Shown: piece by piece, positions 1 through 64,000 of the stretch | Numbering within the stretch: position 1 is the stretch's first letter | How the letters are laid out: each line of letters starts with the position of its first letter | NCBI RefSeq assembly: GCF_030013205.1 | Contig: NZ_CP122648.1 | DNA length: 64,000 bases | Strand: one strand, 5' to 3' | Origin: Escherichia coli | GTDB taxonomy: Bacteria; Pseudomonadota; Gammaproteobacteria; Enterobacterales; Enterobacteriaceae | Made by a program: the position numbers and the translations under genes | The notes under the pieces: model-generated | Database searches by the model: none | What the model was told of the DNA's origin: nothing | Seen by the model: only the letters and a program-made list of their open reading frames with translations

Positions 1-569
1 CTGTCGGTAGCCTGACGCAGGCTGTCATCCGGGCTGGTCACGCTATACAGATATTTTTCCGGATTGGTGACGCGGTACTGCACGTTCATCTCAACGCGCA
101 CTACGTTCTCGTCCGACGTCAGCATCACACCAGAAGCGGCCAGTTCACGCACGGCTTCCACGTTCACCGGTTTGACTTCGTCGATAAACGTCGGTTTCCA
201 GTTCAGACCCGGCTCAACCAGATGGCTGAATTTACCAAAGCGTGTTACCACGCCACGTTCGGCTTCTTTAATGGTATAGAAACCACTGGCCGCCCAGATA
301 ATGACAATCGCTGCCGCTGCGATGGTAACGACACGACCGCCAAGCTGCGGGCGCGGGCCTTGCGATGAACTGCCACCGCCAGATCCGGTGCCTTTACCGC
401 CGCCCAGACCACCGAGCTTTTTGCTCAGTTTGCGGAAGATATCATCTAAATCAGGTGGCCCTTGATCGCGACCGCCTTTGTTTCCATTTCCCTCAGAGTT
501 GCCGCCAGGTTTGCTGCTTCCCCACGGGTCGCGGTCTTGTCCGTTATTACCGGGCTGATTCCACGCCAT
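1..569 (-). CDS. hflK: HflK, FtsH protease modulator (N-terminal part; gene runs off window start)
   Basis: Minus-strand ATG at 569-567; translation begins MAWNQPGNNGQDRDPWGSSKPGG with Gly/Ser-rich linker typical of HflK; sits about 85 bp downstream of hflX as in the hfq-hflX-hflK operon. Confidence 0.9.
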   Translation of the reverse strand, partial: MAWNQPGNNGQDRDPWGSSKPGGNSEGNGNKGGRDQGPPDLDDIFRKLSKKLGGLGGGKGTGSGGGSSSQGPRPQLGGRVVTIAAAAIVIIWAASGFYTIKEAERGVVTRFGKFSHLVEPGLNWKPTFIDEVKPVNVEAVRELAASGVMLTSDENVVRVEMNVQYRVTNPEKYLYSVTSPDDSLRQATD

Positions 570-653
570 GTTTGTGCTCCATATTTGTTATGCGGTGATC
601 CCTGTTGTCTTTCGACGCCAGAGGATAGACTCCACGCTTCAGACGCTACGCCG

Positions 654-1934
654 TTAGATCAAGTAATCGATCAACGCCGGTTCTTGTTTACAGAGGCGAC
701 GCCAGTCAACGATCGGCATACGAACTTGCAGACTTACGCTGCCGTCCTCCTCCATCCACTCTTTTTCTATTGCCTGAAGCTGATAAAAACGACTTCTCAG
801 ACGCCCTTCCTGCGGTGGCAGACGCAATGTATGCTGCGCCACCTCGCCGGAAAGCCGCTCCGTCAAAGCCTGAAAAAGCTGTGGTATCCCCGCTCCGGTC
901 TGTGCGGAAAGCCAGACACGGATCGGTTTGTTCTCTTCGTCCCGATCAATACGCGGTTCGAAATCTTCCAGCATATCGATCTTGTTCATCACCAGCAGGG
1001 TTGGGATCTCGTGAGCGTCGATCTCTTCAAGAACCGTATTTACCGCTTCGATGTTTTCTTGTACACGCACATCCGCCGCATCAATGACGTGCAGCAGCAA
1101 TGTGGCTTGCCGCGTCTCTTGTAACGTGGCTTTAAATGCCGCCACCAGATCGTGCGGCAGGTGGCGAATAAACCCTACGGTATCAGCCAACACGGTTTCA
1201 CCGACATCTGCGACGTCAATACGCCGCAACGTCGGGTCGAGGGTGGCAAACAACTGGTCTGCCGCGTAGACCCGCGCTTCGGTGATGCGATTGAAAAGGG
1301 TAGATTTACCGGCGTTGGTATATCCCACCAGCGAAACAGTAGGAACGTCGGCTTTGATACGCGATTGCCGCCCCTGCTCACGCTGCTTTTCAACTCTTTC
1401 CAGGCGCGACTGTATCTGCACGATGCGATTACGCAACAAACGACGGTCGGTTTCGAGCTGGGTTTCACCCGGACCACGCAAACCTATCCCGCCTTTCTGT
1501 CTTTCAAGGTGGGTCCAGCCACGCACCAGGCGCGTAGCCAGATGGCGCAGCTGCGCCAGCTCAACCTGCAACTTACCCTCATGGGTACGCGCACGTTGGG
1601 CGAAAATATCTAAAATAAGGCCGGTGCGGTCGATGACACGACACTCGCACAAACGCTCCAGGTTACGCTCTTGCGCCGGACTCAGGGCATGGTCAAAAAG
1701 AACGACCGAAGCACCCGTCGCTTTGACAGCTTCCGCAATTTCAACTGCTTTACCTTCACCTACAAAATACTTTGGGTGCGGCGCTTTACGGCTACCGGTA
1801 ATCACCTGCAATGCTTCGACACCGGCGGAAGAGACCAGAGATTCAAACTCCTGGAGGTCTTCCATATCTTTGTCTTGCGTAAAATAGATGTGTACCAGTA
1901 CCGCCTGCTCACCAGCATCATAACGGTCAAACAA
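654..1934 (-). CDS. hflX: GTPase HflX
   Basis: 426-aa ORF; G1 motif [10 protein letters not shown]3 DTVGF, NKID; position between hfq and hflK. Confidence 0.95.
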
Positions 1935-2010
1935 GCGTATAACCCTCTAAATAGATCAGCGGGGAACGCAGGATCGCTGGCTCCCCGTGTAAAAAAAACA
2001 GCCCGAAACC

Positions 2011-2331
<321 letters not shown>

Positions 2332-2404
2332 TTATATGCTTATTTGTACTTTGAACCTTTCGATTCTGAAAAAATTGCGCACGATACGTCTCAATTGTAC
2401 ACAT

Positions 2405-3355
2405 TCAGCCTGCGATAGCACCAACAACCTGTAATACTTCGTCACGCGCTTGTTCTGGTTTTTCACTGTCAAGCCAGTGAACCCCTTCCCAACCACGCAG
2501 CCAGGTTATCTGCCGCTTCGCCAACTGTCTCGTGGCGCAAACACCTCGATAAACCATTTCATCGTATGAGATTTCGCCTTCAAGGTAAGACCACATCTGG
2601 CGATAACCCACGCAACGAATGGAAGGCAAGTCCGTATGCAAATCTCCTCGGGCAAAAAGCGCCCGGACTTCTGCTTCAAAACCTGAAGCCAACATCTGAT
2701 GAAAACGCTGCTCAATTCGTTGATGGAGCAGTTCACGGCTCGCCGGGGCGATGGCGAACTGATGCACCTGATACGGTAGAGCGTCTCCTGACGTTTGCGT
2801 CAGTTCCGTTAAAGTTTTACCCGAAATGAAAAAAACTTCCAGTGCCCGGGAAAGCCTTTGTGGATCATTTGGATGAATCCTTGCTGCCGCAACCGGATCG
2901 ATCTCCTGAAGTTGACGATGCAATGACTCCCAACCTTGCTCTGCCGCCTGTTGCTCAATTCTGGCCCGCACTTCCGGGTCTGCCGACGGTAGCGGCGACA
3001 ACCCTTCCAGCAATGCCTTGAAATACAACATCGTACCGCCCACTAACAGTGGGATCCGCCCCGCCGCGGTGATATCGGCCATTTCCGCCAGCGCATCGCG
3101 GCGAAAATCAGCAGCCGAGTAAGCCTGCGACGGATCGCGAATATCCAGCAATCGGTGCGGCGCGGCGAGTAACTCTTCAGCGTTCGGCTTCGCCGTCCCG
3201 ATATCCATCCCTTTGTAAATAAGGGCAGAATCAACGCTTATCAACTCTACTGGTAAAATTTTACGCAGCTCAATGGCTAACGCCGTTTTACCGGAGGCCG
3301 TCGGCCCCATCAAAAAAATCGCCTTAGGCAGGCTCGCCTTACTGATATCACTCAT
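2405..3355 (-). CDS. miaA: tRNA dimethylallyltransferase MiaA
   Basis: 316-aa ORF with P-loop GPTASGKT; overlaps 3' end of mutL by 8 nt as in the mutL-miaA-hfq operon. Confidence 0.95.
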
Positions 3356-5195
3356 CTTTCAGGGCTTTTATCGCCGGATGTAAATCAACAGATTGTAACA
3401 GACCACCCGGCGGCGTTTTCACAAGTTGCGGACATAACCGTTCCACGTCCGCTAGCAGGGTTATGGCCTGTGCCATTGACCACTGCGCATGTTCGCTCAT
3501 CAGATTTCGTGCAATCCACTGCGCAATATTGCCAGGTTCGAATACGGACTGCTTCGCCAGGTAGCCTATCAGTTCAGGAATCAAGATTTGTAAATTTTGT
3601 TGGCGTAAGGGTAAAGGCACGGCCCTGATGGTCACATGCTGTGCATCTGACTGGAAATCAATACCCAATTCCGCCAGGGCAGACTGCGCTTTTTCTAATG
3701 CCGATTTTTCTTCGCCAGAAACTTTTAGCCGCAACGGAATAAGCAACGGCTGGGCGCAAACTGGCGCTTCACCCGGCGTCAGTTGCGCCTGACGCAGCCA
3801 ACGTTCTGCCACTGGCAAGGCTAAAAGTGAAATGTTGCCGTCGCGCTCCAGCAACGCACAGTCGGAATGAACGATAGTCAGTACCCGACCAAAACTCTGA
3901 CTGTTCGCCGCAAGTGCAGGTTCCTGCGGTTCTGGCGCTTTTGGTTTTTGCATCGGCGCGGGCGTTTGCAAAAGCTGGCGATACACTTCACCTTGCTGTT
4001 TCTGGTAACCTGGCTGCGCATTCGGCCAGGGGGCAGCCGGACGACTGCCTGAGGCGGGCGCAGGAGTGTAACGCGGAGCTACTGGCTCACGAAATGCCGG
4101 TTCAGCAAAATGATTGCGCCCCGCCGCCACGCGGTTTTCCGGGATGGCGCGCGGTGCAGGTTGTGGTTCATCGTCCAGCGGTAGCGGCGTTTCCAGTTGC
4201 TGTTGTAGCACGCTCAGCACGCCCTGATAGATAAAATCATGCACCAGACGCGACTGATGGAAACGCACTTCGTGTTTGGCAGGGTGCACGTTGACGTCCA
4301 CCTGATGTGGGTCGATCTCCAGATACAGCACAAATGCCGGTTGCTGATCGGCCCCCAGTTTGTCTTCACAGGCCTGGCGGATCGCGTGATTGATCAGGCG
4401 ATCGCGCATCATGCGACCATTCACATAGCAATACTGAATTTCCGCCAGTGCGGGCGTGGTGTGATTCGGATCTGCCACCCAGCCGCGCAGCGTAAGATCG
4501 CCGTGTTGCCATTCAATCGCCAGCGCTTGTTCGAGAAAAGCGGTACCGCAAATCGCGCCTAAGCGCCGTTCTTTTTGCCCGCCTTCCGGCACTGCGCGGT
4601 ACTGACGCACAATTTTACCGTTATGCGACAGGTTGATCGTGACGTCGAAACGCGCCAGCGCAATGCGGCGGATGATCTCATCAATGTGGTTAAATTCGGT
4701 TTTCTCGGTGCGCAGGAATTTGCGCCGCGCCGGGGTGTTGTAGAACAGATCCAGCACCTCCAGCGTCGTTCCCACAGGATGCGCCGCCGGTTTTACCGTC
4801 ACGTCCATATCGCGCCCTTCGGCATAGGCCTGCCAGGCTTCCTGCTGTTCTGCGGTACGTGAAGTGAGCGTCAGGCGGGAAACCGAACTGATACTCGCCA
4901 GAGCCTCACCGCGAAAGCCCAGGCTGATAATGGCTTCGAGATCGTCCAGAGAGGCGATTTTACTGGTGGCATGACGAGCCAGCGCCAGCGCCAGCTCATC
5001 TTTTTTGATACCGCAGCCGTTATCACGAATGCGGATAAGTTTCGCCCCACCGCGTTCGATATCAATATCGATACGCGTCGCACCTGCATCGAGGCTGTTT
5101 TCCACCAGTTCTTTGACTACCGACGCAGGTCGCTCGACCACCTCACCTGCGGCAATCTGGTTCGCCAGTTGTGGCGGTAAGACCTGAATTGGCAT
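3348..5195 (-). CDS. mutL: DNA mismatch repair protein MutL
   Basis: 615 aa from second Met ([38 protein letters not shown]), GHKL ATPase motifs. Confidence 0.95.
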
Positions 5196-5204
5196 CAATA
5201 ATCC

Positions 5205-6542
5205 TTAGTTTGGCAGCGTGCGATCTGGCGTCGTCACCGTACTGGCCGTTTGTGCCGCTGTACCCTGCGGCGCAGATTGCATCGGATGCGCAAGGAAATA
5301 ATTACGCAGGCCTTTGTAAATGGCTTCTGCCAGCTGTTGTTGGTAATCGTCGCTCGCCAGCAAACGTTCTTCGCTGTTGTTGCTGATAAAACCGGTTTCG
5401 ACCAGTACTGATGGGATATCCGGCGAGCGCAGAACGCCAAGGCTGGCGTGTTCTGGTCGACGTTTATGAATTTCGCCAATGCGTTGCAACTGACTGATCA
5501 TACTGGTCGCTACATCATACCCTACCCGCTGGGAATGACCGAACTGTAAATCCAGCACCGCCTGGCTTAAATAGGGGTCAGACTGACTGTTCGCCAGCAC
5601 ATCGCCCGCTCCGCCCAATAGCTCCGACTGTTTCTCATGCTGTTCCAGCCAGCTTGCCATCTCGCTGTTTGCACGACGGTTAGAGAGCACCCATACGGAA
5701 GCGCCAGTCGCACTGCGGTTTGGTGCGGCATCAGCGTGAATCGACACGAGGAAATTGGCGTTTTGCTTACGTGCCACATCGCTGCGCCCCATCACCGAAA
5801 TAAAGTAATCCCCATCACGAGTTAAAACGCCTTTAAACATCGGATCGTCATTGAGCAAAGTACGCAATTTACGCGCGATGGCGATGGTGACATTTTTCTC
5901 CCGCGTACCACCGGGGCCGATAGCGCCAGGATCCTGACCGCCGTGTCCGGCATCAATAGCGATGATAATTTTATCGCCTGTGTTAGCCGTCGCACGCGCT
6001 GCCGGACGCGTTACCGTATTACTGCTGATAACACCCGTAGTGCGGTTACTTTCCGTTTTAAACGGATTGCGCGCCGGTTCGCTGACGCGCGGTGCGACAA
6101 CCGCAGGCGTTTCAACGCGTTTCGCAACCACAGGCGGCGGAGGAGGCGGTGGCGGCGCATCGGCGTTAATCGTAAAGACGACAGTGTAATTGCTGCCATT
6201 CTGCCGCTTCACCGCTTCGGTTTTACCATTTTCGGTAAGATCGACCACCAGCCGTAGCGTTTGTGCATCTTTAGGCGTTCCAGAGCGAATCGCCTTCACC
6301 AGATTATTGCCGCTGAACAACAACGGCAGTCCCTGAATCACGCCCGTTTGTTTGATATCGAGCGCCACGGTGCGTTTGCTTTGATGGCTAAACGCATAAT
6401 CAGGATCGCCAATAAAACTCAACGTTATCCGCGCCTGTTGGTTGCCGTTAGAAACCTGAATATCAGAGAGCGTCGCGGCACCCACCGGCGCGCACAGCAG
6501 CAGCAACGTCGCTACCAACCAATTTCTGATGCGATACATCAT
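5205..6542 (-). CDS. amiB: N-acetylmuramoyl-L-alanine amidase AmiB
   Basis: 445 aa from internal Met ([16 protein letters not shown] signal peptide); amidase_3 core; contains an 8-proline run. Confidence 0.93.
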
Positions 6543-6560
6543 CCCGCCACCTTTCAAAGG

Positions 6561-8526
<1,966 letters not shown>

Positions 8527-8539
8527 TGTATGGTCCGTC

Positions 8540-9679
8540 ATGTCAGAGCCCCTCGATCTCAATCAGTTAGCGCAAAAAATTAAACAGTGGGGGCTGGAAC
8601 TGGGCTTTCAGCAGGTAGGTATTACCGATACCGATCTCAGCGCGTCCGAGCCCAAACTGCAAGCATGGCTGGACAAACAATACCACGGCGAAATGGACTG
8701 GATGGCGCGTCACGGTATGCTGCGTGCTCGTCCTCACGAATTATTGCCCGGTACGCTGCGCGTGATCAGCGTGCGGATGAATTACCTTCCTGCTAACGCC
8801 GCATTTGCCAGCACGCTGAAAAATCCCAAACTCGGCTATGTTAGCCGTTATGCGCTGGGCCGTGACTATCACAAGCTTCTGCGCAACCGACTCAAAAAGC
8901 TGGGCGAGATGATTCAGCAACATTGTGTTTCGCTGAATTTTAGACCGTTTGTCGATTCTGCGCCTATTCTCGAGCGCCCGTTAGCTGAAAAAGCAGGACT
9001 TGGCTGGACAGGTAAGCACTCACTTATCCTCAATCGCGAAGCCGGTTCGTTCTTCTTTTTAGGCGAATTGCTGGTCGATATTCCGCTGCCCGTGGATCAA
9101 CCAGTCGAGGAAAGATGCGGTAAATGCGTGGCCTGTATGACGATTTGCCCGACCGGTGCCATCGTCGAGCCATATACCGTAGATGCTCGCCGCTGCATTT
9201 CTTATCTGACGATAGAACTGGAAGGGGCGATCCCGGAAGAGTTACGCCCGTTAATGGGAAACCGTATTTACGGTTGCGATGACTGCCAGCTTATCTGCCC
9301 GTGGAATCGCTATTCACAACTCACTACAGAAGACGATTTCAGCCCGCGTAAGCCGCTACACGCACCGGAACTCATTGAGTTATTCGCCTGGAGCGAAGAG
9401 AAGTTTTTAAAAGTCACGGAAGGATCGGCGATTCGCCGTATAGGTCACCTGCGCTGGCTGCGTAATATCGCCGTGGCATTAGGCAATGCCCCCTGGGATG
9501 AAACGATTCTGGCGGCGCTGGAGAGTCGCAAAGGTGAGCACCCACTTCTTGATGAGCACATAGCGTGGGCGATTGCGCAGCAAATAGAGAGACGAAATGC
9601 GTGCGTGGTCGAAGTGCAATTGCCGAAAAAACAGCGTCTGGTTCGGGTGATTGAAAAAGGGTTACCGCGTGACGCCTGA
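8540..9679 (+). CDS. queG: epoxyqueuosine reductase QueG
   Basis: 379 aa from internal ATG at 8540 (MSEPLDLNQLAQKIKQWGLELGF); two 4Fe-4S cysteine motifs CGKCVACMTICP and CDDCQLICP. Confidence 0.9.
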   Translation: MSEPLDLNQLAQKIKQWGLELGFQQVGITDTDLSASEPKLQAWLDKQYHGEMDWMARHGMLRARPHELLPGTLRVISVRMNYLPANAAFASTLKNPKLGYVSRYALGRDYHKLLRNRLKKLGEMIQQHCVSLNFRPFVDSAPILERPLAEKAGLGWTGKHSLILNREAGSFFFLGELLVDIPLPVDQPVEERCGKCVACMTICPTGAIVEPYTVDARRCISYLTIELEGAIPEELRPLMGNRIYGCDDCQLICPWNRYSQLTTEDDFSPRKPLHAPELIELFAWSEEKFLKVTEGSAIRRIGHLRWLRNIAVALGNAPWDETILAALESRKGEHPLLDEHIAWAIAQQIERRNACVVEVQLPKKQRLVRVIEKGLPRDA

Positions 9680-9948
9680 TTCATCCACAGCTTGTGAATA
9701 AAAATAAAAACGCATTGCAATTCAAGACGAATAAAATCGTCAAGTGATCGACTCAACAAAACGAAATCTTAATTTTTAACTTATCTATCAATAGATTAAA
9801 AAAATACTATTCACCGTGCGAAGTTTCTTTGAAATTAAGATTACGGCCTGAGGCTGTGGATAACTCTGTTTACAAGAGTTTGTCAGAGACAACAAAAACC
9901 AGCAATAACGCATCGCGTCGCTGTGGATATTTTATTGAGAGAAGAATT

Positions 9949-10024
<76 letters not shown>

Positions 10025-10181
10025 TTAATCTTCGTCTTTCGAACCGCTACTGCCTTGGCTGCCTTCACTCACCTTAGTCACTTACTTTTGTAAGCTCCCA
10101 AGGATTCGTTCAGTTGCCGCCTTGTCGCAATTCGAAATACTGCGATTGGGTGGTCTGTGCTTTGCAGCACTTTTCAAATTT

Positions 10182-10257
<76 letters not shown>

Positions 10258-10467
10258 GTACTACTTAATTTTGCTTTCGTAATTTTCGCATTTCTGCGTC
10301 GTTACGGGAGGCGCATTATACGAGAAATCTTTCCCTCTGCAACCCCCCTAAAAAATTTTTTTTGAGTTTTTATCTCAAGTGCTGAAATTATCAGCAAGAC
10401 GTTCAATTTAGCGTCAAAATCACGCCGCCGCAAGTGGATTCCGGCGCTTACGTGACCAGGAAAAATT

Positions 10468-11013
10468 TTACAGCTTGATAAAATGCTCGCGGTAGTAAGC
10501 CAGCTCCGCCACCGACTCACGGATATCATCCATCGCCTGATGCGTCCCCTGCTTGGTAAAACCATCAAGAATTGCCGGCTTCCAGCGGCGCGCCAGCTCT
10601 TTCAGTGTGCTGACATCGAGATAACGGTAGTGAAAGTAGGCTTCCAGCTCCGGCATGTATTTAAACAGGAAGCGACGATCCTGGCCGATGCTGTTACCGC
10701 AAATCGGCGATTTTCCCGCAGGCACCCACTGTTTTAAGAATTCGAGCGTTGCCAGTTCAGCTTCACGATCGCCCATTGTGCTCGCTTTCACGCGCTCCAC
10801 CAGCCCGCTGGCGGTATGGGTGCGCACGTTCCAGTCATCCATCAGCGCCAGCTGTTCATCAGACTGGTGTACTGCAATGGTCGGCCCTTCTGCCAGAATA
10901 TTCAGGTTGGCATCGGTCACCAGCGTGGCAATCTCAATAATGCGATCGCGCTCGGGATCCAGACCGGTCATCTCAAGATCGATCCAAATCAGGTTGTTTT
11001 CATTGGCACTCAT
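10468..11013 (-). CDS. orn: oligoribonuclease Orn
   Basis: 181 aa from internal Met [29 protein letters not shown] (DEDDh exonuclease motif). Confidence 0.93.
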
Positions 11014-11107
11014 GCTATTTTCCACCCATTCACAGTGACTATATTGATCCACAATTGCGTGTATCATAGATGTTTTGCCCATCAGGGGCGACCAGGAGTC
11101 TGTACGA

Positions 11108-12160
11108 TTGAGTAAAAATAAACTCTCCAAAGGCCAGCAGCGCCGCGTGAACGCCAATCACCAGCGTCGTCTTAAAACGTCTAAGGAGAAGCCCGACTAC
11201 GACGACAATCTGTTTGGCGAGCCTGATGAAGGTATCGTCATCAGCCGCTTTGGTATGCACGCTGATGTGGAATCCGCCGATGGCGACGTTCACCGCTGCA
11301 ATATTCGCCGTACCATCCGTTCGCTGGTGACCGGCGACCGCGTAGTCTGGCGTCCGGGTAAACCGGCGGCGGAAGGCGTAAATGTCAAAGGGATCGTGGA
11401 AGCGGTGCATGAGCGCACCTCGGTGTTGACGCGCCCGGACTTCTACGACGGCGTGAAACCTATTGCCGCCAACATCGACCAGATTGTTATTGTCTCCGCC
11501 ATTTTGCCGGAGCTGTCGCTCAATATTATCGACCGTTACCTGGTGGCCTGCGAAACCTTGCTGATTGAGCCGATTATTGTGCTCAACAAGATAGACCTGC
11601 TGGACGACGAAGGCATGGAGTTCGTCAACGAACAGATGGATATCTACCGCAACATTGGTTATCGCGTATTGATGGTTTCCAGTCATACTCAGGATGGGCT
11701 GAAACCGCTGGAAGAGGCGTTGACCGGACGCATCAGCATTTTTGCCGGGCAGTCTGGCGTTGGCAAATCCAGCCTGCTTAACACGTTGCTGGGGCTGCAA
11801 AAAGAGATCCTGACCAACGATGTTTCTGACAACTCGGGTCTCGGTCAGCACACCACGACCGCCGCTCGGCTGTATCACTTCCCGCACGGCGGTGATGTGA
11901 TTGACTCCCCAGGTGTGCGTGAGTTCGGCCTCTGGCACCTGGAGCCGGAACAAATCACTCAGGGCTTTGTCGAATTCCATGACTACTTAGGTCTGTGTAA
12001 ATATCGCGATTGCAAACACGATACCGATCCGGGCTGCGCTATCCGGGAAGCGGTTGAGGAAGGGAAAATCGCGGAAACCCGTTTCGAAAACTATCACCGT
12101 ATTCTGGAAAGCATGGCGCAGGTAAAAACGCGTAAAAACTTTTCTGATACGGATGACTGA
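11108..12160 (+). CDS. rsgA: ribosome small subunit biogenesis GTPase RsgA (YjeQ)
   Basis: 350 aa from TTG at 11108 giving [20 protein letters not shown]; circularly permuted GTPase motifs NKIDLL and [12 protein letters not shown]; C-terminal zinc-finger cysteines. Confidence 0.9.
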
Positions 12161-12202
12161 CAATTAAGCTAACCGTCGTTAGAATCGTCCCCTTTTTTTC
12201 AG

Positions 12203-12224
12203 GATCCGGCATGTAGGCCGGATC
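12203..12224. repeat. REP-like palindromic hairpin in rsgA-psd intergenic region
   Basis: gatccggc-atgtag-gccggatc perfect 8-bp inverted repeat; no downstream T-tract. Confidence 0.3.
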
Positions 12225-12256
12225 AGGAACGACAAAACAATGGCCTGGAGGCTACC

Positions 12257-13225
12257 TTGTTAAATTCATTTAAACTTTCGCTACAGTACATTCTGCCGAA
12301 ACTATGGCTTACTCGCCTGGCGGGTTGGGGCGCAAGCAAGCGGGCAGGATGGTTGACAAAACTGGTTATCGATCTGTTCGTTAAATACTACAAGGTCGAC
12401 ATGAAAGAGGCGCAAAAGCCGGACACCGCCAGCTACCGCACCTTTAACGAATTCTTTGTCCGTCCGCTGCGTGACGAAGTACGCCCAATCGATACCGATC
12501 CGAATGTCCTGGTTATGCCTGCCGATGGCGTTATCAGCCAGTTGGGTAAAATCGAAGAAGATAAAATCCTGCAAGCCAAAGGCCACAACTACAGCCTCGA
12601 AGCCCTGCTGGCAGGCAACTATCTGATGGCGGACCTGTTCCGCAACGGTACGTTTGTGACCACTTACCTCTCCCCGCGTGACTACCACCGCGTACACATG
12701 CCGTGCAACGGTATTCTGCGTGAGATGATCTACGTGCCAGGCGATCTCTTCTCCGTTAACCATCTCACCGCTCAGAACGTGCCGAATCTGTTTGCCCGTA
12801 ACGAACGCGTGATCTGCCTGTTCGATACCGAATTTGGCCCAATGGCGCAGATTCTGGTCGGGGCGACGATTGTTGGCAGCATTGAGACGGTCTGGGCGGG
12901 CACCATTACGCCGCCGCGCGAAGGTATCATCAAGCGCTGGACCTGGCCTGCCGGGGAAAACGACGGTTCTGTGGCACTGCTGAAAGGCCAGGAAATGGGT
13001 CGCTTTAAACTCGGTTCCACCGTTATCAACCTGTTTGCACCGGGTAAAGTGAATCTGGTTGAGCAACTGGAAAGCCTGTCTGTCACGAAAATTGGCCAGC
13101 CGCTGGCAGTATCTACCGAAACCTTTGTTACGCCAGACGCTGAACCCGCCCCGCTTCCTGCTGAAGAGATCGAAGCAGAACACGACGCCAGCCCATTGGT
13201 TGACGATAAAAAAGACCAGGTCTAA
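12257..13225 (+). CDS. psd: phosphatidylserine decarboxylase proenzyme
   Basis: 322-aa [27 protein letters not shown], full-length match to Psd by recall. Confidence 0.95.
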
Positions 13226-13246
13226 TCCATCAAAGGAAACGCTGAC

Positions 13247-16200
13247 GTGCGCCTGATTATCACTTTTCTGATGGCCTGGTGCCTCAGTTGGGGGGCGTAC
13301 GCCGCGACGGCCCCCGATAGCAAACAAATCTCACAAGAACTGGAGCAGGCAAAAGCGGCGAAACCCGCGCAACCGGAAGTCGTAGAGGCGCTCCAGTCTG
13401 CCTTAAATGCGCTTGAGGAACGGAAAGGTTCCCTTGAGCGCATCAAGCAATATCAAGAAGTCATTGATAATTATCCGAAACTCTCCGCTACTCTGCGCGC
13501 GCAATTAAACAACATGCGTGACGAGCCGCGCAGCGTGTCACCGGGAATGTCTACCGACGCGCTGAATCAGGAAATTCTCCAGGTCAGTAGCCAGTTGCTG
13601 GATAAAAGCCGTCAGGCCCAGCAAGAGCAGGAACGCGCCCGCGAGATTGCCGATTCGCTGAATCAACTGCCGCAACAGCAAACCGATGCCCGCCGTCAGT
13701 TAAATGAAATCGAGCGCCGCCTGGGGACGCTTACCGGCAATTCCCCGCTCAATCAGGCACAAAATTTCGCGTTGCAGTCTGACTCCGCACGCCTGAAAGC
13801 GCTCGTCGATGAACTGGAACTCGCGCAGCTGTCCGCCAATAACCGCCAGGAATTAGCGCGCTTACGCTCAGAGCTGGCGGAAAAAGAGAGCCAGCAACTG
13901 GATGCGTATTTGCAGGCCTTACGTAATCAGTTGAACAGCCAACGTCAGCTTGAGGCGGAGCGGGCGCTGGAAAGTACCGAATTACTGGCAGAAAACAGTG
14001 CCGATTTGCCGAAAGATATCGTCGCGCAATTCAAAATTAACCGCGAACTATCGGCAGCGCTGAATCAACAGGCGCAGCGGATGGATCTCGTTGCCTCGCA
14101 ACAGCGTCAGGCTGCCAGCCAGACGTTACAGGTCCGGCAGGCGTTGAATACGCTGCGTGAACAGTCGCAATGGCTGGGCTCGTCCAACCTGCTCGGCGAA
14201 GCGTTGCGGGCGCAGGTGGCACGGCTACCGGAAATGCCAAAACCACAACAGCTTGATACCGAAATGGCGCAGTTACGTGTGCAACGGTTACGTTATGAGG
14301 ATCTGCTTAATAAACAGCCGCTGCTACGGCAAATCCATCAGGCCGACGGTCAGCCGCTGACCGCTGAGCAAAACCGTATTCTGGAAGCACAGCTACGCAC
14401 TCAGCGTGAGTTGCTGAACTCATTGTTGCAGGGTGGCGACACGCTACTGCTGGAGCTGACCAAGCTGAAAGTCTCCAACGGGCAACTGGAGGATGCGCTG
14501 AAAGAGGTGAATGAAGCGACGCACCGCTATCTGTTCTGGACCTCTGACGTGCGCCCGATGACCATCGCCTGGCCGCTGGAAATCGCCCAGGATCTGCGTC
14601 GTCTCATTTCGCTGGACACCTTCAGTCAGTTGGGCAAAGCCAGTGTGATGATGCTGACCAGCAAAGAGACAATTTTGCCGCTGTTTGGCGCGTTGATTCT
14701 GGTCGGTTGCAGTATTTACTCGCGCCGCTATTTCACCCGTTTTCTTGAACGTTCGGCGGCGAAAGTCGGCAAAGTGACTCAGGATCACTTCTGGCTGACG
14801 TTACGCACTCTTTTCTGGTCGATTCTCGTCGCGTCACCGCTCCCGGTGCTGTGGATGACGCTGGGTTACGGCTTGCGCGAGGCGTGGCCTTATCCGCTGG
14901 CGGTCGCGATTGGTGATGGCGTAACAGCCACCGTGCCGCTGCTGTGGGTAGTGATGATTTGCGCCACCTTTGCTCGCCCGAACGGCTTGTTTATCGCTCA
15001 TTTTGGCTGGCCGCGCGAACGGGTTTCCCGTGGGATGCGCTACTACCTGATGAGCATCGGGCTTATTGTGCCGCTGATTATGGCGCTGATGATGTTCGAT
15101 AACCTCGACGACCGTGAATTCTCCGGTTCGCTGGGACGGCTTTGCTTTATCCTCATTTGCGGTGCGCTGGCGGTGGTCACTCTCAGTCTGAAAAAGGCCG
15201 GGATCCCGCTGTATCTCAACAAAGAGGGCAGCGGTGACAACATTACCAACCATATGCTGTGGAACATGATGATTGGCGCACCGTTGGTTGCCATTCTGGC
15301 GTCGGCGGTGGGTTATCTGGCAACGGCACAGGCGCTGTTAGCGAGGCTTGAAACCTCGGTTGCCATCTGGTTTTTGCTACTGGTGGTTTATCACGTTATC
15401 CGCCGCTGGATGCTGATCCAGCGCCGCAGGCTGGCGTTTGACCGGGCGAAGCATCGCCGGGCAGAGATGTTAGCGCAACGTGCGCGTGGCGAAGAGGAAG
15501 CGCATCATCACAGTAGCCCGGAAGGGGCAATTGAAGTCGATGAAAGCGAAGTCGATCTCGATGCCATCAGTGCGCAGTCCTTGCGGCTGGTGCGCTCAAT
15601 TTTGATGTTGATCGCCCTGCTTTCGGTCATTGTGCTGTGGTCAGAAATCCATTCCGCTTTCGGCTTCCTCGAAAATATTTCGCTGTGGGATGTCACTTCC
15701 ACGGTACAGGGCGTAGAAAGCCTGGAGCCAATTACCCTCGGTGCGGTGCTGATTGCCATTCTGGTGTTTATCATCACCACGCAGCTGGTGCGCAACCTGC
15801 CCGCGCTGCTGGAACTGGCGATTTTGCAGCACCTGGATTTAACGCCGGGTACGGGCTACGCCATCACCACCATCACCAAATATCTGCTGATGCTGATTGG
15901 CGGGCTGGTCGGCTTCTCAATGATTGGTATTGAGTGGTCGAAATTGCAGTGGCTGGTTGCCGCGCTCGGTGTTGGTCTCGGTTTTGGTTTGCAGGAAATT
16001 TTCGCCAACTTTATCTCTGGCCTGATCATCCTGTTCGAAAAACCGATTCGCATTGGCGATACGGTAACGATCCGCGATCTTACTGGTAGCGTGACGAAAA
16101 TTAACACCCGTGCCACCACCATCAGCGACTGGGACCGTAAAGAGATAATCGTGCCGAACAAGGCATTTATTACCGAGCAGTTTATCAACTGGTCGCTCTC

Positions 16201-16570
16201 TGACTCGGTCACGCGCGTGGTGTTGACGATTCCGGCCCCTGCCGATGCCAACAGTGAAGAAGTGACGGAAATCCTGCTCACCGCAGCGCGTCGCTGCTCG
16301 CTGGTGATCGACAACCCGGCACCGGAAGTCTTCCTGGTGGATCTGCAACAGGGGATTCAGATTTTCGAGCTGCGTATTTACGCCGCTGAGATGGGTCACC
16401 GTATGCCGCTACGCCATGAGATCCACCAGCTAATTCTGGCAGGCTTCCACGCCCACGGTATCGATATGCCATTCCCGCCCTTCCAGATGCGTCTGGAAAG
16501 CCTCAACGGTAAACAAACGGGGAGAACGCTGACGTCTGCGGGCAAAGGTCGTCAGGCGGGAAGTTTGTAA
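13247..16570 (+). CDS. mscM: miniconductance mechanosensitive channel MscM (YjeP)
   Basis: 1107-aa ORF from GTG; signal peptide, long coiled-coil periplasmic region, multiple TM helices, C-terminal MscS-like domain. Confidence 0.92.
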   Translation: MRLIITFLMAWCLSWGAYAATAPDSKQISQELEQAKAAKPAQPEVVEALQSALNALEERKGSLERIKQYQEVIDNYPKLSATLRAQLNNMRDEPRSVSPGMSTDALNQEILQVSSQLLDKSRQAQQEQERAREIADSLNQLPQQQTDARRQLNEIERRLGTLTGNSPLNQAQNFALQSDSARLKALVDELELAQLSANNRQELARLRSELAEKESQQLDAYLQALRNQLNSQRQLEAERALESTELLAENSADLPKDIVAQFKINRELSAALNQQAQRMDLVASQQRQAASQTLQVRQALNTLREQSQWLGSSNLLGEALRAQVARLPEMPKPQQLDTEMAQLRVQRLRYEDLLNKQPLLRQIHQADGQPLTAEQNRILEAQLRTQRELLNSLLQGGDTLLLELTKLKVSNGQLEDALKEVNEATHRYLFWTSDVRPMTIAWPLEIAQDLRRLISLDTFSQLGKASVMMLTSKETILPLFGALILVGCSIYSRRYFTRFLERSAAKVGKVTQDHFWLTLRTLFWSILVASPLPVLWMTLGYGLREAWPYPLAVAIGDGVTATVPLLWVVMICATFARPNGLFIAHFGWPRERVSRGMRYYLMSIGLIVPLIMALMMFDNLDDREFSGSLGRLCFILICGALAVVTLSLKKAGIPLYLNKEGSGDNITNHMLWNMMIGAPLVAILASAVGYLATAQALLARLETSVAIWFLLLVVYHVIRRWMLIQRRRLAFDRAKHRRAEMLAQRARGEEEAHHHSSPEGAIEVDESEVDLDAISAQSLRLVRSILMLIALLSVIVLWSEIHSAFGFLENISLWDVTSTVQGVESLEPITLGAVLIAILVFIITTQLVRNLPALLELAILQHLDLTPGTGYAITTITKYLLMLIGGLVGFSMIGIEWSKLQWLVAALGVGLGFGLQEIFANFISGLIILFEKPIRIGDTVTIRDLTGSVTKINTRATTISDWDRKEIIVPNKAFITEQFINWSLSDSVTRVVLTIPAPADANSEEVTEILLTAARRCSLVIDNPAPEVFLVDLQQGIQIFELRIYAAEMGHRMPLRHEIHQLILAGFHAHGIDMPFPPFQMRLESLNGKQTGRTLTSAGKGRQAGSL

Positions 16571-16720
16571 TGCATGAAGCTGCCAAATGATGTCAACGTG
16601 GCTCATTTAGCAGCTTAACATCATCTTCAGTTATCACCGGCCCTGGAGAGTATCATCCATACGCATTACTTCCTGACAACTCATCGTCGGAGAGACGATG
16701 AGTTGCAGGATTTCATAGGA

Positions 16721-18223
16721 TCAGTCGAGAGCTAACTCAGGTTTATTCGCCATGCGACTGCAATAGTTCTGGTAAATCGCCATCGCTAACAGCGAGAAGA
16801 AGACAGGGCCGCCAATCATCCACAATGTGCTGTCCCAGTCTCCGGCTTCAACCACAGGCTGAATAATGGTGAAGACGTTCGCAAATGTCACCACCAGAAC
16901 GACAACCACCGTCGCAATCATTGCCGACATACGCGTTTTGAAAATCACAAACGGTCTGTCGAGATCCTGACGTGCTTTAAAGAATGGGAAAGCCAGCGCG
17001 AGGAACAAGTAAGGAAGCGTCATAGACACGTTCGCCATCAGCGTCAGCTTGTTAAAGAACGCCGATGCGGTACCGCCACCAAACGAAACCAGCAGGATGA
17101 AGACAGTAACCAGCCCGCACTGCATCCACATGGCGATAGACGGCATCCCCATCGCATTCAGGCGCGTCATCGGTTCCGGCCACAATGCTTTCGGCGTTCC
17201 CTGGATGATGGCTTTCAGCGGTGAATAGCAAAGCGTAAAGAACGCACCGGTATAAGCGAGGAACATCGAAAGTCCGGTAATACGCGCAAACCATACGCCC
17301 AGCGACAATGACGCTTCTGGTGACAAATGCAGTGCGTTACCCAGCGTCACCCCGAGGCTCTTCATCAGCACATAGGTAATATTGCCGAGGTTAACGGAAC
17401 CATTACTTAATACCTGCTGCCAGTTTGTGCTGACGCCCCATAAAAATATTGCCAGCGAATAACCGATTGAAATAACAATAGCGGCAAAAACAATACCTTT
17501 GGCAAAGTTCTTTTCTGGATTTTCTGTTTTATCGACCAGACCACCAACCGCTTCAATTCCGCCATAGGCAAAAATAGCAAATACCACAAACGATAGCATT
17601 GCCAGACCGGACTGATAACCTGGGTTCGGTGATGCAAGGAAATTAATATCCTGCGCGAAATGCCCACCATTTAATAACAAAATAGTAATGCTTACTAACA
17701 GCAATACTAAATTCAGACACATTACTGCAATACCGCCCACCGCAGTAATGCGGGCAATTTTATTAATCCCCTTTGAAGCAACGACGGTGGCCAGAATCAT
17801 CCATGCCACTGCCAGCAGACCAACCACCTGCGTAGGCTCCAGTCCGGCAATACGCCAGTGCTGGGTCATGTCGCTACCATAGAGGAATGTTGAGAACGGT
17901 ACCCAAACTTTCGCGGAGGTACTCACCATCCAGATGATATAAGAGGAAAACCACATAAATGTGCCAATGAAGGCAAAACGTGGTCCGACACTATTATTCA
18001 TCCAGGAATAGATACCGCCTTCTTCTTTGCGATAAGCAGCTCCCATTTCAGCCATCATTAAGGCGAATGGAATAAAGAATAACAATGCAGAAAATATATA
18101 AAAGGGAATCGCACTATAACCCATTAAGTAATAAGCCGATGGGCTATTGGCAAATCCAAATACGGAAGTAAAGATCATCAATATGAGTCCTATCAGACTC
18201 ATCTTTTTTATCGTGTGAGGCAT
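16721..18223 (-). CDS. yjeM: putative amino-acid/polyamine transporter YjeM
   Basis: Polytopic membrane ORF; start placed at MPHTIKKMSLIGLILMIF for a ~500-aa product; exact start uncertain. Confidence 0.85.
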   Translation of the reverse strand: MPHTIKKMSLIGLILMIFTSVFGFANSPSAYYLMGYSAIPFYIFSALLFFIPFALMMAEMGAAYRKEEGGIYSWMNNSVGPRFAFIGTFMWFSSYIIWMVSTSAKVWVPFSTFLYGSDMTQHWRIAGLEPTQVVGLLAVAWMILATVVASKGINKIARITAVGGIAVMCLNLVLLLVSITILLLNGGHFAQDINFLASPNPGYQSGLAMLSFVVFAIFAYGGIEAVGGLVDKTENPEKNFAKGIVFAAIVISIGYSLAIFLWGVSTNWQQVLSNGSVNLGNITYVLMKSLGVTLGNALHLSPEASLSLGVWFARITGLSMFLAYTGAFFTLCYSPLKAIIQGTPKALWPEPMTRLNAMGMPSIAMWMQCGLVTVFILLVSFGGGTASAFFNKLTLMANVSMTLPYLFLALAFPFFKARQDLDRPFVIFKTRMSAMIATVVVVLVVTFANVFTIIQPVVEAGDWDSTLWMIGGPVFFSLLAMAIYQNYCSRMANKPELALD

Positions 18224-18441
18224 GAAACCATCCTTCATTTCAGCGCGTGTATAAAACGCGCCCACTGAACTGCACTGCCCAACATTGAGCGGGCAGCGTA
18301 AAAACCAATACAGAATTGATACCTGGATGATATCAAATATCCAGTCTTAAATTGTGGCCTTTAGCGGAAAAATGAAAACATATGCTACAGAATGGCGCTT
18401 ATCACGCCATTCTTCGCGGTTAATTCAGTAATTTTTCAGAA

Positions 18442-19419
18442 TTATGCCCGGTCAACGCTAAAGGCGATGACTTCAGCCAGTGTCTCCGCGCCCAGCGCCA
18501 ACATCACCAGACGATCAACACCTAATGCCACGCCGGAACAGTCAGGCATACCGACTTTCAAGGCTTCAATCAGATTCTGGTCAATGGGGTGCTGCGGCAA
18601 ACCGCGCGCCGCGCGCTTACGGTTATCTTGTTCAAAGCGTTGTTGCTGCTCACGGGCATCCGTCAATTCATGGAAACCATTCGCCAGCTCAATACCTTTA
18701 TAATAAACCTCAAAGCGTTCAGCGACCCGATGATCTTCGGTACTGATTTGCGCCAGTGATGCCTGGCTGGCTGGAAAGTGGTACACAAAGGTCGGTTTTT
18801 CTTTGCCAATATTTGGCTCTACGCCAAAGGTAAACAGCAATTGTAGCAACGTGTCGCGGTCTTCTTCGGTATCAGCAACGTTGCTTAAATCCAGTTTCGC
18901 TGCCACTTCCCGCAGTTGCGTTTTGTCGGCAGAGAGCGGGTCAATTTCCAGATAACGCAAGAAAGCTTGTTGATAAGAAAGGCTTTCTGCTGCCGGGCAG
19001 TCCAGCACTTGTTGTAAGAGATCGTCCACCTCGTTCATCAACCGGTACATATCATAGTGCGGTCGATACCACTCAAGCATAGTGAACTCAGGGTTGTGAT
19101 AACGCCCCATCTCTTCATTACGGAAGCTGCGGCACAGCTGGAATACCGGCCCACAACCGGCAACCAGCAGGCGCTTCATATGGTATTCCGGGCTGGTCAT
19201 TAACCAGAGATTCATCCCCTGCGAATGCCCAGGGCCAACGAAACGTGTCTCAAACGGGACCAAATGAATATCGGTTACCGTCGCCTGGCTCATACAAGGC
19301 GTCTCCACCTCCAGCACTCCACGATCGGCAAAGAAACGACGGATCTCCGCCATAATCGCCGCGCGTTTTAATAAGTTAGGAATGGATGCGCTCGGCTGCC
19401 AGGATGCCGTTTCGCTCAT
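18442..19419 (-). CDS. epmA: EF-P lysine-34 beta-lysyltransferase EpmA (PoxA/GenX)
   Basis: 325 aa from [30 protein letters not shown]; class II lysyl-tRNA synthetase-like catalytic core. Confidence 0.92.
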
Positions 19420-19743
19420 AGTTAAATCTCCAGTTTTTGACAAGGGCACGAAGTCTACTCGCAACGCGACGGCGAGACAAATTTTACGCAGGAATCAAAC
19501 AAGGGTGGGCAGTGACTAAAAAAAGCACGATCTGATGGTTTAGTAATTAAATTAATCATCTTCAGTGATAATTTAGCCCTCTTGCGCACTAAAAAAATCG
19601 ATCTCGTCAAATTTCAGACTTATCCATCAGACTATACTGTTGTACCTATAAAGGAGCAGTGGAATAGCGTTCGCAGACCGTAACTTTCAGGCACTTACCC
19701 TGAAGTACGGGGCTGTGGGATAAAAACAATCTGGAGGAATGTC

Positions 19744-21544
19744 GTGCAAACCTTTCAAGCCGATCTTGCCATTGTAGGCGCCGGTGGCGCGGGATTACGT
19801 GCTGCAATTGCTGCCGCGCAGGCAAATCCAAATGCAAAAATCGCACTAATCTCAAAAGTATACCCGATGCGTAGCCATACCGTTGCTGCAGAAGGGGGCT
19901 CCGCCGCTGTCGCGCAGGATCATGACAGCTTCGAATATCACTTTCACGATACAGTAGCGGGTGGCGACTGGTTGTGTGAGCAGGATGTCGTGGATTATTT
20001 CGTCCACCACTGCCCAACCGAAATGACCCAACTGGAACTGTGGGGATGCCCATGGAGCCGTCGCCCGGATGGTAGCGTCAACGTACGTCGCTTCGGCGGC
20101 ATGAAAATCGAGCGTACCTGGTTCGCCGCCGATAAGACCGGCTTCCATATGCTGCACACGCTGTTCCAGACCTCTCTGCAATTCCCGCAGATCCAGCGTT
20201 TTGACGAACATTTCGTGCTGGATATTCTGGTTGATGATGGTCATGTTCGCGGCCTGGTAGCAATGAACATGATGGAAGGCACGCTGGTGCAGATCCGTGC
20301 TAACGCGGTCGTTATGGCTACCGGCGGTGCGGGTCGCGTTTATCGTTACAACACCAACGGCGGCATCGTTACCGGTGACGGTATGGGTATGGCGCTAAGC
20401 CACGGCGTTCCGCTGCGTGACATGGAATTCGTTCAGTATCACCCAACCGGTCTGCCAGGTTCCGGTATCCTGATGACAGAAGGCTGCCGCGGTGAAGGTG
20501 GTATTCTGGTCAACAAAAATGGCTACCGTTATCTGCAAGATTACGGCATGGGCCCGGAAACTCCGCTGGGCGAGCCGAAAAACAAATATATGGAACTGGG
20601 TCCACGCGACAAAGTTTCTCAGGCCTTCTGGCACGAATGGCGTAAAGGCAACACCATCTCCACGCCGCGTGGCGATGTGGTTTATCTCGACCTGCGTCAC
20701 CTCGGCGAGAAAAAACTGCATGAACGTCTGCCGTTCATCTGCGAACTGGCGAAAGCGTACGTTGGCGTCGATCCGGTTAAAGAACCGATTCCGGTACGTC
20801 CGACCGCACACTACACCATGGGCGGTATCGAAACCGATCAGAACTGTGAAACCCGCATTAAAGGTCTGTTCGCCGTGGGTGAATGTTCCTCTGTTGGTCT
20901 GCACGGTGCAAACCGTCTGGGCTCCAACTCCCTGGCGGAACTGGTGGTCTTCGGCCGTCTGGCCGGTGAACAAGCGACAGAGCGTGCAGCAACTGCCGGT
21001 AATGGCAACGAAGCGGCAATTGAAGCGCAGGCAGCTGGCGTTGAACAACGTCTGAAAGATCTGGTTAACCAGGATGGCGGCGAAAACTGGGCGAAGATCC
21101 GCGACGAAATGGGCCTGGCTATGGAAGAAGGTTGCGGTATCTACCGTACGCCGGAACTGATGCAGAAAACCATCGACAAGCTGGCAGAGCTGCAGGAACG
21201 CTTCAAGCGCGTGCGCATCACTGACACTTCCAGCGTGTTCAACACCGACCTGCTCTACACCATTGAACTGGGCCACGGTCTGAACGTTGCTGAATGTATG
21301 GCGCACTCCGCAATGGCACGTAAAGAGTCCCGCGGCGCACACCAGCGTCTGGACGAAGGTTGCACCGAGCGTGACGACGTCAACTTCCTCAAACACACCC
21401 TCGCCTTCCGCGATGCTGATGGCACGACTCGCCTGGAGTACAGCGACGTGAAGATTACTACGCTGCCGCCAGCTAAACGTGTTTACGGTGGCGAAGCGGA
21501 TGCAGCCGATAAGGCGGAAGCAGCCAATAAGAAGGAGAAGGCGA

Positions 21545-21552
<8 letters not shown>
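19744..21552 (+). CDS. frdA: fumarate reductase flavoprotein subunit
   Basis: 602-aa ORF from GTG; FAD-binding [13 protein letters not shown] motif and covalent-flavin His region. Confidence 0.96.
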
Positions 21553-22685
<1,133 letters not shown>

Positions 22686-22695
22686 GGAGCCTGAG

Positions 22696-24251
<1,556 letters not shown>

Positions 24252-24339
24252 AATTTCATCGGGTCCGAATTTTTGGACCTTTTCTCCGCTTTTCCTTGCT
24301 GTCATCTACACTTAGAAAAAAACCAGTAAGGAAACATTT

Positions 24340-24873
24340 ATGCGCCTGCGCCCTCTCGTTGCCGCAGCGACAGCTGCATTTCTGGTCGTTGCCTGCAGTT
24401 CTCCTACGCCGCCCCGTGGCGTGACCGTAGTGAATAATTTCGATGCTAAACGCTATCTCGGTACCTGGTATGAGATTGCCCGTTTTGATCACCGCTTTGA
24501 ACGTGGACTGGAAAAAGTCACCGCAACATACAGCCTGAGGGATGATGGCGGCCTGAATGTCATTAATAAAGGCTATAACCCTGACAGAGAAATGTGGCAG
24601 CAGAGTGAAGGGAAAGCGTACTTTACCGGCGCACCAACTCGCGCTGCGCTGAAAGTGTCATTCTTTGGTCCTTTCTATGGCGGTTATAACGTTATTGCAC
24701 TCGATCGGGAATACCGCCATGCGCTGGTTTGCGGCCCGGACCGCGACTACCTGTGGATACTCTCCCGCACGCCAACCATTTCTGACGAAGTGAAACAGGA
24801 GATGCTGGCAGTCGCGACCCGGGAAGGGTTTGATGTCAGTAAGTTTATTTGGGTACAACAGCCCGGTAGTTAG
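24340..24873 (+). CDS. blc: outer membrane lipocalin Blc
   Basis: 177-aa ORF with lipoprotein signal (LVVACSSP) and lipocalin GTWYEIAR motif. Confidence 0.93.
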
Positions 24874-25187
24874 TGAGTGCTGAGTTTCAGACCAATAATC
24901 CCCAATACGATTAACGCCAGACTCGCCAGGCGCATCGGGTTAGCGGACTCGCCGAGCAGCACAATGCCGGTGATGGCCGCGCCGACTGCGCCAATACCCG
25001 TCCACACGGCATAAGCCGTCCCTACTGGTAACGATTTCATCGCCCAGGCAAGTAGCGCCATACTGACAATCATCGCCGTCACGGTAATAACACTTGGCGT
25101 CAAACGACTAAAGCCGTGGGTATATTTCAGGCCAACGGCCCATACCACTTCCAGCAGACCAGCAATAACTAAGATAATCCAGGACAT
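24870..25187 (-). CDS. gdx: guanidinium exporter Gdx (SugE), SMR family
   Basis: 105 aa from internal Met [26 protein letters not shown]; four-TM SMR fold; SD GGAG upstream. Confidence 0.92.
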
Positions 25188-25199
25188 ATCAGGCTCCGG

Positions 25200-25255
25200 A
25201 GAATTGGGGCCGTCCCCGGTGAAAAGAGGCGTTTGCAGGTCGTCCTGCAAAGCTG
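25200..25255 (-). ncRNA. guanidine-II riboswitch (mini-ykkC) in gdx 5' leader
   Basis: On the gdx strand: UGCAGG-ACGA-CCUGCA and GGGG-ACGG-CCCC hairpins (both ACGR tetraloops) separated by a short linker, the second hairpin about 10 nt upstream of the SD. Confidence 0.78.
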
Positions 25256-25361
25256 ATGGTTGAACGGATATTTTGCCAGGTGGCAGGGGAATTTCAACTA
25301 TTACCTTTGTGACTATCGCAAAAAAACAAACGGCACGACATAACTGTCGTACCGTTATTGC

Positions 25362-25508
25362 TTACTGCTGCGCTTTCGTTGCTGCGCCAGAAATCGCGTT
25401 ACCGCCATCAGAAATGTCTTCACCAACGCCACGCGTGGTGTTGCAGGCAGTTAATACTGTTGAAAGCACCAGAACAGAAAAGATCGCTGCAATTGTCTTC
25501 TTCACCAT
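25362..25508 (-). CDS. ecnB: entericidin B lipoprotein
   Basis: 48-codon ORF translated by hand: [48 protein letters not shown]; below the ORF-track size cutoff. Confidence 0.85.
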
Positions 25509-25618
25509 AACGTCTTCCTTTTAGGTAATGTTATTTATGTTTGCCTATAGCAAATTAATAATAGACAACATCACCAAAAATGATGGAAATCTGATGATTT
25601 TTCGGAGGAGAAGAAAAA

Positions 25619-25744
25619 TTAGCTGGCAGCGCGGGAGATGGAATTACCGAGATGTTTAATGTCTTCACCAAAACCGCGAGCGGTGTTACAGCCCGTGAGC
25701 AGCGCACTGGCAAGCAAAACAAGAACGATAAGGCGTTTCATCAT
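25619..25744 (-). CDS. ecnA: entericidin A lipoprotein
   Basis: 41-codon ORF translated by hand: MMKRLIVLVLLASALLTGCNTARGFGEDIKHLGNSISRAAS. Confidence 0.85.
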   Translation of the reverse strand: MMKRLIVLVLLASALLTGCNTARGFGEDIKHLGNSISRAAS

Positions 25745-25795
25745 CTCTGACCTGAATAAGTGATGGTGCAGCCTGCAGGCCGCACCACAACCGCA

Positions 25796-26362
25796 TTACT
25801 TCACGCGAGAGACGTATTCACCAGAGCGGGTATCCACTTTGATGACTTCGCCGATTTGTACAAACAGCGGAACTTTAACCACAGCGCCAGTAGACAGGGT
25901 AGCTGGTTTGCCGCCAGTACCTGCGGTATCACCTTTCAGGCCCGGATCGGTATCAACGATTTCCAGTTCAACGAAGTTCGGCGGAGTAACGGAGATCGGC
26001 TGACCATTCCACAGAGTTACGATACACTCTGCCTGATCAAGCAGCCATTTCGCGTTGTCGCCAATTGCTTTTGCGTCAGCAGACAGCTGCTCGAAAGTTT
26101 CGTTGTTCATGAAGTGCCAGAACTCACCGTCGTTGTACAGGTAAGTCAGGTTCATATCGACAACATCAGCGCCTTCAGCGGAATCAGTAGATTTGAAGGT
26201 TTTTTCTACGCGAGTACCGGTCAGCAGACGACGCAGTTTAACGCGAGCAAATGCCTGGCCTTTACCCGGTTTTACGAATTCACTCGCTTCAACCGCGTAA
26301 GGTTCGCCGTCTAACATGATTTTAAGACCAGCACGAAAATCGTTGCTATAGTACGTTGCCAT
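25796..26362 (-). CDS. efp: translation elongation factor P
   Basis: 188-aa [27 protein letters not shown] with the modified Lys34 loop KPGKGQA. Confidence 0.97.
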
Positions 26363-26403
26363 AAGGCCCTCTGAAATTTGTTAATTGGTAGCTAAGCCAC
26401 AAA

Positions 26404-27432
26404 ATGGCGCATATTGTAACCCTAAATACCCCATCCAGAGAAGATTGGTTAACGCAACTTGCCGATGTTGTGACCGATCCTGATGAACTTCTGCGTCTTT
26501 TGAATATAGACGCGGACGAAAAACTGTTGGCCGGACGCAGCGCCAAAAAGCTTTTTGCCCTGCGTGTGCCCCGCTCATTTATCGATCGCATGGAGAAAGG
26601 CAATCCGAACGATCCGCTTTTGCGTCAGGTAATTACCTCGCAAGATGAGTTTGTCGTCGCGCCCGGATTCTCCACCGACCCGCTGGAAGAACAGCACAGC
26701 GTAGTGCCAGGTTTGTTGCATAAATACCACAACCGGGCGCTTTTGCTGGTCAAAGGCGGCTGCGCGGTAAATTGCCGCTATTGCTTCCGTCGTCACTTCC
26801 CCTATGCCGAAAATCAGGGCAACAAGCGTAACTGGCAGACTGCACTTGAGTATGTTGCTGCGCATCCGGAACTGGACGAGATGATTTTCTCCGGCGGCGA
26901 TCCGCTGATGGCGAAAGATCACGAGCTGGACTGGTTGCTCACACAACTGGAAGCCATCCCGCATATCAAACGTCTGCGGATTCACAGCCGTCTGCCGATT
27001 GTGATCCCGGCACGCATCACAGATGCGCTGGTTGAACGCTTTTCACATTCTACGCTGCAAATCTTGCTGGTGAATCACATCAACCATGCCAATGAGGTAG
27101 ATGAAACATTCCGTCAGGCGATGGCTAAGTTGCGCCGGGTAGGCGTTACTTTGCTCAACCAGAGCGTTCTGTTACGTGGCGTGAACGATAACGCACAAAC
27201 GCTGGCAAACCTGAGTAATGCGTTGTTCGATGCCGGCGTGATGCCGTATTACCTGCATGTGCTCGATAAGGTACAGGGCGCGGCGCATTTTATGGTGAGT
27301 GATGACGAAGCACGGCAGATTATGCGTGAGTTGCTGACACTAGTGTCGGGATATCTGGTGCCTAAACTGGCGCGAGAAATTGGCGGCGAACCCAGCAAAA
27401 CGCCGCTGGATCTCCAGTTACGCCAGCAGTAA
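26404..27432 (+). CDS. epmB: EF-P beta-lysylation protein EpmB (lysine 2,3-aminomutase, YjeK)
   Basis: 342-aa ORF with radical-SAM CxxxCxxC motif (CAVNCRYC); divergent from efp. Confidence 0.93.
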   Translation: MAHIVTLNTPSREDWLTQLADVVTDPDELLRLLNIDADEKLLAGRSAKKLFALRVPRSFIDRMEKGNPNDPLLRQVITSQDEFVVAPGFSTDPLEEQHSVVPGLLHKYHNRALLLVKGGCAVNCRYCFRRHFPYAENQGNKRNWQTALEYVAAHPELDEMIFSGGDPLMAKDHELDWLLTQLEAIPHIKRLRIHSRLPIVIPARITDALVERFSHSTLQILLVNHINHANEVDETFRQAMAKLRRVGVTLLNQSVLLRGVNDNAQTLANLSNALFDAGVMPYYLHVLDKVQGAAHFMVSDDEARQIMRELLTLVSGYLVPKLAREIGGEPSKTPLDLQLRQQ

Positions 27433-27666
27433 CTGATTAAACAGGGAAGTTTAATCTTTGCACGTTGCATAACCTTTAATTATTCATATACATTGCTGTT
27501 ATTACTTTTTATATAACCAACACCAATAATTAACCTTTCTTTTCTGTTTATATAGAGTGAGCACGACTATTTATGTTATTTTAACAACTATTACTACCAA
27601 GCCCATTTATCTGGCTTATAAATTAAAATTAATTATTTAATTGAGAAATGGTTAGGGAGAACCTAC

Positions 27667-28536
27667 ATGGCCATAAGCATCAAGGGTGTTAATACCGGTG
27701 TTATTCGCAAGAGCAATAATTTCATTGCACTGGCGCTGAAAATTAAAGAGCCTCGCAATAAAGAATCGTTGTTCTTTCTGTCTGTCATGGAACTGCGCGA
27801 CCTTCTGATTGCGCTGGAAAGCCGTTTGCATCAAAAGCATAAACTGGATGCTGCTGCACGCCTTCAGTATGAGCAAGCTCGCGATAAAGTCATTAAGAAA
27901 ATGGCAGAAAATATCCCAGAAATTCTGGTTGATGAGCTTAAAAATGCCGATATTAATCGTCGGGTTAACACGCTGGAACTTACCGATAATCAGGGTGAAA
28001 ATCTTACCTTCGTATTAACGCTACATGACGGTAGCAAATGTGAGTTAGTCATCAATGAATTGCAGATTGAAATGCTGGCGCGAGCAATCATTCATGCAAT
28101 TAATAATGCGGAAATGCGTGAACTGGCATTACGTATTACCTCACTGTTAGATTTCCTGCCGTTATACGACGTTGACTGCCAGGACAATGGCAATCTGGAA
28201 TATGACACCTATTCCCAACCGGAATGGAAACATAACTTGTTCAACCATTATCTGGCGGTGCTTTACCGCTTTAAAGATGAAAGTGGCAAAGAACAATTTA
28301 GCGGCGCAGTGGTGAAAACGCGTGAAGCAACGCCGGGTAAAGAAGTGGAGGCGATCACTCGCCGAATGCTTGATTTCAGCCCACGACTGAAAAAACTCGC
28401 GGGTGTACCATGTCAGGTCTATGTTCGCACCGTAGCGGCAAATAACGCCCAACCGCTAACCCAGGATCAATGCTTACGCGCGCTACATCACTTACGTGTT
28501 CAATCCACCAGCAAAACTGCACCACAGGCGAAATAA
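27667..28536 (+). CDS. yjeJ: uncharacterised protein YjeJ
   Basis: 289-aa ORF at the conserved position between epmB and yjeI; AT-rich upstream region. Confidence 0.8.
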   Translation: MAISIKGVNTGVIRKSNNFIALALKIKEPRNKESLFFLSVMELRDLLIALESRLHQKHKLDAAARLQYEQARDKVIKKMAENIPEILVDELKNADINRRVNTLELTDNQGENLTFVLTLHDGSKCELVINELQIEMLARAIIHAINNAEMRELALRITSLLDFLPLYDVDCQDNGNLEYDTYSQPEWKHNLFNHYLAVLYRFKDESGKEQFSGAVVKTREATPGKEVEAITRRMLDFSPRLKKLAGVPCQVYVRTVAANNAQPLTQDQCLRALHHLRVQSTSKTAPQAK

Positions 28537-28585
28537 TCCCATCTGTTTTACTACGAGGCTGGAAGTATCCAGCCTCTGGATCCCA

Positions 28586-28939
28586 TCAGTTCGGGCACTT
28601 ATAAACCTGACCGATAATCTGGCTATCCGTCGGGACAAAACTGGACAACATTCCCTGCGACGGGCTGCTGATGCCATAAATCACGTTACCGCCCATTGCA
28701 GCCGCCTGGTTGCGCAGATCGTTTGCTGCGCCGCGCATAGAACCGCCCTCTTCACCGTGTTGCCCGGAAAGCCAGTTGCTTTGCTTACCTGTCGCAGTAC
28801 CAATCAGCTGGCACTCTGCGCCTGGCTGCTCGTCCACAATGCGTACACTCTGACCGGCAGCACTCAATTCGTTGCTGGAGCTACAACCCGCCATCAGTAG
28901 CGCGGCACCGACAATCCCTGCTAAGTATTTTACGTGCAT
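28586..28939 (-). CDS. yjeI: putative lipoprotein YjeI
   Basis: 117 aa from MHVKYLAGIVGAALLMAGCSS (lipobox LMAGC). Confidence 0.85.
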   Translation of the reverse strand: MHVKYLAGIVGAALLMAGCSSSNELSAAGQSVRIVDEQPGAECQLIGTATGKQSNWLSGQHGEEGGSMRGAANDLRNQAAAMGGNVIYGISSPSQGMLSSFVPTDSQIIGQVYKCPN

Positions 28940-29013
28940 GTTATTCCCCATAATCAATGAGCTGGACGCCACTCGCGTCGTCCGTGTCTGAATCTTATAC
29001 TAGAAAGATGACC

Positions 29014-29047
29014 AAAAGAAAAACCCCCAGACATTTCTGCCTGAGGG
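29014..29047 (-). terminator. groSL operon intrinsic terminator
   Basis: On minus strand CCCUCAG-loop-CUGGGGG hairpin (one G-U pair) followed by UUUUUCUUUU, just downstream of groL stop. Confidence 0.55.
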
Positions 29048-29076
29048 TTTGTTTATTTCTGCGAGGTGCAGGGCAA

Positions 29077-30735
<1,659 letters not shown>

Positions 30736-30766
30736 TTAAATTCGTATGTTCAGTGTCGTGCGCGGA

Positions 30767-31111
<345 letters not shown>

Positions 31112-31140
31112 TTACGTGGTTTCCCGGCTGGTGACCAGAG

Positions 31141-31170
31141 AAATGGGGATGAGGCTTCGCCCCTTCAAGG
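31141..31170 (-). promoter_or_regulatory. sigma-32 heat-shock promoter of groSL
   Basis: On the groS strand CTTGAAG (-35) and CCCCATTT (-10), matching the sigma-32 consensus CTTGAAA / CCCCATNT with appropriate spacing. Confidence 0.65.
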
Positions 31171-31335
31171 GGGAAAAAGAAAAAAAATTCTGATCAGCAC
31201 AAAATCGGGTGAAAACCCTGATTCACCTCACATTTCATCGCAATTTCTTCATCGCCGTCATAAGCGAATCTGATTGTGCTACCATCGAAAATCTACGCAG
31301 TTGCCCATAATTTGGACGCAATCGGACATCAACCC

Positions 31336-32592
31336 ATGAGTGGACTCAAACAAGAACTGGGACTGGCCCAGGGCATTGGCCTGCTATCGACGTCATTATT
31401 AGGCACCGGCGTGTTTGCCGTTCCTGCGTTAGCTGCACTGGTAGCAGGCAATAACAGCCTGTGGGCGTGGCCCGTTTTGATTATCTTAGTGTTCCCGATT
31501 GCGATTGTGTTTGCGATTCTGGGTCGCCACTATCCCAGCGCAGGCGGTGTCGCGCACTTCGTCGGTATGGCGTTTGGTTCGCGGCTTGAGCGAGTCACCG
31601 GCTGGCTGTTTTTATCAGTCATTCCCGTGGGTTTGCCTGCCGCACTACAAATTGCAGCCGGATTCGGCCAGGCAATGTTTGGCTGGCATAGCTGGCAACT
31701 GTTGTTGGCAGAACTCGGTACGCTGGCGCTGGTGTGGTATATCGGTACTCGCGGTGCTAGTTCCAGTGCTAATCTACAAACAGTTATTGCCGGACTTATC
31801 GTCGCGCTGATTGTCGCTATCTGGTGGGCGGGCGATATCAAACCTGCGAATATCCCCTTCCCTGCACCTGGTAATATCGAACTTACCGGGTTATTTGCTG
31901 CGTTATCAGTGATGTTCTGGTGCTTTGTCGGTCTGGAAGCATTTGCCCATCTTGCCTCGGAATTTAAAAATCCAGAGCGTGATTTTCCTCGTGCTTTGAT
32001 GATTGGTCTGCTGCTGGCAGGATTAGTCTACTGGGGCTGTACGGTAGTCGTCTTACACTTCGACGCCTATGGTGAACAAATGGCGGCAGCAGCATCGCTT
32101 CCAAAAATTGTAGTGCAACTGTTCGGTGTAGGAGCGTTATGGATTGCCTGCGTGATTGGCTATCTGGCCTGCTTTGCCAGTCTCAACATTTATATACAGA
32201 GCTTCGCCCGCCTGGTCTGGTCGCAGGCGCAACATAATCCTGACCACTACCTGGCACGCCTCTCTTCTCGTCATATCCCGAATAATGCCCTCAATGCGGT
32301 GCTCGGCTGCTGCGTGGTGAGCACGTTGGTGATTCATGCTTTAGAGATCAATCTGGACGCACTTATCATCTATGCCAATGGCATCTTTATTATGATTTAT
32401 CTGTTATGCATGCTGGCAGGCTGTAAATTATTGCAAGGACGTTATCGACTACTGGCGGTGGCTGGCGGGCTGTTATGCGTTCTGTTACTGGCAATGGTCG
32501 GCTGGAAAAGTCTCTATGCGCTGATCATGCTGGCGGGGTTATGGCTGTTTCTGCCAAAACGAAAAACGCCGGAAAATGGCATAACCACATAA
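31336..32592 (+). CDS. yjeH: APC-family amino-acid exporter YjeH
   Basis: 418 aa from internal ATG at 31336 (MSGLKQELGLAQGIGLLSTS); polytopic membrane protein. Confidence 0.9.
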   Translation: MSGLKQELGLAQGIGLLSTSLLGTGVFAVPALAALVAGNNSLWAWPVLIILVFPIAIVFAILGRHYPSAGGVAHFVGMAFGSRLERVTGWLFLSVIPVGLPAALQIAAGFGQAMFGWHSWQLLLAELGTLALVWYIGTRGASSSANLQTVIAGLIVALIVAIWWAGDIKPANIPFPAPGNIELTGLFAALSVMFWCFVGLEAFAHLASEFKNPERDFPRALMIGLLLAGLVYWGCTVVVLHFDAYGEQMAAAASLPKIVVQLFGVGALWIACVIGYLACFASLNIYIQSFARLVWSQAQHNPDHYLARLSSRHIPNNALNAVLGCCVVSTLVIHALEINLDALIIYANGIFIMIYLLCMLAGCKLLQGRYRLLAVAGGLLCVLLLAMVGWKSLYALIMLAGLWLFLPKRKTPENGITT

Positions 32593-32607
32593 TCCGGCGT
32601 TTCGGCA

Positions 32608-33084
32608 TTAATCCTGGCGATCGTCTTTATGATCAAGGCGGTCGCGGTCATCATCCTTTCGCTGGTACTCACCATCAAAAGTATTACCGCCACCGGTCCC
32701 GGCGCTAAAACCGCCGCCAGGCATACGGGAAAAACGCAAATGCGGCATCAACTTCACTGTCAGATGCTTTTGCACCGGCGGTAATAAAAGCAGAAGACCG
32801 AGGAAGTCGGTGAAAAAGCCCGGTAATAAAAGCAGCAAACCGGCAATGATCAGCGAAACACTTTTAATCATCTCCGCCGCTGGGTTTTCACCTGCCGCCA
32901 TTTTTTGCTGCATCAGCACGAAATTCTTAAAGCCCTGGTTACGTACCAGTGACATACCGATAACTGACGTGAATATAACCAGCACGAGGGTCAGCAATAC
33001 CCCCAATACATGGGCAACCTGAATAAAGATTGAAATCTCAATATAGACATAAAGGAAAATGGCAATAAAAGGTAACCAGCGCAA
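32608..33084 (-). CDS. fxsA: inner membrane protein FxsA
   Basis: 158-aa ORF with N-terminal TM helices and acidic C-terminal tail; between yjeH and aspA. Confidence 0.9.
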   Translation of the reverse strand: MRWLPFIAIFLYVYIEISIFIQVAHVLGVLLTLVLVIFTSVIGMSLVRNQGFKNFVLMQQKMAAGENPAAEMIKSVSLIIAGLLLLLPGFFTDFLGLLLLLPPVQKHLTVKLMPHLRFSRMPGGGFSAGTGGGNTFDGEYQRKDDDRDRLDHKDDRQD

Positions 33085-33420
33085 AGGTTTCTCCTGTAAT
33101 AGCAGCCGGTTAAACCCGGCTACCTGAATGGGTTGCGAATCGCGTTCAGCTTATATTGTGGTCATTAGCAAAATTTCAAGATGTTTGCGCAACTATTTTT
33201 GGTAGTAATCCCAAAGCGGTGATCTATTTCACAAATTAATAATTAAGGGGTAAAAACCGACACTTAAAGTGATCCAGATTACGGTAGAAATCCTCAAGCA
33301 GCATATGATCTCGGGTATTCGGTCGATGCAGGGGATAATCGTCGGTCGAAAAACATTCGAAACCACATATATTCTGTGTGTTTAAAGCAAATCATTGGCA
33401 GCTTGAAAAAGAAGGTTCAC

Positions 33421-34857
33421 ATGTCAAACAACATTCGTATCGAAGAAGATCTGTTGGGTACCAGGGAAGTTCCAGCTGATGCCTACTATGGTGTTCACAC
33501 TCTGAGAGCGATTGAAAACTTCTATATCAGCAACAACAAAATCAGTGATATTCCTGAATTTGTTCGCGGTATGGTAATGGTTAAAAAAGCCGCAGCTATG
33601 GCAAACAAAGAGCTGCAAACCATTCCTAAAAGTGTAGCGAATGCCATCATTGCCGCATGTGATGAAGTCCTGAACAACGGAAAATGCATGGATCAGTTCC
33701 CGGTAGACGTCTACCAGGGCGGCGCAGGTACTTCCGTAAACATGAACACCAACGAAGTGCTGGCCAATATCGGTCTGGAACTGATGGGTCACCAGAAAGG
33801 TGAATATCAGTACCTGAACCCGAACGACCATGTTAACAAATGTCAGTCCACTAACGACGCCTACCCGACCGGTTTCCGTATCGCAGTTTACTCTTCCCTG
33901 ATTAAGCTGGTAGATGCGATTAACCAACTGCGTGAAGGCTTTGAACGTAAAGCTGTCGAATTCCAGGACATCCTGAAAATGGGTCGTACCCAGCTGCAGG
34001 ACGCAGTACCGATGACCCTCGGTCAGGAATTCCGCGCTTTCAGCATCCTGCTGAAAGAAGAAGTGAAAAATATCCAACGTACCGCTGAACTGCTGCTGGA
34101 AGTTAACCTTGGCGCAACAGCAATCGGTACTGGTCTGAACACGCCGAAAGAGTACTCTCCGCTGGCAGTGAAAAAACTGGCTGAAGTCACTGGCTTCCCA
34201 TGCGTACCGGCTGAAGACCTGATCGAAGCGACCTCTGACTGCGGCGCTTATGTAATGGTTCACGGCGCGCTGAAACGCCTGGCTGTGAAGATGTCCAAAA
34301 TCTGTAACGACCTGCGCTTGCTCTCTTCTGGTCCACGTGCCGGCCTGAACGAGATCAACCTGCCGGAACTGCAGGCGGGCTCTTCCATCATGCCAGCTAA
34401 AGTAAACCCGGTTGTTCCGGAAGTGGTTAACCAGGTATGCTTCAAAGTCATCGGTAACGACACCACTGTTACCATGGCAGCAGAAGCAGGTCAGCTGCAG
34501 TTGAACGTTATGGAGCCGGTCATTGGCCAGGCTATGTTCGAATCCGTTCACATTCTGACCAACGCTTGCTACAACCTGCTGGAAAAATGCATTAACGGCA
34601 TCACTGCTAACAAAGAAGTGTGCGAAGGTTACGTTTACAACTCTATCGGTATCGTTACTTACCTGAACCCGTTCATCGGTCACCACAACGGTGACATCGT
34701 GGGTAAAATCTGTGCCGAAACCGGTAAGAGTGTACGTGAAGTCGTTCTGGAACGCGGTCTGTTGACTGAAGCGGAACTTGACGATATTTTCTCCGTACAG
34801 AATCTGATGCACCCGGCTTACAAAGCAAAACGCTATACTGATGAAAGCGAACAGTAA
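33421..34857 (+). CDS. aspA: aspartate ammonia-lyase
   Basis: 478 aa from ATG at 33421 ([24 protein letters not shown]); fumarase/aspartase signature [10 protein letters not shown]. Confidence 0.96.
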
Positions 34858-34883
34858 TCGTACAGGGTAGTACAAATAAAAAA

Positions 34884-34909
34884 GGCACGTCAGATGACGT
34901 GCCTTTTTT
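34884..34909 (+). terminator. aspA intrinsic terminator
   Basis: ggcacgtc-agat-gacgtgcc hairpin followed by TTTTTT. Confidence 0.75.
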
Positions 34910-34974
34910 CTTGTGAGCAGTAACTTAAAAATAACAATCTAATATCAACTTGTTAAAAAACAAGGAAGGCTAAT

Positions 34975-36276
34975 ATGCTAGTTGTAGAACTCATCATAGT
35001 TTTGCTGGCGATCTTCTTGGGCGCCAGATTGGGGGGAATAGGTATTGGTTTTGCAGGCGGATTGGGGGTGCTGGTTCTTGCCGCTATTGGCGTTAAACCC
35101 GGTAACATCCCGTTCGATGTCATTTCCATTATCATGGCGGTTATCGCCGCTATTTCTGCCATGCAGGTTGCTGGCGGTCTGGACTATCTGGTTCATCAGA
35201 CAGAAAAGCTGCTGCGCCGTAACCCGAAATACATCACGATCCTCGCACCGATCGTGACCTATTTCCTGACTATCTTTGCTGGTACTGGCAACATCTCTCT
35301 GGCGACACTGCCAGTTATCGCTGAAGTTGCGAAGGAACAAGGCGTTAAACCTTGCCGTCCGCTGTCTACTGCAGTGGTATCCGCGCAGATTGCGATCACC
35401 GCATCGCCAATCTCAGCGGCAGTGGTTTACATGTCTTCCGTAATGGAAGGTCATGGCATCAGCTACCTCCATCTGCTCTCCGTGGTCATCCCGTCCACCC
35501 TGCTGGCGGTTCTGGTGATGTCCTTCCTGGTCACTATGCTGTTCAACTCCAAACTCTCTGACGATCCGATTTATCGCAAGCGTCTGGAAGAAGGCCTGGT
35601 TGAACTGCGCGGTGAAAAGCAGATTGAAATCAAATCCGGTGCAAAAACGTCCGTCTGGCTGTTCCTGCTGGGCGTAGTTGGCGTTGTTATCTATGCAATC
35701 ATCAACAGCCCAAGCATGGGTCTGGTTGAAAAACCGCTGATGAACACCACCAACGCAATCCTGATCATCATGCTCAGCGTTGCAACTCTGACCACCGTTA
35801 TCTGTAAAGTCGATACCGACAACATCCTCAACTCCAGCACCTTCAAAGCAGGTATGAGCGCCTGTATTTGTATCCTGGGTGTTGCATGGCTGGGCGATAC
35901 TTTCGTTTCCAACAACATCGACTGGATCAAAGATACCGCTGGTGAAGTGATTCAGGGTCATCCGTGGCTGCTGGCCGTCATCTTCTTCTTTGCTTCTGCT
36001 CTGCTGTACTCTCAGGCTGCAACCGCAAAAGCACTGATGCCGATGGCTCTGGCACTGAACGTTTCTCCGCTGACCGCTGTTGCTTCTTTCGCTGCGGTGT
36101 CTGGTCTGTTCATTCTGCCGACCTACCCGACGCTGGTTGCTGCGGTACAGATGGATGACACGGGTACTACCCGTATCGGTAAATTCGTCTTCAACCATCC
36201 GTTCTTCATCCCGGGTACTCTGGGTGTTGCCCTTGCCGTTTGCTTCGGCTTCGTGCTGGGTAGCTTCATGCTGTAA
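34975..36276 (+). CDS. dcuA: anaerobic C4-dicarboxylate transporter DcuA
   Basis: 433-aa polytopic ORF MLVVELIIVLLAIFLGARLGGIGIGFAGG directly downstream of aspA. Confidence 0.95.
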   Translation: MLVVELIIVLLAIFLGARLGGIGIGFAGGLGVLVLAAIGVKPGNIPFDVISIIMAVIAAISAMQVAGGLDYLVHQTEKLLRRNPKYITILAPIVTYFLTIFAGTGNISLATLPVIAEVAKEQGVKPCRPLSTAVVSAQIAITASPISAAVVYMSSVMEGHGISYLHLLSVVIPSTLLAVLVMSFLVTMLFNSKLSDDPIYRKRLEEGLVELRGEKQIEIKSGAKTSVWLFLLGVVGVVIYAIINSPSMGLVEKPLMNTTNAILIIMLSVATLTTVICKVDTDNILNSSTFKAGMSACICILGVAWLGDTFVSNNIDWIKDTAGEVIQGHPWLLAVIFFFASALLYSQAATAKALMPMALALNVSPLTAVASFAAVSGLFILPTYPTLVAAVQMDDTGTTRIGKFVFNHPFFIPGTLGVALAVCFGFVLGSFML

Positions 36277-36285
36277 TGACCAATC

Positions 36286-36311
36286 GCGGGGCTTCAGGCC
36301 CCGCTTTCTTT
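36286..36311 (+). terminator. dcuA intrinsic terminator
   Basis: gcggggc-ttcag-gccccgc hairpin followed by TTTCTTT. Confidence 0.65.
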
Positions 36312-36390
36312 CCCGCCGACTAACATCCTTCCCCCGTCCGTTGTATAGTGACCTCTCTCTTGCGGTTCCATCTGTTCTTGCGAGGTGTTT

Positions 36391-36729
36391 ATGCTTGATG
36401 AAAAAAGTTCGAATACCGCGTCTGTCGTGGTGCTATGTACGGCACCGGATGAAGCGACAGCCCAGGATTTAGCCGCCAAAGTGCTGGCGGAAAAACTGGC
36501 GGCCTGCGCGACCTTGATCCCCGGCGCTACCTCTCTCTATTACTGGGAAGGTAAGCTGGAGCAAGAATACGAAGTGCAGATGATTTTAAAAACTACCGTA
36601 TCTCACCAGCAGGCACTGCTGGAATGCCTGAAGTCTCATCATCCATATCAAACCCCGGAACTTCTGGTTTTACCTGTTACACACGGAGACACAGATTACC
36701 TCTCATGGCTCAACGCATCTTTACGCTGA
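36391..36729 (+). CDS. cutA: divalent-cation tolerance protein CutA
   Basis: 112 aa from [28 protein letters not shown]; overlaps dsbD start. Confidence 0.9.
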
Positions 36730-38402
36730 TCCTGCTACTTTGCAGCACTTCCGTTTTTGCCGGATTATTCGACGCGCCGGGACGTTCACAATTTGTCCCC
36801 GCGGATCAAGCCTTTGCTTTTGATTTTCAGCAAAACCAACATGACCTGAATCTGACCTGGCAGATCAAAGACGGTTACTACCTCTACCGTAAACAGATCC
36901 GCATTACGCCGGAACACGCGAAAATTGCCGACGTGCAGCTGCCGCAAGGCGTCTGGCATGAAGATGAGTTTTACGGCAAAAGCGAGATTTACCGCGATCG
37001 GCTGACGCTTCCCGTCACCATCAACCAGGCGAGTGCGGGAGCGACGTTAACTATCACCTACCAGGGCTGTGCTGATGCCGGTTTCTGTTATCCGCCAGAA
37101 ACCAAAACCGTTCCGTTAAGCGAAGTGGTCGCCAACAACGCAGCGTCACAGCCTGTGTCTGTTCCGCAGCAAGAGCAGCCCACCGCGCAATTGCCCTTTT
37201 CCGCGCTCTGGGCGTTGTTGATCGGTATTGGTATCGCCTTTACGCCATGCGTGCTGCCAATGTACCCACTGATTTCTGGTATCGTGCTGGGCGGTAAACA
37301 GCGGCTCTCCACTGCCAGAGCATTGTTGCTGACCTTTATTTATGTGCAGGGGATGGCGCTGACTTACACGGCACTGGGTCTGGTGGTTGCCGCCGCAGGG
37401 TTACAGTTCCAGGCGGCGCTACAGCACCCATACGTGCTCATTGGCCTCGCTATCGTCTTTACCTTGCTGGCGATGTCAATGTTTGGCTTGTTTACTCTGC
37501 AACTCCCCTCTTCGCTGCAAACACGTCTCACGCTGATGAGCAATCGCCAACAGGGCGGCTCACCTGGCGGTGTGTTTGTTATGGGGGCGATTGCCGGACT
37601 GATCTGTTCACCATGCACCACCGCACCGCTTAGCGCGATTCTGCTGTATATCGCCCAAAGCGGGAACATGTGGCTGGGGGGCGGCACGCTTTATCTCTAT
37701 GCGTTGGGCATGGGCCTGCCGCTGATGCTAATTACCGTCTTTGGTAACCGCTTGCTGCCGAAAAGCGGCCCGTGGATGGAACAAGTCAAAACCGCGTTTG
37801 GTTTTGTGATCCTCGCACTGCCGGTCTTCCTGCTGGAGCGAGTGATTGGTGATATATGGGGATTACGCTTGTGGTCGGCGCTTGGTGTCGCATTCTTTGG
37901 CTGGGCCTTTATCACCAGCCTACAGGCCAAACGCGGCTGGATGCGCGTGGTGCAAATAATCCTGCTGGCAGCGGCATTGGTTAGCGTGCGCCCACTTCAG
38001 GATTGGGCATTTGGTGCGACGCATACCGCGCAAACTCAGACGCATCTCAACTTTACACAAATCAAAACGGTAGATGAGTTAAATCAGGCGCTCGTTGAAG
38101 CCAAAGGCAAACCAGTGATGTTAGATCTCTATGCCGACTGGTGCGTCGCCTGTAAAGAGTTTGAGAAATACACCTTCAGCGACCCGCAGGTGCAAAAAGC
38201 GTTAGCAGACACGGTATTACTTCAGGCCAACGTCACTGCCAACGACGCACAAGATGTGGCGCTGTTAAAGCATCTTAATGTCCTTGGCCTACCGACAATT
38301 CTCTTTTTTGACGGACAAGGCCAGGAGCATCCACAAGCACGCGTCACGGGCTTTATGGATGCTGAAACCTTCAGCGCACATTTGCGCGATCGCCAACCGT
38401 GA
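36705..38402 (+). CDS. dsbD: thiol:disulfide interchange protein DsbD
   Basis: 565 aa from ATG at 36705 ([19 protein letters not shown]); central TM domain, C-terminal thioredoxin-like CVAC motif. Confidence 0.93.
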
Positions 38403-38438
38403 ACGACACTTGCAGTGGGAAAGACGGAGGAAAATAGC

Positions 38439-39014
38439 GTGCAACGTGAAGATGTACTGGGAGAAGCCCTGAAATTATTAGAATTACAAGGGATTGCCAA
38501 CACCACGCTGGAGATGGTTGCTGAACGTGTGGATTATCCACTGGACGAGCTACGCCGCTTCTGGCCAGACAAAGAGGCAATCCTCTACGATGCGCTGCGT
38601 TATCTTAGCCAACAGATAGATGTCTGGCGTCGTCAGCTGATGCTGGACGAAACGCAAACCGCCGAACAAAAGTTGCTGGCACGTTATCAGGCGTTATCGG
38701 AGTGCGTTAAAAACAACCGCTATCCGGGCTGTCTGTTTATCGCTGCCTGTACGTTTTATCCCGATCCTGGCCACCCTATTCATCAACTGGCCGATCAGCA
38801 AAAAAGCGCGGCCTACGATTTCACCCACGAACTGTTAACCACACTGGAAGTTGACGATCCGGCGATGGTAGCAAAGCAGATGGAACTGGTGCTGGAAGGC
38901 TGTTTAAGCCGAATGCTGGTGAATCGTAGCCAGGCGGATGTCGACACCGCACATCGGCTGGCGGAAGATATCCTGCGCTTCGCCCGCTGCCGCCAGGGTG
39001 GTGCTTTGACCTGA
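38439..39014 (+). CDS. yjdC: TetR-family transcriptional regulator YjdC
   Basis: 191 aa from GTG at 38439 ([32 protein letters not shown]-terminal HTH). Confidence 0.85.
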
Positions 39015-39120
39015 CAGAAACACAGAAAAGAAGCGATTTGCCGCAATCTTAAGCAGTTGAATCGCTTTTACTGAAATTAGGTTGACGAGATGTGCAGATT
39101 ACGGTTTAATGCGCCCCGTT

Positions 39121-39196
39121 GCCCGGATAGCTCAGTCGGTAGAGCAGGGGATTGAAAATCCCCGTGTCCTTGGTTCGATTCCGAGTCCGGGCACCA
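39121..39196 (+). tRNA. pheU: tRNA-Phe (GAA)
   Basis: GCCCGGATAGCTCAGTCGGTAGAGCAGGGGATTGAAAATCCCCGTGTCCTTGGTTCGATTCCGAGTCCGGGCACCA, 76 nt with GAA anticodon and CCA end. Confidence 0.97.
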
Positions 39197-39209
39197 AATT
39201 CATATCAAC

Positions 39210-39234
39210 GGACCTCCACGGAGGTCCGTTTTTC
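39210..39234 (+). terminator. pheU intrinsic terminator
   Basis: ggacctcc/ggaggtcc hairpin followed by GTTTTT immediately after the tRNA. Confidence 0.7.
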
Positions 39235-39393
39235 GTTTCAGAACACCATGATTTAAGTGTTCTTCCTCCAAATCAATTCTACCGAACTCAACCAAATTCT
39301 CCCCACATCAACCTCATTGTGTGGGTATAATTGCGGGTATACCCCAGTTCGACAGAATTTATACCCTCTTTAACGCATTCAGAAGGCTGAACT

Positions 39394-40656
39394 ATGGCAC
39401 TGACTGACGCAAAAATCCGGGCTGCAAAGCCCACTGACAAGGCTTATAAACTCACTGACGGGGCCGGCATGTTCCTGCTGGTTCATCCTAATGGTTCCCG
39501 TTACTGGCGTCTCCGCTATCGTATTCTGGGTAAGGAGAAGACTCTGGCACTTGGTGTGTATCCAGAAGTTTCTCTCTCCGAAGCTCGTACAAAACGGGAT
39601 GAGGCCCGAAAACTGATTTCAGAGGGGATTGACCCTTGCGAACAGAAAAGAGCTAAAAAAGTTGTCCCTGATTTACAGCTCTCTTTTGAACATATTGCAC
39701 GACGCTGGCATGCCAGTAATAAACAATGGGCACAATCACACAGCGATAAAGTACTCAAAAGCCTCGAGACACACGTTTTCCCCTTTATCGGCAACCGGGA
39801 TATCACAACACTCAGTACCCCGGACCTGCTTATCCCTGTTCGTGCTGCAGAAGCTAAACAAATTTATGAAATCGCCAGTCGTCTGCAGCAAAGAATATCT
39901 GCTGTAATGCGTTATGCCGTACAGTCTGGCATCATCAGATATAACCCGGCTCTGGATATGGCTGGTGCATTGACCACGGTAAAACGCCAGCATCGCCCTG
40001 CACTGGATCTTTCACGCCTGCCTGAACTTCTGTCGCGTATTGACGGTTATAAAGGCCAGCCTGTCACCCGACTGGCAGTTATGCTGAATTTACTGGTTTT
40101 TATTCGTTCCAGTGAACTCAGATACGCCCGCTGGTCTGAAATTGATATTGACAATGCCATGTGGACTATTCCAGCCGAACGCGAACCTCTGCCTGGCGTA
40201 AAATTCTCACACCGGGGCTCCAAGATGCGAACACCACATCTTGTGCCACTCAGCAAACAGGCTGTAGCCATACTGGCAGAACTACAGACATGGGCTGGTG
40301 AAAATGGTCTGATCTTTACGGGAGCACATGACCCGCATAAACCAATCAGTGAAAATACTGTAAATAAAGCCCTGAGGGTGATGGGGTATGACACAACCCA
40401 GGATGTCTGTGGCCATGGATTCCGTGCGATGGCATGTAGTGCGCTGATCGAATCAGGTTTGTGGTCCCGCGATGCTGTTGAACGTCAGATGAGCCATCAG
40501 GAACGTAACGGTGTACGCGCTGCGTATATCCATAAAGCCGAACATCTGGAAGAACGCCGGCTGATGCTACAGTGGTGGGCAGATTTTCTGAATGCGAACA
40601 GAGAGAAATGTATCAGTCCGTTTGATTATGCAAAGATCAACAATCCATTAAAATAG
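39394..40656 (+). CDS. P4-type tyrosine integrase
   Basis: 420-aa ORF MALTDAKIRAAKPTDKAYKLTDGAGMFLLVHPNGSRYWRLRYR with C-terminal catalytic region (HGFRAMA, Y in RAAYIH); 200 bp downstream of a tRNA gene; SD GAAGG. Confidence 0.92.
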   Translation: MALTDAKIRAAKPTDKAYKLTDGAGMFLLVHPNGSRYWRLRYRILGKEKTLALGVYPEVSLSEARTKRDEARKLISEGIDPCEQKRAKKVVPDLQLSFEHIARRWHASNKQWAQSHSDKVLKSLETHVFPFIGNRDITTLSTPDLLIPVRAAEAKQIYEIASRLQQRISAVMRYAVQSGIIRYNPALDMAGALTTVKRQHRPALDLSRLPELLSRIDGYKGQPVTRLAVMLNLLVFIRSSELRYARWSEIDIDNAMWTIPAEREPLPGVKFSHRGSKMRTPHLVPLSKQAVAILAELQTWAGENGLIFTGAHDPHKPISENTVNKALRVMGYDTTQDVCGHGFRAMACSALIESGLWSRDAVERQMSHQERNGVRAAYIHKAEHLEERRLMLQWWADFLNANREKCISPFDYAKINNPLK

Positions 40657-40819
40657 TAATAATCCCCGGGCAAAATGCCCGGGGTACTTTGAATGACTAT
40701 TTTTCTTTGGGCGTGATGAAGAAGATTGATGGTAAGACAAATTACTCCCGACTCTTACGTATTTTCATGGAAAGAAATCCCCCAATATCATCCATCGGGA
40801 TCGAGTAATAACCTGTAAT

Positions 40820-41005
40820 ATGCTGCAGGTTCCGACAGCGGCGGCAAATATGCAGCACATATTGTGCTCACTGATCGGCACCTGCCGTCTGAACAATGCG
40901 GAGTCAGAAAAATTGCTGCATTACGTCACAGATCATATGCAGGACTGGTCGGCAAACCGGGTACGCGATCTGTTGCCCTGGAAAGTTGATCTGACCTCTC
41001 AGTAA
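40820..41005 (+). pseudogene. IS66-family transposase C-terminal fragment
   Basis: 61-aa ORF LIGTCRLNNAESEKLLHYVTDHMQDWSANRVRDLLPW, paralogous to the C-terminus of the fragment at 41730-42251. Confidence 0.6.
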
Positions 41006-41069
41006 ATATCAATACGGTTCTGGCGAGCCGCTTACAATCGAACTGGGATACAGGGAGATAAAACAGACG

Positions 41070-41429
41070 ATGCAACTGAGCAGGCTGACGCTGAGAAGTA
41101 AAAAGCCGGAGCTTGTGGAGCAAGAGCTGTGGGGTGTCTTACTGGCTTATAATCTGGTGAGATATCAGATGATTAAAATGGCGGAACATCTGAAAGGTTA
41201 CTGGCCGAATCAACTGAGTTTCTCAGAATCATGCGGAATGGTGATGAGAATGCTGATGACATTGCAGGGCGCTTCACCGGGACATATACCGGAGCTGATG
41301 CGCGATCTTGCAAGTATGGGACAACTTGTGAAATTACCGACAATAAGGGAAAGGGCCTTCCCGAGAGTGGTAAAGGAGAGGCCCTGGAAATACCCCACAG
41401 CCCCGAAAAAGAGCCAGTCAGTTGCTTAA
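41070..41429 (+). pseudogene. transposase C-terminal fragment, IS4-like (family uncertain)
   Basis: 119-aa ORF with EQELWGVLLAYNLVRYQM motif recalled from IS4-family transposase C-termini. Confidence 0.45.
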
Positions 41430-41753
41430 CTGACTGGCATTAGGCCGCCGGGGGCGTTTTTTTACCACCGGGACTTCGGACATAACGGTGTTTTCAGTAA
41501 GTACGACAGGTACTGTGGAGGCACTCCCGTAAAGACGGGCATCAAGTTCCCGCTCCGACATACCTGCGGGCAGAGGCCATGAAAGGCCAGCTTTTCGGAA
41601 GCGCACGAACATACCACAAACTGTTGATTTTGGTACGCCCAGGCGACGTCCGGCCACAATCCGTGGTAAATGTTCTTCAAAGTGAAGACGTAAAGCTTCA
41701 GTGATCCAGGTCCGGTATTCCATACGATAGTGTCCATTAAAAATGATGGACAT
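41418..41753 (-). pseudogene. transposase N-terminal HTH fragment (family not assigned)
   Basis: 111-aa ORF with helix-turn-helix-like segment RRLGVPKSTVCGMFVRFRKAG; truncated. Confidence 0.35.
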
Positions 41754-42251
41754 TATTTTTGTGGAGCCGGAGGAAACACACCAGACTGTTTAAATGAGCC
41801 GGTTACCGAAATACGCGGGTTGCCGGTGTCTGAACGCCTGGCGGTCAGGCAAATGCAGAGTAAACCGCTACTGACTTCCCTGTATAAGCTGATGCAGGAG
41901 AAAGAACACACATTATCGAAAAAATGCCGTCTGAGAGATGCGTTCCGGTATATCCGGAAGCACTGGGTTGCGTTGTGCAACTTCTGTGATGATGGTCTGG
42001 CGGAGGCGGATAATAATGCCGCGGAAAGAGCGCTTCGTGCAGTCTGTCTCGGAAAGAAAAACTTTATGTTCTTCGGCAGCGATCACGGCGGCGAGCGAGG
42101 AGCACTGTTGTACGGGCTGATCGGCACCTGCCGACTGAACGGTATCGATCCGGAAGCGTATCTGCGCCATATCCTGAGCGTACTGCCGGAATGGCCTTCC
42201 AACCGAGTTGACGAACTCCTGCCATGGAACGTAGTACTCACCAATAAATAA
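41730..42251 (+). pseudogene. IS66-family transposase (TnpC) C-terminal fragment
   Basis: 173-aa ORF ending NNAAERALRAVCLGKKNFMFFGSDHGGERGALLYGLIGTCRLNGIDPEAYLRHILSVLPEWPSNRVDELLPWN, the conserved IS66 TnpC C-terminal signature; lacks the N-terminal catalytic part. Confidence 0.7.
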
Positions 42252-42385
42252 GCGTCAATACGGCACTCCGTTAACGCTTACGTTTAAGTCATAAAGCCAT
42301 GCAGAACGCTCACCTCCCAAGATCTTGGTTTTTATAAGGTGTAATGATAATGTAAGCTAATGTTTCACATGCCAAAGGAAACACC

Positions 42386-43714
42386 ATGAGCCACAGGGAA
42401 TTGTTCAGCGAATTTCTTGAAAATTTGAATCTTGACCTCAAACAGGCAAAAAAGATCAGCTATCACTATCGAAAAATAACCAAGTCATTAAATCTTGCGT
42501 TCAGAGGAACGAGTTCCCGGGTAGCAAACCGCTTGAAAGTGGGGTCAGTAGGCAGACATACCGCAATAAAAGGCATATCCGATCTGGATATGCTTTATAT
42601 TATGCCCCCCAATCAGTATGAATATTATAACCGTAAGGATAATGGTCAGTCTGCATTGCTTACAGATGTCAGAAACATTCTGGCGGAAGAATATCCTGAC
42701 CAGACTGTGAAAAAGGACAGACTGGTTGTTCAGATCATCTTTAAAAACTTTTATGTCGAGGTTCAACCTGTATTCAGACAGGATGATGACAGCTTTAAAT
42801 TCCCTGAAAGCTATAATGGAGGAGCATGGCGCATTACAAAACCTCTTCACGAAAAGGCGGCCATGACCGCATTTTCGCGAGATAAATCCAATAATCTGCG
42901 CAAGCTGTGTAAAATGATCAGAGCCTGGAAGAACCTGCATGGCGTCAATATGGGTGGCTTACTGATAGACACACTAGCGTATCGCTTTCTTTCATCAACA
43001 TCAGATTATGACAATACCGGAAATGGCAGCCTGGGAGCCCTCGCCAGAGACTTTTTTGAATATCTGTCAAATGAGGAGAGAAAGGAAAGGTATCTCGCGT
43101 TAGGCAGTAATCAGCATGTACGTGTTAAATCTCCCTGGTTTGGCCGGGCAGCGAAACACGCGTATGAATTATGTTGTGATGCCTTAGACGCTGAGGGGGC
43201 TGCCAGTGAAAATGACCGCTGGCGCAAAGTGTTCGGACGAGCCTTCCCCAGACGTAAAGTGGGTATTATGGAAGCCCGTCTTGGTCTGGAATCGCATGCG
43301 GCAGATGCTGTTCCCTGGACCGATACCGAAGAGTTTATAGAGGATAAATATCCGGTGGATATCAGGTACTCACTCAACCTTGACTGTACCGTAACCCAGG
43401 ATGGTTTCCCTCCCAGAAGCCTGAGGGAGATGCTTACCAGAAGATTCCGCCTCTCCGCTCGAAAATCTCTCCTTTTCCGGGCAGACTTGACAGAAATGGA
43501 GGCAGAGGAACCCTACACCGTTATGTGGAAGGTACTGAACGTGGGTGACGAAGCACGCAGAAGAAATATGATCCGGGGACAAATCGTTTCGGACGGCGGC
43601 TACTGTACGAAGAAAGAAACTACCGACTTCCGCGGAGATCACATGGTAGAATGCTATGTGATAAAAAATGAGGTTGTGGTTGCCCGGGCCCAGATTGAAG
43701 TTCCCATAAGCTGA
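42386..43714 (+). CDS. polymerase-beta-superfamily nucleotidyltransferase, SMODS/CD-NTase-like (candidate signalling nucleotide or oligonucleotide synthase)
   Basis: 442-aa ORF with SD AAAGGAA; NTase signature G-S-x10-D-L-D (GSVGRHTAIKGISDLD) near the N-terminus; stop overlaps the SD of the next gene. Confidence 0.6.
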   Translation: MSHRELFSEFLENLNLDLKQAKKISYHYRKITKSLNLAFRGTSSRVANRLKVGSVGRHTAIKGISDLDMLYIMPPNQYEYYNRKDNGQSALLTDVRNILAEEYPDQTVKKDRLVVQIIFKNFYVEVQPVFRQDDDSFKFPESYNGGAWRITKPLHEKAAMTAFSRDKSNNLRKLCKMIRAWKNLHGVNMGGLLIDTLAYRFLSSTSDYDNTGNGSLGALARDFFEYLSNEERKERYLALGSNQHVRVKSPWFGRAAKHAYELCCDALDAEGAASENDRWRKVFGRAFPRRKVGIMEARLGLESHAADAVPWTDTEEFIEDKYPVDIRYSLNLDCTVTQDGFPPRSLREMLTRRFRLSARKSLLFRADLTEMEAEEPYTVMWKVLNVGDEARRRNMIRGQIVSDGGYCTKKETTDFRGDHMVECYVIKNEVVVARAQIEVPIS

Positions 43715-43721
43715 GGTTTTT

Positions 43722-44297
43722 ATGACGCAATCAGAGATGCTGAAATTAATCGCCCGACATGGTTATAACGTTGGATTTGGCGCTAAGAAAAACTTTGCCA
43801 CCTATGATCTGATTTGTAAGGCATCCGGTTGGATTAGCTTTATTTCTCTTGCTGTCGGTGTGTTCGCCCTTTTTATTCCTGAGCTGGCCACAAACGTCAT
43901 TTCCGCGATATTAATTATATTTGGTGTTGCTACAATGTACATTCAGTTTTATGACTCGGAAAAGCAGAGTTATGAAAGTGCGGGGATTGAGCAGACCAAA
44001 ATTTTTAATGAACTTGAAGTCATCTACCGCAACGTAAAAAGCGATGCAAACTTTGACTATCAGCGTACACAACAATCCATCGACGCTATCATGTCCCGGT
44101 TTTACGGCACGGTCATCAGCAAACAGATCTTCGGAAGTAACTGGTACGCACATTATAAATTTTACTGTGAATTTGAAAAAGCATGGGTTGAAGAAGAGCT
44201 GAACCTGACACTGAAGGACAAAATCCCGCTTTCGCTCTGCTTTCTCGCCGGTCTGGCGATCATTTTTACTATAGCTGTCATCTGGAAAACGCCCTGA
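43722..44297 (+). CDS. 2-TM membrane protein, SLATT-like candidate effector
   Basis: 191-aa ORF starting 8 nt after the NTase stop; two adjacent hydrophobic helices (ISFISLAVGVFALFIPELATNVISAILIIFGVATMYI) plus a C-terminal hydrophobic segment. Confidence 0.6.
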   Translation: MTQSEMLKLIARHGYNVGFGAKKNFATYDLICKASGWISFISLAVGVFALFIPELATNVISAILIIFGVATMYIQFYDSEKQSYESAGIEQTKIFNELEVIYRNVKSDANFDYQRTQQSIDAIMSRFYGTVISKQIFGSNWYAHYKFYCEFEKAWVEEELNLTLKDKIPLSLCFLAGLAIIFTIAVIWKTP

Positions 44298-44848
44298 TGC
44301 TGCAGCCAATGAAAAATTCAGCAAGCTGACTGTCAAATATGCGATGTATAGCCGGTATCACCATCCAGTGTACGTTCTATAAGGGGGGCGCTTGGAAAAC
44401 GGGTAGAGTCAAGATGTGGCGCGGTAATTTTACAGGTCAGGCATATCTGTTGCCGCCTCTTTCGATTGGCGGTGCCTTACTGTCCTGACCATAAATCCTG
44501 TTTCCACACCCCGCTCATCGAAGCGGACATGCGCTTCTAACACATCCGGCTCTCGGACAGAATCATGCCTTCGCCCACGGAAACCTCTGCGGGAGCTTCG
44601 GTGCATATTTTCATGGAAGGGGATCACCCAATAACTTCCATCGAGATCGGGTCATAACGGCCAATCCGTGATCGAATAGAGCGGAATACGCACTCTGACG
44701 AACTGCTTACATTTAAACTAATTACAAACTATATAAATCCGCCTTGCTCATTCACAGGGTAGATATATTCTTACTTTTAATTTTATGTGTAATTAACTGA
44801 TGACGAAAAATGAATTGAACTGTAAATGCATATCTAAGTTTTTCATTC

Positions 44849-45574
44849 TTATGATGTACATAATACCTTAAAATTATCAACTAGCTGAGCATTAACCTCC
44901 ATCTGACTAATCCCCCATAATGCGGCTAACTGTTTCTCTGCAATCCCACTATCCCATGGCATTAGTGGGTCATTACGAAACTTAGCAAATGGCCCATCTG
45001 TTTCTGTAAGAATGCGTGATTTGGGTATTTTCAAAACTAAGGCCTTACCCTTTATTGTATCGAGCATAGCAGGCCCCACTGAGAACCAGCATCCTAAATC
45101 AATTGCCCTTTCAAGCTGCTTAGGTGTTCCAGTGAACCAATGCAATATTGCCACCCCATCGATATTTTCAATCTCATCAAGCACCGCTGATGCACTTCCC
45201 CGACTATGGATAGTCATAATCTTGCCACCAGCCCGATTTACACTGTTGAGAATGTGTCGGAACACTTTCAATTGAATATCCCAATGTTCTTTAAATCCCT
45301 GTCCACCATCAAGCCCTATTTCCCCTACATACTTAGTTTCCGAAAGCAATGAATCAAACAGGTCTAACTCATGCGATCTTTGATGCGCGATTTGAGGATG
45401 TAGCCCAAGAGCAGTTCGGATTCGTTGACTTTCTTTAGCCAATAAAGAAGTACCATGCCATGCTTTAGGTGTTGTTGTCACCGACAGAATATAAGTCCCT
45501 CGACGTTTACTTTCTTCAGCCACGAGGTCTGGCCGAGGATATAAGTCTAGATGACAGTGCATATCGATGCTCAT
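44849..45574 (-). CDS. qatD: QatD-like TatD-family metal-dependent hydrolase
   Basis: 241-aa ORF beginning MSIDMHCHLDLYP (TatD HxH motif); ATGA overlap with upstream qatC. Confidence 0.8.
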   Translation of the reverse strand: MSIDMHCHLDLYPRPDLVAEESKRRGTYILSVTTTPKAWHGTSLLAKESQRIRTALGLHPQIAHQRSHELDLFDSLLSETKYVGEIGLDGGQGFKEHWDIQLKVFRHILNSVNRAGGKIMTIHSRGSASAVLDEIENIDGVAILHWFTGTPKQLERAIDLGCWFSVGPAMLDTIKGKALVLKIPKSRILTETDGPFAKFRNDPLMPWDSGIAEKQLAALWGISQMEVNAQLVDNFKVLCTS

Positions 45575-46890
45575 ACTATGTTCTCACTCAGTAAATAGCT
45601 TTCAACCTCATCCAGGCCATCCTTAAATACTTGCTTGAAATTATCAAATTCTGCCGTAGGCAAAGGGCCACTTTTGGCAATCCATGTACCTATTTTCAAA
45701 GTCGATTTCTGCGTGATCGCAATCCTAAGGGCGATCAGGTCGTCCCTGCGATCTATTTCATTCATTACTTTAGCTAAGGACTGGAAAATATATTCAACAT
45801 CTCTACTAATTCCCCCTGCATGAAGTGATGCTCGTCGAATGATACACGGTATACATACCCCACATTGCTGCCCCATTCGTTTCCAATGACTGCAGGATAC
45901 TGTACTTTCCACAATTTTAGATAAGAGCTGCTTATTTGAACATTCGGAGATCATTTTTCCTTTTGTCTTAAACTGATATGGATTGATTATTTGACAAGAA
46001 ATACCGAGCGCATCAAAGATCTTTTGTATGCTCGTAATAAAATGTGGATGTGTTGTTCGTGTGCTCAGCGAACCTATCCGCCGTGGAGTAAGTGGTGCAT
46101 TTAATGAGATAAATCCATTTTCAGGTACGAACAAATCAATCTTTTCTTGTTGAGATATCTCTTGTACGGCACAAGCACCTACGGCCGCAAAGGCAAGAAA
46201 ATTGAGGCTACGAGTTCGCATCGTAATATCAGTCACGCCTTGATAAATGTGTGGGTCAGCATTAATCTCAAAGCGCGAAAATTGGCCACTTAATTTTTCA
46301 GCAATCTGATCTTGACGAGACTTATCCCCCTTATAAGCATGACTAACCAAAAGTGGAGCGCGCCCTGCAGCCAGAAGATCTATTGCACCAATAGCTGAAT
46401 CCAGACCTCCTGAAAATAGGCTGACACAGTCAAGCCCTTTTAGCTTAATCAGACGATGCCTTGAATGCTGGCTATAAGGCTCTGGCGGTGCATAACCATC
46501 GTCACAAAATTCGAAATCCCAGATGTCTCCACTAAGAAAATGCAAAGCACTCTCAAGTTCTTTCTTTAGACTAATCCATCTGGATGGTTCATGAAGGGGG
46601 AGTCGTAACGACAATTGGCGGGTCCAACCATCCTCGGAACTTTCACGCTGAACGAAAGTATCTGCTGCAGTTACTGCTAATGCAACACTCAGAAAATCCA
46701 TGACCTTAGCTGGAAGCTGTACTCCCAAACGTCTGATCCGATCAATCGCAGGATTCCCGATAACAGATATATCTCCGCGCCTCTGACCACTTAATCCATA
46801 TAGCTGAACAGGTAACACTTTCTCACTTGCTGGCGGCAAATGGTGATGTTTATGATGGAAAACTAATTGTGTCACTGGTATGCCTCCCAT
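45571..46890 (-). CDS. qatC: QatC-like QueC-family PP-loop ATPase
   Basis: 439-aa ORF with PP-loop SGGLDS (DCVSLFSGGLDSAIGAIDLL); overlaps qatB by 19 nt. Confidence 0.8.
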   Translation of the reverse strand: MGGIPVTQLVFHHKHHHLPPASEKVLPVQLYGLSGQRRGDISVIGNPAIDRIRRLGVQLPAKVMDFLSVALAVTAADTFVQRESSEDGWTRQLSLRLPLHEPSRWISLKKELESALHFLSGDIWDFEFCDDGYAPPEPYSQHSRHRLIKLKGLDCVSLFSGGLDSAIGAIDLLAAGRAPLLVSHAYKGDKSRQDQIAEKLSGQFSRFEINADPHIYQGVTDITMRTRSLNFLAFAAVGACAVQEISQQEKIDLFVPENGFISLNAPLTPRRIGSLSTRTTHPHFITSIQKIFDALGISCQIINPYQFKTKGKMISECSNKQLLSKIVESTVSCSHWKRMGQQCGVCIPCIIRRASLHAGGISRDVEYIFQSLAKVMNEIDRRDDLIALRIAITQKSTLKIGTWIAKSGPLPTAEFDNFKQVFKDGLDEVESYLLSENIV

Positions 46891-47624
46891 TCTTGCCAGG
46901 CCTCAATAATGGCCTGACGTTCAATTTTTACCATTTGGTTTCGTGTGAACGATCTTATGTTACCGGCAAGTTTTGGTGCCATATGTTTATCAACAACAAC
47001 TTTAATCAATTCCCGGAGTTCAATTTCTGCATGAATTGCCTTTGAAGGTGTATCTGCTTTGTTCCATGCCCTATTAGAATCCATTACCATCTGAAGGAAA
47101 ATACTTTCCGCTAGATAACCAATCATTGTGTCAACAATCACACCATCAGTTATTTTTTGAGGATCGAAAATTTCTACGCCATCAAGAGCCTCCACTAAAG
47201 CATGGTTCATGGCCGCACAGATCTTTTCTGAGTCACCATCCTGTGATGTTAAAGCTTGAGCAATAGTTGATATTGCTATTTCGCATGGAAGGCCTGCCAA
47301 ACTGCCCAAATCGATGCTTGGTTCTCCGGGAGCCGAAGGCATTCCCACTAAAGCCCCAAATAATTCGGCCCCAGCTTGCGTGACACTCCCTAATCGCCGA
47401 GCAGCGTTACTGCTCCCTCCGGAGGCTTTTCGCGCGTAGTGCCCTATGGCTTTTCTGAAATCTGCTCGATTTCCATTTGATACCGCATTTCCCAACGATT
47501 CTCGAAATGGCGCAAACCTCCTTTCTTGCGGCGAGGGTAACGGTTGCTGTGGCTGATCATCAGCCCATGGTGGAACCAGCGGAGAGCCACCTCCTGGACC
47601 TTTACTTGATTGTGATGTTCCCAT
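46872..47624 (-). CDS. qatB: QatB-like protein (no recognisable domain)
   Basis: 250-aa ORF whose ATG overlaps the qatA stop (TAATG); position between KAP NTPase and QueC-like genes. Confidence 0.7.
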   Translation of the reverse strand: MGTSQSSKGPGGGSPLVPPWADDQPQQPLPSPQERRFAPFRESLGNAVSNGNRADFRKAIGHYARKASGGSSNAARRLGSVTQAGAELFGALVGMPSAPGEPSIDLGSLAGLPCEIAISTIAQALTSQDGDSEKICAAMNHALVEALDGVEIFDPQKITDGVIVDTMIGYLAESIFLQMVMDSNRAWNKADTPSKAIHAEIELRELIKVVVDKHMAPKLAGNIRSFTRNQMVKIERQAIIEAWQEWEAYQ

Positions 47625-49408
47625 TAAGCGTCCTTATTCCATTGTTCATCTTTTAATGCTGCAGTCATCCACGCTGGTCGTTTCATCCCCAACTGTAATT
47701 CCTGTAGATAACGAATTAATATGCTGGCTGCATCTGTTGAGTAGCGGGCCAACAGACATGCGCCGGAAAAGCCTCTGGGCTTACGATCCCAATCTGATAC
47801 CTGCCGTAACTGGTTAATTAAACCTTCCATTACAGGTATTTGCTCCTCACGAGGAAGTGCTTTCAAAAGGTTTTCTGCTGTAGGAGAACTAGTGTTTTTC
47901 AATTCAATTAGTGCATTTAGTACTTCCCGTCCAGATGGCGATAAACCAACCACATATGCACCTATTGGCATAGTTTCTCGGGACAGATATATGGCGGCCC
48001 TTAAGTCAATCCCACCAAGACGAGGTTCAAGTTGGGCCCATTGACTGATGAAAGATTTAGTCGTTGGACTATCAGTCCATGTCTTTGGTGCATCAGTAGG
48101 TATTTGACCGCCATTATCGTCAAGCTGTTTAAGTATCTGGGGAACACCTTGTTCAATATCCACGAGATGATATAAATCAGCGGTGCCATCCACTCCAACA
48201 CAGCGTTCAAAAATTACTAGCTTAGTAATAATTGCTTCATCCAAAGGCATTGCTCGTCGCTTCGCAATTTGAGATCGCATTTTCACAACATTCAACAAGC
48301 GTTTAACGATCCTGGGATTACCATGAATAATTGGAGAGTTGGCTAAAATGGGAGCAATACGGTCAGCACGCGCAAACGCCAGCGCGAGGTTGCTATCATC
48401 CGCTTCACCAGTCATTTTTAAGGCCTCCTGACGTGAGATTGGTTCATCTTTCCAGGATTGCTGTAACGCCTTCTCTAAGCCCTCACGGAGCATAGTTATT
48501 TTTTCGCCTTCTAAGCCATGTTCAATGGCATAAAGCATGAACAGATACGAACGGATCTCACGGACCCCAGCCTTAGGCACCCGAATAGGAACCTGGATTA
48601 GCTTATCCAGATAATCTATTTGATGGCGCTGTGATGCCCCTTTGAAGTAATCAGCCACAGAAGAGCGAATCATGTCCTCATCTGCTGCAATAATAAAGGC
48701 TGTATTAGTCAAGAAAAGGAATAGCCTGATAGCTTCAAGTGTATGGATAGCATTGGCAGGGAGACAGCGGTCTAGGTTATCTATTACCACAATGAGTGGC
48801 TTTCCAAGTTCTTCTAGAATTTCCCCATATTCCTTACGAAAGGCATCAATCTGCTGAGGGGGGCTTTTTTTTGTTTGTGGTTTAATCAAACCACAAGCAG
48901 TTTCTTTACCTTCTTTAGCTATATTGCCTAAAGCCTCATACTCTTCCTGACTCTGGATGCCATCGGTGATATTTCTTAATGCACCAATCCCCCTAGAAAG
49001 CAAACCGCCAGTAGGTAATCCTGCCATTAAAGCTGTACCCTCAGCTAGTAATCCCATAGCTCTAAAACCATCAACTCGACTAAGGAGTCTCTTAGTTTTT
49101 GATATAAGGGTAGAATTACCTTCAGCAGCTTTTGTCAATTCTGTAGCGATGACTTCAAGAAGTGCGGCACGGGCGTCGTCGTACCCCTGATAGAGCCAAG
49201 AGTCAAAATTGATAACAATCCAATCTTTGTCGTCTTGCTCAAGTTTTTGCTCTATCAGTTTTAACAGAGAGGATTTACCTGCCCCCCAGTTTCCAAAAAT
49301 TCCGATAGATACTGGTAACATATCTTTCGTGGTAAGTACATCCACGGCTAACTGAGATACTTCACCAAAATTTAGGTAGTCTTCTGATGACTCTTTGTCT
49401 GACCACAT
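47624..49408 (-). CDS. qatA: QatA-like KAP-family P-loop NTPase
   Basis: 594-aa ORF with Walker A GNWGAGKSS near the N-terminus and Walker B-like VVIDNLDRC; SD AAGGA upstream of ATG at 49408. Confidence 0.8.
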   Translation of the reverse strand: MWSDKESSEDYLNFGEVSQLAVDVLTTKDMLPVSIGIFGNWGAGKSSLLKLIEQKLEQDDKDWIVINFDSWLYQGYDDARAALLEVIATELTKAAEGNSTLISKTKRLLSRVDGFRAMGLLAEGTALMAGLPTGGLLSRGIGALRNITDGIQSQEEYEALGNIAKEGKETACGLIKPQTKKSPPQQIDAFRKEYGEILEELGKPLIVVIDNLDRCLPANAIHTLEAIRLFLFLTNTAFIIAADEDMIRSSVADYFKGASQRHQIDYLDKLIQVPIRVPKAGVREIRSYLFMLYAIEHGLEGEKITMLREGLEKALQQSWKDEPISRQEALKMTGEADDSNLALAFARADRIAPILANSPIIHGNPRIVKRLLNVVKMRSQIAKRRAMPLDEAIITKLVIFERCVGVDGTADLYHLVDIEQGVPQILKQLDDNGGQIPTDAPKTWTDSPTTKSFISQWAQLEPRLGGIDLRAAIYLSRETMPIGAYVVGLSPSGREVLNALIELKNTSSPTAENLLKALPREEQIPVMEGLINQLRQVSDWDRKPRGFSGACLLARYSTDAASILIRYLQELQLGMKRPAWMTAALKDEQWNKDA

Positions 49409-49539
49409 TTTTATATCCTTTACATCACCAATTTTTACGTCATTGAGTAAACTACAGGTTTGATAAAACCAACTCTGTTCAGGTGGGCAAATTCAGTGTA
49501 CCACTTCATCAATAATCCAATATGATGACTGCTATAGAT

Positions 49540-50742
49540 CTATTTTTTAAAGAATGAAATAAGCTTTCTTATCCCAGTCCATATTTTCCTATCAGAATCC
49601 GAAGGGTTAAATTCGCTCTTGTCAAAATCAGCAACCTCAGCAACCTCAGCAACCTCAGCAACCTCAGCAACCTCAGCAACCTCAGCAACCTCAGCAACCT
49701 CAGCAACCTCAGCAACCTCAGCAACCTCAGCAACCTCAGCAACCTCAGCAACCTCAGCAAGGTTTATTCTATTTTGATGAGCTGTCAAATGTTCTTTGTT
49801 AATTTCATCTCTAATTAGCTGTTCTTTTTCTATGCTGTAGTTTTTGTCATTATAAGTCACATCAAAATCATCTAAGAAAACGATATAAATCAATTTAAAA
49901 AAACTAGTCTTAAATAAAAAACTATCGCACTCATCAGGAAAACCAAAAAAGAAAACATTAAGATATTTGGTTGCTTTGCGCTTGTCTTTTAGTCCATTAT
50001 AATACTTATTTGCTTCTGCTCTTTGTTTTTCATACTCACTACAGAAAAAACTCTTTTTACTTTCATCCCATTCTGAAGCATCAATTTCAAGTTTATATGC
50101 TTGTTTGGTACCTTTCTTTCTGGCTAAAAAAGTAAGGTAATATCTATTCGAATTTATCTCCAGCCGTATATTAGATTGAATTTTACCAAAATAAATTGCT
50201 GGCTTATTATATCTAATTCCTTCTTTATAGATGATTAGTTGAAAAGTATCTTTATAAGTTCTAACTCCATAAGGGGGAATTGATAATGGTTCATAGAGAT
50301 TATCTCCATTAATGTAGTAGTCTACTACCGGTTTGATGCTTGAAGATGACACAGGGTGTACTTTACCTCCCAAATCTTTTTCATCATCTCGCGTCTGTTT
50401 GATAATTCTTCTGCCAGAAGAGTCGTAATTTCTTTCAGACACATCAAGTTTCAGAAGAGATATAGCTAATGCCGGTGGTGAATTATGCTTTTTATTATTC
50501 TTTGAGTTACACTTATTTTTACTCTTAGGATCATGAATCTTACATCCCGGCCTATGAGTCTCTTTATATCGAAAGTATGATTGATTTAAATTTATTTCTT
50601 TGAAGCTACATGGAGTAGCGGGTATCCTACATTTGTCATACGGGCATTCAAAAGTGGTTGTTCGTATATAAAGATCATCCATTTCCCGAAGATCATGACC
50701 ATGAACAATTTCACCACTAACAGAATCTCTTGCTATTGTCAC
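49540..50742 (-). CDS. uncharacterised cysteine-rich protein with C-terminal (AEV)n repeat
   Basis: 400-aa ORF from GTG at 50742 preceded by a perfect SD (AAGGAG, 5-nt spacer); N-terminal CPYDKC...C...C cysteine cluster; AT-rich; ends 131 bp upstream of qatA on the same strand. Confidence 0.7.
   Translation of the reverse strand: MTIARDSVSGEIVHGHDLREMDDLYIRTTTFECPYDKCRIPATPCSFKEINLNQSYFRYKETHRPGCKIHDPKSKNKCNSKNNKKHNSPPALAISLLKLDVSERNYDSSGRRIIKQTRDDEKDLGGKVHPVSSSSIKPVVDYYINGDNLYEPLSIPPYGVRTYKDTFQLIIYKEGIRYNKPAIYFGKIQSNIRLEINSNRYYLTFLARKKGTKQAYKLEIDASEWDESKKSFFCSEYEKQRAEANKYYNGLKDKRKATKYLNVFFFGFPDECDSFLFKTSFFKLIYIVFLDDFDVTYNDKNYSIEKEQLIRDEINKEHLTAHQNRINLAEVAEVAEVAEVAEVAEVAEVAEVAEVAEVAEVAEVAEVAEVADFDKSEFNPSDSDRKIWTGIRKLISFFKK
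49629..49760. repeat. perfect 9-bp tandem repeat, about 14.7 copies (unit AGCAACCTC on + strand)
   Basis: Uninterrupted identical units read directly; in-frame within the 400-aa ORF, encoding Ala-Glu-Val repeats. Confidence 0.97.
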
Positions 50743-50980
50743 ACAATCTCCTTTGATAAAAATTAATAGATTCTAATTTCATACCAAGGCTAATTTAAAT
50801 AAAGGCTATTTAAGAGAAAAACAAGTCAGCCTGACAGACATATCCCCTCCCATGGCAATATGCCGCTATTTCGCGTTTTTTTTCACGCCATAATGCGTTT
50901 CAAGGTAGCGAATATCTTCGATTGCCCATGGTGTGCGCATTCTTTTGGGTTTATTTTCCATTACCATGTTTTATCAGCCA

Positions 50981-51235
50981 TCATGGCAGCCTCTCCGGTT
51001 TGCCAGCGTGTTCCACCTGATAACGATTAATCAGCTGATTCAGTGCCATTTCAGCCTGTTTTTGCTGCTGTTCACTGCCATTCTGGTTACGGGCTTCATC
51101 ATAGCGACGTAACTGCTCTTCCGCCGGGATATGCCGGTTAAAAGCCTGCATGATGCCAAACACCTCTGTTTTCAGTTCACTGACCGTCATGTATTTTCCC
51201 CGCTGTTCATCCAGACGGTTCAGGCGCTCAGCCAT
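50981..51235 (-). CDS. hypothetical small protein
   Basis: 84-aa ORF, Gln/Glu-rich helical; no family recognised. Confidence 0.4.
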   Translation of the reverse strand: MAERLNRLDEQRGKYMTVSELKTEVFGIMQAFNRHIPAEEQLRRYDEARNQNGSEQQQKQAEMALNQLINRYQVEHAGKPERLP

Positions 51236-51950
51236 CCGCGGCCTGAAGAGATAAAGGCGATAATAAAACAGACATCAGTGTCAGTGACAGCAAGGACGGA
51301 CAGCGCCGGAATAAGCTTTGTTCCTCAGCCCTCACGTTCCTGCAACATAATTTTCCAGCCAAACGAAAAACCTTTTATTCATGCCATACCAATAATCGCC
51401 AGCCTCCTGGCGATGCCTCCCACCATGTTTTGCAGTGGTACGCTACCGCCCTTCCGGTATTTACCCGCATCAACCGGTACCAGAATGCTGAGTAACAAAC
51501 CAGCTCAGAACTGACTGAATTTTGATCATTATAGAATAATGATCTGAACTGCAGCAATATAACAGATTTATCGATCGATATAACGCAAATGAACAGATCT
51601 TTATTCTGTCATATATCGCAAAAACAGCACATTACAAAATTTATAACCATAATTAATGGAAAAGTGCAGAAAATTATTCCACTGAATGCTTTTAATACAG
51701 TTAGTTAGCTAAAAAAATAGCAATTTTTGATTTCAGTCATTGAAAATTGCAATGCGTGACGATTCAACAGCATTTAAGTGAGTTTCAGGATATGGGAAGG
51801 ACATGAAAGGAGGAGCGCAATAAAATATACAGGAAGAAGGGGAAAATGTTTCGTAAAAACAGAAAATTAACAGCGCACATCAGGAAACTCAGTCTCCTGA
51901 TTCAGTGCTACCACATGAAAATTTAGTTAACTGTTACCGTACTAAAATTT

Positions 51951-52142
51951 ATGTCAGAAGATGTTCCATTACCGAAAGTCAATCAGCGATACAAAGACGA
52001 TCATGGTGCGCTTGTCACCGTGACCAGTGTTGAGGAAACCCGGGTGGTGTTTATGCGGGACGGCTATCCGCATCCCTGCATGCGACCGATGTACAACTTT
52101 CTGGGAAAATTCAAACCCGAACCCCGGGAAGAAACAGAATAA
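51951..52142 (+). CDS. hypothetical small protein
   Basis: 63-aa ORF following a roughly 450-bp AT-rich non-coding region. Confidence 0.3.
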   Translation: MSEDVPLPKVNQRYKDDHGALVTVTSVEETRVVFMRDGYPHPCMRPMYNFLGKFKPEPREETE

Positions 52143-52194
52143 AACGAAATCCCTGCCGGCAATCACACTGCCTGATGGCAGCATAATCCACTTA

Positions 52195-52428
52195 TTAATT
52201 CTCATCCCCGGAGACAAGCCCAGAAAACCACTCCGGGTGTTCACTGTATGCCGTGTTCAGCGCATCCCAGGAAACGTTTATATAAAAGCTGTCCTGCAAT
52301 TTCCGGGTAACCACCTCTGCCAGGCGGTTCCGGTTATCCGCCAGTCCGGCATAACCTCTCTCTGTCAGCCACTCATTCAGTTCATGTTTCAGAGACAGAT
52401 TAATAATCTCATAATCGGACCTTGCCAT
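52195..52428 (-). CDS. hypothetical small protein
   Basis: ORF 52195-52503; start placed at internal MARSDYEIINLSLKHELNEWL; start uncertain. Confidence 0.4.
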   Translation of the reverse strand: MARSDYEIINLSLKHELNEWLTERGYAGLADNRNRLAEVVTRKLQDSFYINVSWDALNTAYSEHPEWFSGLVSGDEN

Positions 52429-52523
52429 TCCCGTTTCCTTAGCACATATTTTCAGGCACGGGGATAAAGTATAAAGAATGTCGTACTGCTGCTGCCAGAG
52501 CAATATTCCCCCTGATGGTTGTA

Positions 52524-53183
52524 TCAGAGATGGTATGCCGGTACTTTGCGGGTTGTTCCTGTCAGGTTATCGTGCACCTCCACGGTCGTGGTCACCACCG
52601 GCATTCCGGCCTTTCTCAGCCTCAGAACATCAGCCGCAATACGCTGACTGCCAAACCAGAACAGGCCGTCCAGTGCAGTCACCAGTAAACCCGCCTCCAG
52701 TGCATACTTCAGCCGTTCACGGGGCGCTTTCACTTCCCGGGCAACCTGCTGATATGGCAATGATGTGTTTTCATTCCCAACCACGCGACGAATACGGTGA
52801 GACAGATGATACCGGAATGTATCCGGCACACCAGAAAGGCTGGCCTTCAGGCTGTACACGCAACCAAACCGTTTATCGTTAAACACCACATTTTTCTGGC
52901 TGATGCCCCATTCTTCACGCAGCGCGGCAATCAGTTGTGGTGTCCGGGTAAGCAGCAAGCGAAAAGGCAGTTCAAAACTGGTGACGTAATCCACATTCAG
53001 CAGTGCAATACGCAGCCGTTCTTCTGGCCCGGCCTCTGTCTGCCGGCACTCCTCCAGAACATCCTGCCACTGCTGGCGAAGACGGGGCGATTCGCTCCGT
53101 TCTGTAAAACAGTATTTATCCGCCAGATAGTCAATTTGTGTACGCATACTGAAGAGCATTCCGTATAAAGATTCAGCTGACAA
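52524..53183 (-). CDS. hypothetical protein
   Basis: 219-aa ORF with core-like codon usage; no family recognised by eye. Confidence 0.55.
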   Translation of the reverse strand: MSAESLYGMLFSMRTQIDYLADKYCFTERSESPRLRQQWQDVLEECRQTEAGPEERLRIALLNVDYVTSFELPFRLLLTRTPQLIAALREEWGISQKNVVFNDKRFGCVYSLKASLSGVPDTFRYHLSHRIRRVVGNENTSLPYQQVAREVKAPRERLKYALEAGLLVTALDGLFWFGSQRIAADVLRLRKAGMPVVTTTVEVHDNLTGTTRKVPAYHL

Positions 53184-53456
53184 AACTTTATCAGTCCATA
53201 AGAATCAACGGAAGCACCGATGGTTCACTTGGTCATCGCCAAGTTTTGCCATAACCGGTAGCAATGATCATTCTGTGTAACTATTTGGCCCACAGATGAT
53301 GATGTTTATCGATGTCTCCTCTGTCTGAATGTCGCATAAAGAGGATCATCAGCAGACACAGCCAGTGAACCACCGTCCGCGGAACAAAGCGCCGGACCAC
53401 ATCCGGATCCGGCAGGGACATGACTGGCATGATCAAGTAATTATGTCGCATCTCCC

Positions 53457-53870
53457 TCACTCCTGGTCCCGGAGCAAATCTGGCTGGTATCTGTAAACAT
53501 ACTTCGTACATGCCGCTCTGCAATAAATCCCCGTATCACAGGTTTCACAGAACTTCTTCCCATGAAAAAGCCTCTCGCACATCACGCAATGCCACTCCAG
53601 CACGACAGGTAATGGCGATAAAAACATCGCCATATCATCAATGTAAGGATGGGATTTTTCCGGATTCAGCACCACGCAGGCCGCCTTCTGTTGCGCGCTC
53701 AGGGCATGTAAATCATGCTCAAACCACGCCCCCTGAGCATCTGTCTGCAAAATCAACCGGCCACGACAGGAAAGGCAGAAACACTGCCGGATATTTCTGC
53801 TGAGCGCAGAGTTGGCACTGATAATGTGCTCACCCGGCGTGATCCCCAGCCCCATTTTTATGCCGTTCAT
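53457..53870 (-). CDS. hypothetical cysteine-rich (zinc-ribbon-like) protein
   Basis: 137-aa ORF with CxxC pairs (CFCLSC, CVMCERL, CETCDTGIYCRAAC); ATGA-type 4-nt overlap with upstream gene. Confidence 0.5.
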   Translation of the reverse strand: MNGIKMGLGITPGEHIISANSALSRNIRQCFCLSCRGRLILQTDAQGAWFEHDLHALSAQQKAACVVLNPEKSHPYIDDMAMFLSPLPVVLEWHCVMCERLFHGKKFCETCDTGIYCRAACTKYVYRYQPDLLRDQE

Positions 53871-54256
53871 CCTGCTACCACCTCCTCACTGAAGCGCCCG
53901 GTCTGGCAGTGTGTGCAGTACTGCTCCCCATAATAATCGTGGTGACATTGTCTGCAGTACCAGCTGGCTTTACGTACTACGGGTAAGGCATCCGGTACGA
54001 ATTGCTGCAGACGTTTAATCAAACGTATTTCTCTGCGTTCCGGTCTGACATAAGGGCACTCATGACCGTGCTCAGTCAGCCCATCGTCAGTGTGTTCAAA
54101 CCAGGGACGTTCAGTGTCGTATTGCGGGTGGTATCTGAGTGCACTGCCACAAAGATGACAGGTATAACGATCATATGGCGCAGTCTGTGCGGTACGGGCA
54201 CCGGTCAGACGTCCGTTGCCATCAAATGCGAGAAAAGATTTTGCGTACATAGTCAT
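53867..54256 (-). CDS. hypothetical cysteine/histidine-rich (zinc-ribbon-like) protein
   Basis: 129-aa ORF with CHLCGS, HECPY, CRQCHHDYYGEQYCTHCQTG motifs. Confidence 0.5.
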   Translation of the reverse strand: MTMYAKSFLAFDGNGRLTGARTAQTAPYDRYTCHLCGSALRYHPQYDTERPWFEHTDDGLTEHGHECPYVRPERREIRLIKRLQQFVPDALPVVRKASWYCRQCHHDYYGEQYCTHCQTGRFSEEVVAG

Positions 54257-54509
54257 ATTCCTCAGCCGCCAGACGACACGCAGGCAACAGCCGTCCCGGT
54301 ACGGGCAGCGTGGTCAGGGTGTGAATGGCGGTTCAGTTAAAATCTGGACTGGAGTTTGGGTAAAGCAGGCTGGTTGCTGTTACAGCACTGTGGTTGTCAC
54401 ACAATGGAACACTGACGTAAAAAACAGTCCGTGGGCGAGTGGATACATCGTTGCTGCCAGACAACAACCCATACTTTTGGTTTGCCGGGTATTGGCGCGC
54501 CAGTCGTGC

Positions 54510-55079
54510 TCAACTCCGGCTACAGCCAAAATTACGCTCACCGGTACCGTTGACTTTGGTGTACTCTTTCGCGAGATAGTCAGCACGGTTCAGCATATCC
54601 CGTAAACCAGCATCATCATCGCGTTCCAGCCACACCACCGGCCTGGCCGGAAAATGCACCAGCGTGGCATAGCATCCGGCATCCACCCCCAGGGCACTGC
54701 ACCACGCCTGTTTAATCATCCCGGCCAGTGACCCCGGATCGCGGTAATCGCCCGCACCACACCAGGTATCACGGTTGACCAGCAGTATCAGGTGATAGTG
54801 TTTTTTACCCCTGAGCACCCCGAATTCCCGGGCCCAGACGTAATGCAGCCTTGTGGTATGTACGCGTTTACCTTCACGGCGCTTACGCTTCTGGTAAGCA
54901 TCGATTCGGGCTTTCAGGGCATTGATGAAGCGGGATATCACTGCTGCGTCAGTTGCTGCCGGTACATCCGGGAGACGCAGGTCAACCCGCAATGCCGTCA
55001 GACGGGGATGAACATCAAGTGCGCGCAGCACCGTCTCACGGATACGTTGTTGCCAGAAGGGTTTGTACTCGTGTGTCAT
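54510..55079 (-). CDS. YfjJ/YagK-family (inovirus Gp2-like) protein
   Basis: 189-aa ORF; sequence and length recalled as matching the YagK/YfjJ family of CP4-type cryptic prophages. Confidence 0.7.
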   Translation of the reverse strand: MTHEYKPFWQQRIRETVLRALDVHPRLTALRVDLRLPDVPAATDAAVISRFINALKARIDAYQKRKRREGKRVHTTRLHYVWAREFGVLRGKKHYHLILLVNRDTWCGAGDYRDPGSLAGMIKQAWCSALGVDAGCYATLVHFPARPVVWLERDDDAGLRDMLNRADYLAKEYTKVNGTGERNFGCSRS

Positions 55080-55818
55080 GGTTAAATCTCCGTATGGTTT
55101 CGTTCATACGGAATAACCACGCCGTTAAAAATGCGCAGAGTCCCTGAAGTGATCGCCAACCAGGCAATATCTCAGGCACCCGGTGATAACCCGACAGTCG
55201 TCTCCGGACTGACGGCTGAATTTTCAGCGTTGTTTTTTTAATGCAAAAAGCCGGTTACGGGGAAGGTTGTGAGGAGGACGTGATGGTGATACGCCAAACG
55301 GTGTGCAGGGATTGTGATAACGCCATCCCTCATAATACGGAATGTTGCCCGAGCTGCGCGTCAACAGCTTCCTCAGGCTATTACCGAAATACCGATCGTC
55401 TGCTCTTTCTACTGACGTTACTGTCTGTGCTGATTCTGGCTGTCGTTTCAGGCGTCAGTGTATTTGTACTGTTGCGGTAGGTTACAGGGGAGGAATTATC
55501 CGGAATCAACGGGGCAGAACGCCCCGCCGCCTCTGCGTTTGCTGTGCCAGACAGTAACGCGCCGGATCCCCGGTAAATACGAGAAAACCTCAGCATATAC
55601 AGGCCGGTAATGCCCGAAAATCAGCCCATGACCACCCACACCTCCGGATACCATTCCCTTTTGATTTCGAATTCTTCGCTATACCGCTTAACGTTCCCGG
55701 TATTATCCTGGTTCCCGACAACAGGAACATATTCAGCTTTTAACAACCTGAGAAAACCCAAAAAGAATCACACAGAGCAGATAACACCTGGCGCAATACC
55801 GCTGTGATTGCCAAACGT

Positions 55819-56031
55819 TCAGGTGACATATTTCCAGACGGAAGCCGGCACGCGATCATAAAGTTTGTTCATCGTCAGTTCTGCCAGCCGGTGATCGACC
55901 GCAGAGTTGAAAGCTTCCAGCTCCGCAGGGGTAAGTTTATAACGCGTGTGGGAAATCACTTTTTCCAGTGTCTCCCGGGATGAACAACGACGGAACTGAT
56001 ACAGCCAGTCTTCTTTGGTTTTAACTTCCAT
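55819..56031 (-). CDS. hypothetical small protein
   Basis: 70-aa ORF with SD GAGAGG 3 nt upstream of ATG. Confidence 0.45.
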   Translation of the reverse strand: MEVKTKEDWLYQFRRCSSRETLEKVISHTRYKLTPAELEAFNSAVDHRLAELTMNKLYDRVPASVWKYVT

Positions 56032-56733
56032 TAGCCTCTCATTACTTTATGCTGCAATTAACGTGATACTGTCAGCATGCCGCACCAGACCGGCATTCTG
56101 GTACCCTCCCCAAACTTATTACTCCCGTGCCACCACTTAACCGGTATCTCAGACTGACACTCACCAGGTCGGATACGTTTACCGCTCAAATACACTCTGT
56201 TCACGTGTGTTGCAGGTACGTTTTATATACGCAGGTTATACGCCAGCTATCAGAGATAGCCCTGTGGGTACAACGCAATCTGTTGTTACTGCGTTCTCAT
56301 ACCCACTGATCACACTCACAGTGTTTATTTCACATATATGAACTCATGTATTTGATCTCATGTGTTTGCTCTCTCTTATATATTTAATACCAATCAGACA
56401 GTCTTATCCCATCGGTGATACCTGTCGCCTGCCCGCCGGACACGGGCTGCCCCACCGTAACCGCCCCGTAAATAACTCTGCAATTATCAGAACGACGGCT
56501 CTTCCCCTCATCCTCCCGAAAAGCATCCCTTCTCTGTCGTGCGTACGCGCGGGAAGCATCGTTTCGCGGTAGCCACCGGGTATCTCAGCATCATGCCCCC
56601 TGTTTATCTCTCGGCAGGAATATTCCCCTACTCATTTTTTACGTTTCTCCCCGGTTGTTATGCCGGTGAAGGTGGTGCGTTGTTTTTATCACCAATGCCG
56701 GTTGAGATTAACAACATCCGAAGGAACATTTTC

Positions 56734-56940
56734 ATGAATATCCCAGTTTCACTGATGGATGACCAGATGGTCGACATGGCGTTTATCACTCAACTGACCG
56801 GCTTAACCGATAAGTGGTTTTACAAGCTCATCAAGGATGGTGCCTTTCCAGCCCCCATCAAACTCGGCCGCAGCTCCCGATGGCTGAAAAGTGAAGTGGA
56901 AGCCTGGTTGCAGGCGCGTATTGCTCAGTCCCGTCCGTAA
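56734..56940 (+). CDS. AlpA-family prophage transcriptional regulator
   Basis: 68 aa from internal ATG at 56734 with SD AAGGAA; HTH region FITQLTGLTDKWFYKLIKDGAFPAPIKLGRSSRWLKSEVEAWL typical of AlpA/Xis-like regulators. Confidence 0.75.
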   Translation: MNIPVSLMDDQMVDMAFITQLTGLTDKWFYKLIKDGAFPAPIKLGRSSRWLKSEVEAWLQARIAQSRP

Positions 56941-57025
56941 TTCCTGACCGTTATCCGTTCAACCGCAGCGAATACACTATCCGGCCTCCGGAGGCATTCT
57001 GCTGCGTGCTAAAGGAGAAAATATT

Positions 57026-57598
57026 ATGCAAAAACTTGAAAACCGGTGTGATCTGCTGCTCATCCAGCATCAGAAATGGATGGCAAGTGTAACCCGGTTT
57101 ATTGTCGCTCATGGAATGGGCTCTCCGCATCTTCATGGTTATCACCGCCTGACCCTGGCCCACTTTTTTCTGCCGGAAAAAGGCACCATTATCTCGGTGG
57201 CACCACAGGGACTCTATCAGGTCGTCAACCCGGGAACGCCACCGTTCCTTCCTGCCATTCAGGAAGGGTTAATGACCAGCATTCAGACGCATGAAATCAT
57301 GCTGCTTACACATTTTAACCTGGGTGGTGTTTTACTCAGTGAACTACATCGTCTGGGCGAAAGCCGGCTGGCAAACAGGCTGAACAGTCTGCTCCGGCGT
57401 TTTGACGATCGCGATCTCTACCACACCCTGATATGGCTGTGCTGGTATGATCTGATGTGCGCCCGCTCCATGCAGCCCTGGACTGAAGAGTTAAAGCATA
57501 AATCACACGCAGAACTTGAACGCTGGGCTGTGGCACGCAAACGGGAAAAGCGCGAGCTTGAACTGATGATTGACGAGTATCTGCTATACGCCTGTTGA
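57026..57598 (+). CDS. hypothetical protein
   Basis: 190-aa ORF with strong SD AAGGAG upstream of ATG. Confidence 0.6.
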   Translation: MQKLENRCDLLLIQHQKWMASVTRFIVAHGMGSPHLHGYHRLTLAHFFLPEKGTIISVAPQGLYQVVNPGTPPFLPAIQEGLMTSIQTHEIMLLTHFNLGGVLLSELHRLGESRLANRLNSLLRRFDDRDLYHTLIWLCWYDLMCARSMQPWTEELKHKSHAELERWAVARKREKRELELMIDEYLLYAC

Positions 57599-57712
57599 TT
57601 CATAACATTCCCGGGCCTGCGCGCATTCACTTTTCTTCCGTCACCATCATACAAAAGCTGGTGGTGACGAACATACGGCAATACAGCCTGAATAATCAGT
57701 CTCAGTGAGGCA

Positions 57713-59287
57713 TTATGACCGAAAGAATTGCTCTTTCCATTCTCTCAGTTTCTGGCTGTGATAGCCCTGCTCGTAACACGCCTTCAACTCAGAGAACGTG
57801 ATATTGTTTACTCTGGAAAGCAGGACATAGGTTGTTTTACCTTCTCTCTCAAAGGAAAGCTTTAACTGAGACGCAAGAATGTTCAACAGTGCGTTCAGTT
57901 TTTTTCTGTTTCTGAAACGCCCCGGGCCACACTGGAGAATATAATTTTTCCTGACACGAGGCGGGCATTCTCCGCGGCACTCCTCAATGAGCCAGTCGAG
58001 CAGCTCCTGTGCGTCCTGCAGCTGCAGTTCAGATTCATCAGGTAACGCAAATAATTTTTTATATTCATCTGTGTACCACGAACTTATTACGACAGCAGAC
58101 GTCATGATATCGGCAGTAATTTTCCCTTCCCCCTGACTGAAATACTGCAATAATGCAGCAATTCTCGCAATGTTTTCTGTTTTTTTTGAAACATGTCCCC
58201 GAAACGCACTTAACGGACCGGAAGGAGATAAATCCTGCTCAAGAACATTATAGTGCTCAATAAATATTTTTTGCGCTTCAGGCGAAAAATGCAGACAATA
58301 CCGTTCATCCTTACTGGATTTTTCAATACTGGCTCTGGCCAGTTCCATTAATCGTTCATGAAATGCCGTTAACGATCCTCCCGGGGTCACAGCTCCGTTA
58401 ATAAAGCGTTTCCCCTGCGTGCTTGCAGGTTTACTGATAAGGCAACGGGCAAGAAAACCACTGTCTCTGGCAACAGCACCTTTTCGCTCCATATATCGGT
58501 CAAAAAGACCGGGTTGCACCATGAGGGATAACGTCATTCTGGCATTTTCAATCATCTGTTCGGGTTCATTCTTTCTGTCCACAGACAACACTGAGCCATC
58601 CCACATTTTGTTAATAAAAGGCAACTCAGACAGGGTATATCCATCAAATATAATACCAGCTTCATCTGACATAATACCAACTGAACGCCATTTACCACAA
58701 AGCTGATTCTTAATTGCCGCAGTCGTGGCATCATTAACAATGAATTTATACCTCACAGGTTCTTCCGCACTGTTTTTCTGAAGTACTTCCAGTTGTCTGA
58801 GGGTTTCTGACTCATCCGCGCCTTTGCGGAGTTCTTTATTCAGTTTTGACAACAATGCTTTTTTCTGAGCCTTTAAAAGCTCTTCCTTGTTTTTCCAGAC
58901 AGCCAGTTCACTTTTGTATCTGGAATATAACTGCATCTCCTGCTGGTACAGGGGCTTCATTAATAATTTGTCCACTGCGGTTTTTCGTTCTCCGGACTCG
59001 GCAAGCGTCAGGAAAAAAAGAGAAACCGGCCCCCGCAGTGTATTCAGTCTGCAGACATCAATCAGATTCTGGCAGACAAGTGAAACAGCGCCCAGTGCAG
59101 ATGCTGCCACAAGCCCAAGGGGAGCCTGCGTAATTTGCTGAGCTTCAATAACGGCATCACGAATGAGTGGAGGCAGCGAACTCAGGGGGAACTCATCACA
59201 AGGCTGACCGAATGACATAGTAACCTCACTACATACAGATATAAAAGCACTGCAATTTTGGCTATTAATAGCAAAAATAGCAGTCAA
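57713..59287 (-). CDS. YfjI-like protein of CP4-57-type prophages (DUF3987-like)
   Basis: 524-aa ORF; family assignment from recall, start codon uncertain (alternative Met 23 codons in). Confidence 0.55.
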   Translation of the reverse strand: MTAIFAINSQNCSAFISVCSEVTMSFGQPCDEFPLSSLPPLIRDAVIEAQQITQAPLGLVAASALGAVSLVCQNLIDVCRLNTLRGPVSLFFLTLAESGERKTAVDKLLMKPLYQQEMQLYSRYKSELAVWKNKEELLKAQKKALLSKLNKELRKGADESETLRQLEVLQKNSAEEPVRYKFIVNDATTAAIKNQLCGKWRSVGIMSDEAGIIFDGYTLSELPFINKMWDGSVLSVDRKNEPEQMIENARMTLSLMVQPGLFDRYMERKGAVARDSGFLARCLISKPASTQGKRFINGAVTPGGSLTAFHERLMELARASIEKSSKDERYCLHFSPEAQKIFIEHYNVLEQDLSPSGPLSAFRGHVSKKTENIARIAALLQYFSQGEGKITADIMTSAVVISSWYTDEYKKLFALPDESELQLQDAQELLDWLIEECRGECPPRVRKNYILQCGPGRFRNRKKLNALLNILASQLKLSFEREGKTTYVLLSRVNNITFSELKACYEQGYHSQKLREWKEQFFRS

Positions 59288-60402
59288 ATCAATATGAGGT
59301 AAAAATTTTTGTTGATTTAATGGTTAAATAATAACCACAGTGTGTTTTGCTGCTGAAGAAAGACAAAATGAATCTGTGTGTCCCCTCCTTCCCTTCGGAG
59401 CATATCTACTGTTCAAATTTTACACAATCACGTACAAACAAAAAGCATCATCCCGGGTATTGCAGATACCGGTTTCCTGCCGGGAAGAATCATAAACAGA
59501 AAACCCGGAATAACACCTTCAGAAAGCGACTTCCCTCCTGAAGAATAATAAAGAAGACGATAATTCCTGTCCTGAATTCGATATTTCATGGATATGACGC
59601 CATTTTTATAAATGACAAAAAAGCATTTAATGCTGACACATCAGGAAAAACAAAATAATACCCCCCTGCCGATACAGATAAAACACACCAATTTTCTTTG
59701 AATGCTCCCGCATAATTGTCAGACAGTGATAAAAATGGGTTATGACAATCTTTCTTCAACAAAAACCTGTCTTCTGTTTTTTTACATCAGCATCCTGCTT
59801 AAATTAAACGTAAACGAGCACAGCATTTCTGTACCAGAACTAAAAATCAGCTATTATTCAGCACCCTCAATCAATAAAATCTCAACAATATTATCCGGAA
59901 CAGCATGGTACCTCTATCAAAGGTTTTTAACAGGACAATTAACATTACTGAACAGCCTTCCTGCAGAACCACTGCAAATATAAAACCAGGGCGCAGGATA
60001 AATAATCACACCCTGAAAAATGCTGTCACACAAAAAAAAATTAATCACTGCACATAATCCGGAAGCGAAATACCAAACAACCCGGTATCAACAGGTATCA
60101 TTGCGTGCGCCACTCTTATAAAAAACACACAGCAGAAGTAAGATAATTATAAACGTAATTTTAATATCTCTCTGCCCCCCACAAAAAAACACTGAAAAAA
60201 AAATACTCACATCAGTAAACATGAGCACACCTGATAATCAGGCTGTCAGAGGAATGATATTTCCCTTTTACGGGATAGTCAGCCCGCCATTGAACAATGT
60301 TCAAATCGATTCAAAATAATTTCAGACAGATATTATCGTTGTGAGTCCCCCGCCACCTTTCCGGTACGCGGGATTTTGTCTTTTTTCACCGGGAATACAT
60401 GT

Positions 60403-61275
60403 ATGAATCCGTCTGATGCCATTGAGGCAATTGAAAAACCGCTCTCCTCCCTGCCTTATTCGCTTTCCCGTCACATCCTGGAACATCTGCGTAAACTCAC
60501 CAGCCACGAACCCATGATTGGCATTATGGGGAAAAGCGGGGCCGGTAAATCCTCACTCTGTAATGCGCTGTTTCAGGGGGAGGTCACCCCGGTCAGTGAT
60601 GTTCACGCCGGCACCCGGGAAGTGCGGCGCTTCCGTCTGAGTGGCCACGGTCACAGCATGATTATCACTGACCTGCCCGGGGTGGGCGAGAGCCGGGACA
60701 GGGATGCAGAGTATGAAGCCCTGTACCGTGACATTCTGCCTGAACTTGACCTGGTACTGTGGCTGATTAAAGCCGATGACCGTGCCCTGTCTGTGGATGA
60801 GTATTTCTGGCGACACATCCTGCACCGGGGACATCAGCGGGTACTGTTTGTGGTGACGCAGGCCGATAAAACGGAGCCCTGCCATGAATGGGATATGGCC
60901 GGTATTCAGCCTTCTCCCGCACAGGCACAGAACATTCGCGAAAAAACGGAGGCGGTATTCCGTCTGTTCCGGCCCGTACATCCGGTTGTGGCCGTATCGG
61001 CCCGCACCGGCTGGGAACTGGATACGCTGGTCAGCGCGCTCATGACAGCACTTCCCGACCATGCCGCCAGTCCCCTGATGACCCGCCTGCAGGACGAGCT
61101 GTGCACGGAATCTGTCCGGGGGCAGGCCCGTGAACAGTTTACCGGTGCGGTGGACCGGATATTTGACACGGCGGAGAGCGTCTGTGTTGCCTCTGTTGCA
61201 CGCACGGTTCTGCGTGCCGTCCGTGACACGGTGGTCTCTGTTGCCCGCGCGGTATGGAACTGGATTTTCTTCTGA
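60403..61275 (+). CDS. YeeP/YkfA/YfjP-family GTPase
   Basis: Start at MNPSDAIEAIEKPLSSLPYSLSRHILEHLR; P-loop GIMGKSGAGKSSLCNALF, DLPGVGE G3 motif; immediately upstream of antigen 43 as in CP4-44. Confidence 0.8.
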   Translation: MNPSDAIEAIEKPLSSLPYSLSRHILEHLRKLTSHEPMIGIMGKSGAGKSSLCNALFQGEVTPVSDVHAGTREVRRFRLSGHGHSMIITDLPGVGESRDRDAEYEALYRDILPELDLVLWLIKADDRALSVDEYFWRHILHRGHQRVLFVVTQADKTEPCHEWDMAGIQPSPAQAQNIREKTEAVFRLFRPVHPVVAVSARTGWELDTLVSALMTALPDHAASPLMTRLQDELCTESVRGQAREQFTGAVDRIFDTAESVCVASVARTVLRAVRDTVVSVARAVWNWIFF

Positions 61276-61393
61276 ACAGTCTGCCAGGGAAATGCCTGAT
61301 TACATTACGTTAACCAACTGAAAACATGACACAAACACCTCATACTCCTCCTGTTTCTCTTGCATGACTGCCTCGTCATTAATAGAATAAAAC

Positions 61394-61429
61394 GATCGAT
61401 AAAACAGGTATCGATCGCCATCATCGATC
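61394..61429 (+). promoter_or_regulatory. antigen 43 phase-variation switch (three GATC Dam sites in the OxyR-binding region)
   Basis: GATC at 61394, 61413 and 61426, each within CGATCG, about 220 bp upstream of the flu start codon. Confidence 0.75.
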
Positions 61430-61646
61430 GTTTATAGTGGTTAATGACCTGCGAAAAGGCAGTTGATTCTCTTCATCATGCAGAACGGAATTGCACACAA
61501 CGGACTGATGCTTCTCTGGCGGATGAGAGAGGGGAAGCATTTATGTCCGAGAAAAACCACTTTATCTGACCATGCTGTTTTGTACCTGCCGGTATCCACA
61601 TTTGTGGGTACCGGCTTTTTTATTCACCCTCTGTAAGGAAAAGCTG

Positions 61647-64000
61647 ATGAAACGACATCTGAACACCAGCTACAGGCTGGTATGGAATCACATTACGGGC
61701 ACCCTGGTGGTGGCTTCCGAACTGGCCCGCTCACGGGGGAAACGTACTGGCGTGGCGCTGGCGCTGTCTCTTGCCACCGCCACTTCAGTCCCGGCCCTGG
61801 CTGCTGACAGTGTTGTACAGGCAGGGGAAATCGTGAACGGCGGGACACTGGTAAATCATGACAACCAGATTGTCTTCGGTACGACCAACGGAATGACCAT
61901 CAGTACCGGGCTGGAGTATGGGCCGGATAACGAGGCCAATACCGGCGGGCAATGGGTACAGGATGGCGGCACAGCCAGTAATACCACCATCAGCAACGGC
62001 GGGCTCCAGTTTGTAGGTGCCGGGGGAAAGGCTACAGACACAATAATCAATGAAGGAGGCGGACAAAGTCTGAAGGGACTGGCACTGAACACCACGCTGA
62101 ATGGTGGCGAGCAGTGGATGCATGAAGGTGCGATAGCCACAGGAACCGTCATTAATGATAAGGGCTGGCAGGTCGTCAAACCCGGCGCAGTGGCAACAGA
62201 CACCGTTGTGAATACCGGCGCAGAAGGAGGACCGGATGCAGAAAATGGTGATACCGGGCAGTTTGTTCGCGGAAATGCCGTACGTACCACTATCAATAAA
62301 AATGGTCGTCAGATTGTGGTAGCCACCGGAGTGGCAAACACCACGGTGGTTTATGCCGGCGGCGACCAGACGGTACATGGCCACGCACTGGATACCACGC
62401 TGAATGGCGGTAACCAGTATGTGCACAACGGCGGTACAACGTCTGACACTGTTGTGAACAGTGACGGCTGGCAGATTATCAAGGAAGGTGGTCTGGCGGA
62501 TTTCACCACCGTTAACCAGAAAGGCAAACTGCAGGTGAACGCCGGTGGTACAGCCACGAATGTCACCCTGAAGCAGGGCGGCGCACTGGTCACCAGTACT
62601 GCTGCAACGGTTCTTGGCAGCAACCGTCTGGGGAATTTCACGGTGGAAAACGGTAAGGCTGACGGCGTTGTTCTGGAGTCCGGCGGTCGCCTGGATGTAC
62701 TGGAGGGCCATTCAGCGCAGAATACCCTGGTGGATGACGGCGGTACCCTGGCAGTGTCTGCCGGTGGTAAGGCAACAGATGTCACCATGACATCCGGTGG
62801 TGCCCTGATTGCAGACAGTGGTGCCACTGTTGAGGGGACCAATGCCAGCGGTAAGTTCAGTATTGATGGCATATCCGGTCAGGCCAGCGGCCTGCTGCTG
62901 GAAAATGGCGGCAGCTTTACGGTTAATGCCGGGGGACAGGCCGGTAACACCACTGTCGGATATCGTGGAACACTGACGCTGGCTGCCGGGGGAAGTCTGA
63001 GTGGCAGAACACAGCTCAGTAAAGGTGCCAGCATGGTACTGAATGGCGATGTGGTCAGTACCGGCGATATTGTTAACGCAGGGGAGATTCGCTTTGATAA
63101 TCAGACAACACCGGATGCCGCGCTGAGCCGTGCTGTTGCAAAAAGTAACTCCCCGGTAACGTTCCATAAACTGACCACCAGTAACCTCACCGGCCAGGGC
63201 GGCACCATCAATATGCGTGTCAGCCTTGATGGCAGTAATGCCTCAGACCAGCTGGTAATTAATGGTGGTCAGGCAACCGGCAAAACCTGGCTTGCGTTCA
63301 CAAATGTCGGAAACAGCAATCTCGGGGTGGCAACCTCCGGACAGGGTATCAGGGTTGTGGATGCACAGAATGGCGCCACCACAGAAGAAGGTGCGTTTGC
63401 CCTGAGTCGCCCGCTTCAGGCCGGCGCCTTTAACTACACCCTGAACCGTGACAGCGATGAAGACTGGTACCTGCGCAGTGAAAATACTTATCGTGCTGAA
63501 GTCCCCCTGTATGCCTCCATGCTGACACAGGCAATGGACTATGACCGGATTCTGGCAGGCTCCCGCAGCCATCAGACCGGTGTAAGCGGTGAAAATAACA
63601 GCGTCCGTCTCAGCATTCAGGGCGGTCATCTCGGGCACGATAACAACGGTGGTATTGCCCGTGGGGCCACGCCGGAAAGCAGCGGCAGCTATGGCTTCGT
63701 CCGTCTGGAGGGTGACCTGCTCAGAACAGAGGTTGCCGGTATGTCTCTGACGACAGGGGTGTATGGTGCTGCAGGCCATTCTTCCGTTGAAGTTAAGGAT
63801 GATGACGGCTCCCGCGCCGGCACGGTCCGGGATGATGCCGGCAGCCTGGGCGGATACCTGAATCTGGTACACACATCCTCCGGCCTGTGGGCTGACATTG
63901 TGGCACAGGGAACCCGCCACAGCATGAAAGCGTCATCGGACAATAACGACTTCCGCGCCCGGGGCTGGGGCTGGCTGGGCTCACTGGAAACCGGTCTGCC
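61647..64000 (+). CDS. flu: antigen 43 autotransporter adhesin (N-terminal 784 codons; continues beyond window)
   Basis: ATG at 61647 with SD AAGGAA; MKRHLNTSYRLVWNHITGTLVVASELARSRGKR extended signal peptide, repetitive beta-helical passenger (GG/TxT repeats), autochaperone region RAEVPLYASMLTQAMDYDR; no stop before window end. Confidence 0.92.
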   Translation, partial: MKRHLNTSYRLVWNHITGTLVVASELARSRGKRTGVALALSLATATSVPALAADSVVQAGEIVNGGTLVNHDNQIVFGTTNGMTISTGLEYGPDNEANTGGQWVQDGGTASNTTISNGGLQFVGAGGKATDTIINEGGGQSLKGLALNTTLNGGEQWMHEGAIATGTVINDKGWQVVKPGAVATDTVVNTGAEGGPDAENGDTGQFVRGNAVRTTINKNGRQIVVATGVANTTVVYAGGDQTVHGHALDTTLNGGNQYVHNGGTTSDTVVNSDGWQIIKEGGLADFTTVNQKGKLQVNAGGTATNVTLKQGGALVTSTAATVLGSNRLGNFTVENGKADGVVLESGGRLDVLEGHSAQNTLVDDGGTLAVSAGGKATDVTMTSGGALIADSGATVEGTNASGKFSIDGISGQASGLLLENGGSFTVNAGGQAGNTTVGYRGTLTLAAGGSLSGRTQLSKGASMVLNGDVVSTGDIVNAGEIRFDNQTTPDAALSRAVAKSNSPVTFHKLTTSNLTGQGGTINMRVSLDGSNASDQLVINGGQATGKTWLAFTNVGNSNLGVATSGQGIRVVDAQNGATTEEGAFALSRPLQAGAFNYTLNRDSDEDWYLRSENTYRAEVPLYASMLTQAMDYDRILAGSRSHQTGVSGENNSVRLSIQGGHLGHDNNGGIARGATPESSGSYGFVRLEGDLLRTEVAGMSLTTGVYGAAGHSSVEVKDDDGSRAGTVRDDAGSLGGYLNLVHTSSGLWADIVAQGTRHSMKASSDNNDFRARGWGWLGSLETGL

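Follow-up and report, generated by a model that had tools for sequence, protein, structure and literature searches.

An eight-proline tract in the Escherichia coli amidase AmiB, at the junction of the AMIN domain and the inter-domain linker, and its distance from the genes for EF-P and its modification

The DNA analyzed in this study is a stretch of 64,000 nucleotides from Escherichia coli (contig NZ_CP122648.1 of assembly GCF_030013205.1), which is referred to as the window. The minus strand near the start of the window carries amiB, and its sequence is 100% identical to amiB of NZ_CP028192 and of other swine E. coli isolates. The AmiB protein features two domains that are separated by a linker, and a run of eight consecutive prolines (P8) is found between the first domain and the remainder of the linker. 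The gene and its parts are as follows.

5205..6542, minus strand: amiB, N-acetylmuramoyl-L-alanine amidase AmiB, 445 amino acids plus stop (RefSeq annotation of a 100%-identical record; Pfam AMIN and Amidase_3)
6162..6473, minus strand: AMIN septal-targeting beta-sandwich domain, residues ~24-127 (Pfam PF11741; AlphaFold strands)
6132..6155, minus strand: eight proline codons, AmiB residues 130-137 (direct translation)
5970..6161, minus strand: disordered inter-domain linker, residues 128-191, ~64 residues (AlphaFold coil; outside the coverage of 8c0j)
5283..5969, minus strand: Amidase_3 catalytic domain, residues ~192-420 (Pfam PF01520; PDB 8c0j; AlphaFold)

The eight prolines are encoded by the codon series CCG CCA CCG CCT CCT CCG CCG CCT, which has a G+C content of 83%. 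A first-pass annotation of this DNA had reported PPPPPPPP in AmiB, encoded by a GC-rich triplet run, and both statements were borne out by the translation; the range that was given for the run, 6125..6160, brackets the tract. The tract lies in a genuine reading frame, as shown by the annotated amiB gene and by thousands of homologs that are read in the same frame. An open reading frame with an arginine run on the plus strand (5943..6257) was considered and rejected, being merely the antisense shadow of the AmiB proline codons. Using the proline frequency of the window (4.6%) and treating residues as independent, the expected number of P8 runs is ~3e-7 per window and ~2.5e-5 per proteome of 1.35 million residues, and the tract is clearly far beyond chance. 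AmiB is alone among the 57 annotated proteins of the window in having at least three consecutive prolines, and PP occurs in 18 of the 57.

The N-terminal AMIN domain and the C-terminal Amidase_3 domain, which together make up the AmiB-type architecture, were identified from Pfam, from an AlphaFold model and from the structure 8c0j. Pfam places PF11741 (AMIN) at residues 27-112 with 20.8 bits (cut-off 20.5) and PF01520 (Amidase_3) at residues 194-413 with 164.7 bits (E 2.8e-48). The only solved structure of E. coli AmiB, 8c0j, covers residues 190-422 without residues 1-189 (match E 5e-143). The AlphaFold model, for which an alignment of 43 sequences was used as input, has a mean pLDDT of 80. 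In this model the last strand of the AMIN beta-sandwich is E118-127 with a pLDDT of ~93, residues 128-191 are coil whose pLDDT drops from 60 to 34, and residue 192 is the first of the amidase fold. Because the last AMIN strand ends at residue 127 and is followed by coil over residues 128-191, the tract (residues 130-137) is predicted to form the N-terminal edge of the disordered linker, where it would start 3 residues past the last AMIN strand.

The remainder of the linker also features short conserved motifs. Among 47 Enterobacteriaceae sequences the linker is 61-85 amino acids long, and the segment VVAKRVE, located directly after the tract, has a majority fraction of 0.89. The portion encoded by 5970..6131 (residues 138-191) also carries a conserved ARNPF motif, which takes the form (A/K)(R/K)NPF and persists in distant AmiB orthologs that have no poly-P. 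These conserved motifs may be binding motifs, and the presence of VVAKRVE beside the tract suggests that this region is possibly not just a passive spacer but a binding motif. Natural AmiB alleles of E. coli and Shigella (P0006-P0016) are 414-420 amino acids long; they have lost 25-31 linker residues, including the NPF motif, and have kept P8.

Conservation of the tract was determined at three levels of relatedness. The sample of close relatives consisted of the 120 nearest 90%-identity clusters (Escherichia, Shigella, Citrobacter, and Salmonella), in which the longest proline run is P8 in 99 clusters, P9 in 2, P7 in 1, P6 in 12, and P4 in 1. Another 5 of the 120 clusters have PPSPPP, one of which has 49 member sequences and represents an E. 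coli allele. For the family, species-representative genomes were scanned using MscM, encoded between amiB and efp, as the anchor, and this gave 80 Enterobacteriaceae loci, 46 of which cover the linker. A poly-P tract is found at the same position in all 46, with a length of 4 (one locus), 5 (seven), 6 (eight), 7 (thirteen), 8 (eleven), 9 (five), or 10 prolines (one locus, Raoultella planticola). The wider sample comprised 121 full-length family representatives at the 50% identity level, for which the longest run was taken over the 90 residues that precede the amidase domain; it is two or fewer in 107 representatives, three in 10, four in one (P0121), and six in one (P0234). P0121, with PPPP, is the closest representative and is 79% identical to AmiB. 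AmiB orthologs that are 68% and 58% identical share the domain layout and contain nothing longer than PP, or no PP whatever. An initial reading of the 50%-identity representatives, by which the tract is confined to Escherichia, Citrobacter, and Salmonella, was overturned by the 80-species scan, in which the tract is Enterobacteriaceae-wide. A long proline tract thus appears to be specific to AmiB of the Enterobacteriaceae, with the more distant orthologs having no such tract. The range of lengths (4-10), the PPSPPP allele, and the tract-free orthologs outside the Enterobacteriaceae together indicate that no specific length is essential.

The codons of the tract provide information on how it is maintained. 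Across species the tract uses CCG, CCA, CCT, and CCC at fractions of 0.50, 0.30, 0.17, and 0.03, with background fractions of 0.55, 0.20, 0.14, and 0.11, respectively. The synonymous proline codons are mixed, and differences between species are found at nearly every position of the tract. This mixed and species-variable codon usage indicates that proline is maintained at the level of the protein while whole codons are gained and lost, and sets the tract apart from a pure triplet microsatellite; the pattern argues for selection on the AmiB protein as what maintains the prolines. A column-conservation score of 0.39 for the tract was disregarded as an artefact that arises from indel columns.

Polyproline is known to stall ribosomes, and the stall is relieved by EF-P that has been beta-lysylated by EpmA and EpmB. 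This rule, which the first-pass annotation took as established, is textbook knowledge. amiB was named as the gene with the longest proline run in E. coli in a 2015 paper, which also reported a sharp ribosome-footprint peak at the eight amiB proline codons in the efp+ E. coli datasets GSE33671 and GSE53767 (PMC4402525). [quoted passage not shown] The position of the AmiB tract fits this pattern. In a literature search for AmiB together with EF-P or polyproline, the coverage of which excluded Doerfel 2013, Peil 2013, and Woolstenhulme 2015, PMC4402525 was the sole relevant paper, and amiB was not found in the supplements of three EF-P papers (PMC4140641, PMC5021804, and PMC5811046). No report of AmiB levels in efp or epm mutants was found in the literature accessible to this search.

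The window also encodes EF-P and two of the enzymes that modify it. These genes were placed by tblastn of RefSeq proteins onto the window.

18442..19419, minus strand: epmA, EF-P-(R)-beta-lysine ligase (tblastn 100% to WP_000004771.1; Pfam tRNA-synt_2)
25796..26362, minus strand: efp, elongation factor P, lysine type K34 (tblastn 100%; Pfam EFP_N, EFP, and Elong-fact-P_C; loop KPGKGQ)
26404..27432, plus strand: epmB, lysine 2,3-aminomutase-like radical SAM enzyme, divergent from efp (tblastn 100%; Pfam Radical_SAM)

All three genes are intact and each product is 100% identical to its RefSeq protein, so that a lysine-type EF-P (K34 and P32, in a KPGK34G loop), EpmA, and EpmB are found together. 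The tblastn and Pfam results agree with the first-pass annotation in placing efp, epmA, and epmB inside the window at 18-27 kb. That annotation also described them as the complete EF-P modification set, which is true of EpmA and EpmB, whose presence is functionally sufficient; epmC (yfcM) is not among the annotated features covering the window. EpmA attaches (R)-beta-lysine to K34 of EF-P, which is followed by hydroxylation by EpmC, and the hydroxylation is negligible for function (PMC6544042). EF-P itself contains a diproline, in the sequence VTPPNF.

The distance from amiB to epmA, efp, and epmB is ~13-20 kb, and the longest proline run in E. coli (PMC4402525) is therefore encoded within 20 kb of efp. 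A pre-specified gene would fall within ±20 kb of efp with p ~0.008-0.009 (a chance of ~0.8-0.9%), and the corresponding p for sharing a 64 kb window with efp is ~0.025-0.028. Additionally, in strains without the pheU island, cadC, which encodes a PPP motif, is located 13.5 kb from efp on its other side. These observations could be taken to mean that a major client of EF-P is functionally clustered or co-regulated with the EF-P machinery. However, the gene was picked post hoc, and the co-location is weak evidence. The genes are on mixed strands in separate transcription units, and amiB is separated from the EF-P genes by over 10 unrelated genes as well as a tRNA-Gly array. In the Enterobacteriaceae scan, most of the loci whose flanks are complete, from many genera, contain amiB, epmA, and efp(-epmB) together, and the order amiB...epmA...efp is, as judged from these loci, ordinary conserved synteny of the family. 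Since the Enterobacteriaceae conserve the tract as well as the synteny, the two are inseparable inside the family. In GCA_900155695.1, where AmiB (P0124, 58% identical) is devoid of PP, the order epmA-mscM-psd-rsgA-orn-tsaE-amiB-mutL-miaA is intact all the same, and the distance from epmA to amiB is ~7.5 kb; the 10 kb beyond epmA contain neither efp nor frd. Because the epmA-amiB order is kept where AmiB has no PP, the linkage is independent of the tract. Seven Enterobacteriaceae loci (L016, L024, L025, L028, L030, L048, and L065) have the tract and no efp in the +10 kb flank. With no adjacency, mixed strands, and a linkage that is untied to the tract, amiB does not form an operon or a co-regulated cluster with efp and epmAB, and clustering of a client with its factor is extremely improbable as an explanation of the proximity. 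The first-pass annotation was right in its restraint on co-regulation; the significance that it implied by setting the tract alongside the EF-P genes is not upheld by the distance, the strands, the intervening genes, or the synteny that is kept without PP in AmiB.

The other alternatives concern the pause itself. The stall at P8 after synthesis of the AMIN domain may have been selected for the time that it provides, whether for Sec targeting or export or to handle the two domains in an ordered way, with EF-P tuning the output of AmiB. This would be consistent with the tract being inside the -2 to +9 zone enriched for polyproline at domain ends (PMC5811046), with a strong pause that is seen even in efp+ cells (PMC4402525), and with conservation of the tract throughout the Enterobacteriaceae. 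However, AmiB would fold in the periplasm after export, which makes a benefit for co-translational folding in the cytoplasm unlikely. Furthermore, the tract varies in length, and orthologs that are 58-68% identical have the same domain layout without it. A selected pause is therefore considered unlikely. A further possibility is that the stall acts as an EF-P-sensitive polar attenuator, such that limiting EF-P leads to uncoupling of the ribosome and RNA polymerase and to Rho termination before mutL-miaA-hfq-hflX. In delta-efp cells, translation of polyproline reporter mRNAs in which a rut site comes after the polyproline motif dropped ~30-fold and was restored by the Rho inhibitor Psu (PMC5021804). 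The genes tsaE-amiB-mutL-miaA also share a strand and lie close together, with intergenic gaps of 18 and 9 nt. Nevertheless, the only 80-nt window with a C/G of at least 1.8 is located upstream of the tract, in tsaE, and neither amiB nor mutL has one past the tract. With no rut-like, C-rich and G-poor stretch downstream, the idea of Rho polarity is left without sequence support. The genes mutL, miaA, and hfq have internal promoters, which also counts against it. A simple scan of 3300..8700 gave no sigma-70 promoter-like site. Neither amiB nor mutL is listed in the supplements of PMC5021804, and polar attenuation is very unlikely. In a more general form, the poly-P tract would make the output of AmiB, and possibly the transcription of mutL-miaA-hfq, a readout of EF-P activity, which is quite improbable. 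If this were true, translational capacity would be coupled to cell-wall cleavage at the septum, or else to mismatch repair and the level of Hfq, and the length of the tract (4-10) would set the sensitivity to EF-P activity species by species.

The explanation that we favor, with a probability of roughly 80%, is that P8 is a polyproline spacer and a pause site that would be expected to receive help from EF-P, and that the proximity of the EF-P genes reflects inherited gene order with no regulatory link. A conserved poly-P spacer of variable length would start the disordered linker that joins the AMIN domain to the amidase domain. As a stiff, extended polyproline-II segment, it most likely keeps the two periplasmic domains of AmiB apart. 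The strong ribosome pausing at P8 would then be an unavoidable side effect of the spacer in this low-abundance periplasmic enzyme. Efficient translation across P8 is expected to need beta-lysylated EF-P, and the yield of AmiB would depend on EF-P to that extent. The location of efp, epmA, and epmB 13-20 kb from amiB would be a coincidence of the gene order inherited in the Enterobacteriaceae.

AmiB and AmiC are cell-separation amidases of the Amidase_3 family that are activated by EnvC and NlpD. The protein described here shares with the AMIN amidases AmiB and AmiC a signal peptide that is followed by the AMIN beta-sandwich, a disordered linker, and Amidase_3, and the tsaE-amiB-mutL-miaA context is conserved as well. 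It differs from the wider AMIN/Amidase_3 family in its tract, as 107 of the 121 representatives have at most PP before the amidase domain and runs of at least four prolines are found only in P0121 and P0234. The Pro-rich region of TonB is a rigid periplasmic spacer with X-Pro repeats. Like spacers of the TonB type, the AmiB tract is a proline-rich, probably extended segment that parts two modules of an envelope protein; in contrast to the X-Pro repeats of TonB, it is homopolymeric (P4-P10), and its function as a spacer is a proposed one. The tract also resembles the EF-P-dependent stall motifs (PPP/XPPX, such as PPPIP in CadC) in that it consists of a run of proline codons, has a footprint peak in E. 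coli (PMC4402525), and occurs in a host with lysine-type EF-P, EpmA, and EpmB. It is far longer than a typical motif of this kind, and relief by EF-P would be expected for AmiB from the general rule. Additionally, unlike motifs of the CadC type, the tract is located in the linker of a periplasmic protein and not in a regulator where copy number matters.

The tract matters little as it stands, since the feature is real, ordinary, and already known; the literature already covers the run, the fact that no proline run in E. coli is longer, and the pausing of ribosomes there. What is added here is that the position of the tract is conserved and its length variable across the Enterobacteriaceae, with the tract absent from more distant orthologs, that the tract is located exactly at the AMIN/linker boundary, and that the nearby EF-P genes are a coincidence of synteny. 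AmiB would be a convenient natural reporter for EF-P activity, which is a use and not a discovery.

Several additional features of the region were observed. In GCA_900155695.1, a genome of the Enterobacterales (L086/L087, FUHL01000002.1), rsgA is fragmented and is called as pieces of 77 and 132 amino acids; together with the PP-free AmiB, this may point to a genome undergoing reduction. The tandem array of tRNA-Gly(GCC) at 9949..10257 has two copies, compared to three in NZ_CP028192, and is 103 bp shorter, which represents copy-number variation of the array. CadC, a classic EF-P client, was considered as a second such client within the window and is absent, as a genomic island displaces cadC out of range. 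In NZ_CP028192 (L002 7919..9457), cadC encodes PPPIP at residue 120 and is located 13.5 kb from efp on the side opposite to amiB. The island of the window spans 39121..64000, is inserted at a tRNA-Phe gene (39121..39196), and includes the following features.

39394..40653: island integrase
42386..44294: nucleotide-binding protein with a SLATT-domain partner
44852..49408: Qat anti-phage system with a KAP NTPase

The island also carries IS fragments, hha, yfjI, a GTPase, and an Ag43 adhesin that reaches the end of the window. At least 80% of the stretch 39121..64000 is matched in only 20 of 5426 E. coli genomes.

Follow-up and report, generated by a model that had tools for sequence, protein, structure and literature searches.

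The genes mscM and yjeM converge on a gap of only 150 bp in the stretch of Escherichia coli DNA analysed here (64,000 nucleotides, hereafter the window), whereas in K-12 MG1655 the same two genes enclose an interval of 705 bp. The locus raises the question of how the two forms are related: the short gap may derive from the long one by deletion, it may be an older state into which K-12 and its relatives gained genes, or it may be a peculiarity of a single strain. We conclude that the spacer is very probably a scar left by a single old deletion (about 580 bp), which removed yjeN from about codon 18 onwards and the whole of yjeO.

The mscM-yjeM locus

The flanking genes and the spacer are positioned as follows in the window:

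13247..16570, plus strand: mscM (miniconductance mechanosensitive channel), an ORF of 1107 aa with its TAA stop at 16568-16570, named from the RefSeq annotation of strain 7/2.
16571..16720, no strand: mscM-yjeM spacer, 150 bp, taken here as the deletion allele without yjeN and yjeO.
16721..18223, minus strand: yjeM (glutamate/GABA-family transporter, 500 aa), with its TGA stop at 16723-16721 and a tblastn identity of 100% over 500 aa.

A query of 1,150 bp spanning the mscM-yjeM junction matches E. coli strain 7/2 with 100% identity; the RefSeq annotation of that strain names mscM and yjeM with no feature in between. The sequence and the ORF list confirm the gap of 150 bp between the two convergent genes (16571-16720) noted in the initial annotation. 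The latter had also placed yjeN and yjeO in the K-12 interval and supposed that this genome lacks them. MG1655 does carry both genes, co-directional with yjeM, and its gap of 705 bp is not the short one of the window; in K-12 each gene encodes 104 aa and the two overlap by 4 bp. The K-12 interval (b4156-b4159) has the same flanking genes in the same orientations and a stem-loop just 3' of yjeM. It differs from the window by its length, by its intact yjeN and yjeO, by a REP-like hairpin near mscM, by another stem sequence and by another set of last 13 yjeM codons.

The absence of the two genes was established by tblastn, in agreement with the comparison with K-12. YjeN, YjeO and a protein of 236 aa found next to YjeO homologues in other genera (see below) gave only chance-level matches over the whole 64-kb window. 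For YjeO these had E values of at least 0.46, and no member of the YjeO family (DUF2645) was found. One of the chance-level matches of YjeN, 14 aa at 16608-16649, coincides with a yjeN remnant described below; an intact yjeN ORF of about 104 aa is absent directly downstream of yjeM.

Distribution of alleles among E. coli genomes

Alleles were surveyed in 5,426 complete RefSeq E. coli genomes, the spacer being counted at a coverage of at least 80%; the frequencies reflect the composition of the database and not natural populations. They are distributed as follows:

Short 150-bp spacer (coverage at least 80%): 2,394 of 5,426 genomes (44%).
K-12 interval (coverage at least 80%, E7-type included): 2,152 genomes.
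K-12-type yjeN and yjeO: about 1,880 genomes.
E7-type, a second yjeN and yjeO haplotype about 93% identical to K-12: about 270 genomes, a subset of the 2,152.
yjeO half only (e.g. strains 042 and 097H6): about 880 genomes.

Together, the 2,394 short alleles and the 3,030 genomes with any match to the K-12 interval account for 5,424 of the 5,426 genomes, and the short allele is commoner in this set than any other single allele. Its carriers come from many hosts and lineages and include BL21/C43(DE3), ATCC 11303, O157:H7 strains and ATCC 25922. All 2,394 copies have the same architecture and are at least 90% identical to the spacer of the window, all but 2 at 95% or more; 1,309 reach at least 99% and about 1,085 lie between 95 and 99%. 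The same short scar, more diverged, was found in two further Escherichia species representatives (L045 and L091). Uniform architecture, an identity of at least 90% throughout and a junction common to L045 and L091 point to a single origin of this allele.

The initial annotation had described a minor strain-specific indel. The absence of genes relative to K-12 stands, but the spacer is not specific to one strain, as it is found in 2,394 of the 5,426 genomes. At least four E. coli haplotypes exist at the locus, one of them with yjeO only; neither this diversity nor the yjeN remnant, which indicates a deletion rather than an insertion in K-12, had been reported at that stage.

The yjeO-only allele of strains 042 and 097H6 is likewise a deletion at the mscM-yjeM locus that left a yjeN remnant. 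It differs from the short allele in that yjeN alone was deleted, with its last ~17 codons kept and yjeO intact on a K-12-type backbone, and it is an event independent of the short allele. A rare fifth allele was observed in E. coli SX48 (NZ_CP142792.1, L118 301-4276), where the interval between mscM and yjeM contains a YjeO-like gene and a hypothetical gene of 237 aa, together with an IS630 pseudogene (its transposase frameshifted), a fragment of yjeO and an IS3 element.

Structure of the 150-bp spacer

Four features were distinguished within the spacer:

16577..16616, no strand: mscM-proximal hairpin, identified by folding and by comparison with E. albertii (L006) and E. whittamii (L050).
16608..16660, minus strand: 5'-end remnant of yjeN, with its ATG at 16660-16658, identified by alignment to yjeN and by megablast.
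16610..16614, minus strand: probable deletion junction GCTGC, present as a single copy in the window.
16672..16709, minus strand: yjeM-proximal stem-loop, 13 nt downstream of the yjeM stop, identified by folding and covariation.

The yjeN remnant begins with a Shine-Dalgarno-like GGAAG, followed by the ATG and then by ATGGATGATACTCTCCAGGGCCGGTGATAACTGAAGATGA. It comprises about 17 codons, in which a deletion of 1 nt reduces the reading frame to an ORF of 8 codons, MDDTLQGR and a stop (16660-16634). Once the frame is corrected, the remnant reads ..PVITEDDVKLL.. where intact YjeN (MDD.SRDPVITEDEIRAL) reads ..PVITEDEIRAL... Megablast independently pairs positions 16621-16720 with E7-type genomes at their yjeM-yjeN junction (82% identity, E=5e-13), yjeN being annotated under the match. 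The 53 nt of the remnant were compared with four yjeN alleles (K-12, E7, E. albertii and S. arizonae) and gave 35 to 38 matches in alignments of 54-55 columns. This low identity to any extant yjeN implies that the remnant comes from a divergent allele or has undergone a long decay; we consider it non-functional, non-coding debris.

At the other end of the spacer, the sequence following the mscM stop, TAA-TGCATGAAGCTGCC…GGCAGCTT, forms a hairpin with arms of 14 bp (16577-16590 and 16603-16616) and a loop of 12 nt. The arms show one mismatch on the plus strand and pair fully, with one G-U, on the minus strand. The base of this hairpin (AAGCTGC/GCAGCTT) and the flanking TGCATG match a hairpin that E. 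albertii and E. whittamii carry between the stop codons of yjeO and mscM (…GGCAGCTTCATGCA in E. whittamii), while K-12, E7 and 097H6 have a different, REP-like hairpin at this position (GCCGGATG…CATCCGGC). The loop is about 12 nt longer in the window than in E. albertii or E. whittamii, so that changes beyond the deletion are required.

The motif GCTGC lies where the remnant meets this hairpin. In E. albertii one copy lies within yjeN codons 17-19 and another, 584 nt away, within the left arm of the hairpin that follows yjeO (minus-strand indices 121 and 705 of the interval), a coincidence of 5 bp that could be due to chance. The junction was read by eye from the minus-strand comparison, since in a global alignment to E. 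albertii the 37 nt in the middle were dispersed by an artefact. The presence of GCTGC at both breakpoints suggests slippage or illegitimate recombination at a microhomology, five bases being too short to prove the mechanism.

Next to yjeM, a stem of 12 bp (16677-16688 with 16694-16705) closes a loop of 5 nt, the sequence of 16677-16705 being CAACTCATCGTC-TCTCC-GACGATGAGTTG; 4 extra pairs extend the structure to 16672-16709. A stem-loop 3' of yjeM is retained in all the Escherichia haplotypes examined, although the stems differ greatly (CAACTCATCGTC versus GCCCTATCGTC), and in full-length alleles it is found between yjeM and yjeN, without a U-tract. Among 8 haplotypes, 96 of 96 cells of the stem alignment pair, compared with 20-57% in slid controls. 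Both sides have changed in 5 of the 12 pairs, one of which runs through the series U-A, U-G, C-G. Judging from these compensatory substitutions, the stem is under structural selection. Alleles with yjeN have it too, so that it is a feature of yjeM rather than of the scar, probably a 3'-end or processing structure.

The flanking coding sequences vary as well. The last ~13 codons of yjeM (16721-16760, minus strand) come in two versions, equally long but strongly diverged, which end in CSRMANKPELALD before the stop in the window and in CSRVAKNPQWAVE in K-12. The version of the window ("type 2") is common to E7-type genomes and E. albertii, as is the stem-loop. Two versions were also found for the mscM 3' end (window 16521-16540, plus strand), and here the window groups with K-12. 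The combinations of mscM and yjeM ends are shuffled among the four gap alleles. This mixed grouping, K-12-like at the mscM end and E7- or E. albertii-like at the yjeM end, implies recombination among haplotypes, the present alleles being mosaics.

Origin of the short allele

The sequences on the yjeM side and on the mscM side both match the full-length allele, so the ends of the gap correspond to the two ends of that allele. E. albertii NBRC 107761 (L006), whose organization we infer to be the parental one, shares with the window its yjeM 3' end, the CAACTCATCGTC stem-loop and, next to the stop of mscM, the AAGCTGC/GCAGCTT hairpin. It differs by a full yjeN (105 aa) and by yjeO; the window is without the ~580 bp that separate the two GCTGC motifs and has the longer hairpin loop. 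The ancestral order would thus have been of the E. albertii type: yjeM, stem-loop, yjeN, yjeO, AAGCTGC hairpin, mscM. A deletion from one GCTGC copy to the other, about 580 bp in length, would have eliminated yjeN from about codon 18 and all of yjeO. The short allele would then have spread by descent and homologous recombination until it became the commonest among sequenced complete E. coli genomes.

A wider survey was made by scanning a genome collection with a pattern from the mscM C-terminus. Apart from L045 and L091, the other Escherichia species sampled keep at least yjeO at the locus. Both genes are present in E. albertii, in a species representative labelled 'E. coli' (L015) and in Escherichia sp. 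E1V33 (L089), while E. whittamii (L050) has yjeO and a yjeN remnant with a junction that differs from that of the E. coli yjeO-only allele. In S. enterica subsp. arizonae (L052), a frameshifted yjeN flanked by REP-like repeats was found without yjeO. The scan also returned a record labelled Chryseobacterium sp. 18061 (L088, CACSKA010000007.1) with an enterobacterial mscM-yjeM junction and a YjeM 80% identical to that of E. coli; mislabelling or contamination of the assembly is the probable reason.

The reverse history, in which the short gap is ancestral and K-12 and its relatives gained yjeN and yjeO by insertion, finds an argument at the level of the family. In most Citrobacter, in S. enterica subsp. 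diarizonae, and in Enterobacter, Klebsiella and Kluyvera, no gene separates mscM from yjeM, the gap being 40-97 bp, and at that level the empty site is therefore the older state. However, these gaps consist of REP-like or terminator sequence unrelated to the 150 bp of the window, and an empty site would hold neither the yjeN start with some 17 codons nor both hairpins of the E. albertii type. Since the spacer retains yjeN coding sequence as well as the structures that flank the two genes in the full-length allele, the short allele derives from a deletion and does not represent a site before insertion, and we regard the insertion history as improbable. What the adjacency deeper in Enterobacteriaceae does imply is that yjeN and yjeO were themselves acquired earlier. 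A recent deletion or an assembly artefact confined to this genome had in its favour only the guess made at first reading; it is refuted by the 2,394 independent complete genomes that have the spacer (at least 99% identical in 1,309), and we give it practically no weight. We therefore retain a single old deletion as the origin of the short allele.

Independent losses or disruptions of yjeN were observed several times (the E. coli yjeO-only allele, L002 ~2344-2440; L050; L052). The mscM-yjeM site is one at which small genes have been gained and then lost repeatedly and independently, and the allele of the window is one such loss. The polymorphism is already implicit in RefSeq annotation and in pan-genome studies.

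Potential role of the remaining DNA

The folding energy of the spacer region is -62.5 kcal/mol for each strand (z = -5.6 against shuffled sequences), this strong fold being due to the two hairpins (16577-16616 and 16672-16709). Both have the G+C-rich stem-loop of an intrinsic terminator; no T-run follows either hairpin on either strand, and the terminator scan returned 0 terminator-like sites. No Rfam 15 family matched positions 16400-16900 on either strand at E<=1, and a promoter scan gave only two promoter-like hits, at the minimum accepted score (9 of 12 hexamer positions).

These data were weighed with respect to the idea that the spacer has become functional in itself, whether it encodes a small RNA or a small protein or forms a regulatory structure going beyond 3'-end hairpins. 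A fold far better than that of shuffled sequences on both strands and the compensatory changes in the yjeM-proximal stem count in favour of such a function. That stem, however, is equally present in the alleles that keep yjeN, the ORF of the remnant is frameshifted and limited to 8 codons, and the Rfam, promoter and terminator searches gave the results reported above. An independent function is accordingly very improbable. Most likely, the two hairpins act as stabilizing or terminating 3'-end structures for the convergent yjeM and mscM transcripts.

Products of the deleted genes

K-12 YjeO belongs to DUF2645 (PF10840, 3.8e-41) and appears from its sequence to have three hydrophobic segments and to be an inner-membrane protein with 3 transmembrane segments. 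YjeN (K-12 yjeN, L001 2338-2652) has no direct match in Pfam or NCBIfam, and a search of the PDB sequences with the single sequence or with a profile gave nothing significant. An exhaustive profile search starting from YjeN retrieved 182 distant relatives at E<=0.001. The 10 relatives that were scanned all carry DUF3658, often as the C-terminal domain of proteins of 130-320 aa, and only through such distant relatives is YjeN linked to DUF3658, as a divergent, stand-alone DUF3658-like domain. In one relative DUF3658 is fused to an alpha/beta hydrolase. A comparison of YjeN with the 236-aa protein mentioned above, of which it might have been a truncated form, gave an hhalign probability of 0.2%, i.e. 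no relation. Neither YjeN nor YjeO matched any PADLOC family of anti-phage defence at E<=0.1.

A literature search for DUF2645 or PF10840 found nothing, and the mentions of yjeN and yjeO are incidental: yjeO is induced 2.6-fold in a table of the sigmaE regulon (PMC2731931), it is among the accessory genes linked to growth in milk of mastitis isolates (PMC11390585), and yjeN is mentioned in a 'dark corners' review. Functionally, the deletion deprives its carriers of two small, uncharacterised accessory proteins.

DUF2645 proteins in other genera

A possible lead on YjeO comes from loci outside the window and is not a property of the window itself. At the mscM-yjeM site of Citrobacter, Enterobacter, Trabulsiella and others, a YjeO homologue is encoded directly downstream of a protein of about 236 aa, the two genes abutting or overlapping by a few bases. 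Records of this pair are L119 6001-7582, L121 6001-7745 and L122 5001-6557; it also occurs downstream of mscM in L105, L065, L027 and others. The gene yjeM is missing from several Enterobacter, Citrobacter and Trabulsiella genomes (L017, L065, L072, L086, L096), in which epmA directly follows the pair. In other genera, all 6 of the contexts sampled have the DUF2645 gene as the next one after that of the 236-aa protein. The pair abuts an orphan Hcp gene of the type VI secretion system (T6SS) in 3 of the 6 (Pectobacterium, Xenorhabdus and Serratia), and in Yersinia enterocolitica it is located inside the tail module of a P2-like prophage.

The 236-aa protein has no match in Pfam, NCBIfam or the PDB sequences, whether searched with a single sequence or a profile. 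Its family comprises 190 homologues across Enterobacterales, all annotated 'hypothetical', a few being named SLT-domain proteins by UniRef, and has an invariant Glu (Glu78) in an AEVGG motif. The AlphaFold model built from an alignment of 42 sequences reached a pLDDT of 83.5 and a pTM of 0.84; a model from 7 sequences was unusable (pLDDT 44.7). Compared with the PDB by Foldseek, the usable model gave uniformly lysozyme-like matches (Tse3, MltE, goose-type lysozymes and MltF), which are weak (E 0.1-1, TM ~0.4).

Tse3 is a muramidase effector of the T6SS and Tsi3 a periplasmic protein. The 236-aa protein and its downstream DUF2645 partner resemble effector-immunity pairs of the Tse3/Tsi3 type by their pairing, by the lysozyme-like predicted fold and by the Hcp neighbour in 3 of 6 contexts. 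They differ in that the fold matches are weak and that YjeO is a polytopic membrane protein whereas Tsi3 is periplasmic. K-12 differs in turn from the genera that bear the pair, as the partner of YjeO is there YjeN, which is DUF3658-like, and not a lysozyme-like protein. The comparison suggests that the 236-aa/DUF2645 genes are a putative effector-immunity pair. In a broader and tentative reading, which we find possible but somewhat doubtful, DUF2645 proteins would be the immunity partners of an undescribed family of Hcp-linked, lysozyme-like T6SS effectors of about 236 aa. The yjeO gene of K-12, deleted in the window, would then be an orphan immunity gene, and the mscM-yjeM junction would be a recurrent landing and decay site across Enterobacteriaceae.

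Significance of the short allele

The allele of the window is an ordinary and frequent presence/absence polymorphism of two uncharacterised accessory genes and matters little in itself. It shows that K-12 is not the norm at this locus, the allele with the "missing" genes being the most common single allele in the database. If the effector-immunity reading is true, yjeO would gain a testable function as a T6SS immunity protein, and the short allele, carried by 44% of the complete E. coli genomes, would mark lineages that discarded protection against that effector.

Follow-up and report, generated by a model that had tools for sequence, protein, structure and literature searches.

Introduction

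Guanidine-II (mini-ykkC) riboswitches are described as translational ON switches, in which a kissing interaction parts an anti-Shine-Dalgarno sequence in the linker from the Shine-Dalgarno sequence (SD) (PMC5558903, PMC12186494). This linker anti-SD model is put forward in PMC5558903, PMC9300104 and PMC9094411. The E. coli member of the class precedes gdx, the current functional name of sugE (PMC13064478, PMC12186494). Its first hairpin, P1, has been crystallised with guanidinium (PDB 5NDI), and NMR detected two new G-C pairs upon ligand addition (PMC9300104). A kissing state in cis, dependent on ligand and Mg, was observed by smFRET (PMC9094411), and chemical-shift assignments for P1 were published in 2025 (PMC12117010). 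The intramolecular nature of the kiss is nevertheless disputed in vitro (PMC9300104): NMR/SAXS analysis of the 49-nt E. coli aptamer revealed intermolecular P1-P1' dimers and no intramolecular P1-P2 kiss, and the ACGG loop of the second hairpin, P2, binds poorly in vitro (PMC9300104). The RNA concentrations of that study were far above cellular ones, and smFRET did detect the interaction in cis (PMC9094411).

Genetic work lends indirect support to guanidine-dependent activation at this locus. In the Cs+-resistant strain ZX-1, expression of gdx is constitutive as the result of a 20-bp deletion, a phenotype measured as mRNA level (RNA-seq, n=1), and added guanidinium induces or enhances Gdx-dependent Cs+ resistance (PMC13064478).

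Genomic context of gdx

The window, that is, the whole 64,000-nt stretch of DNA analysed here, is a piece of E. coli chromosome with the local gene order frdABCD, ampC and blc on the plus strand, followed by gdx/sugE, ecnB, ecnA and efp on the minus strand (Table 1). Of 5,426 complete E. coli genomes, 5,425 contain a 701-nt piece around the riboswitch, several pig-associated ones with 100% identity. The gdx product matches the NCBIfam SugE equivalog NF008512 over residues 1-104 of its 105 (193.5 bits, cutoff 126) as well as Pfam PF00893 (E = 1.9e-33), and the other SMR models (EmrE, Qac) all score below their cutoffs for this protein. The full-length equivalog match, together with the four-TM SMR architecture, places it in the Gdx/SugE subfamily. 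The preliminary description had located the element in the gdx leader, and the equivalog match and the RefSeq name sugE both agree with this.

Several features of the neighbourhood stand apart from the riboswitch. The convergent genes blc, on the plus strand with its end at 24873, and gdx, on the minus strand with its end at 24870, overlap by 4 nt at their 3' ends. The RefSeq/PGAP records carry no annotated feature under the riboswitch (window 25190..25262), though it is represented in Rfam and in the literature. On the minus strand at 9949..10257, the window has two tandem tRNA-Gly(GCC) genes (9949..10024 and 10182..10257) where strain CFSAN018748 has three; the two strains differ by a single repeat unit of ~111 nt, and recombination between tandem copies presumably accounts for its loss or gain.

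From just downstream of tRNA-Phe (pheU, 39121..39196), the segment 39330..64000 is not colinear with otherwise near-identical strains. This pheU genomic island reaches at least 80% coverage in only 20 of the 5,426 E. coli genomes, and all of those listed are pig ETEC. According to the annotation of NZ_CP122643, it encodes a tyrosine integrase, IS4/IS66 remnants, a pair of nucleotide-binding-domain and SLATT proteins, a Qat anti-phage system (QatD, QatC, a hypothetical protein and a KAP NTPase), Hha, YfjI, a YeeP-like GTPase and an Ag43/Cah autotransporter. An Rfam IS102 RNA match (RF00124, 61392..61628, plus strand, 68.2 bits against a gathering score of 46) sits in the island between the GTPase and Ag43 genes, with a strong terminator hairpin at its end.

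Table 1. Positions of the elements of the gdx transcription unit in the window, in the order in which they follow one another on the gdx strand
Feature	Coordinates	Strand	Basis and remarks
ecnB intrinsic terminator, 12-bp stem and T run	25329..25356	-	Terminator scan; closely follows the ecnB stop (25362); delimits the gdx unit upstream
Putative gdx promoter, -35 TTGAAA	25292..25297	-	Consensus scan; TTGAAA/TTGATA in Citrobacter, Enterobacter and relatives
Putative extended -10, TG-g-CAAAAT	25270..25277	-	Consensus scan, 9/12 matches with TG; YAAAAT/TAGAAT hexamer across Enterobacteriaceae leaders
P1 2-bp extension, 5' strand GC	25252..25253	-	Pairs with 25230..25229 across bulged C25231; in MFE structure
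P1 hairpin UUUGCAGG-ACGA-CCUGCAAA	25232..25251	-	Rfam alignment; loop ACGA at 25243..25240
Linker CGCCUCUUUUCACC, 14 nt	25218..25231	-	Sequence; holds the published putative anti-SD CUCU and a pyrimidine-rich 3' end
ZX-1 deleted segment CCGGGGACGGCCCCAAUUCU	25200..25219	-	String match to PMC13064478; all of P2 and a few flanking bases
P2 hairpin GGGG-ACGG-CCCC	25206..25217	-	Rfam alignment; loop ACGG at 25213..25210
Spacer AAUUCUCC, 8 nt, P2 to SD	25198..25205	-	Sequence; length differs among species
Shine-Dalgarno GGAG	25194..25197	-	Sequence; 6 nt before ATG; marked SD in PMC13064478 Fig. 1
gdx (sugE) CDS, 105 aa, SMR-family guanidinium exporter	24870..25187	-	ORF inside a longer TTG-started frame; RefSeq sugE, WP_000118482.1

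Identity of the leader element

The Rfam model RF01068 (Guanidine-II/mini-ykkC) matches the gdx leader from 25251 to 25205 over its full length (model positions 1-48), with 50.4 bits against a gathering score of 32 and E = 5.2e-7 in a search of the whole 64-kb window on both strands. The guanidine-I, -III and -IV models all stay below their gathering scores in the window. A covariance-model scan was the check proposed in the preliminary description, which had read a guanidine-II riboswitch with two hairpins, looped by ACGA and ACGG, on the gdx strand between 25188 and 25260. Both hairpins are present, the UGCAGG/CCUGCA stem given there being the inner part of P1, and the interval spans the aptamer and the expression platform down to the base before the start codon. 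Its estimate of about 10 nt between the end of P2 and the SD was roughly correct; the actual gap is 8 nt. P2 ends this short distance before the SD of a SugE equivalog gene, which is where the class is located, in the 5' UTR of a guanidine-related gene.

The architecture of the leader is that of the class. The conserved octamers GGACGACC and GGACGGCC both occur in it and form the two GG-ACGR-CC units, together 16 conserved nucleotides, whose positions are invariant in alignments of 21 and 40 leaders. The 14-nt linker falls within the class range of 7-40 nt (PMC5558903). P1 is prolonged by the pairs G25253-C25229 and C25252-G25230, with C25231 bulged, so that the linker bases G25230 and C25229 double as partners of the P1 extension. 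P1 appears in both the MFE and the centroid structure of the 131-nt leader, which folds with z = -2.3, and the P2 hairpin in isolation is predicted at -7.1 kcal/mol. The gdx start codon ATG lies at 25187..25185, and GGAG or GGGG is kept at the SD position in gdx orthologues.

Could the two hairpins be chance structures, or belong to another element such as the ecnB terminator or an antisense RNA, with no role in regulating gdx? A lone GGACGRCC octamer is indeed at chance level, with four in the window against 2.85 expected; since the single octamer is not unusual here, the signal lies in the tandem arrangement. The window holds a single instance of the pattern GGACGRCC-N10-40-GGACGRCC, which none of 100 dinucleotide-preserving shuffles reproduced, and the Rfam E value of 5e-7 likewise stands against coincidence, as do the ligand binding and genetics published for the same sequence (PMC9300104, PMC13064478, PMC9094411). 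An origin in the ecnB terminator is countered by the strong terminator that ecnB has of its own, ~80 nt upstream. With the conservation of both position and pairing described below, such readings are left with practically no probability.

The element is very probably the E. coli guanidine-II (mini-ykkC) riboswitch, acting as a translational ON switch for the guanidinium/H+ antiporter Gdx (SugE). Nothing speaks against this identity, and the reservations that follow concern the mechanism alone.

Transcription unit

Between the ecnB terminator and P1, a promoter-like site (25297..25270) has its two hexamers separated by a 16-nt spacer. Citrobacter, Enterobacter and relatives have retained both hexamers, in surrounding sequence so diverged as to be unalignable. 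This suggests that gdx has its own promoter, with a start near the predicted position 25263, ~12 nt upstream of P1; the transcript would therefore include the P1 extension.

Conservation and covariation across gdx loci

A scan for the Gdx protein, with one genome taken per species, yielded 80 loci. Two GGACGRCC loops lie within 160 nt upstream of the gene in 52 of 79 diverse gdx loci. At 20 gdx-like loci that lack the two-loop motif, an Rfam scan found no riboswitch within 1.5 kb, other guanidine classes included. Among Enterobacterales, RF01068 matches all 20 of the gdx orthologues scanned (38-49 bits), and the match stops 13-29 nt short of the start codon.

In an alignment of 21 Enterobacterales leaders, P1 is paired in 96% of cells and shows changes on both sides in six of its eight pairs. 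Its extension, which is set off by a conserved bulged C and lies outside the RF01068 model, is paired in 95% of cells and occurs as GC/AU/GU and CG/UA. Over the whole structure, the paired fraction of cells is 97%, compared with 82% for column shuffles and 33-54% for slid-partner controls, and 53 cells carry double changes. P2 is invariant as GGGG/CCCC in this alignment and hence uninformative on covariation there. Across 40 diverse gdx leaders, its inner four pairs are kept with CG, GU and AU variants, and two further P2 pairs occur only outside the enterics. The compensatory changes that bear on class membership are the double changes of P1 and the pairs of P2 below GG/CC, which vary among GC, CG, GU and AU. 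The mini-ykkC assignment of the preliminary description is in this way upheld by covariation in addition to the RF01068 score, the two GG-ACGR-CC hairpins and a linker of fitting length.

Covariation of both stems, and a position relative to gdx that all 20 of the 20 orthologues share, including those with unrelated upstream DNA, complete the case against chance hairpins. On the combined grounds of terminator position, orthologue position, covariation and shuffles, the chance-hairpin and ecnB-terminator readings were ruled out.

The loops themselves vary within narrow limits. P1 carries ACGA in 20 of the 21 leaders, and P2 carries ACGG in 11 and ACGA in 10; none of the 21 has ACGG in both loops, in agreement with the reported rarity of G/G loop variants (PMC9300104).

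One leader of the set lies on a plasmid. On the multidrug-resistance plasmid p8538-NDM-1 of Providencia vermicola, a Citrobacter-type gdx comes with an intact guanidine-II aptamer, which scores 47.2 bits and equals the C. werkmanii one in both score and position. The leader is also matched by three E. coli plasmids. Plasmid-borne sugE is known in the literature (PMC12186494), and this locus agrees with it.

Variation within E. coli

The gdx leader is present in 5,422 of the 5,426 complete E. coli genomes. Identity over its 73-nt core reaches at least 99% in 3,152 genomes and lies at 95-99% in another 2,259, and ~6-20 of the 5,426 have a partial match or none. In this core, some 40% of genomes depart from the window sequence at 1-3 bases. 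The SNPs seen in the leader are C25228G in the linker, C25201T in the spacer and the synonymous C25182T in codon 2; none of them touches a conserved aptamer nucleotide. The polymorphism at 25228 (minus strand) falls within the published putative anti-SD: the linker reads CGCCUCU in the window and CGCGUCU in strains C31 and NDM4. The window strain has C at this position, and many E. coli strains have G.

Two deletions alter the leader more deeply. The published ZX-1 deletion string AGAATTGGGGCCGTCCCCGG, from E. coli Mach1, has a single exact match in the window, at 25200..25219. A natural 29-nt deletion (25230..25202) was found in strain 167 (NZ_CM132950), a clinical urinary isolate. It removes the linker, P2 and most of the spacer, so that P1 abuts the SD. 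By analogy, this deletion probably makes gdx constitutive, as a natural counterpart of the laboratory ZX-1 allele.

The OFF state

Folding of the free leader predicts P1 with a probability of 0.96 and P2 with one of only 0.13. In the same ensemble, GGGAC (25216..25212) forms a helix with the G of AUG and UCCU (25185..25181), GGC (25211..25209) pairs with GCC (25194..25192), and CC (25207..25206) pairs with GG of the SD (25197..25196); the SD G residues are 99-100% paired. We keep the published linker model as the default for the OFF state. In E. coli and its close relatives, however, the same riboswitch might sequester the SD and start region with an opened P2 and not with the linker, a reading that we regard as tentative and on balance doubtful. 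The loop G bases and CCCC of P2 (25211..25206) would pair with the SD and the CC that follows it (25197..25192), GGGAC would hold the G of AUG and UCCU as in the predicted helix, and a ligand-driven kiss with P1 would trap P2 as a hairpin and free the ribosome-binding site (RBS).

Several observations are in line with such a role for P2. The helix is part of both the MFE and the centroid structure of the leader. In 12 core Enterobacteriaceae leaders, the probability of free P2 does not exceed 0.31, and in 11 of them the SD pairs mainly with the loop and 3' strand of P2 (summed probability 0.53-0.80), the exception being Citrobacter FP75 (0.08). P2 is frozen as GGGG/CCCC in the 21 Enterobacterales leaders while P1 is free to vary in the same species, which suggests a sequence constraint beyond hairpin formation, and deletion of P2 is constitutive (PMC13064478). 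On the side of the linker, the C/G polymorphism at 25228, inside the putative anti-SD, is common within E. coli, and the linker-SD pairing has a probability of just 0.03 when P1 and P2 are enforced. The codon-2 variant of strain C31 (UCC to UCU) retains a G-U pair in the alternative helix.

Other results weigh against it. For E. coli alone, the low P2 probability is not beyond chance, as 29% of downstream shuffles fall as low as the native 0.13. A trend emerges from the shuffle test, run on 11 of the 12 core leaders with the plasmid-borne one left out, only within the core Enterobacteriaceae, and there is none in Hafnia, Serratia, Yersinia or Photorhabdus, where P2 is predicted to be stable and the SD to be paired elsewhere; the pattern is absent in Providencia too. 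Constraints of other kinds act on each of GGGG/CCCC, the SD and the Ser-Trp codons 2-3 (MSW), and because both sides of the alternative helix are fixed in this way, it offers no covariation test. A 4-bp stem may need to be all G-C merely for stability, and nearest-neighbour energies are unreliable for such short helices.

The predicted cost of opening the RBS falls in the expected order, from 6.9 kcal/mol in the free leader to 5.95 with P1 and P2 enforced and 5.24 in the deletion mutant. The ON/OFF difference of 1-1.7 kcal/mol (~1 with P1 and P2 enforced, 1.65 for the ZX-1 deletion) is nevertheless small, which counts against sequestration by P2 and is too little to discriminate between the models. 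Taken together, the modelling weakly favours pairing of the SD with P2 over linker:SD pairing. An alternative OFF state is not claimed here, because the shuffle test is not significant for E. coli alone.

The level at which the switch acts has also to be considered. Its main effect could be on mRNA abundance, exerted by Rho-dependent or premature termination or by a protection from RNase that is coupled to ribosome loading. In RNA-seq, the ZX-1 deletion showed up as a strong up-regulation of gdx mRNA (PMC13064478), and this read-out, at the mRNA level with n=1, leaves room for an mRNA-level component at gdx. Guanidine-III is reported to control RNase E access besides translation (PMC12186494), and a consensus scan flags P1 and the U-rich linker as terminator-like. 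The U run, however, begins 6 nt past the stem and has only four U, making it a poor intrinsic terminator; ZX-1 keeps P1 and the U tract, yet is constitutive (PMC13064478). The class is described as translational (PMC5558903, PMC12186494), and mRNA changes would be a common secondary effect of translational control. A switch working mainly on mRNA abundance is accordingly unlikely, and translational control is the reading retained below.

Discussion

The evidence fits a simple sequence of events, the later part of which stays conditional. A promoter of its own, directly after the ecnB terminator, would drive transcription of gdx. As sequence, Rfam alignment and covariation show, the 5' UTR folds into a stable P1 and a marginal 4-bp P2, each with an ACGR tetraloop, and guanidinium in the loops would promote a loop-loop kiss through their C and G bases, as published for this RNA. 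Without ligand, the SD and start region would be held in an inhibitory pairing, with the linker as the partner in the published models. Folding offers as a variant an opened P2, in which the loop G and CCCC would pair with the SD, and GGGGAC with the G of AUG and codon 2. With ligand, the P1-P2 complex would keep P2, the linker or both off the SD, so that the 30S subunit could bind and Gdx be made to export guanidinium.

As a discovery, the locus carries little weight. The riboswitch is already known: it has an Rfam entry, is near-universal in E. coli, and has been crystallised and probed. The preliminary description had called it an expected core feature and no novelty, a judgement that holds given the leader's presence in nearly every complete E. 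coli genome and the appearance of the same sequence in structural, biophysical and genetic papers. In-line probing, NMR/SAXS and smFRET data exist for this exact RNA.

The practical relevance lies in the exporter that the riboswitch gates, which affects tolerance to quaternary ammonium compounds, ionic liquids and caesium. Riboswitch mutations in ionic-liquid-tolerant E. coli were reportedly described by Higgins et al. in 2019. Deletion of P2 leads to constitutive expression of gdx, and alleles of this kind are known from the laboratory and, rarely, from clinical isolates. If P2 were the sequestor, it would be both half of the aptamer and the repressing element, and the P2 deletions of ZX-1 and clinical strain 167 would be gain-of-expression alleles.

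Compared with known systems, the element in the window is the same as the described E. coli sugE/gdx representative of guanidine-II and differs from it in nothing of substance, base-by-base identity with the K-12 construct having been checked over the 20-nt deletion string. Guanidine-I (ykkC), -III and -IV recognise the same ligand and control the same kinds of genes (gdx/sugE, guanidine carboxylase), but their folds are unrelated to guanidine-II: I and IV act on transcription termination, and III is a pseudoknot (PMC12186494). The guanidine-II riboswitches of P. aeruginosa and Gloeobacter violaceus (5VJ9, 5NOM, 5NDH) have in common with E. coli the two ACGR hairpins and two conserved G-C pairs per loop; they also share ligand-induced loop-loop dimerisation, translational ON control and SugE-like downstream genes (PMC9300104, PMC5558903). 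For P. aeruginosa, the proposed partner of the SD is the linker together with the 5' end of P1 (PMC5558903). Unlike these two systems, the E. coli riboswitch has a P2 of only 4 bp, an ACGG loop with weak binding in vitro, and a linker:SD complementarity limited to CUCU:GGAG.

Follow-up and report, generated by a model that had tools for sequence, protein, structure and literature searches.

Integrative islands of the intP4 GI-pheV/GI-pheU type have been described in E. coli, some with an imperfect right attachment repeat (attR; Nhu et al. 2024, PMC11537424), and pheU variants include PAI-II CFT073, SHI-3 and LEE (PMC7545054). The pheU site is also defence-island hotspot #38 of E. coli (yjdC-cadC, tRNA-Phe; 915 genomes, 53 with defence) in the survey of Hochhauser, Millman and Sorek 2023 (PMC10121019). 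In addition, Wu et al. (bioRxiv 10.1101/2022.08.21.504612) report non-random co-occurrence and co-localisation of CBASS I and qatABCD in E. coli.

Here we analyse a 64,000-nucleotide stretch of E. coli DNA (the window), which very probably holds the first 24.8 kb of an intP4 integrative island in the GI-pheU/GI-pheV family (Table 1). A sequence-only reading had described positions 39197-64000 as a composite defence and adhesin island borne by an integrase at pheU; this observation is confirmed and the reading is supported, as all of the listed elements were found at or near the places assigned to them. The island is of an already known kind, and the view that tRNA-Phe sites and P4-type integrase islands are defence hotspots, while correct, had been published before.

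Comparison with described islands

The island shares with GI-pheV/GI-pheU the tRNA-Phe 3' end as insertion site, a P4-type integrase adjoining the tRNA, 23-bp direct repeats that include the identical imperfect attR (TTCGATTCCGAGTCCGG-CACCA), and a modular build with IS-bounded modules, among them a "flu module" and a CP4-44-like "yee module". However, its cargo is anti-phage (CBASS I and Qat), whereas theirs consists of fimbriae, siderophores, toxins or LEE, and it is small (31 kb), with at least 80% of it present in only 20 of 5426 complete E. coli genomes, mostly pig-associated ETEC/STEC. It occupies the identical chromosomal site as hotspot #38 and fits the same concept of mobile islands with defence systems at tRNA genes, although that survey lists the site statistically and does not describe the anatomy of the present island. 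Like the pair in the accessible part of Wu et al., CBASS I and qatABCD are adjacent, here in convergent orientation, within a 10-kb defence block that 229 of the 5426 genomes carry at 99% identity or more; beyond what that part describes, a 400-aa orphan gene is always part of the E. coli block. The island consists of an integrase-proximal cargo region (~40.7-52.35 kb) followed by a CP4-57/CP4-44-like backbone.

Table 1. Features of the pheU island within the window.
Feature	Position	Strand	Basis and remarks
tRNA-Phe(GAA), pheU	39121..39196	+	ARAGORN; Rfam; repeat analysis
attL core, last 23 nt of tRNA	39174-39196	+	TTCGATTCCGAGTCCGGGCACCA
Island left arm: terminator-like hairpin and integrase upstream region	39197..39336	+	Repeat search; three-way alignment
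P4-type tyrosine integrase, 420 aa, intact	39394..40656	+	Pfam Arm-DNA-bind_3, Phage_int_M, Phage_integrase
IS debris: truncated IS66-family, IS4-family, IS66 TnpA and IS66 transposase fragments	40825..42251		RefSeq annotation, identical genome
Type I CBASS oligonucleotide cyclase, SMODS and AGS_C sensor domain	42386..43714	+	PADLOC PDLC00796 E 9e-177; Pfam; PDB CdnD-like
CBASS 2TM effector, SLATT_6 family	43722..44297	+	PADLOC PDLC00695 E 2e-82; NCBIfam NF033630 223.8 bits (cutoff 100); hydrophobic segments
qatD, TatD-family nuclease, HCHLD motif	44849..45574	-	PADLOC QatD E 6e-97
qatC, QueC-like PP-loop protein, SGGLDS at residue 160	45571..46890	-	PADLOC QatC E 2e-140; PDB QatC 9zee/9vlk E 3e-63
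qatB, N-terminal MGTS motif, conserved Pro/Trp tail	46872..47624	-	PADLOC QatB E 9e-131; motif comparison with PMC13279940
qatA, KAP-family P-loop ATPase, Walker A at residue 39	47624..49408	-	PADLOC QatA 1133 bits, full length
Orphan 400-aa protein, 34.6% GC	49540..50742	-	
VasL-domain gene fragment	50981..51238	-	Annotation
Backbone genes: DUF4222 (51951-52142 +), two small hypothetical genes, phrog_24243 protein (52524-53147 -), two "zinc ribbon" proteins (53457-53870, 53867-54250 -)	51951..54250		Annotation; PHROGs
Inovirus Gp2-family/YfjJ-like protein	54510..55079	-	38% identity to K-12 YfjJ; phrog_25019
Island-borne hha paralogue (Hha/YmoA nucleoid-associated modulator)	55819..56031	-	RefSeq annotation mapped to window
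AlpA-like HTH protein, candidate excisionase/activator	56734..56940	+	PHROG "excisionase and transcriptional regulator" E 1e-9
YfjI-family (DUF3987) helicase-like protein	57713..59218	-	52% identity to K-12 YfjI; phrog_2373 DNA helicase E 1e-82
YeeP/YfjP-like GTPase	60403..61275	+	97% identity to K-12 yeeP remnant, 49% to YfjP; small-GTPase models
IsrC (Rfam IS102) sRNA and Ag43 regulatory region	61392..61628	+	Rfam RF00124 68.2 bits; alignment with K-12
Ag43/Cah-family autotransporter adhesin	61647..64000	+	Open frame; annotation; first 784 of 948 codons, no stop, gene cut by window end

Island ends and occupancy of pheU and pheV

The locus is assigned to pheU by dsbD and dicD/yjdC, which precede the tRNA-Phe. 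Since the island ends beyond the window, its right boundary was located in ETEC4079, an essentially identical genome. There, the expected direct repeat of the pheU 3' end lies 31,165 bp downstream as attR (TTCGATTCCGAGTCC-GGCACCA), which matches the tRNA 3' end at 22 of 23 nt with one G missing, and the DNA beyond it is collinear with K-12 pheU-yjdQ-cadC. The earlier estimate of at least 24.8 kb, with a right boundary outside the window, was therefore right about the boundary, while the actual size is 31.1-31.2 kb. Similarly, the statement that core synteny stops exactly at tRNA-Phe holds for the recombination core, which comprises the final 23 nt of the tRNA, but not for overall similarity: resemblance to the K-12 empty site runs ~115-190 nt past the tRNA because the left end of the island resembles native pheU-downstream DNA (89% identity over 140 nt), which now lies to the right of attR. 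Comparison with other strains showed a variable site, with pheU empty in 3703 of the 5426 complete genomes, such that the island is neither common to all relatives nor devoid of an att repeat.

The island also occurs at pheV, the second tRNA-Phe gene, in two other pig strains. ETEC1703 carries it whole with identical ends (99.90% identity, 25 mismatches in 31.4 kb) and an integrase of the same accession, and this copy is followed by a perfect 23-nt attR and then native pheV DNA; the pheV copy of STEC384 likewise has identical ends (99.9% identity). The presence of a near-identical island with the same ends at both sites argues for a recent insertion by the integrase. We infer integrase catalysis in which the P4-type tyrosine integrase would recombine the element's own copy of the final 23 nt of tRNA-Phe with the matching 23 nt of pheU, an event that would rebuild the tRNA at attL and leave the 22/23-nt repeat at attR beside cadC. 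Alternatively, the pheU and pheV copies could have been swapped by RecA-dependent homologous recombination or generalised transduction via the identical tRNA-Phe genes, given that pheU and pheV are the same over the tRNA and similar over 48 nt upstream, and that homologous recombination clearly shuffles island modules among the argW, pheU and pheV backbones. We consider this quite improbable, because the right end common to both sites is only the 22-23-nt core and the flanks change exactly there to native pheU or pheV DNA, a pattern that marks site-specific recombination and leaves RecA very little homology to act on.

Insertion by the integrase also fits the state of that enzyme, which shows no sign of inactivation: it is full length, retains all catalytic residues (R238, K277, H341, R344, H368 and Y378) and thus appears active. 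These complete residues, the intact AlpA-like gene, the full-length defence ORFs (CBASS and Qat) with their motifs kept, and an island that differs by only 25 mismatches, sits at pheU or pheV depending on the strain and ends exactly at the 23-nt core, are difficult to reconcile with a fixed fossil, in which a single acquisition in the ancestor of these pig strains was followed by loss of excision, leaving the genes as hitchhiking remnants. We regard such a history as doubtful, albeit conceivable, since attR is imperfect, the integrase is adjoined by IS fragments, 5.46 kb has been deleted internally relative to STEC384, transfer genes are absent from the annotation, the ETEC1703 copy is pseudogenised, and the native site already carries an older integrase fossil, yjdQ, showing that such a fate is common. 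In other islands, attR variants can reduce excision frequency by orders of magnitude (PMC11537424, discussion); by analogy, the G missing from the pheU attR can lower it here.

Defence cargo

Where two or three defence modules had been proposed, two stand and the third does not, as CBASS and Qat are the only recognised systems. On sequence grounds, the NTase/2-TM pair is a minimal type I CBASS. Its cyclase has the GS...DxD motif at residue 53, while in the alignment with CdnD its third catalytic acidic position has Glu instead of Asp, and its CBASS_cyclase_b score is 100.2, below the cutoff of 200. The qatDCBA genes (44849-49408, minus strand) make up a predicted intact qatABCD operon, with full-length PADLOC matches for all four proteins; the N-terminal MGTS motif of QatB is essential (PMC13279940). 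NCBIfam equivalog cutoffs were missed by QatA (385.8 vs 600) and QatB (74.6 vs 100), and membership of these two proteins and the cyclase therefore rests on PADLOC subfamily models and motifs.

If it works like the CBASS systems studied so far, infection would prompt the SMODS/AGS-C cyclase to make a nucleotide second messenger; membrane damage by the SLATT 2TM effector would follow, leading to abortive infection. In the Qat system, as in that of P. aeruginosa, the Gly2 N-terminus of QatB would be the target of QatC, and the response would be completed by the ATPase QatA and the nuclease QatD. The orphan protein has an N-terminal Cys/His cluster (zinc-ribbon-like), an OB-fold-like core, an (AEV)n linker encoded by an in-frame 9-bp VNTR (49628-49760) and a conserved C-terminal helix.

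Cargo exchange between islands

Position 51234 is a recurrent breakpoint (blastn), at which relatives hold up to 5.46 kb of extra DNA that is deleted here and encodes two more candidate defence systems. The same island slots of relatives carry alternative cargo identified with PADLOC, namely Mokosh MkoC, a NERD+UvrD helicase and a PD-Lambda-1-like nuclease. The defence block is also found at argW, in an island whose integrase differs, and beside a grp/pdu island, and the island backbone also occurs without it. Recombination in shared backbone and IS sequences would shift the block between islands at different tRNA sites; in STEC384, IS2/IS3 is inserted within the IS-debris region.

A CP4-like backbone with Ag43

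The proposal of a CP4-like prophage remnant is borne out by protein identities to K-12, including YfjI, YeeP, Flu (73% for the Ag43-family adhesin), YeeS (95%) and CbtA (92%), though the AlpA-like protein is only 25% identical to AlpA. The backbone is homologous to those of K-12 CP4-57 and CP4-44 and similar in order (alpA-like, yfjI, yfjJ, yeeP/yfjP, isrC, flu, yfjQ, antirestriction, yeeS, yeeT, cbeA/cbtA). The integration site differs (ssrA, or none, in K-12), and, unlike CP4-57, the island has an integrase only 36% identical to IntA and carries CBASS and Qat in place of the defence genes abpAB and rnlAB. PADLOC gave no match to the backbone genes at 51951..54250. The part of the island beyond the window contains DUF932, an antirestriction protein, RadC, the CbeA/CbtA toxin-antitoxin pair and DUF4942. 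The Ag43 regulatory region has three GATC sites (61394-61429), and the adhesin is probably phase-variable.

A CP4-57/CP4-44-like backbone with Ag43 and a toxin-antitoxin pair makes it very hard to see the element as a P4-like phage satellite that would hold its defence genes in the satellite hotspot and depend on a P2-like helper phage for mobility. Such satellites are known to carry defence systems at tRNA sites (PMC10121019), and the P4-type integrase, AlpA-like gene and DUF3987 helicase-like gene are in keeping with one. However, psu, sid, delta, epsilon and cos-associated genes were not found in the complete-island annotation, PHROG scans of ten backbone proteins returned only helicase and excisionase families, and at 31 kb the island is ~3 times the size of P4. 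The island has no recognisable conjugation, mobilisation or packaging genes. Ongoing decay is evident from the IS debris, from the 51234 deletion and from the ETEC1703 copy, in which qatA is split and yfjI frameshifted.

A tRNA-Phe island with both ends defined

A tRNA-Phe gene carries the island at its 3' end and borders the core genome on its other side. Upstream of the tRNA gene, on that core side, lie ORFs for DsbD and the TetR-family regulator DicD/YjdC, and the gene order in K-12 is dsbD-dicD-pheU-yjdQ (pseudogene)-cadC, which together identify the insertion locus as pheU. The gene inventory listed in the sequence-only reading, from the integrase to antigen 43 (Ag43), is present in full, as the RefSeq annotation of the porcine strain ETEC4079 and our own scans agree. 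This strain returned a 100% identical match when 39100-64000 was compared by Megablast with 5426 complete E. coli genomes, and we used it to define the right end of the island. That reading had placed the right boundary beyond the window and proposed extending the sequence to find a repeat of the tRNA end; in ETEC4079 such a repeat was indeed recovered, with 31,165 bp separating attL from attR. The attR reads TTCGATTCCGAGTCC-GGCACCA and lacks a single G relative to the final 23 nt of tRNA-Phe (22 of 23 nt). The part of the island beyond the window encodes the rest of Ag43, DUF932, an antirestriction protein, RadC, DUF987 and the YeeU/CbtA toxin-antitoxin pair, followed by DUF5983, DUF957 and DUF4942 as the last island genes. 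Right of attR, the DNA can be aligned nucleotide by nucleotide to the segment of K-12 that runs from pheU to cadC, yjdQ included.

Features of the pheU island and its insertion site (window coordinates)
Feature	Position	Strand	Remarks
tRNA-Phe(GAA), pheU	39121-39196	+	ARAGORN and Rfam in agreement
attL core, 23 nt	39174-39196		3' end of the tRNA
P4-type tyrosine integrase, 420 aa	39394-40656		Arm-DNA-bind_3 / Phage_int_M / Phage_integrase; adjoins the tRNA
IS debris, four truncated IS4/IS66 pieces	40825-42251		RefSeq annotation of ETEC4079
CBASS cyclase, SMODS + AGS_C	42386-43714		PADLOC E 9e-177; Pfam
CBASS effector, SLATT_6 two-TM (2TM) protein	43722-44297		PADLOC, NCBIfam
qatD-C-B-A	44849-49408	-	four co-directional ORFs, overlapping or abutting; convergent with CBASS
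Orphan protein, 400 aa	49540-50742	-	low GC, 34.6% vs 51% in the core genome
VasL fragment, DUF4222, small hypothetical genes, two 'zinc ribbon' proteins			remnants and unknowns
Backbone: Gp2/YfjJ-like, hha paralogue, AlpA-like HTH, YfjI-family helicase-like, YeeP-like GTPase, IsrC, Ag43			
hha paralogue (Hha/YmoA family)	55819-56031	-	
IsrC (Rfam IS102) sRNA	61392-61628		between GTPase gene and Ag43, as in K-12
Ag43	61647 to window end		

Occupancy of this locus is variable. With the K-12 empty site as query, pheU was unoccupied in 3703 of the 5426 genomes, K-12 itself included, and at least 80% of 39100-64000 was present in one place in only 20 genomes, mostly from pigs or pork. This distribution, together with the presence of attR, argues against a region of the same content in all relatives. 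The locus is well known: pheU is a classic pathogenicity-island site (PMC7545054), and the yjdC-cadC interval at tRNA-Phe is listed as defence hotspot #38, where 53 of 915 genomes have a defence system (PMC10121019).

The native pheU-cadC spacer of E. coli, which corresponds to yjdQ of K-12 and occupies 43263-43720 of locus L001, right of attR, retains about 140 nt of an integrase upstream region as well as pieces of an integrase 3' end, and these are 73-90% identical to the integrase region of the present island. This similarity shows the spacer to be a fossil of an older, related integrase or island, and it explains why occupied genomes seem to match K-12 for about 115 nt beyond the tRNA.

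The same island occupies pheV

Comparison of pheU and pheV loci across strains, also proposed in the earlier reading, revealed the whole island at pheV, between yqgA and yghD, in the pig strain ETEC1703, and likewise at pheV in a second pig strain, STEC384. The ETEC1703 copy is collinear with the pheU copy at 99.90% identity (25 mismatches), and the protein accession of its integrase is identical. Both copies end in ...GATAGAAGCATTC, followed by the tRNA 3' repeat (a perfect 23-nt attR in the pheV copy) and then by native pheU or native pheV DNA. Such shared ends are what site-specific integration into one or the other of the two identical tRNA-Phe genes would leave behind, and they support the interpretation given in the sequence-only reading. 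Occupancy of both sites with identical ends suggests, indirectly, that the island may be excised as a circle and re-integrated. The integrase, whose inactivity, combined with conservation of the region across Enterobacteriaceae, had been named as a finding that would speak against an integrase-borne island, retains a full domain set and all catalytic residues (R238/K277/H341/R344/H368/Y378) and is thus predicted to be functional. Related integrases of 92-97% nucleotide identity lie beside pheU or pheV in approximately 2069 genomes. The occurrence of one defence-carrying island at both tRNA-Phe genes in a single pig ETEC/STEC population makes the pheU/pheV pair convenient material for measuring integrase-mediated mobility. 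In ETEC1703 (locus L014), qatA is split into two CDSs (19522-21305) and yfjI is frameshifted (29628-31132), indicating that single copies are decaying despite the 99.9% conservation of the island.

The P4-type integrase notwithstanding, we rejected a P4-like phage satellite as the identity of this element: psu, sid, delta, alpha primase and epsilon are absent from the annotation of the complete island, which at 31 kb compares with about 11 kb for such a satellite. PHROG scans of ten backbone proteins gave helicase and excisionase families only. The island is instead a member of well-described classes, among them the tRNA-integrated intP4 genomic islands of the GI-pheU/GI-pheV family; its site, its family, both of its defence systems and their pairing have all been published. 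GI-pheV islands are modular, with intP4 as the sole conserved gene and with 'flu' and CP4-44-like 'yee' modules, and their 23-bp repeats include exactly the imperfect TTCGATTCCGAGTCCGG-CACCA that the pheU attR of the present island shares (Nhu et al. 2024, PMC11537424).

The island carries two defence systems

The sequence-only reading had counted two or three defence modules. Two of them, CBASS and Qat, were corroborated; a third was not, since none of the other matches among 20 island proteins to PADLOC families was convincing. The CBASS cyclase has the active-site motif GS...DxD (GSx12DLD at residue 53), and scores 100.2 against its NCBIfam equivalog, below the cutoff of 200. Its nearest solved structure is a distant CdnD; in an alignment with it, the cyclase has Glu as the third acidic residue. 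The 2TM effector starts 8 nt past the cyclase stop, in the same operon. No accessory genes of the Cap2/Cap3, HORMA/TRIP13 or Cap9/Cap10 type were found at the locus, the neighbours being an IS66 fragment and the convergent qatD. By its gene content the locus is a minimal type I CBASS, composed of a cyclase and a 2TM effector, and it would be expected to act through cyclic nucleotide synthesis triggered by infection and through abortive infection.

All four qat genes are intact, and PADLOC matches to QatA (1133 bits), QatB, QatC and QatD are full-length. QatA has a Walker A motif, QatD an HxH motif and QatC a QueC-like PP-loop (SGGLDS at residue 160), with matches to the solved QatC structures PDB 9zee/9vlk at E 3e-63. 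QatB begins MGTSQSS..., thus carrying the MGTS glycine motif, and has a conserved Pro/Trp tail, with PPW at residues 18-20; P. aeruginosa QatB has been shown to require both the MGTS start and the Pro/Trp tail (PMC13279940). QatA and QatB score below their NCBIfam equivalog cutoffs (385.8 vs 600 and 74.6 vs 100, respectively), and for this reason qatC and qatD are the only two genes named in RefSeq. Judging from these scores, QatA and QatB would belong to a divergent subfamily, which is covered by PADLOC models PDLC02210 and PDLC02212.

The defence block is modular

For E. coli, a preprint reports non-random co-occurrence and co-localisation of CBASS I with qatABCD (Wu et al., bioRxiv 10.1101/2022.08.21.504612). 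In our data, the segment 42300-52500 was present at no less than 80% coverage and 99% identity in 229 of the 5426 genomes, and among the contexts of the block formed by CBASS, qatABCD and the adjoining orphan gene are an argW island that has another integrase and a site beside a grp/pdu island. The backbone from 52354 onward is also found without the block. Such shuffling of an intact CBASS I-Qat block of about 10 kb among islands with different integrases bears on the spread of defence repertoires, and the island is a possible substrate for testing cooperation between CBASS I and Qat. The cyclase and SLATT pair also occurs without Qat, 96.6% identical, on an 18.4-kb E. coli plasmid (NZ_AP045819.1, match H73), so that the pair can travel apart from the block.

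Recombination or deletion has repeatedly broken the island at position 51234, which separates the VasL fragment from the DUF4222 region. In STEC384, an additional 5.46 kb at this point encodes a NERD+UvrD helicase candidate (PADLOC PDLC01087, E 1e-136) together with a PD-Lambda-1-like GIY-YIG nuclease (E 1e-88); two other islands are longer by 0.2-0.5 kb at the breakpoint, and in another relative Mokosh MkoC follows the integrase. The breakpoint and the alternative defence genes in these relatives indicate that the integrase-proximal part of this island family is a swappable defence slot, of which the window holds a reduced version.

The IS debris and the CBASS pair are flanked by a 53-nt direct repeat whose two copies are 83% identical: the first (40760-40812) lies just past the integrase gene, the second (44606-44658) just downstream of qatD. 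This repeat may be a scar left by the assembly of the modules, from a time when Qat was the direct neighbour of an integrase and neither CBASS nor the IS elements had yet entered.

An orphan protein upstream of qatA

The orphan protein of the island has no Pfam match even at E 10 and no NCBIfam match, its sole PHROG match falls in a repeat region, and its match to PADLOC PD-Lambda-4_B is weak and partial (E 4e-6); a literature search found no description of the composition of PD-Lambda-4. In an alignment of the family, C33/C38/H63/C67 are invariant, the core and a C-terminal helix are conserved, and a low-complexity linker is variable. The predicted architecture is a zinc-ribbon-like N-terminus, an OB-fold-like core, a linker of variable in-frame repeats and the C-terminal helix. 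The E. coli linker, (AEV)n, is encoded by a perfect in-frame 9-bp tandem repeat, TCAGCAACC, of 14.8 copies (49628-49760); other family members have (PE)n in this position. Repeat copy number varies among otherwise identical islands: the ETEC4079 array is 63 bp (seven units) longer, giving a gene of 1266 nt vs 1203 nt in the window, and other strains have 1176-1302 nt. Assembly breaks within the repeat are the probable reason why many database entries for this protein are marked 'partial'.

The family is restricted to Enterobacterales and Aliivibrio. Besides these, tblastn recovered only distant homologues (31% identity), carried by Vibrio plasmids about 60-70 kb in size and by a single Yersinia plasmid, and none in phages. 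The family is confined to islands and plasmids, and one member is located beside a type I R-M system. In E. coli, the gene is always directly upstream of qatA inside the CBASS-Qat block, and it is for this reason that we consider it as an immunity candidate; the weak PD-Lambda-4_B match, the restriction to islands and plasmids, the R-M neighbour and the lack of phage homologues are further hints. An accessory role specific to Qat is unsupported, as homologues in Xenorhabdus, Providencia, Enterobacter and Yersinia contexts have no linkage to Qat. Our best guess for its activity is nucleic-acid binding; we consider it rather improbable that through such binding it acts in immunity as a so far undescribed third factor, either a single-gene system or an accessory.

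CP4-like backbone and antigen 43

The proposed CP4-like remnant and antigen 43 were borne out by tblastn against K-12 CP4-57 and CP4-44, whose genes have homologues in comparable order in the island. Identities to the K-12 proteins are 52% for the YfjI-like protein (YfjI), 38% for the Gp2/YfjJ-like protein (YfjJ), 97% and 49% for the GTPase (YeeP remnant and YfjP, respectively), 73% for Ag43 (Flu), 74% for DUF932 (YfjQ), 74% for the antirestriction protein (YfjX), 95% for RadC (YeeS), 96% for DUF987 (YeeT), 88% for YeeU (CbeA) and 92% for CbtA (CbtA). The AlpA-like protein has only 25% identity over 60 aa to K-12 AlpA but matches PHROG excisionase/regulator families (E 1e-9).

In the Ag43 leader, the promoter block is conserved and three GATC sites (61394-61429) align with the Dam/OxyR switch region of K-12 agn43, with 13 extra bases between the first two sites relative to K-12. 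The conserved promoter block and GATC triplet make phase variation of Ag43 likely.

The hha paralogue could contribute to keeping the AT-rich cargo silent in the manner of H-NS. A 1.2-kb unannotated AT-rich gap (59219-60402, about 39-40% GC) separates yfjI from the GTPase gene and is approximately 88% conserved in the argW island; Rfam at a permissive E-value gave no match in the unannotated backbone gaps between 50.7 and 60.45 kb, this one included. Far upstream of the island, two tandem tRNA-Gly(GCC) genes (9949-10257, minus strand) belong to the ordinary core genome.

Follow-up and report, generated by a model that had tools for sequence, protein, structure and literature searches.

The terminal inverted repeats (TIRs) of IS21-family elements are composed of two repeats with a spacing of about 23 bp, and two repeats are required at an IS21 end (PMC10122671). 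ISEc12, a member of this family, is 2581 bp long, contains istA-istB, starts with TGCGTATTTTCATGAAAGGAGATCAC, and has 5-bp target duplications in three copies. In the E. coli DNA analyzed here, a 64-kb stretch called the window below, two 57-nt segments have in common with ISEc12 the TG(C/A) terminus and the GATCAC/GATCGG cores starting 24 nt apart (the terminus and the first core are altered in the left copy, as described below), and 52 (right copy) or 47 (left copy) of the 57 positions. Unlike ISEc12, the locus lacks istA/istB, a matching ISEc12 right end, and a target duplication. A second element of the family, ISSso4, is represented by positions 44659/60 to 44692, which are 100% identical to its last 33 nt, the terminal CA included. 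Only the outermost repeat (R1) of ISSso4 is present, however, and its inner side meets an ISEc12-type left TIR (L-TIR) instead of istB.

As in composite transposons, IS-derived ends flank cargo at this locus, but they are two direct left ends, they are separable, and there is no cognate transposase nearby. The 91-nt unit formed by the right copy and the ISSso4-like end shares the left-end-plus-right-end layout of MITEs and differs from them in the absence of target duplications and of a multi-site distribution. The IS "graveyards" of genomic islands are of the same kind as the present case, with short IS ends left by nested insertions and deletions, here amid IS66 and IS4 fragments, and no material difference from them was found. 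The repeats are ordinary IS relics, the scar tissue of an E. coli tRNA-Phe island.

The repeat pair and the surrounding island

The preliminary description of this DNA reported an imperfect 52-bp repeat in the same orientation, and alignment of 40761-40812 with 44607-44658 reproduced it (43/52 identical). A repeat search returned 40760-40812 and 44606-44658 (53 nt, 83%, 44/53), while the full register begins 5 nt before the 52-bp segments, with TACGT at 40756 and TGCAT at 44602, and pairs 40756-40812 with 44602-44658 (46/57). This pair was the strongest direct repeat within 38500 to 47000. In 20 shuffles of the same 8.5-kb region, the best ungapped 53-mer had 30 to 32 identities compared with the 44 observed, and the flank-inclusive pairwise alignment that had been proposed as a check, taken with these shuffles, places the similarity above chance (44/53 versus at most 32/53). 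No similarity was found upstream of both copies in the alignment with flanks, and the similarity between the copies fades past 40812/44658. The longest exact run common to both, read from the sequence, is 13 nt. Both copies are left ends in direct orientation, 3.8 kb apart. The features of the region are as follows.

39121-39196, plus strand: tRNA-Phe gene, the island integration site (ARAGORN; Rfam tRNA, 68 bits)
39394-40656, plus strand: P4-type tyrosine integrase of the island (Pfam Arm-DNA-bind_3, Phage_int_M, Phage_integrase)
40756-40812, plus strand: left copy, probable decayed ISEc12-group L-TIR (L1+L2); 47/57 to ISEc12, 49/57 to the L011 variant
40825-41036, plus strand: ISCro1-like IS66 right-end fragment (TnpC C terminus and right inverted repeat, ending CGCTTAC)
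41037-41442, plus strand: IS4 right-end fragment (transposase C terminus and inverted repeat; NCBIfam transpos_IS4_1, C-terminal)
41440-41806, minus strand: ISCro1-like IS66 left-end fragment, TnpA N terminus, inverted
41808-42283, plus strand: right-end fragment of an ISEc23-like IS66 element, immediately upstream of the CBASS module
42386-43714, plus strand: CBASS oligonucleotide cyclase, SMODS nucleotidyltransferase with AGS-C sensor
43722-44297, plus strand: SLATT_6 two-transmembrane CBASS effector
44602-44658, plus strand: right copy, ISEc12-like IS21-family L-TIR (L1+L2); 52/57 to ISEc12, 92.5% over 53 nt
44659-44692, plus strand: ISSso4-like IS21-family right inverted repeat (R-TIR), terminal 33-34 nt (ending GGAATACGCA); 100% to the ISSso4 right end
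44849-49408, minus strand: QatABCD defense operon (PADLOC QatD, QatC, QatB)
44849-45574, minus strand: QatD
45571-46890, minus strand: QatC
46872-47624, minus strand: QatB
47624-49408, minus strand: KAP-type NTPase (QatA)

The tRNA-Phe gene lies in the pheU context, with dsbD and a TetR-like gene upstream (K-12 synteny dsbD-dicD-tRNA-Phe). The window contains its 3' end only at 39174-39196, with no second copy that might mark an island boundary. The 57-nt repeat does not resemble the tRNA-Phe 3' end, and the two copies were ruled out as attL/attR of the island. Homology to the regions downstream of other integrases extends to about 40748-40755 and then stops, the break at 40755/40756 falling exactly at the predicted IS terminus.

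The map of IS fragments can be read directly from the matches. The segment at 40825-41036 is 87.7% identical to the ISCro1 end (Pfam DDE_Tnp_IS66_C), and that at 41440-41806 is 90.2% identical to the ISCro1 left end (NCBIfam IS66_access_TnpA, E value of 5.8e-29). Both the PGAP annotation in strain ML35 and matches to IS4 agree with an IS4 origin of 41037-41442, and 41808-42283 lies within a 97.6% match to strain TW10690, in which ISEc23 is intact (Pfam DDE_Tnp_IS66, IS66_C). The cyclase (Pfam SMODS, 8e-40, and AGS_C, 4e-45; PADLOC Cyclase, 9e-177) and the effector (Pfam SLATT_6, 5e-63; PADLOC 2TM effector, 2e-82) are adjacent, and they are the only genes that separate the IS fragments from the Qat operon. 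As judged from these domains, the bracketed cargo is a predicted type I CBASS, consisting of cyclase and effector without Cap2/3 or HORMA/TRIP13 genes. The Qat block is annotated likewise by PGAP in ATCC 11775 and TW10690. Of the placement given earlier, the position of the left copy ahead of an IS66 fragment stands (12-nt gap, with the fragment starting at 40825). The right copy had been put just after the two-transmembrane gene; it begins 309 nt past the stop of that gene (44297) and is therefore not immediately behind it.

Assignment of the copies to the IS21 family

The alignment of each copy starts at nt 1 of ISEc12 and shows its identity with IS21-family L-TIRs directly; both appear to be dead L-TIRs of the ISEc12 group, each comprising the L1 and L2 IstA-binding repeats. 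The right copy retains an intact TG terminus and both GATC cores and matches the family pattern exactly, and the 24-nt distance between the starts of its GATCAC and GATCGG cores fits the two-repeat architecture of IS21 TIRs (PMC10122671). Over 57 nt, identities were 52 for right copy versus ISEc12, 47 for left copy versus ISEc12, 49 for left copy versus the L011 variant, and 46 for left versus right, the lowest of any pair in a matrix of five family members. Neither copy is identical to ISEc12, indicating that their parents were relatives of it and not ISEc12 itself. The repeat segment is dispersed and was located at 5933 places, spread over 2521 of the 5426 E. coli genomes; those sampled lay at the outer edge of an intact ISEc12, some 190 nt ahead of istA, interrupting rhsB or trbA.

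The left copy is the more decayed. It begins with TA (40756) where TG is expected, which indicates a mutated terminus, and its L1 core reads AATCCC instead of GATCAC, while L2 is kept (GATCGA). It is cut off between 40813 and 40824, and the internal IS66 fragment starts at 40825. A search for its parent element did not recover one: matches in a plasmid collection reached at most 85% identity, and scanning 100,044 species-representative genomes with a strict IUPAC pattern, which was probably too strict, returned one contig (labelled as a Collinsella MAG) with an ISEc12-type end. With a best match of only 49/57, the assignment of the left copy to the ISEc12 group rests on about 83 to 87% identity over 57 nt, and we regard this membership as probable.

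The right copy is joined to the inner side of the ISSso4-like fragment, of which the final CA is at 44692; the comparator right end, located downstream of istB in strain GF60 and present also in plasmid copies, matched at 100%. The outer flanks are ACTCT at the left stub, TTCGG at the right stub, and CTCTG at the right-end fragment, and no 5- to 6-bp target duplication was found in the flanks of either stub or of the right-end fragment. The only flank in common is the 4-nt CTCT at 40752-40755 (left stub) and 44693-44696 (right-end fragment), which resembles a shared target duplication.

The preliminary description had taken both segments to be remnants of one IS-derived sequence of IS66 type. 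That they are IS relics was borne out. That they are the same sequence was not, as they form the least similar pair (46/57) and occur independently. An IS66 origin might be suggested by the IS66 fragments found 12 nt past the left copy and again upstream of the CBASS module, but blastn with the intact ISCro1 and most of ISEc23 gave no match over 40756-40812 or 44602-44658, and IS66 homology was confined to 40825-41036, 41440-41806, and 41808-42283. Megablast matches to IS66 elements likewise start only at 40825. Together with the alignment of both copies from nt 1 of an IS21-family element, this makes an IS66 origin almost certainly incorrect.

When the IstA and IstB proteins of ISEc12 and ISSso4 served as tblastn queries, no istA or istB was detected in the window, and the sole match was to the IS66 TnpA fragment, through weak HTH similarity; additional ISEc12 or ISSso4 ends were also absent from the window. 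The minus-strand open reading frame at 41418-41753 has weak HTH similarity to IstA. It was considered as an IstA N terminus and rejected as the IS66 TnpA N terminus (NCBIfam, 5.8e-29; 90% to the ISCro1 left end).

Several other identities were tried and dropped. A domain-V-like hairpin on the minus strand at 44480-44600 was considered as a group II intron fragment, but an Rfam scan of 38500-46000 gave only tRNA-Phe. A coding origin of the copies was rejected, as six-frame translation gave no consistent frame and the 9 differences showed no codon periodicity; the open reading frame at 44430-44627, which overlaps the right copy, had no Pfam match. An RNA or hairpin role was also dropped because, on inspection of the sequence, the ATGGAAG/CTTCCAT inverted repeat of the right copy had no compensatory changes in the left copy.

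Occurrence of the two copies in other genomes

The context of the left copy (the integrase block) was found in 61 genomes and that of the right copy (the CBASS-Qat block) in at least 243, while the whole 4.2-kb arrangement with both copies was present in 49. In ML35 the left stub occurs alone, and in ATCC 11775 and TW10690 the right stub and right-end fragment occur without the left stub. The copies are thus directly observed to be separable, and the two stubs were probably acquired separately, each with its own block. Solo ISEc12 L-TIR stubs also occur elsewhere, as a 63-nt stub between trbA and traQ on the F-type plasmid pAPEC-O1-ColBM and in CP4-like islands. The CP4-like islands also contain an independent fusion of an L-TIR with a right end that has the same junction point as the one described here, which hints that such fusion is less random than simple decay.

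A search for the module beside intact IS66-family elements, which had been suggested as a check, was positive. In TW10690, the CBASS module is flanked on one side by an intact ISEc23 and on the other by an intact ISCro1, which is a simple insertion bearing its own target duplication. A link between IS66 elements and CBASS exists, with the ISEc23 right-end fragment adjoining the module upstream, but it is separate from the repeat.

Alternative explanations and proposed history

It had been suggested that the repeat pair could mobilize, delete, or duplicate the nucleotidyltransferase/two-transmembrane module. This is unsupported on five grounds: the ends are direct left ends, the left terminus is mutated, istA/istB are lacking, no empty site or deletion product was found, and the maximal identical run is 13 nt. 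A chimeric query of the two flanks, able to span a gap of up to about 630 bp between them, reached 80% coverage nowhere in 5426 E. coli genomes, and neither an empty site nor a stub-to-stub deletion product was found. With respect to a composite transposon, the ends are direct instead of inverted and are not co-inherited (61 and at least 243 genomes, both in 49). There is no evidence that the pair mobilized the CBASS module. The position of direct repeats 3.8 kb apart around the module could also mean that the copies are duplicates of one another, for example target-site-like repeats or the two ends of a duplicated segment, and that they recombine to delete or amplify the module. Against this, each copy is closer to copies elsewhere than to its partner (46/57, the least similar pair), the flanks beyond 57 nt are unrelated, and the predicted deletion product was found in 0 of 5426 genomes. 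Efficient RecA recombination in E. coli usually needs roughly 20 to 30 bp of identity, which the longest exact run of 13 nt does not reach, and we regard duplication as extremely unlikely.

The remaining alternatives concern the ISSso4-like end. The interval 40756-44692 might be a decayed IS21-ended pseudo-compound transposon, with the left stub as L-TIR and the ISSso4-like end as R-TIR, that carried CBASS and generated a CTCT duplication. Its two ends, an L-TIR at 40756 and an R-TIR that ends at 44692, have the correct relative orientation with CTCT just outside both, and IstA uses non-canonical end pairs in vitro (PMC10122671). However, the R-TIR/CTCTGACG junction is present in about 190 genomes without the left stub, including ATCC 11775 and TW10690, and so arose before the left one or independently of it. 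The right end has one repeat where two are required (PMC10122671), the left terminus is TA and not TG, and the empty site was found in 0 of 5426 genomes. CTCT, at 4 nt, is also shorter than the target duplications of ISEc12 (5 bp, three copies) and ISSso4 (6 bp, GACTGA, one copy), and such a match would arise by chance at about 1/256 per register, which is non-negligible given the choice of registers. This reading is very unlikely. There is a slim chance that the 91-nt unit 44602-44692 is a MITE-like IS21 element beside CBASS, the left copy being a piece of another. Its TG...CA termini and inward-facing ends, the similar layout in CP4-like islands, and the presence on plasmids of a mini-ISSso4 of about 68 nt (left plus right end) are compatible with this. 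The unit nevertheless lacks a flanking target duplication (TTCGG versus CTCTG), its ends belong to two different IS species, with a single repeat in the right one, all matches of at least 95% (about 259 records) are explained by the single CBASS-Qat context (about 244 genomes), and in CP4-like islands the counterpart takes the place of about 155 nt of a DUF905 gene and is not a clean insertion. It is similarly improbable that the 44602-44692 fusion reflects recurrent transposase- or microhomology-driven recombination between the ends of different IS21-family elements, or a mini IS21, and that the left stub and the 44692 end, with CTCT beside each, are then the marks of an IS21-ended unit that once moved CBASS.

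The explanation that we consider very probable is that the repeats are two solo L-TIRs from two separate ISEc12-group elements, that they are inert, and that their bracketing of CBASS is a by-product of block assembly. A first ISEc12-group element would have inserted downstream of the island integrase, at a distance of about 100 bp, and IS66/IS4 rearrangements may later have deleted its body beyond about nt 57 to 65. A second ISEc12-group element would have inserted downstream of the CBASS (cyclase plus SLATT) module, where it presumably survives as the 57-nt L-TIR fused to the last 33 to 34 nt of an ISSso4-like right end. The integrase block and the CBASS-Qat block would then have been joined, each already bearing its own stub, which would account for the shared orientation and the bracketing. 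The stubs are likely to be inert, given that there is no nearby transposase, that one terminus is mutated, and that the copies share too little exact identity to recombine efficiently by homology.

For annotation, the repeat should be recorded as IS21-family (ISEc12-like) terminal-repeat remnants and not as IS66; otherwise it has little significance, and it should not be used to classify the CBASS cyclase/SLATT module as transposon cargo. The stitching of blocks is the usual mode by which E. coli defense islands are reshuffled. The tRNA-Phe defense island is such a mosaic, in which the integrase and CBASS-Qat blocks were inherited separately and stitched together via IS-rich junctions.

The direct repeat and its surroundings

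A repeat search of the window recovered direct repeats at 40760-40812 and 44606-44658 with 44 of 53 positions identical, and this pair ranked top among the direct repeats of 38500-47000. The imperfect 52-bp direct repeat of the preliminary description was thus borne out, with 43/52 identity over 40761-40812 and 44607-44658; in 20 shuffles of 38500-47000, the best ungapped 53-mer match was 30 to 32, against 44 observed. When the copies were aligned with 100-nt flanks, as that description had proposed, similarity was restricted to the core. Comparison with related elements extended the repeat by 5 nt on its upstream side, so that it truly starts at 40756 (TACGT...) and 44602 (TGCAT...), and in this full register the left and right copies were identical at 46/57 positions, with a longest common exact run of 13 nt.

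The anatomy of 39121-49408 was derived from ORF and tRNA calls, Pfam, PADLOC, and blastn against ISCro1 and ISEc23. In this tRNA-Phe island (pheU context), a type I CBASS (SMODS+AGS-C cyclase, SLATT_6 effector) is stacked directly against the QatABCD defence operon.

Features of the region (window coordinates, strand, description)
39121-39196, +, tRNA-Phe
39394-40656, +, P4-type integrase
40657-40755, +, conserved integrase-downstream sequence, ~100 nt
40756-40812, +, IS21-type left terminal inverted repeat (L-TIR) stub, left copy
40825-41036, +, IS66 right-end fragment
41037-41442, +, IS4 right-end fragment
41440-41806, -, IS66 left-end fragment, inverted
41808-42283, +, ISEc23 right-end fragment
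42386-43714, +, CBASS cyclase (SMODS + AGS-C)
43722-44297, +, SLATT_6 2TM effector
44298-44601, ~300 nt of DNA between the SLATT_6 effector and the right stub
44602-44658, +, IS21-type L-TIR stub, right copy
44659-44692, +, ISSso4-like IS21-family right end, last 33-34 nt (100% identical to what follows istB in strain GF60)
44849 onward, -, QatDCBA

Family assignment of the repeat

The copies had been attributed to an IS66-type element. In a blastn comparison of 40600-44900 with two IS66-family elements of strain TW10690, ISCro1 (intact) and ISEc23 (most of its length), neither copy was covered by IS66 homology, which was confined to an ISCro1-like right end (40825-41036, 87.7%), an inverted ISCro1-like left end that takes in the N-terminus of TnpA (41440-41806, 90.2%) and an ISEc23 right end (41808-42283, part of a 97.6% match running to 44435). 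Megablast matches to IS66 elements also start at 40825, and the IS66 and IS4 fragments were confirmed by Pfam and NCBIfam. The proposed IS origin held, but the family is IS21 instead. The ORF at 41418-41753 (- strand), tried as an IstA fragment, was rejected because it represents IS66 TnpA. The N-terminal TnpA fragment (41430-41693, - strand) was weakly similar to the N-terminal HTH of ISSso4 IstA (29.5% over 88 aa, E=1e-6), which suggests a DNA-binding module shared by the IS66 accessory TnpA and IS21 transposases.

When the right copy served as query in a sensitive search, it matched at 5933 chromosomal and plasmid places; 2521 of the 5426 complete E. coli genomes had at least one, and a single genome had as many as 16. 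Three of these places were inspected. At two, the match formed the outer boundary of an intact annotated ISEc12 (IS21 family), ~190 nt upstream of istA, with rhsB or trbA interrupted; the third was a solo copy with an intact ISEc12 ~1.4 kb further on. Target duplications of 5 bp in three ISEc12 copies (AGGGG, ACAGT, and ACTTT) set the element length at 2581 bp, starting with TGCGTATTTTCATGAAAGGAGATCACTCAATAACTTCCATCGAGATCGGGTAATAAC and ending with ...CACGGTAATACGCA. The ISEc12 left end aligns with both window copies from nt 1, and the GATCAC and GATCGG cores are 24 nt apart, matching the published architecture of IS21-family ends, in which two direct repeats (L1/L2) ~23 bp apart are both required by IstA, together with a terminal CA (PMC10122671). 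From this alignment and spacing, the repeat is identified as the complete L-TIR of IS21-family elements. Decay has gone furthest in the left copy, with terminus TA rather than TG and L1 core AATCCC rather than GATCAC. Homology with the integrase-downstream regions of other islands (APEC E956, K-12) breaks exactly at 40755/40756, the position of the predicted IS terminus.

Similar ends were seen elsewhere. Plasmid pAPEC-O1-ColBM carries a solo 63-nt ISEc12 L-TIR stub (L012, 3003-3065) between trbA/artA and traQ of its F-type tra region, the same site region that an intact ISEc12 occupies in another plasmid (L005). The sole species-representative genome contig matching a strict L-TIR pattern, JAIJJM010000013.1 (L014, 11594-11641), is labelled Collinsella sp. 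MAG, and its ISEc12-type left end is exact; in an actinobacterial MAG, this suggests contamination with an enterobacterial contig or an error in binning.

Inheritance of the copies and possible activity of the pair

The right copy matched ISEc12 at 52/57 positions, a variant at locus L011 at 51/57, and the solo copy of CP4-like islands at 50/57; values for the left copy were 47/57, 49/57, and 48/57, respectively. The 46/57 between left and right was the lowest of the compared pairs. Each was also found without the other: strain ML35 (L008) has the identical integrase and IS-debris block with the left stub at the other tRNA-Phe locus (pheV context), without the right stub and with its cyclase cut short by ISEc52/IS30, while ATCC 11775 and TW10690 have CBASS, right stub, right-end fragment, and Qat without the left stub. 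In the E. coli collection, 61 genomes had the left context and at least 243 the right one; the complete 4.2-kb arrangement was present in 49, each at ≥99.9% identity. The idea that both are remnants of the same sequence is contradicted by these comparisons; the copies have no special relation and are inherited separately.

Mobilisation or deletion of the module through the repeat had also been proposed, and several results argue against any activity of the pair. Both copies are left ends in direct orientation and so do not form a transposon-like pair; the 64-kb window contains no istA/istB and no further ISEc12 or ISSso4 ends. For RecA-dependent recombination, an exact run of 13 nt is short. 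With the left flank (40640-40755) and the right flank (44697-44848) fused into a chimeric query, the search found neither an empty site nor a stub-to-stub deletion product in 5426 genomes (0 places at ≥80% coverage); the latter was also detectable because pieces up to ~630 bp apart were merged. The left stub is correctly oriented relative to the right-end fragment, whose last base is 44692, and CTCT flanks both. This pairing is considered chance, since the right-end fragment/CTCTGACG junction occurs in ~190 genomes without the left stub, duplications are 5 bp (ISEc12) or 6 bp (ISSso4), the right end keeps only one of two required repeats, and the left terminus is mutated.

Intact IS66-family elements around the module elsewhere had been suggested as a thing to look for. 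In TW10690 (L007), its upstream neighbour is an intact ISEc23, and an intact ISCro1 follows the SLATT gene; the ISEc23 right end adjoins the module in every variant seen. The IS66-CBASS association is real but separate: this ISCro1 arrived by simple insertion, has a target duplication of 8-9 bp to itself (corresponding to 44427-44435 of the window), and is unconnected with the 52-bp repeat.

Fused IS21-family ends

The right stub and adjoining fragment form a 91-nt unit (44602-44692), with TG...CA termini and no target duplication around it, in which an ISEc12-type left end (57 nt) is joined inner-to-inner to an ISSso4-type right end, of which the terminal 33-34 nt are present; every occurrence of the unit lies in the CBASS-Qat spacer. 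In CP4-like islands (971 genomes; L003, 3501-3594, E. coli IGC_RcoliRes_1.1), a solo ISEc12-like L-TIR has a similarly fused layout with an identical junction point, ATAAC(C)GG followed by CCAA, but what follows the junction there is the ISSso4 left end in reverse complement (29/34), not an ISSso4-type right end. Relative to an alternative allele (L015), this copy replaces ~155 nt of a DUF905 gene, which marks it as a deletion scar and led us to reject a clean MITE insertion. An identical 14-nt string, GGCATATCTGTTGC, occurs on the upstream side of the right stub (44437-44452) and on the downstream side of the solo stub (L003, 3631-3646); coincidence or common ancestry of the surrounding spacer may explain it. 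ETEC plasmid NZ_CP024246.1 (L002, 2966-3034) and many other plasmids carry a ~68-nt mini-ISSso4, in which the outermost ~35 nt of the left end and ~33 nt of the right end meet around a TTGGCCAA palindrome, and hundreds of plasmid records match the 35-nt right-end piece. The recurrent junction may arise from microhomology between sub-repeats in the TIRs of two adjacent IS21-family elements.

On these comparisons, the copies appear to be independent IS21-family relics rather than remnants of a single sequence, with no evidence of mobilisation or deletion. Features of this kind are already known: the repeat is ordinary scar tissue left by IS elements where blocks of a tRNA-Phe defence island meet.

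Follow-up and report, generated by a model that had tools for sequence, protein, structure and literature searches.

What lies between the integrase of a P4-type genomic island and the defense genes behind it, and did the insertion sequences (IS) found there bring those genes in? We addressed this question in a 64,000-nucleotide stretch of an Escherichia coli chromosome (hereafter the window), in which a tRNA-Phe island carries a CBASS and a Qat system. The landmarks on either side of the IS-bearing segment are the following.

36624–38402: dsbD, preceding tRNA-Phe
38415–39014: yjdC/dicD, preceding tRNA-Phe
39121–39196, + strand: tRNA-Phe (GAA), the island attachment site
39394–40656, + strand: intact P4-type tyrosine integrase, 420 aa
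40664–40684: GC-rich hairpin CCCCGGGCAAAATGCCCGGGG, just past the integrase stop codon
42282–42385: native spacer of 104 bp, from the end of the last IS fragment (F4, below) to the CBASS start codon
42386–44297, + strand: two-gene CBASS, with a SMODS/AGS-C cyclase (42386–43714) and a SLATT_6 two-transmembrane effector (43722–44297)
44849–46890, − strand: qatD and qatC of a Qat system

The tRNA gene was located by ARAGORN, Rfam, and the annotation that RefSeq gives the K_EC180 locus (100% identical), and because dsbD and yjdC/dicD lie upstream of it, we assign the locus to pheU. The integrase (Pfam Arm-DNA-bind_3, Phage_int_M, and Phage_integrase; NCBIfam PRK09692) is an arm-binding-domain tyrosine integrase placed directly 3′ of a tRNA gene, the arrangement of a P4-type island; in other genomes it is found likewise at pheV. 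Positions 38700–41100 of the window are 100% identical to porcine isolates (e.g., K_EC180) and to several ETEC and O139:H1 strains. A 23-mer from the tRNA-Phe 3′ end, with up to three mismatches allowed, occurs once in the 64-kb window and no attR copy was found there; the island presumably reaches past base 64000. The spacer downstream of the integrase (40657–40755) is not IS-derived: its bases 40666–40750 share 77–80% identity with sequence annotated "none" in other genomes, and it includes the hairpin, a putative integrase terminator that our scan scored as terminator-like on the minus strand only.

On the far side, the CBASS assignment follows from a cyclase with an adjacent effector (PADLOC Cyclase, E 9.4e-177; 2TM effector, E 1.8e-82; Pfam SMODS and AGS_C for the cyclase, SLATT_6 for the effector). 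QatD and QatC were likewise identified with PADLOC (E 6e-97 and E 2e-140). The two genes upstream of qatC, called only "hypothetical protein" and KAP family P-loop NTPase by RefSeq, match Pfam QatB and KAP_NTPase and are thus QatB and QatA. Further island genes lie beyond the Qat system.

The ~1.5 kb between these landmarks (40756–42281) contains only truncated IS, in five fragments from five different elements. We regard it as very probably a non-functional stack of five IS remnants, built by nested transposition and then cut by at least one deletion. To set the fragment boundaries we aligned the window, by blastn and MAFFT, with copies from other genomes that were either intact or longer than the fragments; an IS21-family piece beyond the CBASS genes is listed with the fragments.

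40756–40824, + strand: F0, IS21-family left terminus TACGTATTTTCATGG..., recognizable to 40812; 40813–40824 are an unassigned 12-bp filler
40825–41035, + strand: F1, last 211 bp of an element here called IS66-A, comprising a frameshifted tnpC 3′ end and the right terminal repeat ...GAGCCGCTTAC
41036–41442, + strand: F2, IS4 nt ~1020–1426, comprising the insG 3′ part and the right inverted repeat ...CTGACTGGCATTA
41443–41806, − strand: F3, left end of an element here called IS66-B, GTAACCGGCTC... (begins GTAACCGG), with ~105 N-terminal tnpA codons
41807–42281, + strand: F4, last 475 bp of an ISEc43-like element, comprising the tnpC 3′ third and the right terminal repeat ...AACGCTTAC
44602–44692, + strand: 91-bp IS21-family mini-element, a left terminus (91% identity to ISEc12) fused to an ISSso4-like right terminus

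All fragments share 84–99% DNA identity with annotated IS copies and match the corresponding protein families; identity at this level excludes chance matches. F0 has 84% identity over 55 nt to the left end of ISEc12 in a copy (L010) whose ends are set by the disrupted repB gene and a 5-bp duplication. F2 has 404 of 407 bases (99.3%) identical to a K-12-type IS4 insG copy (L004). IS4 is 1426 bp long and generates an 11–13-bp target duplication. Relative to this prototype, F2 retains the last 407 bp and the right inverted repeat and lacks the first ~1019 bp, and with them most of the transposase gene and the left repeat; its DDE transposase is not intact, and NCBIfam transpos_IS4_1 aligns over profile positions 305–332 of 332 only, the C terminus. 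Pfam gave no match for the ORFs of the IS4 and TnpA fragments; DNA identity and NCBIfam settled both.

The other three fragments represent three distinct lineages of the IS66 family, whose members carry tnpA-tnpB-tnpC in that order over ~2.5–2.7 kb. F1 is 89.8% identical to a tnpC 3′ end and IS end (L007), with its closest copies ISCro1-like at 88–90%; close to its 5′ end it departs from the TnpC reading frame by a frameshift, as seen both in our alignment and in the RefSeq (PGAP) annotation note. F3 is 97.3% and 94.5% identical to two IS66-B copies (L005 and L015) and shares 97–99% DNA identity with annotated tnpA genes; NCBIfam IS66_access_TnpA matches it with E 5.8e-29 over profile positions 1–90 of 190, the N-terminal half. 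F4 is 94.5–95.6% identical to intact ISEc43 (L006) and scores 132.7 bits with NCBIfam transpos_IS66; a fragment would be expected to fall short, as this one does, of the cutoff for full-length proteins (180). Terminal repeats of the 5′-GTAA(G/C)CG type stand at 42281 (F4), at 41035 (F1), and on the minus strand at 41806 (F3), and align with the ends of the intact copies L006, L007, L005, and L015.

Compared with complete IS66-family elements such as ISEc43 and ISCro1-like copies, which end in GTAAGCG... and ...CGCTTAC and duplicate 8 bp of target, F1, F3, and F4 match tnpC 3′ or tnpA 5′ ends at 90–97% DNA identity and keep canonical termini. They are fragments of 211, 364, and 475 bp with one end each; a complete tnpA-tnpB-tnpC unit is absent, and none is self-transposable. 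Each retains a single flank, and the 8-bp duplications are seen at intact relatives (ACTTATTT in L006, GAAAGGTT in L022). For the F4 element, the first 8 bp of the 104-bp spacer, GTTTAAGT, would be the surviving copy of its target duplication.

An earlier note on this DNA, made from the letters alone, had described IS debris with IS4-like and helix–turn–helix transposase pieces on both strands and two fragments ending in the IS66 TnpC C-terminal motif, none of them intact. The comparison with intact copies that it proposed as a check placed every fragment in a family at 84–99% DNA identity and bears out most of this description. The IS4-like piece proved to be the terminal 407 bp of IS4 (99.3% identity), the helix–turn–helix piece, on the minus strand, covers the N-terminal half of TnpA from an IS66 element (E 5.8e-29), and all elements are indeed fragmentary. 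ORF 40820–41005 matches Pfam DDE_Tnp_IS66_C (E 1.3e-8), and ORF 41730–42251 (173 aa) matches both DDE_Tnp_IS66 (E 1.2e-24, positions 194–283 of 284) and DDE_Tnp_IS66_C (E 8.7e-17). These ORFs are real, but their starts had been taken as fragment bounds, and homology begins at 40825 and 41807 instead; codons 1–26 of the 173-aa ORF run through the inverted end of F3. The note missed a fifth fragment, the IS21-family left terminus at 40756–40812 (to 40824 with the filler). Its description of the two IS66 C-terminal fragments as duplicated does not hold: F1 is ISCro1-like and F4 is ~95% identical to ISEc43, and the two, although they cover overlapping stretches of tnpC, share only 59% nucleotide and 46% amino acid identity (22 of 48 residues).

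In identical sequence from other genomes, RefSeq (PGAP) already marks four of these fragments as pseudogenes of incomplete transposases. The debris is thus known and annotated, an ordinary IS graveyard at the module boundary of a known kind of island. Four ORFs here (61, 119, 111, and 173 aa) arise from reading through the fragments and should not be annotated as genes.

The junctions record how the fragments came together. At three of the four (F1/F2, F2/F3, and F3/F4) a complete IS terminus—...GCTTAC at 41035, ...GGCATTA at 41442, and GTAACC... on the minus strand at 41806—stands against internal sequence of the right-hand neighbor, which argues for insertion of each element into the next. 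At F0/F1 two internal sequences are joined, which argues for a deletion. The repeated insertion and decay that the note had proposed are therefore borne out, both by these junctions and by live intermediates in other strains described below. The junctions themselves are observed; the order of events and the restriction to a single deletion follow from parsimony.

By this reasoning, an ISEc43-like IS66 element would have landed 104 bp ahead of the CBASS cyclase gene, with F4 as its surviving right end. IS66-B would then have inserted in the opposite orientation into the tnpC of that element, so that its left end at 41806 abuts F4. IS4 would have entered the tnpA of IS66-B at the 12-bp target AGGCCGCCGGGG, an event that may predate the arrival of IS66-B here, and IS66-A would have entered IS4 near nt 1020. 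Apart from this stack, there would have been an IS21-family element, or a ~90-bp miniature derivative, ~100 bp downstream of the integrase gene. One deletion, from the interior of the IS21 piece (~40812–40824) to the interior of IS66-A tnpC (40825), would finally have removed the left portions of the four nested elements together with anything between.

The same five elements might instead have been joined by IS-end-mediated adjacent deletions or one-ended rearrangements, each IS deleting outward into its neighbor. IS-promoted adjacent deletion also leaves an IS terminus against foreign internal sequence. Moreover, the complete stack that would have preceded the deletion was not found: Searches of 5426 complete genomes with the F1/F2 and F3/F4 junctions returned debris-bearing genomes only, with no pre-deletion intermediate for either. 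The three surviving termini all face one way, however, with each element intact on the right and truncated on the left. Three independent deletions would have to produce this by coincidence, whereas one leftward deletion of a nested stack suffices. Nesting is also directly seen for IS4 in IS66-B and for new IS copies within the debris. We therefore think adjacent deletion unlikely and retain nested insertion followed by deletion as the preferred account.

The direct case is plasmid pCFSAN029787_01, where a full-length IS66-B (tnpC, tnpB, and split tnpA) has an intact IS4 inside its tnpA. The 12-bp duplication AGGCCGCCGGGG borders this IS4, whose site and relative orientation match those in the window; the uninterrupted target site is visible in L005. 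Thus, the target at which F2 survives as a remnant holds an intact copy on the plasmid. This arrangement is an intermediate of the kind predicted by nested insertion, and of the junctions searched F2/F3 alone yielded one. The IS66-B part of the window differs from the plasmid by 5.5% and the IS4 part by 1%, a disparity by which the shared IS4 site may reflect target preference rather than common descent.

Newer insertions are superimposed on the old. CP101981 (L022) carries debris of the window type with an intact 2534-bp IS66-family element in F2, at 41192–41199, flanked by the 8-bp duplication GAAAGGTT, and in UFYM01000003 (L019) an IS110-family element lies inside F4, at 42062–42068. Accumulation of IS in the debris is ongoing, and the region is a harmless landing pad for new copies. 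A stronger reading makes the integrase–CBASS spacer a favored sink for IS elements, which would target one another at specific sites, and in which the pair of IS21-type tips may delimit a unit for CBASS exchange between islands. The same 12-bp IS66 tnpA site is used by IS4 both in chromosomal debris and on large plasmids, and unrelated IS110-family and IS3-family elements strike F4 within ~3 bp of each other, at 42062–42068. We offer this reading as a long shot.

Across the 5426 complete genomes, the F0/F1 region was found 60 times, F1/F2 57 times (all chromosomal), and F3/F4 55 times; F2/F3 was found 78 times, including 21 plasmid places. About 57 complete E. coli genomes carry identical debris. 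The SLATT–qatD spacer, taken as a proxy for the CBASS and Qat module, is present in 243 of the same genomes. Given this difference between the module (243) and F1/F2 (57) or F3/F4 (55), the junction of F4 with CBASS is the oldest, and the other debris belongs to one island lineage only.

Most of the module-bearing genomes examined, of these 243, have a different architecture, that of APEC O1. The APEC O1-type island also sits at pheU, with a different P4-type integrase allele ~14 kb away; an IS3-family element has cut its F4 to the last 218 bp (from 42064), against 475 bp in the window, and the other debris is absent. FUJ80154 and APEC O1-type islands nevertheless share 99.7% identity with the window across the right end of F4 and the 104-bp spacer, so the junction of an ISEc43-like right end with CBASS predates both architectures. 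The module thus travels with the right end of F4 and with no other piece of debris.

Could the IS elements themselves have brought CBASS and Qat into the island, whether in a composite transposon or through one-ended transposition? The earlier note thought it probable that IS activity had delivered the neighboring cargo. The persistence of the F4 end and its 104-bp spacer beside CBASS and Qat in the APEC O1 and FUJ80154 types speaks for such delivery, and two direct IS21-type termini (40756 and 44602) bracket the debris and CBASS. Yet the APEC O1 type likewise has a P4-type integrase at pheU, and the shared junction fits descent or recombination within one island family. Blastn with the reference elements found no second copy or end of the ISEc43-like element, IS66-A, IS66-B, or IS4 in the 64-kb window. 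A composite transposon was accordingly rejected: partner IS copies are absent from the window, and apart from the two IS21-type left tips no repeat brackets the cargo.

The pair of tips also counts against delivery. F0 and the mini-element at 44602–44692 form a direct repeat with 83% identity over 53 nt, both members are left ends, and neither the 40756 tip nor the 44602 tip has matching flanking duplications. Relative to the IS21 family (ISEc12, ISSso4), the two match the terminal ~57 bp on the left and ~34 bp on the right; F0 is a solo left tip, and 44602–44692 is a fusion of left and right with no evident target duplication. The istA and istB genes are absent, F1 starting 69 bp past the F0 terminus. 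Sequence of ~55 bp resembling the F0 region recurs in 2274 genomes. A group II intron or structured RNA, considered as an identity for this dispersed 55-bp repeat and for 44430–44700, was rejected: Rfam at E ≤ 1 returned tRNA only, and the repeat consists of IS21-family termini.

Delivery by IS also sits poorly with the distribution of the island head. At least 22 genomes have the window's combination of integrase, debris, and CBASS at pheU, and others have it at pheV, as expected for movement by integrase or recombination. With no bracketing IS copy in the 64 kb and only the F4 right end linked to the module, the claim of IS-mediated delivery finds no support, and we judge such delivery very unlikely. 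Because the unit lies in a P4-type tRNA-Phe island and is found at either Phe locus, pheU or pheV, we favor integrase action or homologous recombination as its vehicle.

This picture agrees with GI-pheV islands, which have been described as mosaics of modules with IS elements between them and the integrase as the sole constant gene (PMC11537424). The order here is the same as in those P4-integrase pheV/pheU islands—a tRNA-Phe integrase, then IS remnants, then a cargo module—and both Phe tRNA loci are used. The cargo differs: it is phage defense (CBASS and Qat) here, whereas virulence modules are emphasized there, and a text search of that article found neither "CBASS" nor "defense."

Judged by its truncation and variable retention in sequence (F4 spans 475 bp in the window against 218 bp in APEC O1-type islands), the debris probably has no present function. 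Partial co-option is conceivable, for instance with the 173-aa ORF or an IS end driving or regulating CBASS expression. ORF 41730–42251 is open and directed at the CBASS gene, and IS ends sometimes bear outward promoters. The ORF nevertheless starts within unrelated inverted IS sequence and is a pseudogene in RefSeq. The module is retained where F4 is reduced to 218 bp, as in the APEC O1-type lineage, or interrupted by the IS110-family element, as in L019. An outward promoter from F4 was rejected, the consensus scan showing no promoter-like site on the + strand in 41700–42386 (F4 to CBASS), and Rfam identified no RNA family in the region except tRNA. We consider co-option extremely improbable and keep to the view of the debris as probably functionless.

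Segment 40756–42281 is a boundary marker between the integrase head of the tRNA-Phe island and its defense cargo. It is a clear, fully resolved case of IS piling up at a module boundary of a tRNA-borne island, it provides a relative chronology for one E. coli lineage of CBASS and Qat defense islands, and its F1/F2 and F3/F4 junction sequences are specific markers of that lineage (55–57 of 5426 complete genomes); its wider significance is small. In ML35, the integrase and the debris are kept, other IS elements have truncated CBASS, and the cargo beyond it is different.

The IS4 element within tnpA of IS66-B, the second IS66-family element represented in the debris, occupies the same 12-bp target (AGGCCGCCGGGG) on large plasmids and in the chromosomal debris. 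This arrangement was found at 21 plasmid places, and the plasmid and chromosomal-debris copies of IS66-B differ by 5.5% despite their common IS4 target. The shared 12-bp site is compatible with an IS4 target-site preference.

Insertions and termini in the window and in loci of other genomes
L015 4640-6075 (plasmid pCFSAN029787_01): IS4 in IS66-B tnpA, compared with window 41436-41455
L022 3273-5806 (CP101981.1): intact 2534-bp IS66-family element; its site is window 41192-41199, in the IS4 fragment
L019 5239-6676 (UFYM01000003): IS110-family element in F4, the ISEc43-like IS66 3' end
L011 about 6770 (APEC O1-type islands): IS3-family end in F4, which is cut at 42064
Window 44602-44692: 91-bp left-plus-right IS21-family mini-element, with the SLATT gene on one side and qatD on the other

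Apart from the IS66-family insertion in the IS4 fragment, the debris of CP101981.1 is identical to that of the window. The inserted element shares 90% identity with ISEc43 and is accompanied by an 8-bp duplication (GAAAGGTT). F4 was struck by two unrelated IS elements, within about 3 bp of each other, in separate lineages (window 42062-42068); either a local hot spot for insertion or coincidence may account for the proximity.

A 53-nt direct repeat, 83% identical between its copies at 40760-40812 and 44606-44658, flanks the debris plus CBASS. Each copy is an IS21-family left terminus, the second lying within the mini-element. Of the 5426 genomes surveyed, 2274 contain ~55-bp pieces resembling these termini, with a median of two per genome; most of the pieces are without annotation.

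The head of the island, in which the debris is identical and the integrase nearly so, and which also carries CBASS and Qat, was compared between window 39121-46890 and loci L001, L002, and L017-L022. In at least 22 complete genomes, as in the window, it occupies pheU (dicD side); O157:H16 98-3133, ML35, and others have it at pheV (yqgA side). Its presence at both sites implies that either the head relocated from one of the two identical tRNA-Phe genes to the other or the islands recombined.

From window 42386-46890 onward, CBASS and Qat stand back to back. CBASS in this region comprises two genes, one for an AGS-C cyclase, the other for a SLATT_6 effector; for Qat, qatD and qatC were confirmed, and the upstream genes match Pfam QatB and KAP_NTPase. 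Downstream of both systems, identical genomes carry type VI secretion gene remnants (VasL and ImpA fragments). At window 49000-51000, G+C falls to 0.35-0.38, against 0.42-0.50 elsewhere in the island; the counterpart in the porcine isolate K_EC180 is annotated as a hypothetical protein. As a mechanical ORF, dsbD (window 36624-38402) spans 592 aa, compared with 565 aa in RefSeq, and the extra 27 N-terminal codons are probably an upstream extension overlapping cutA.
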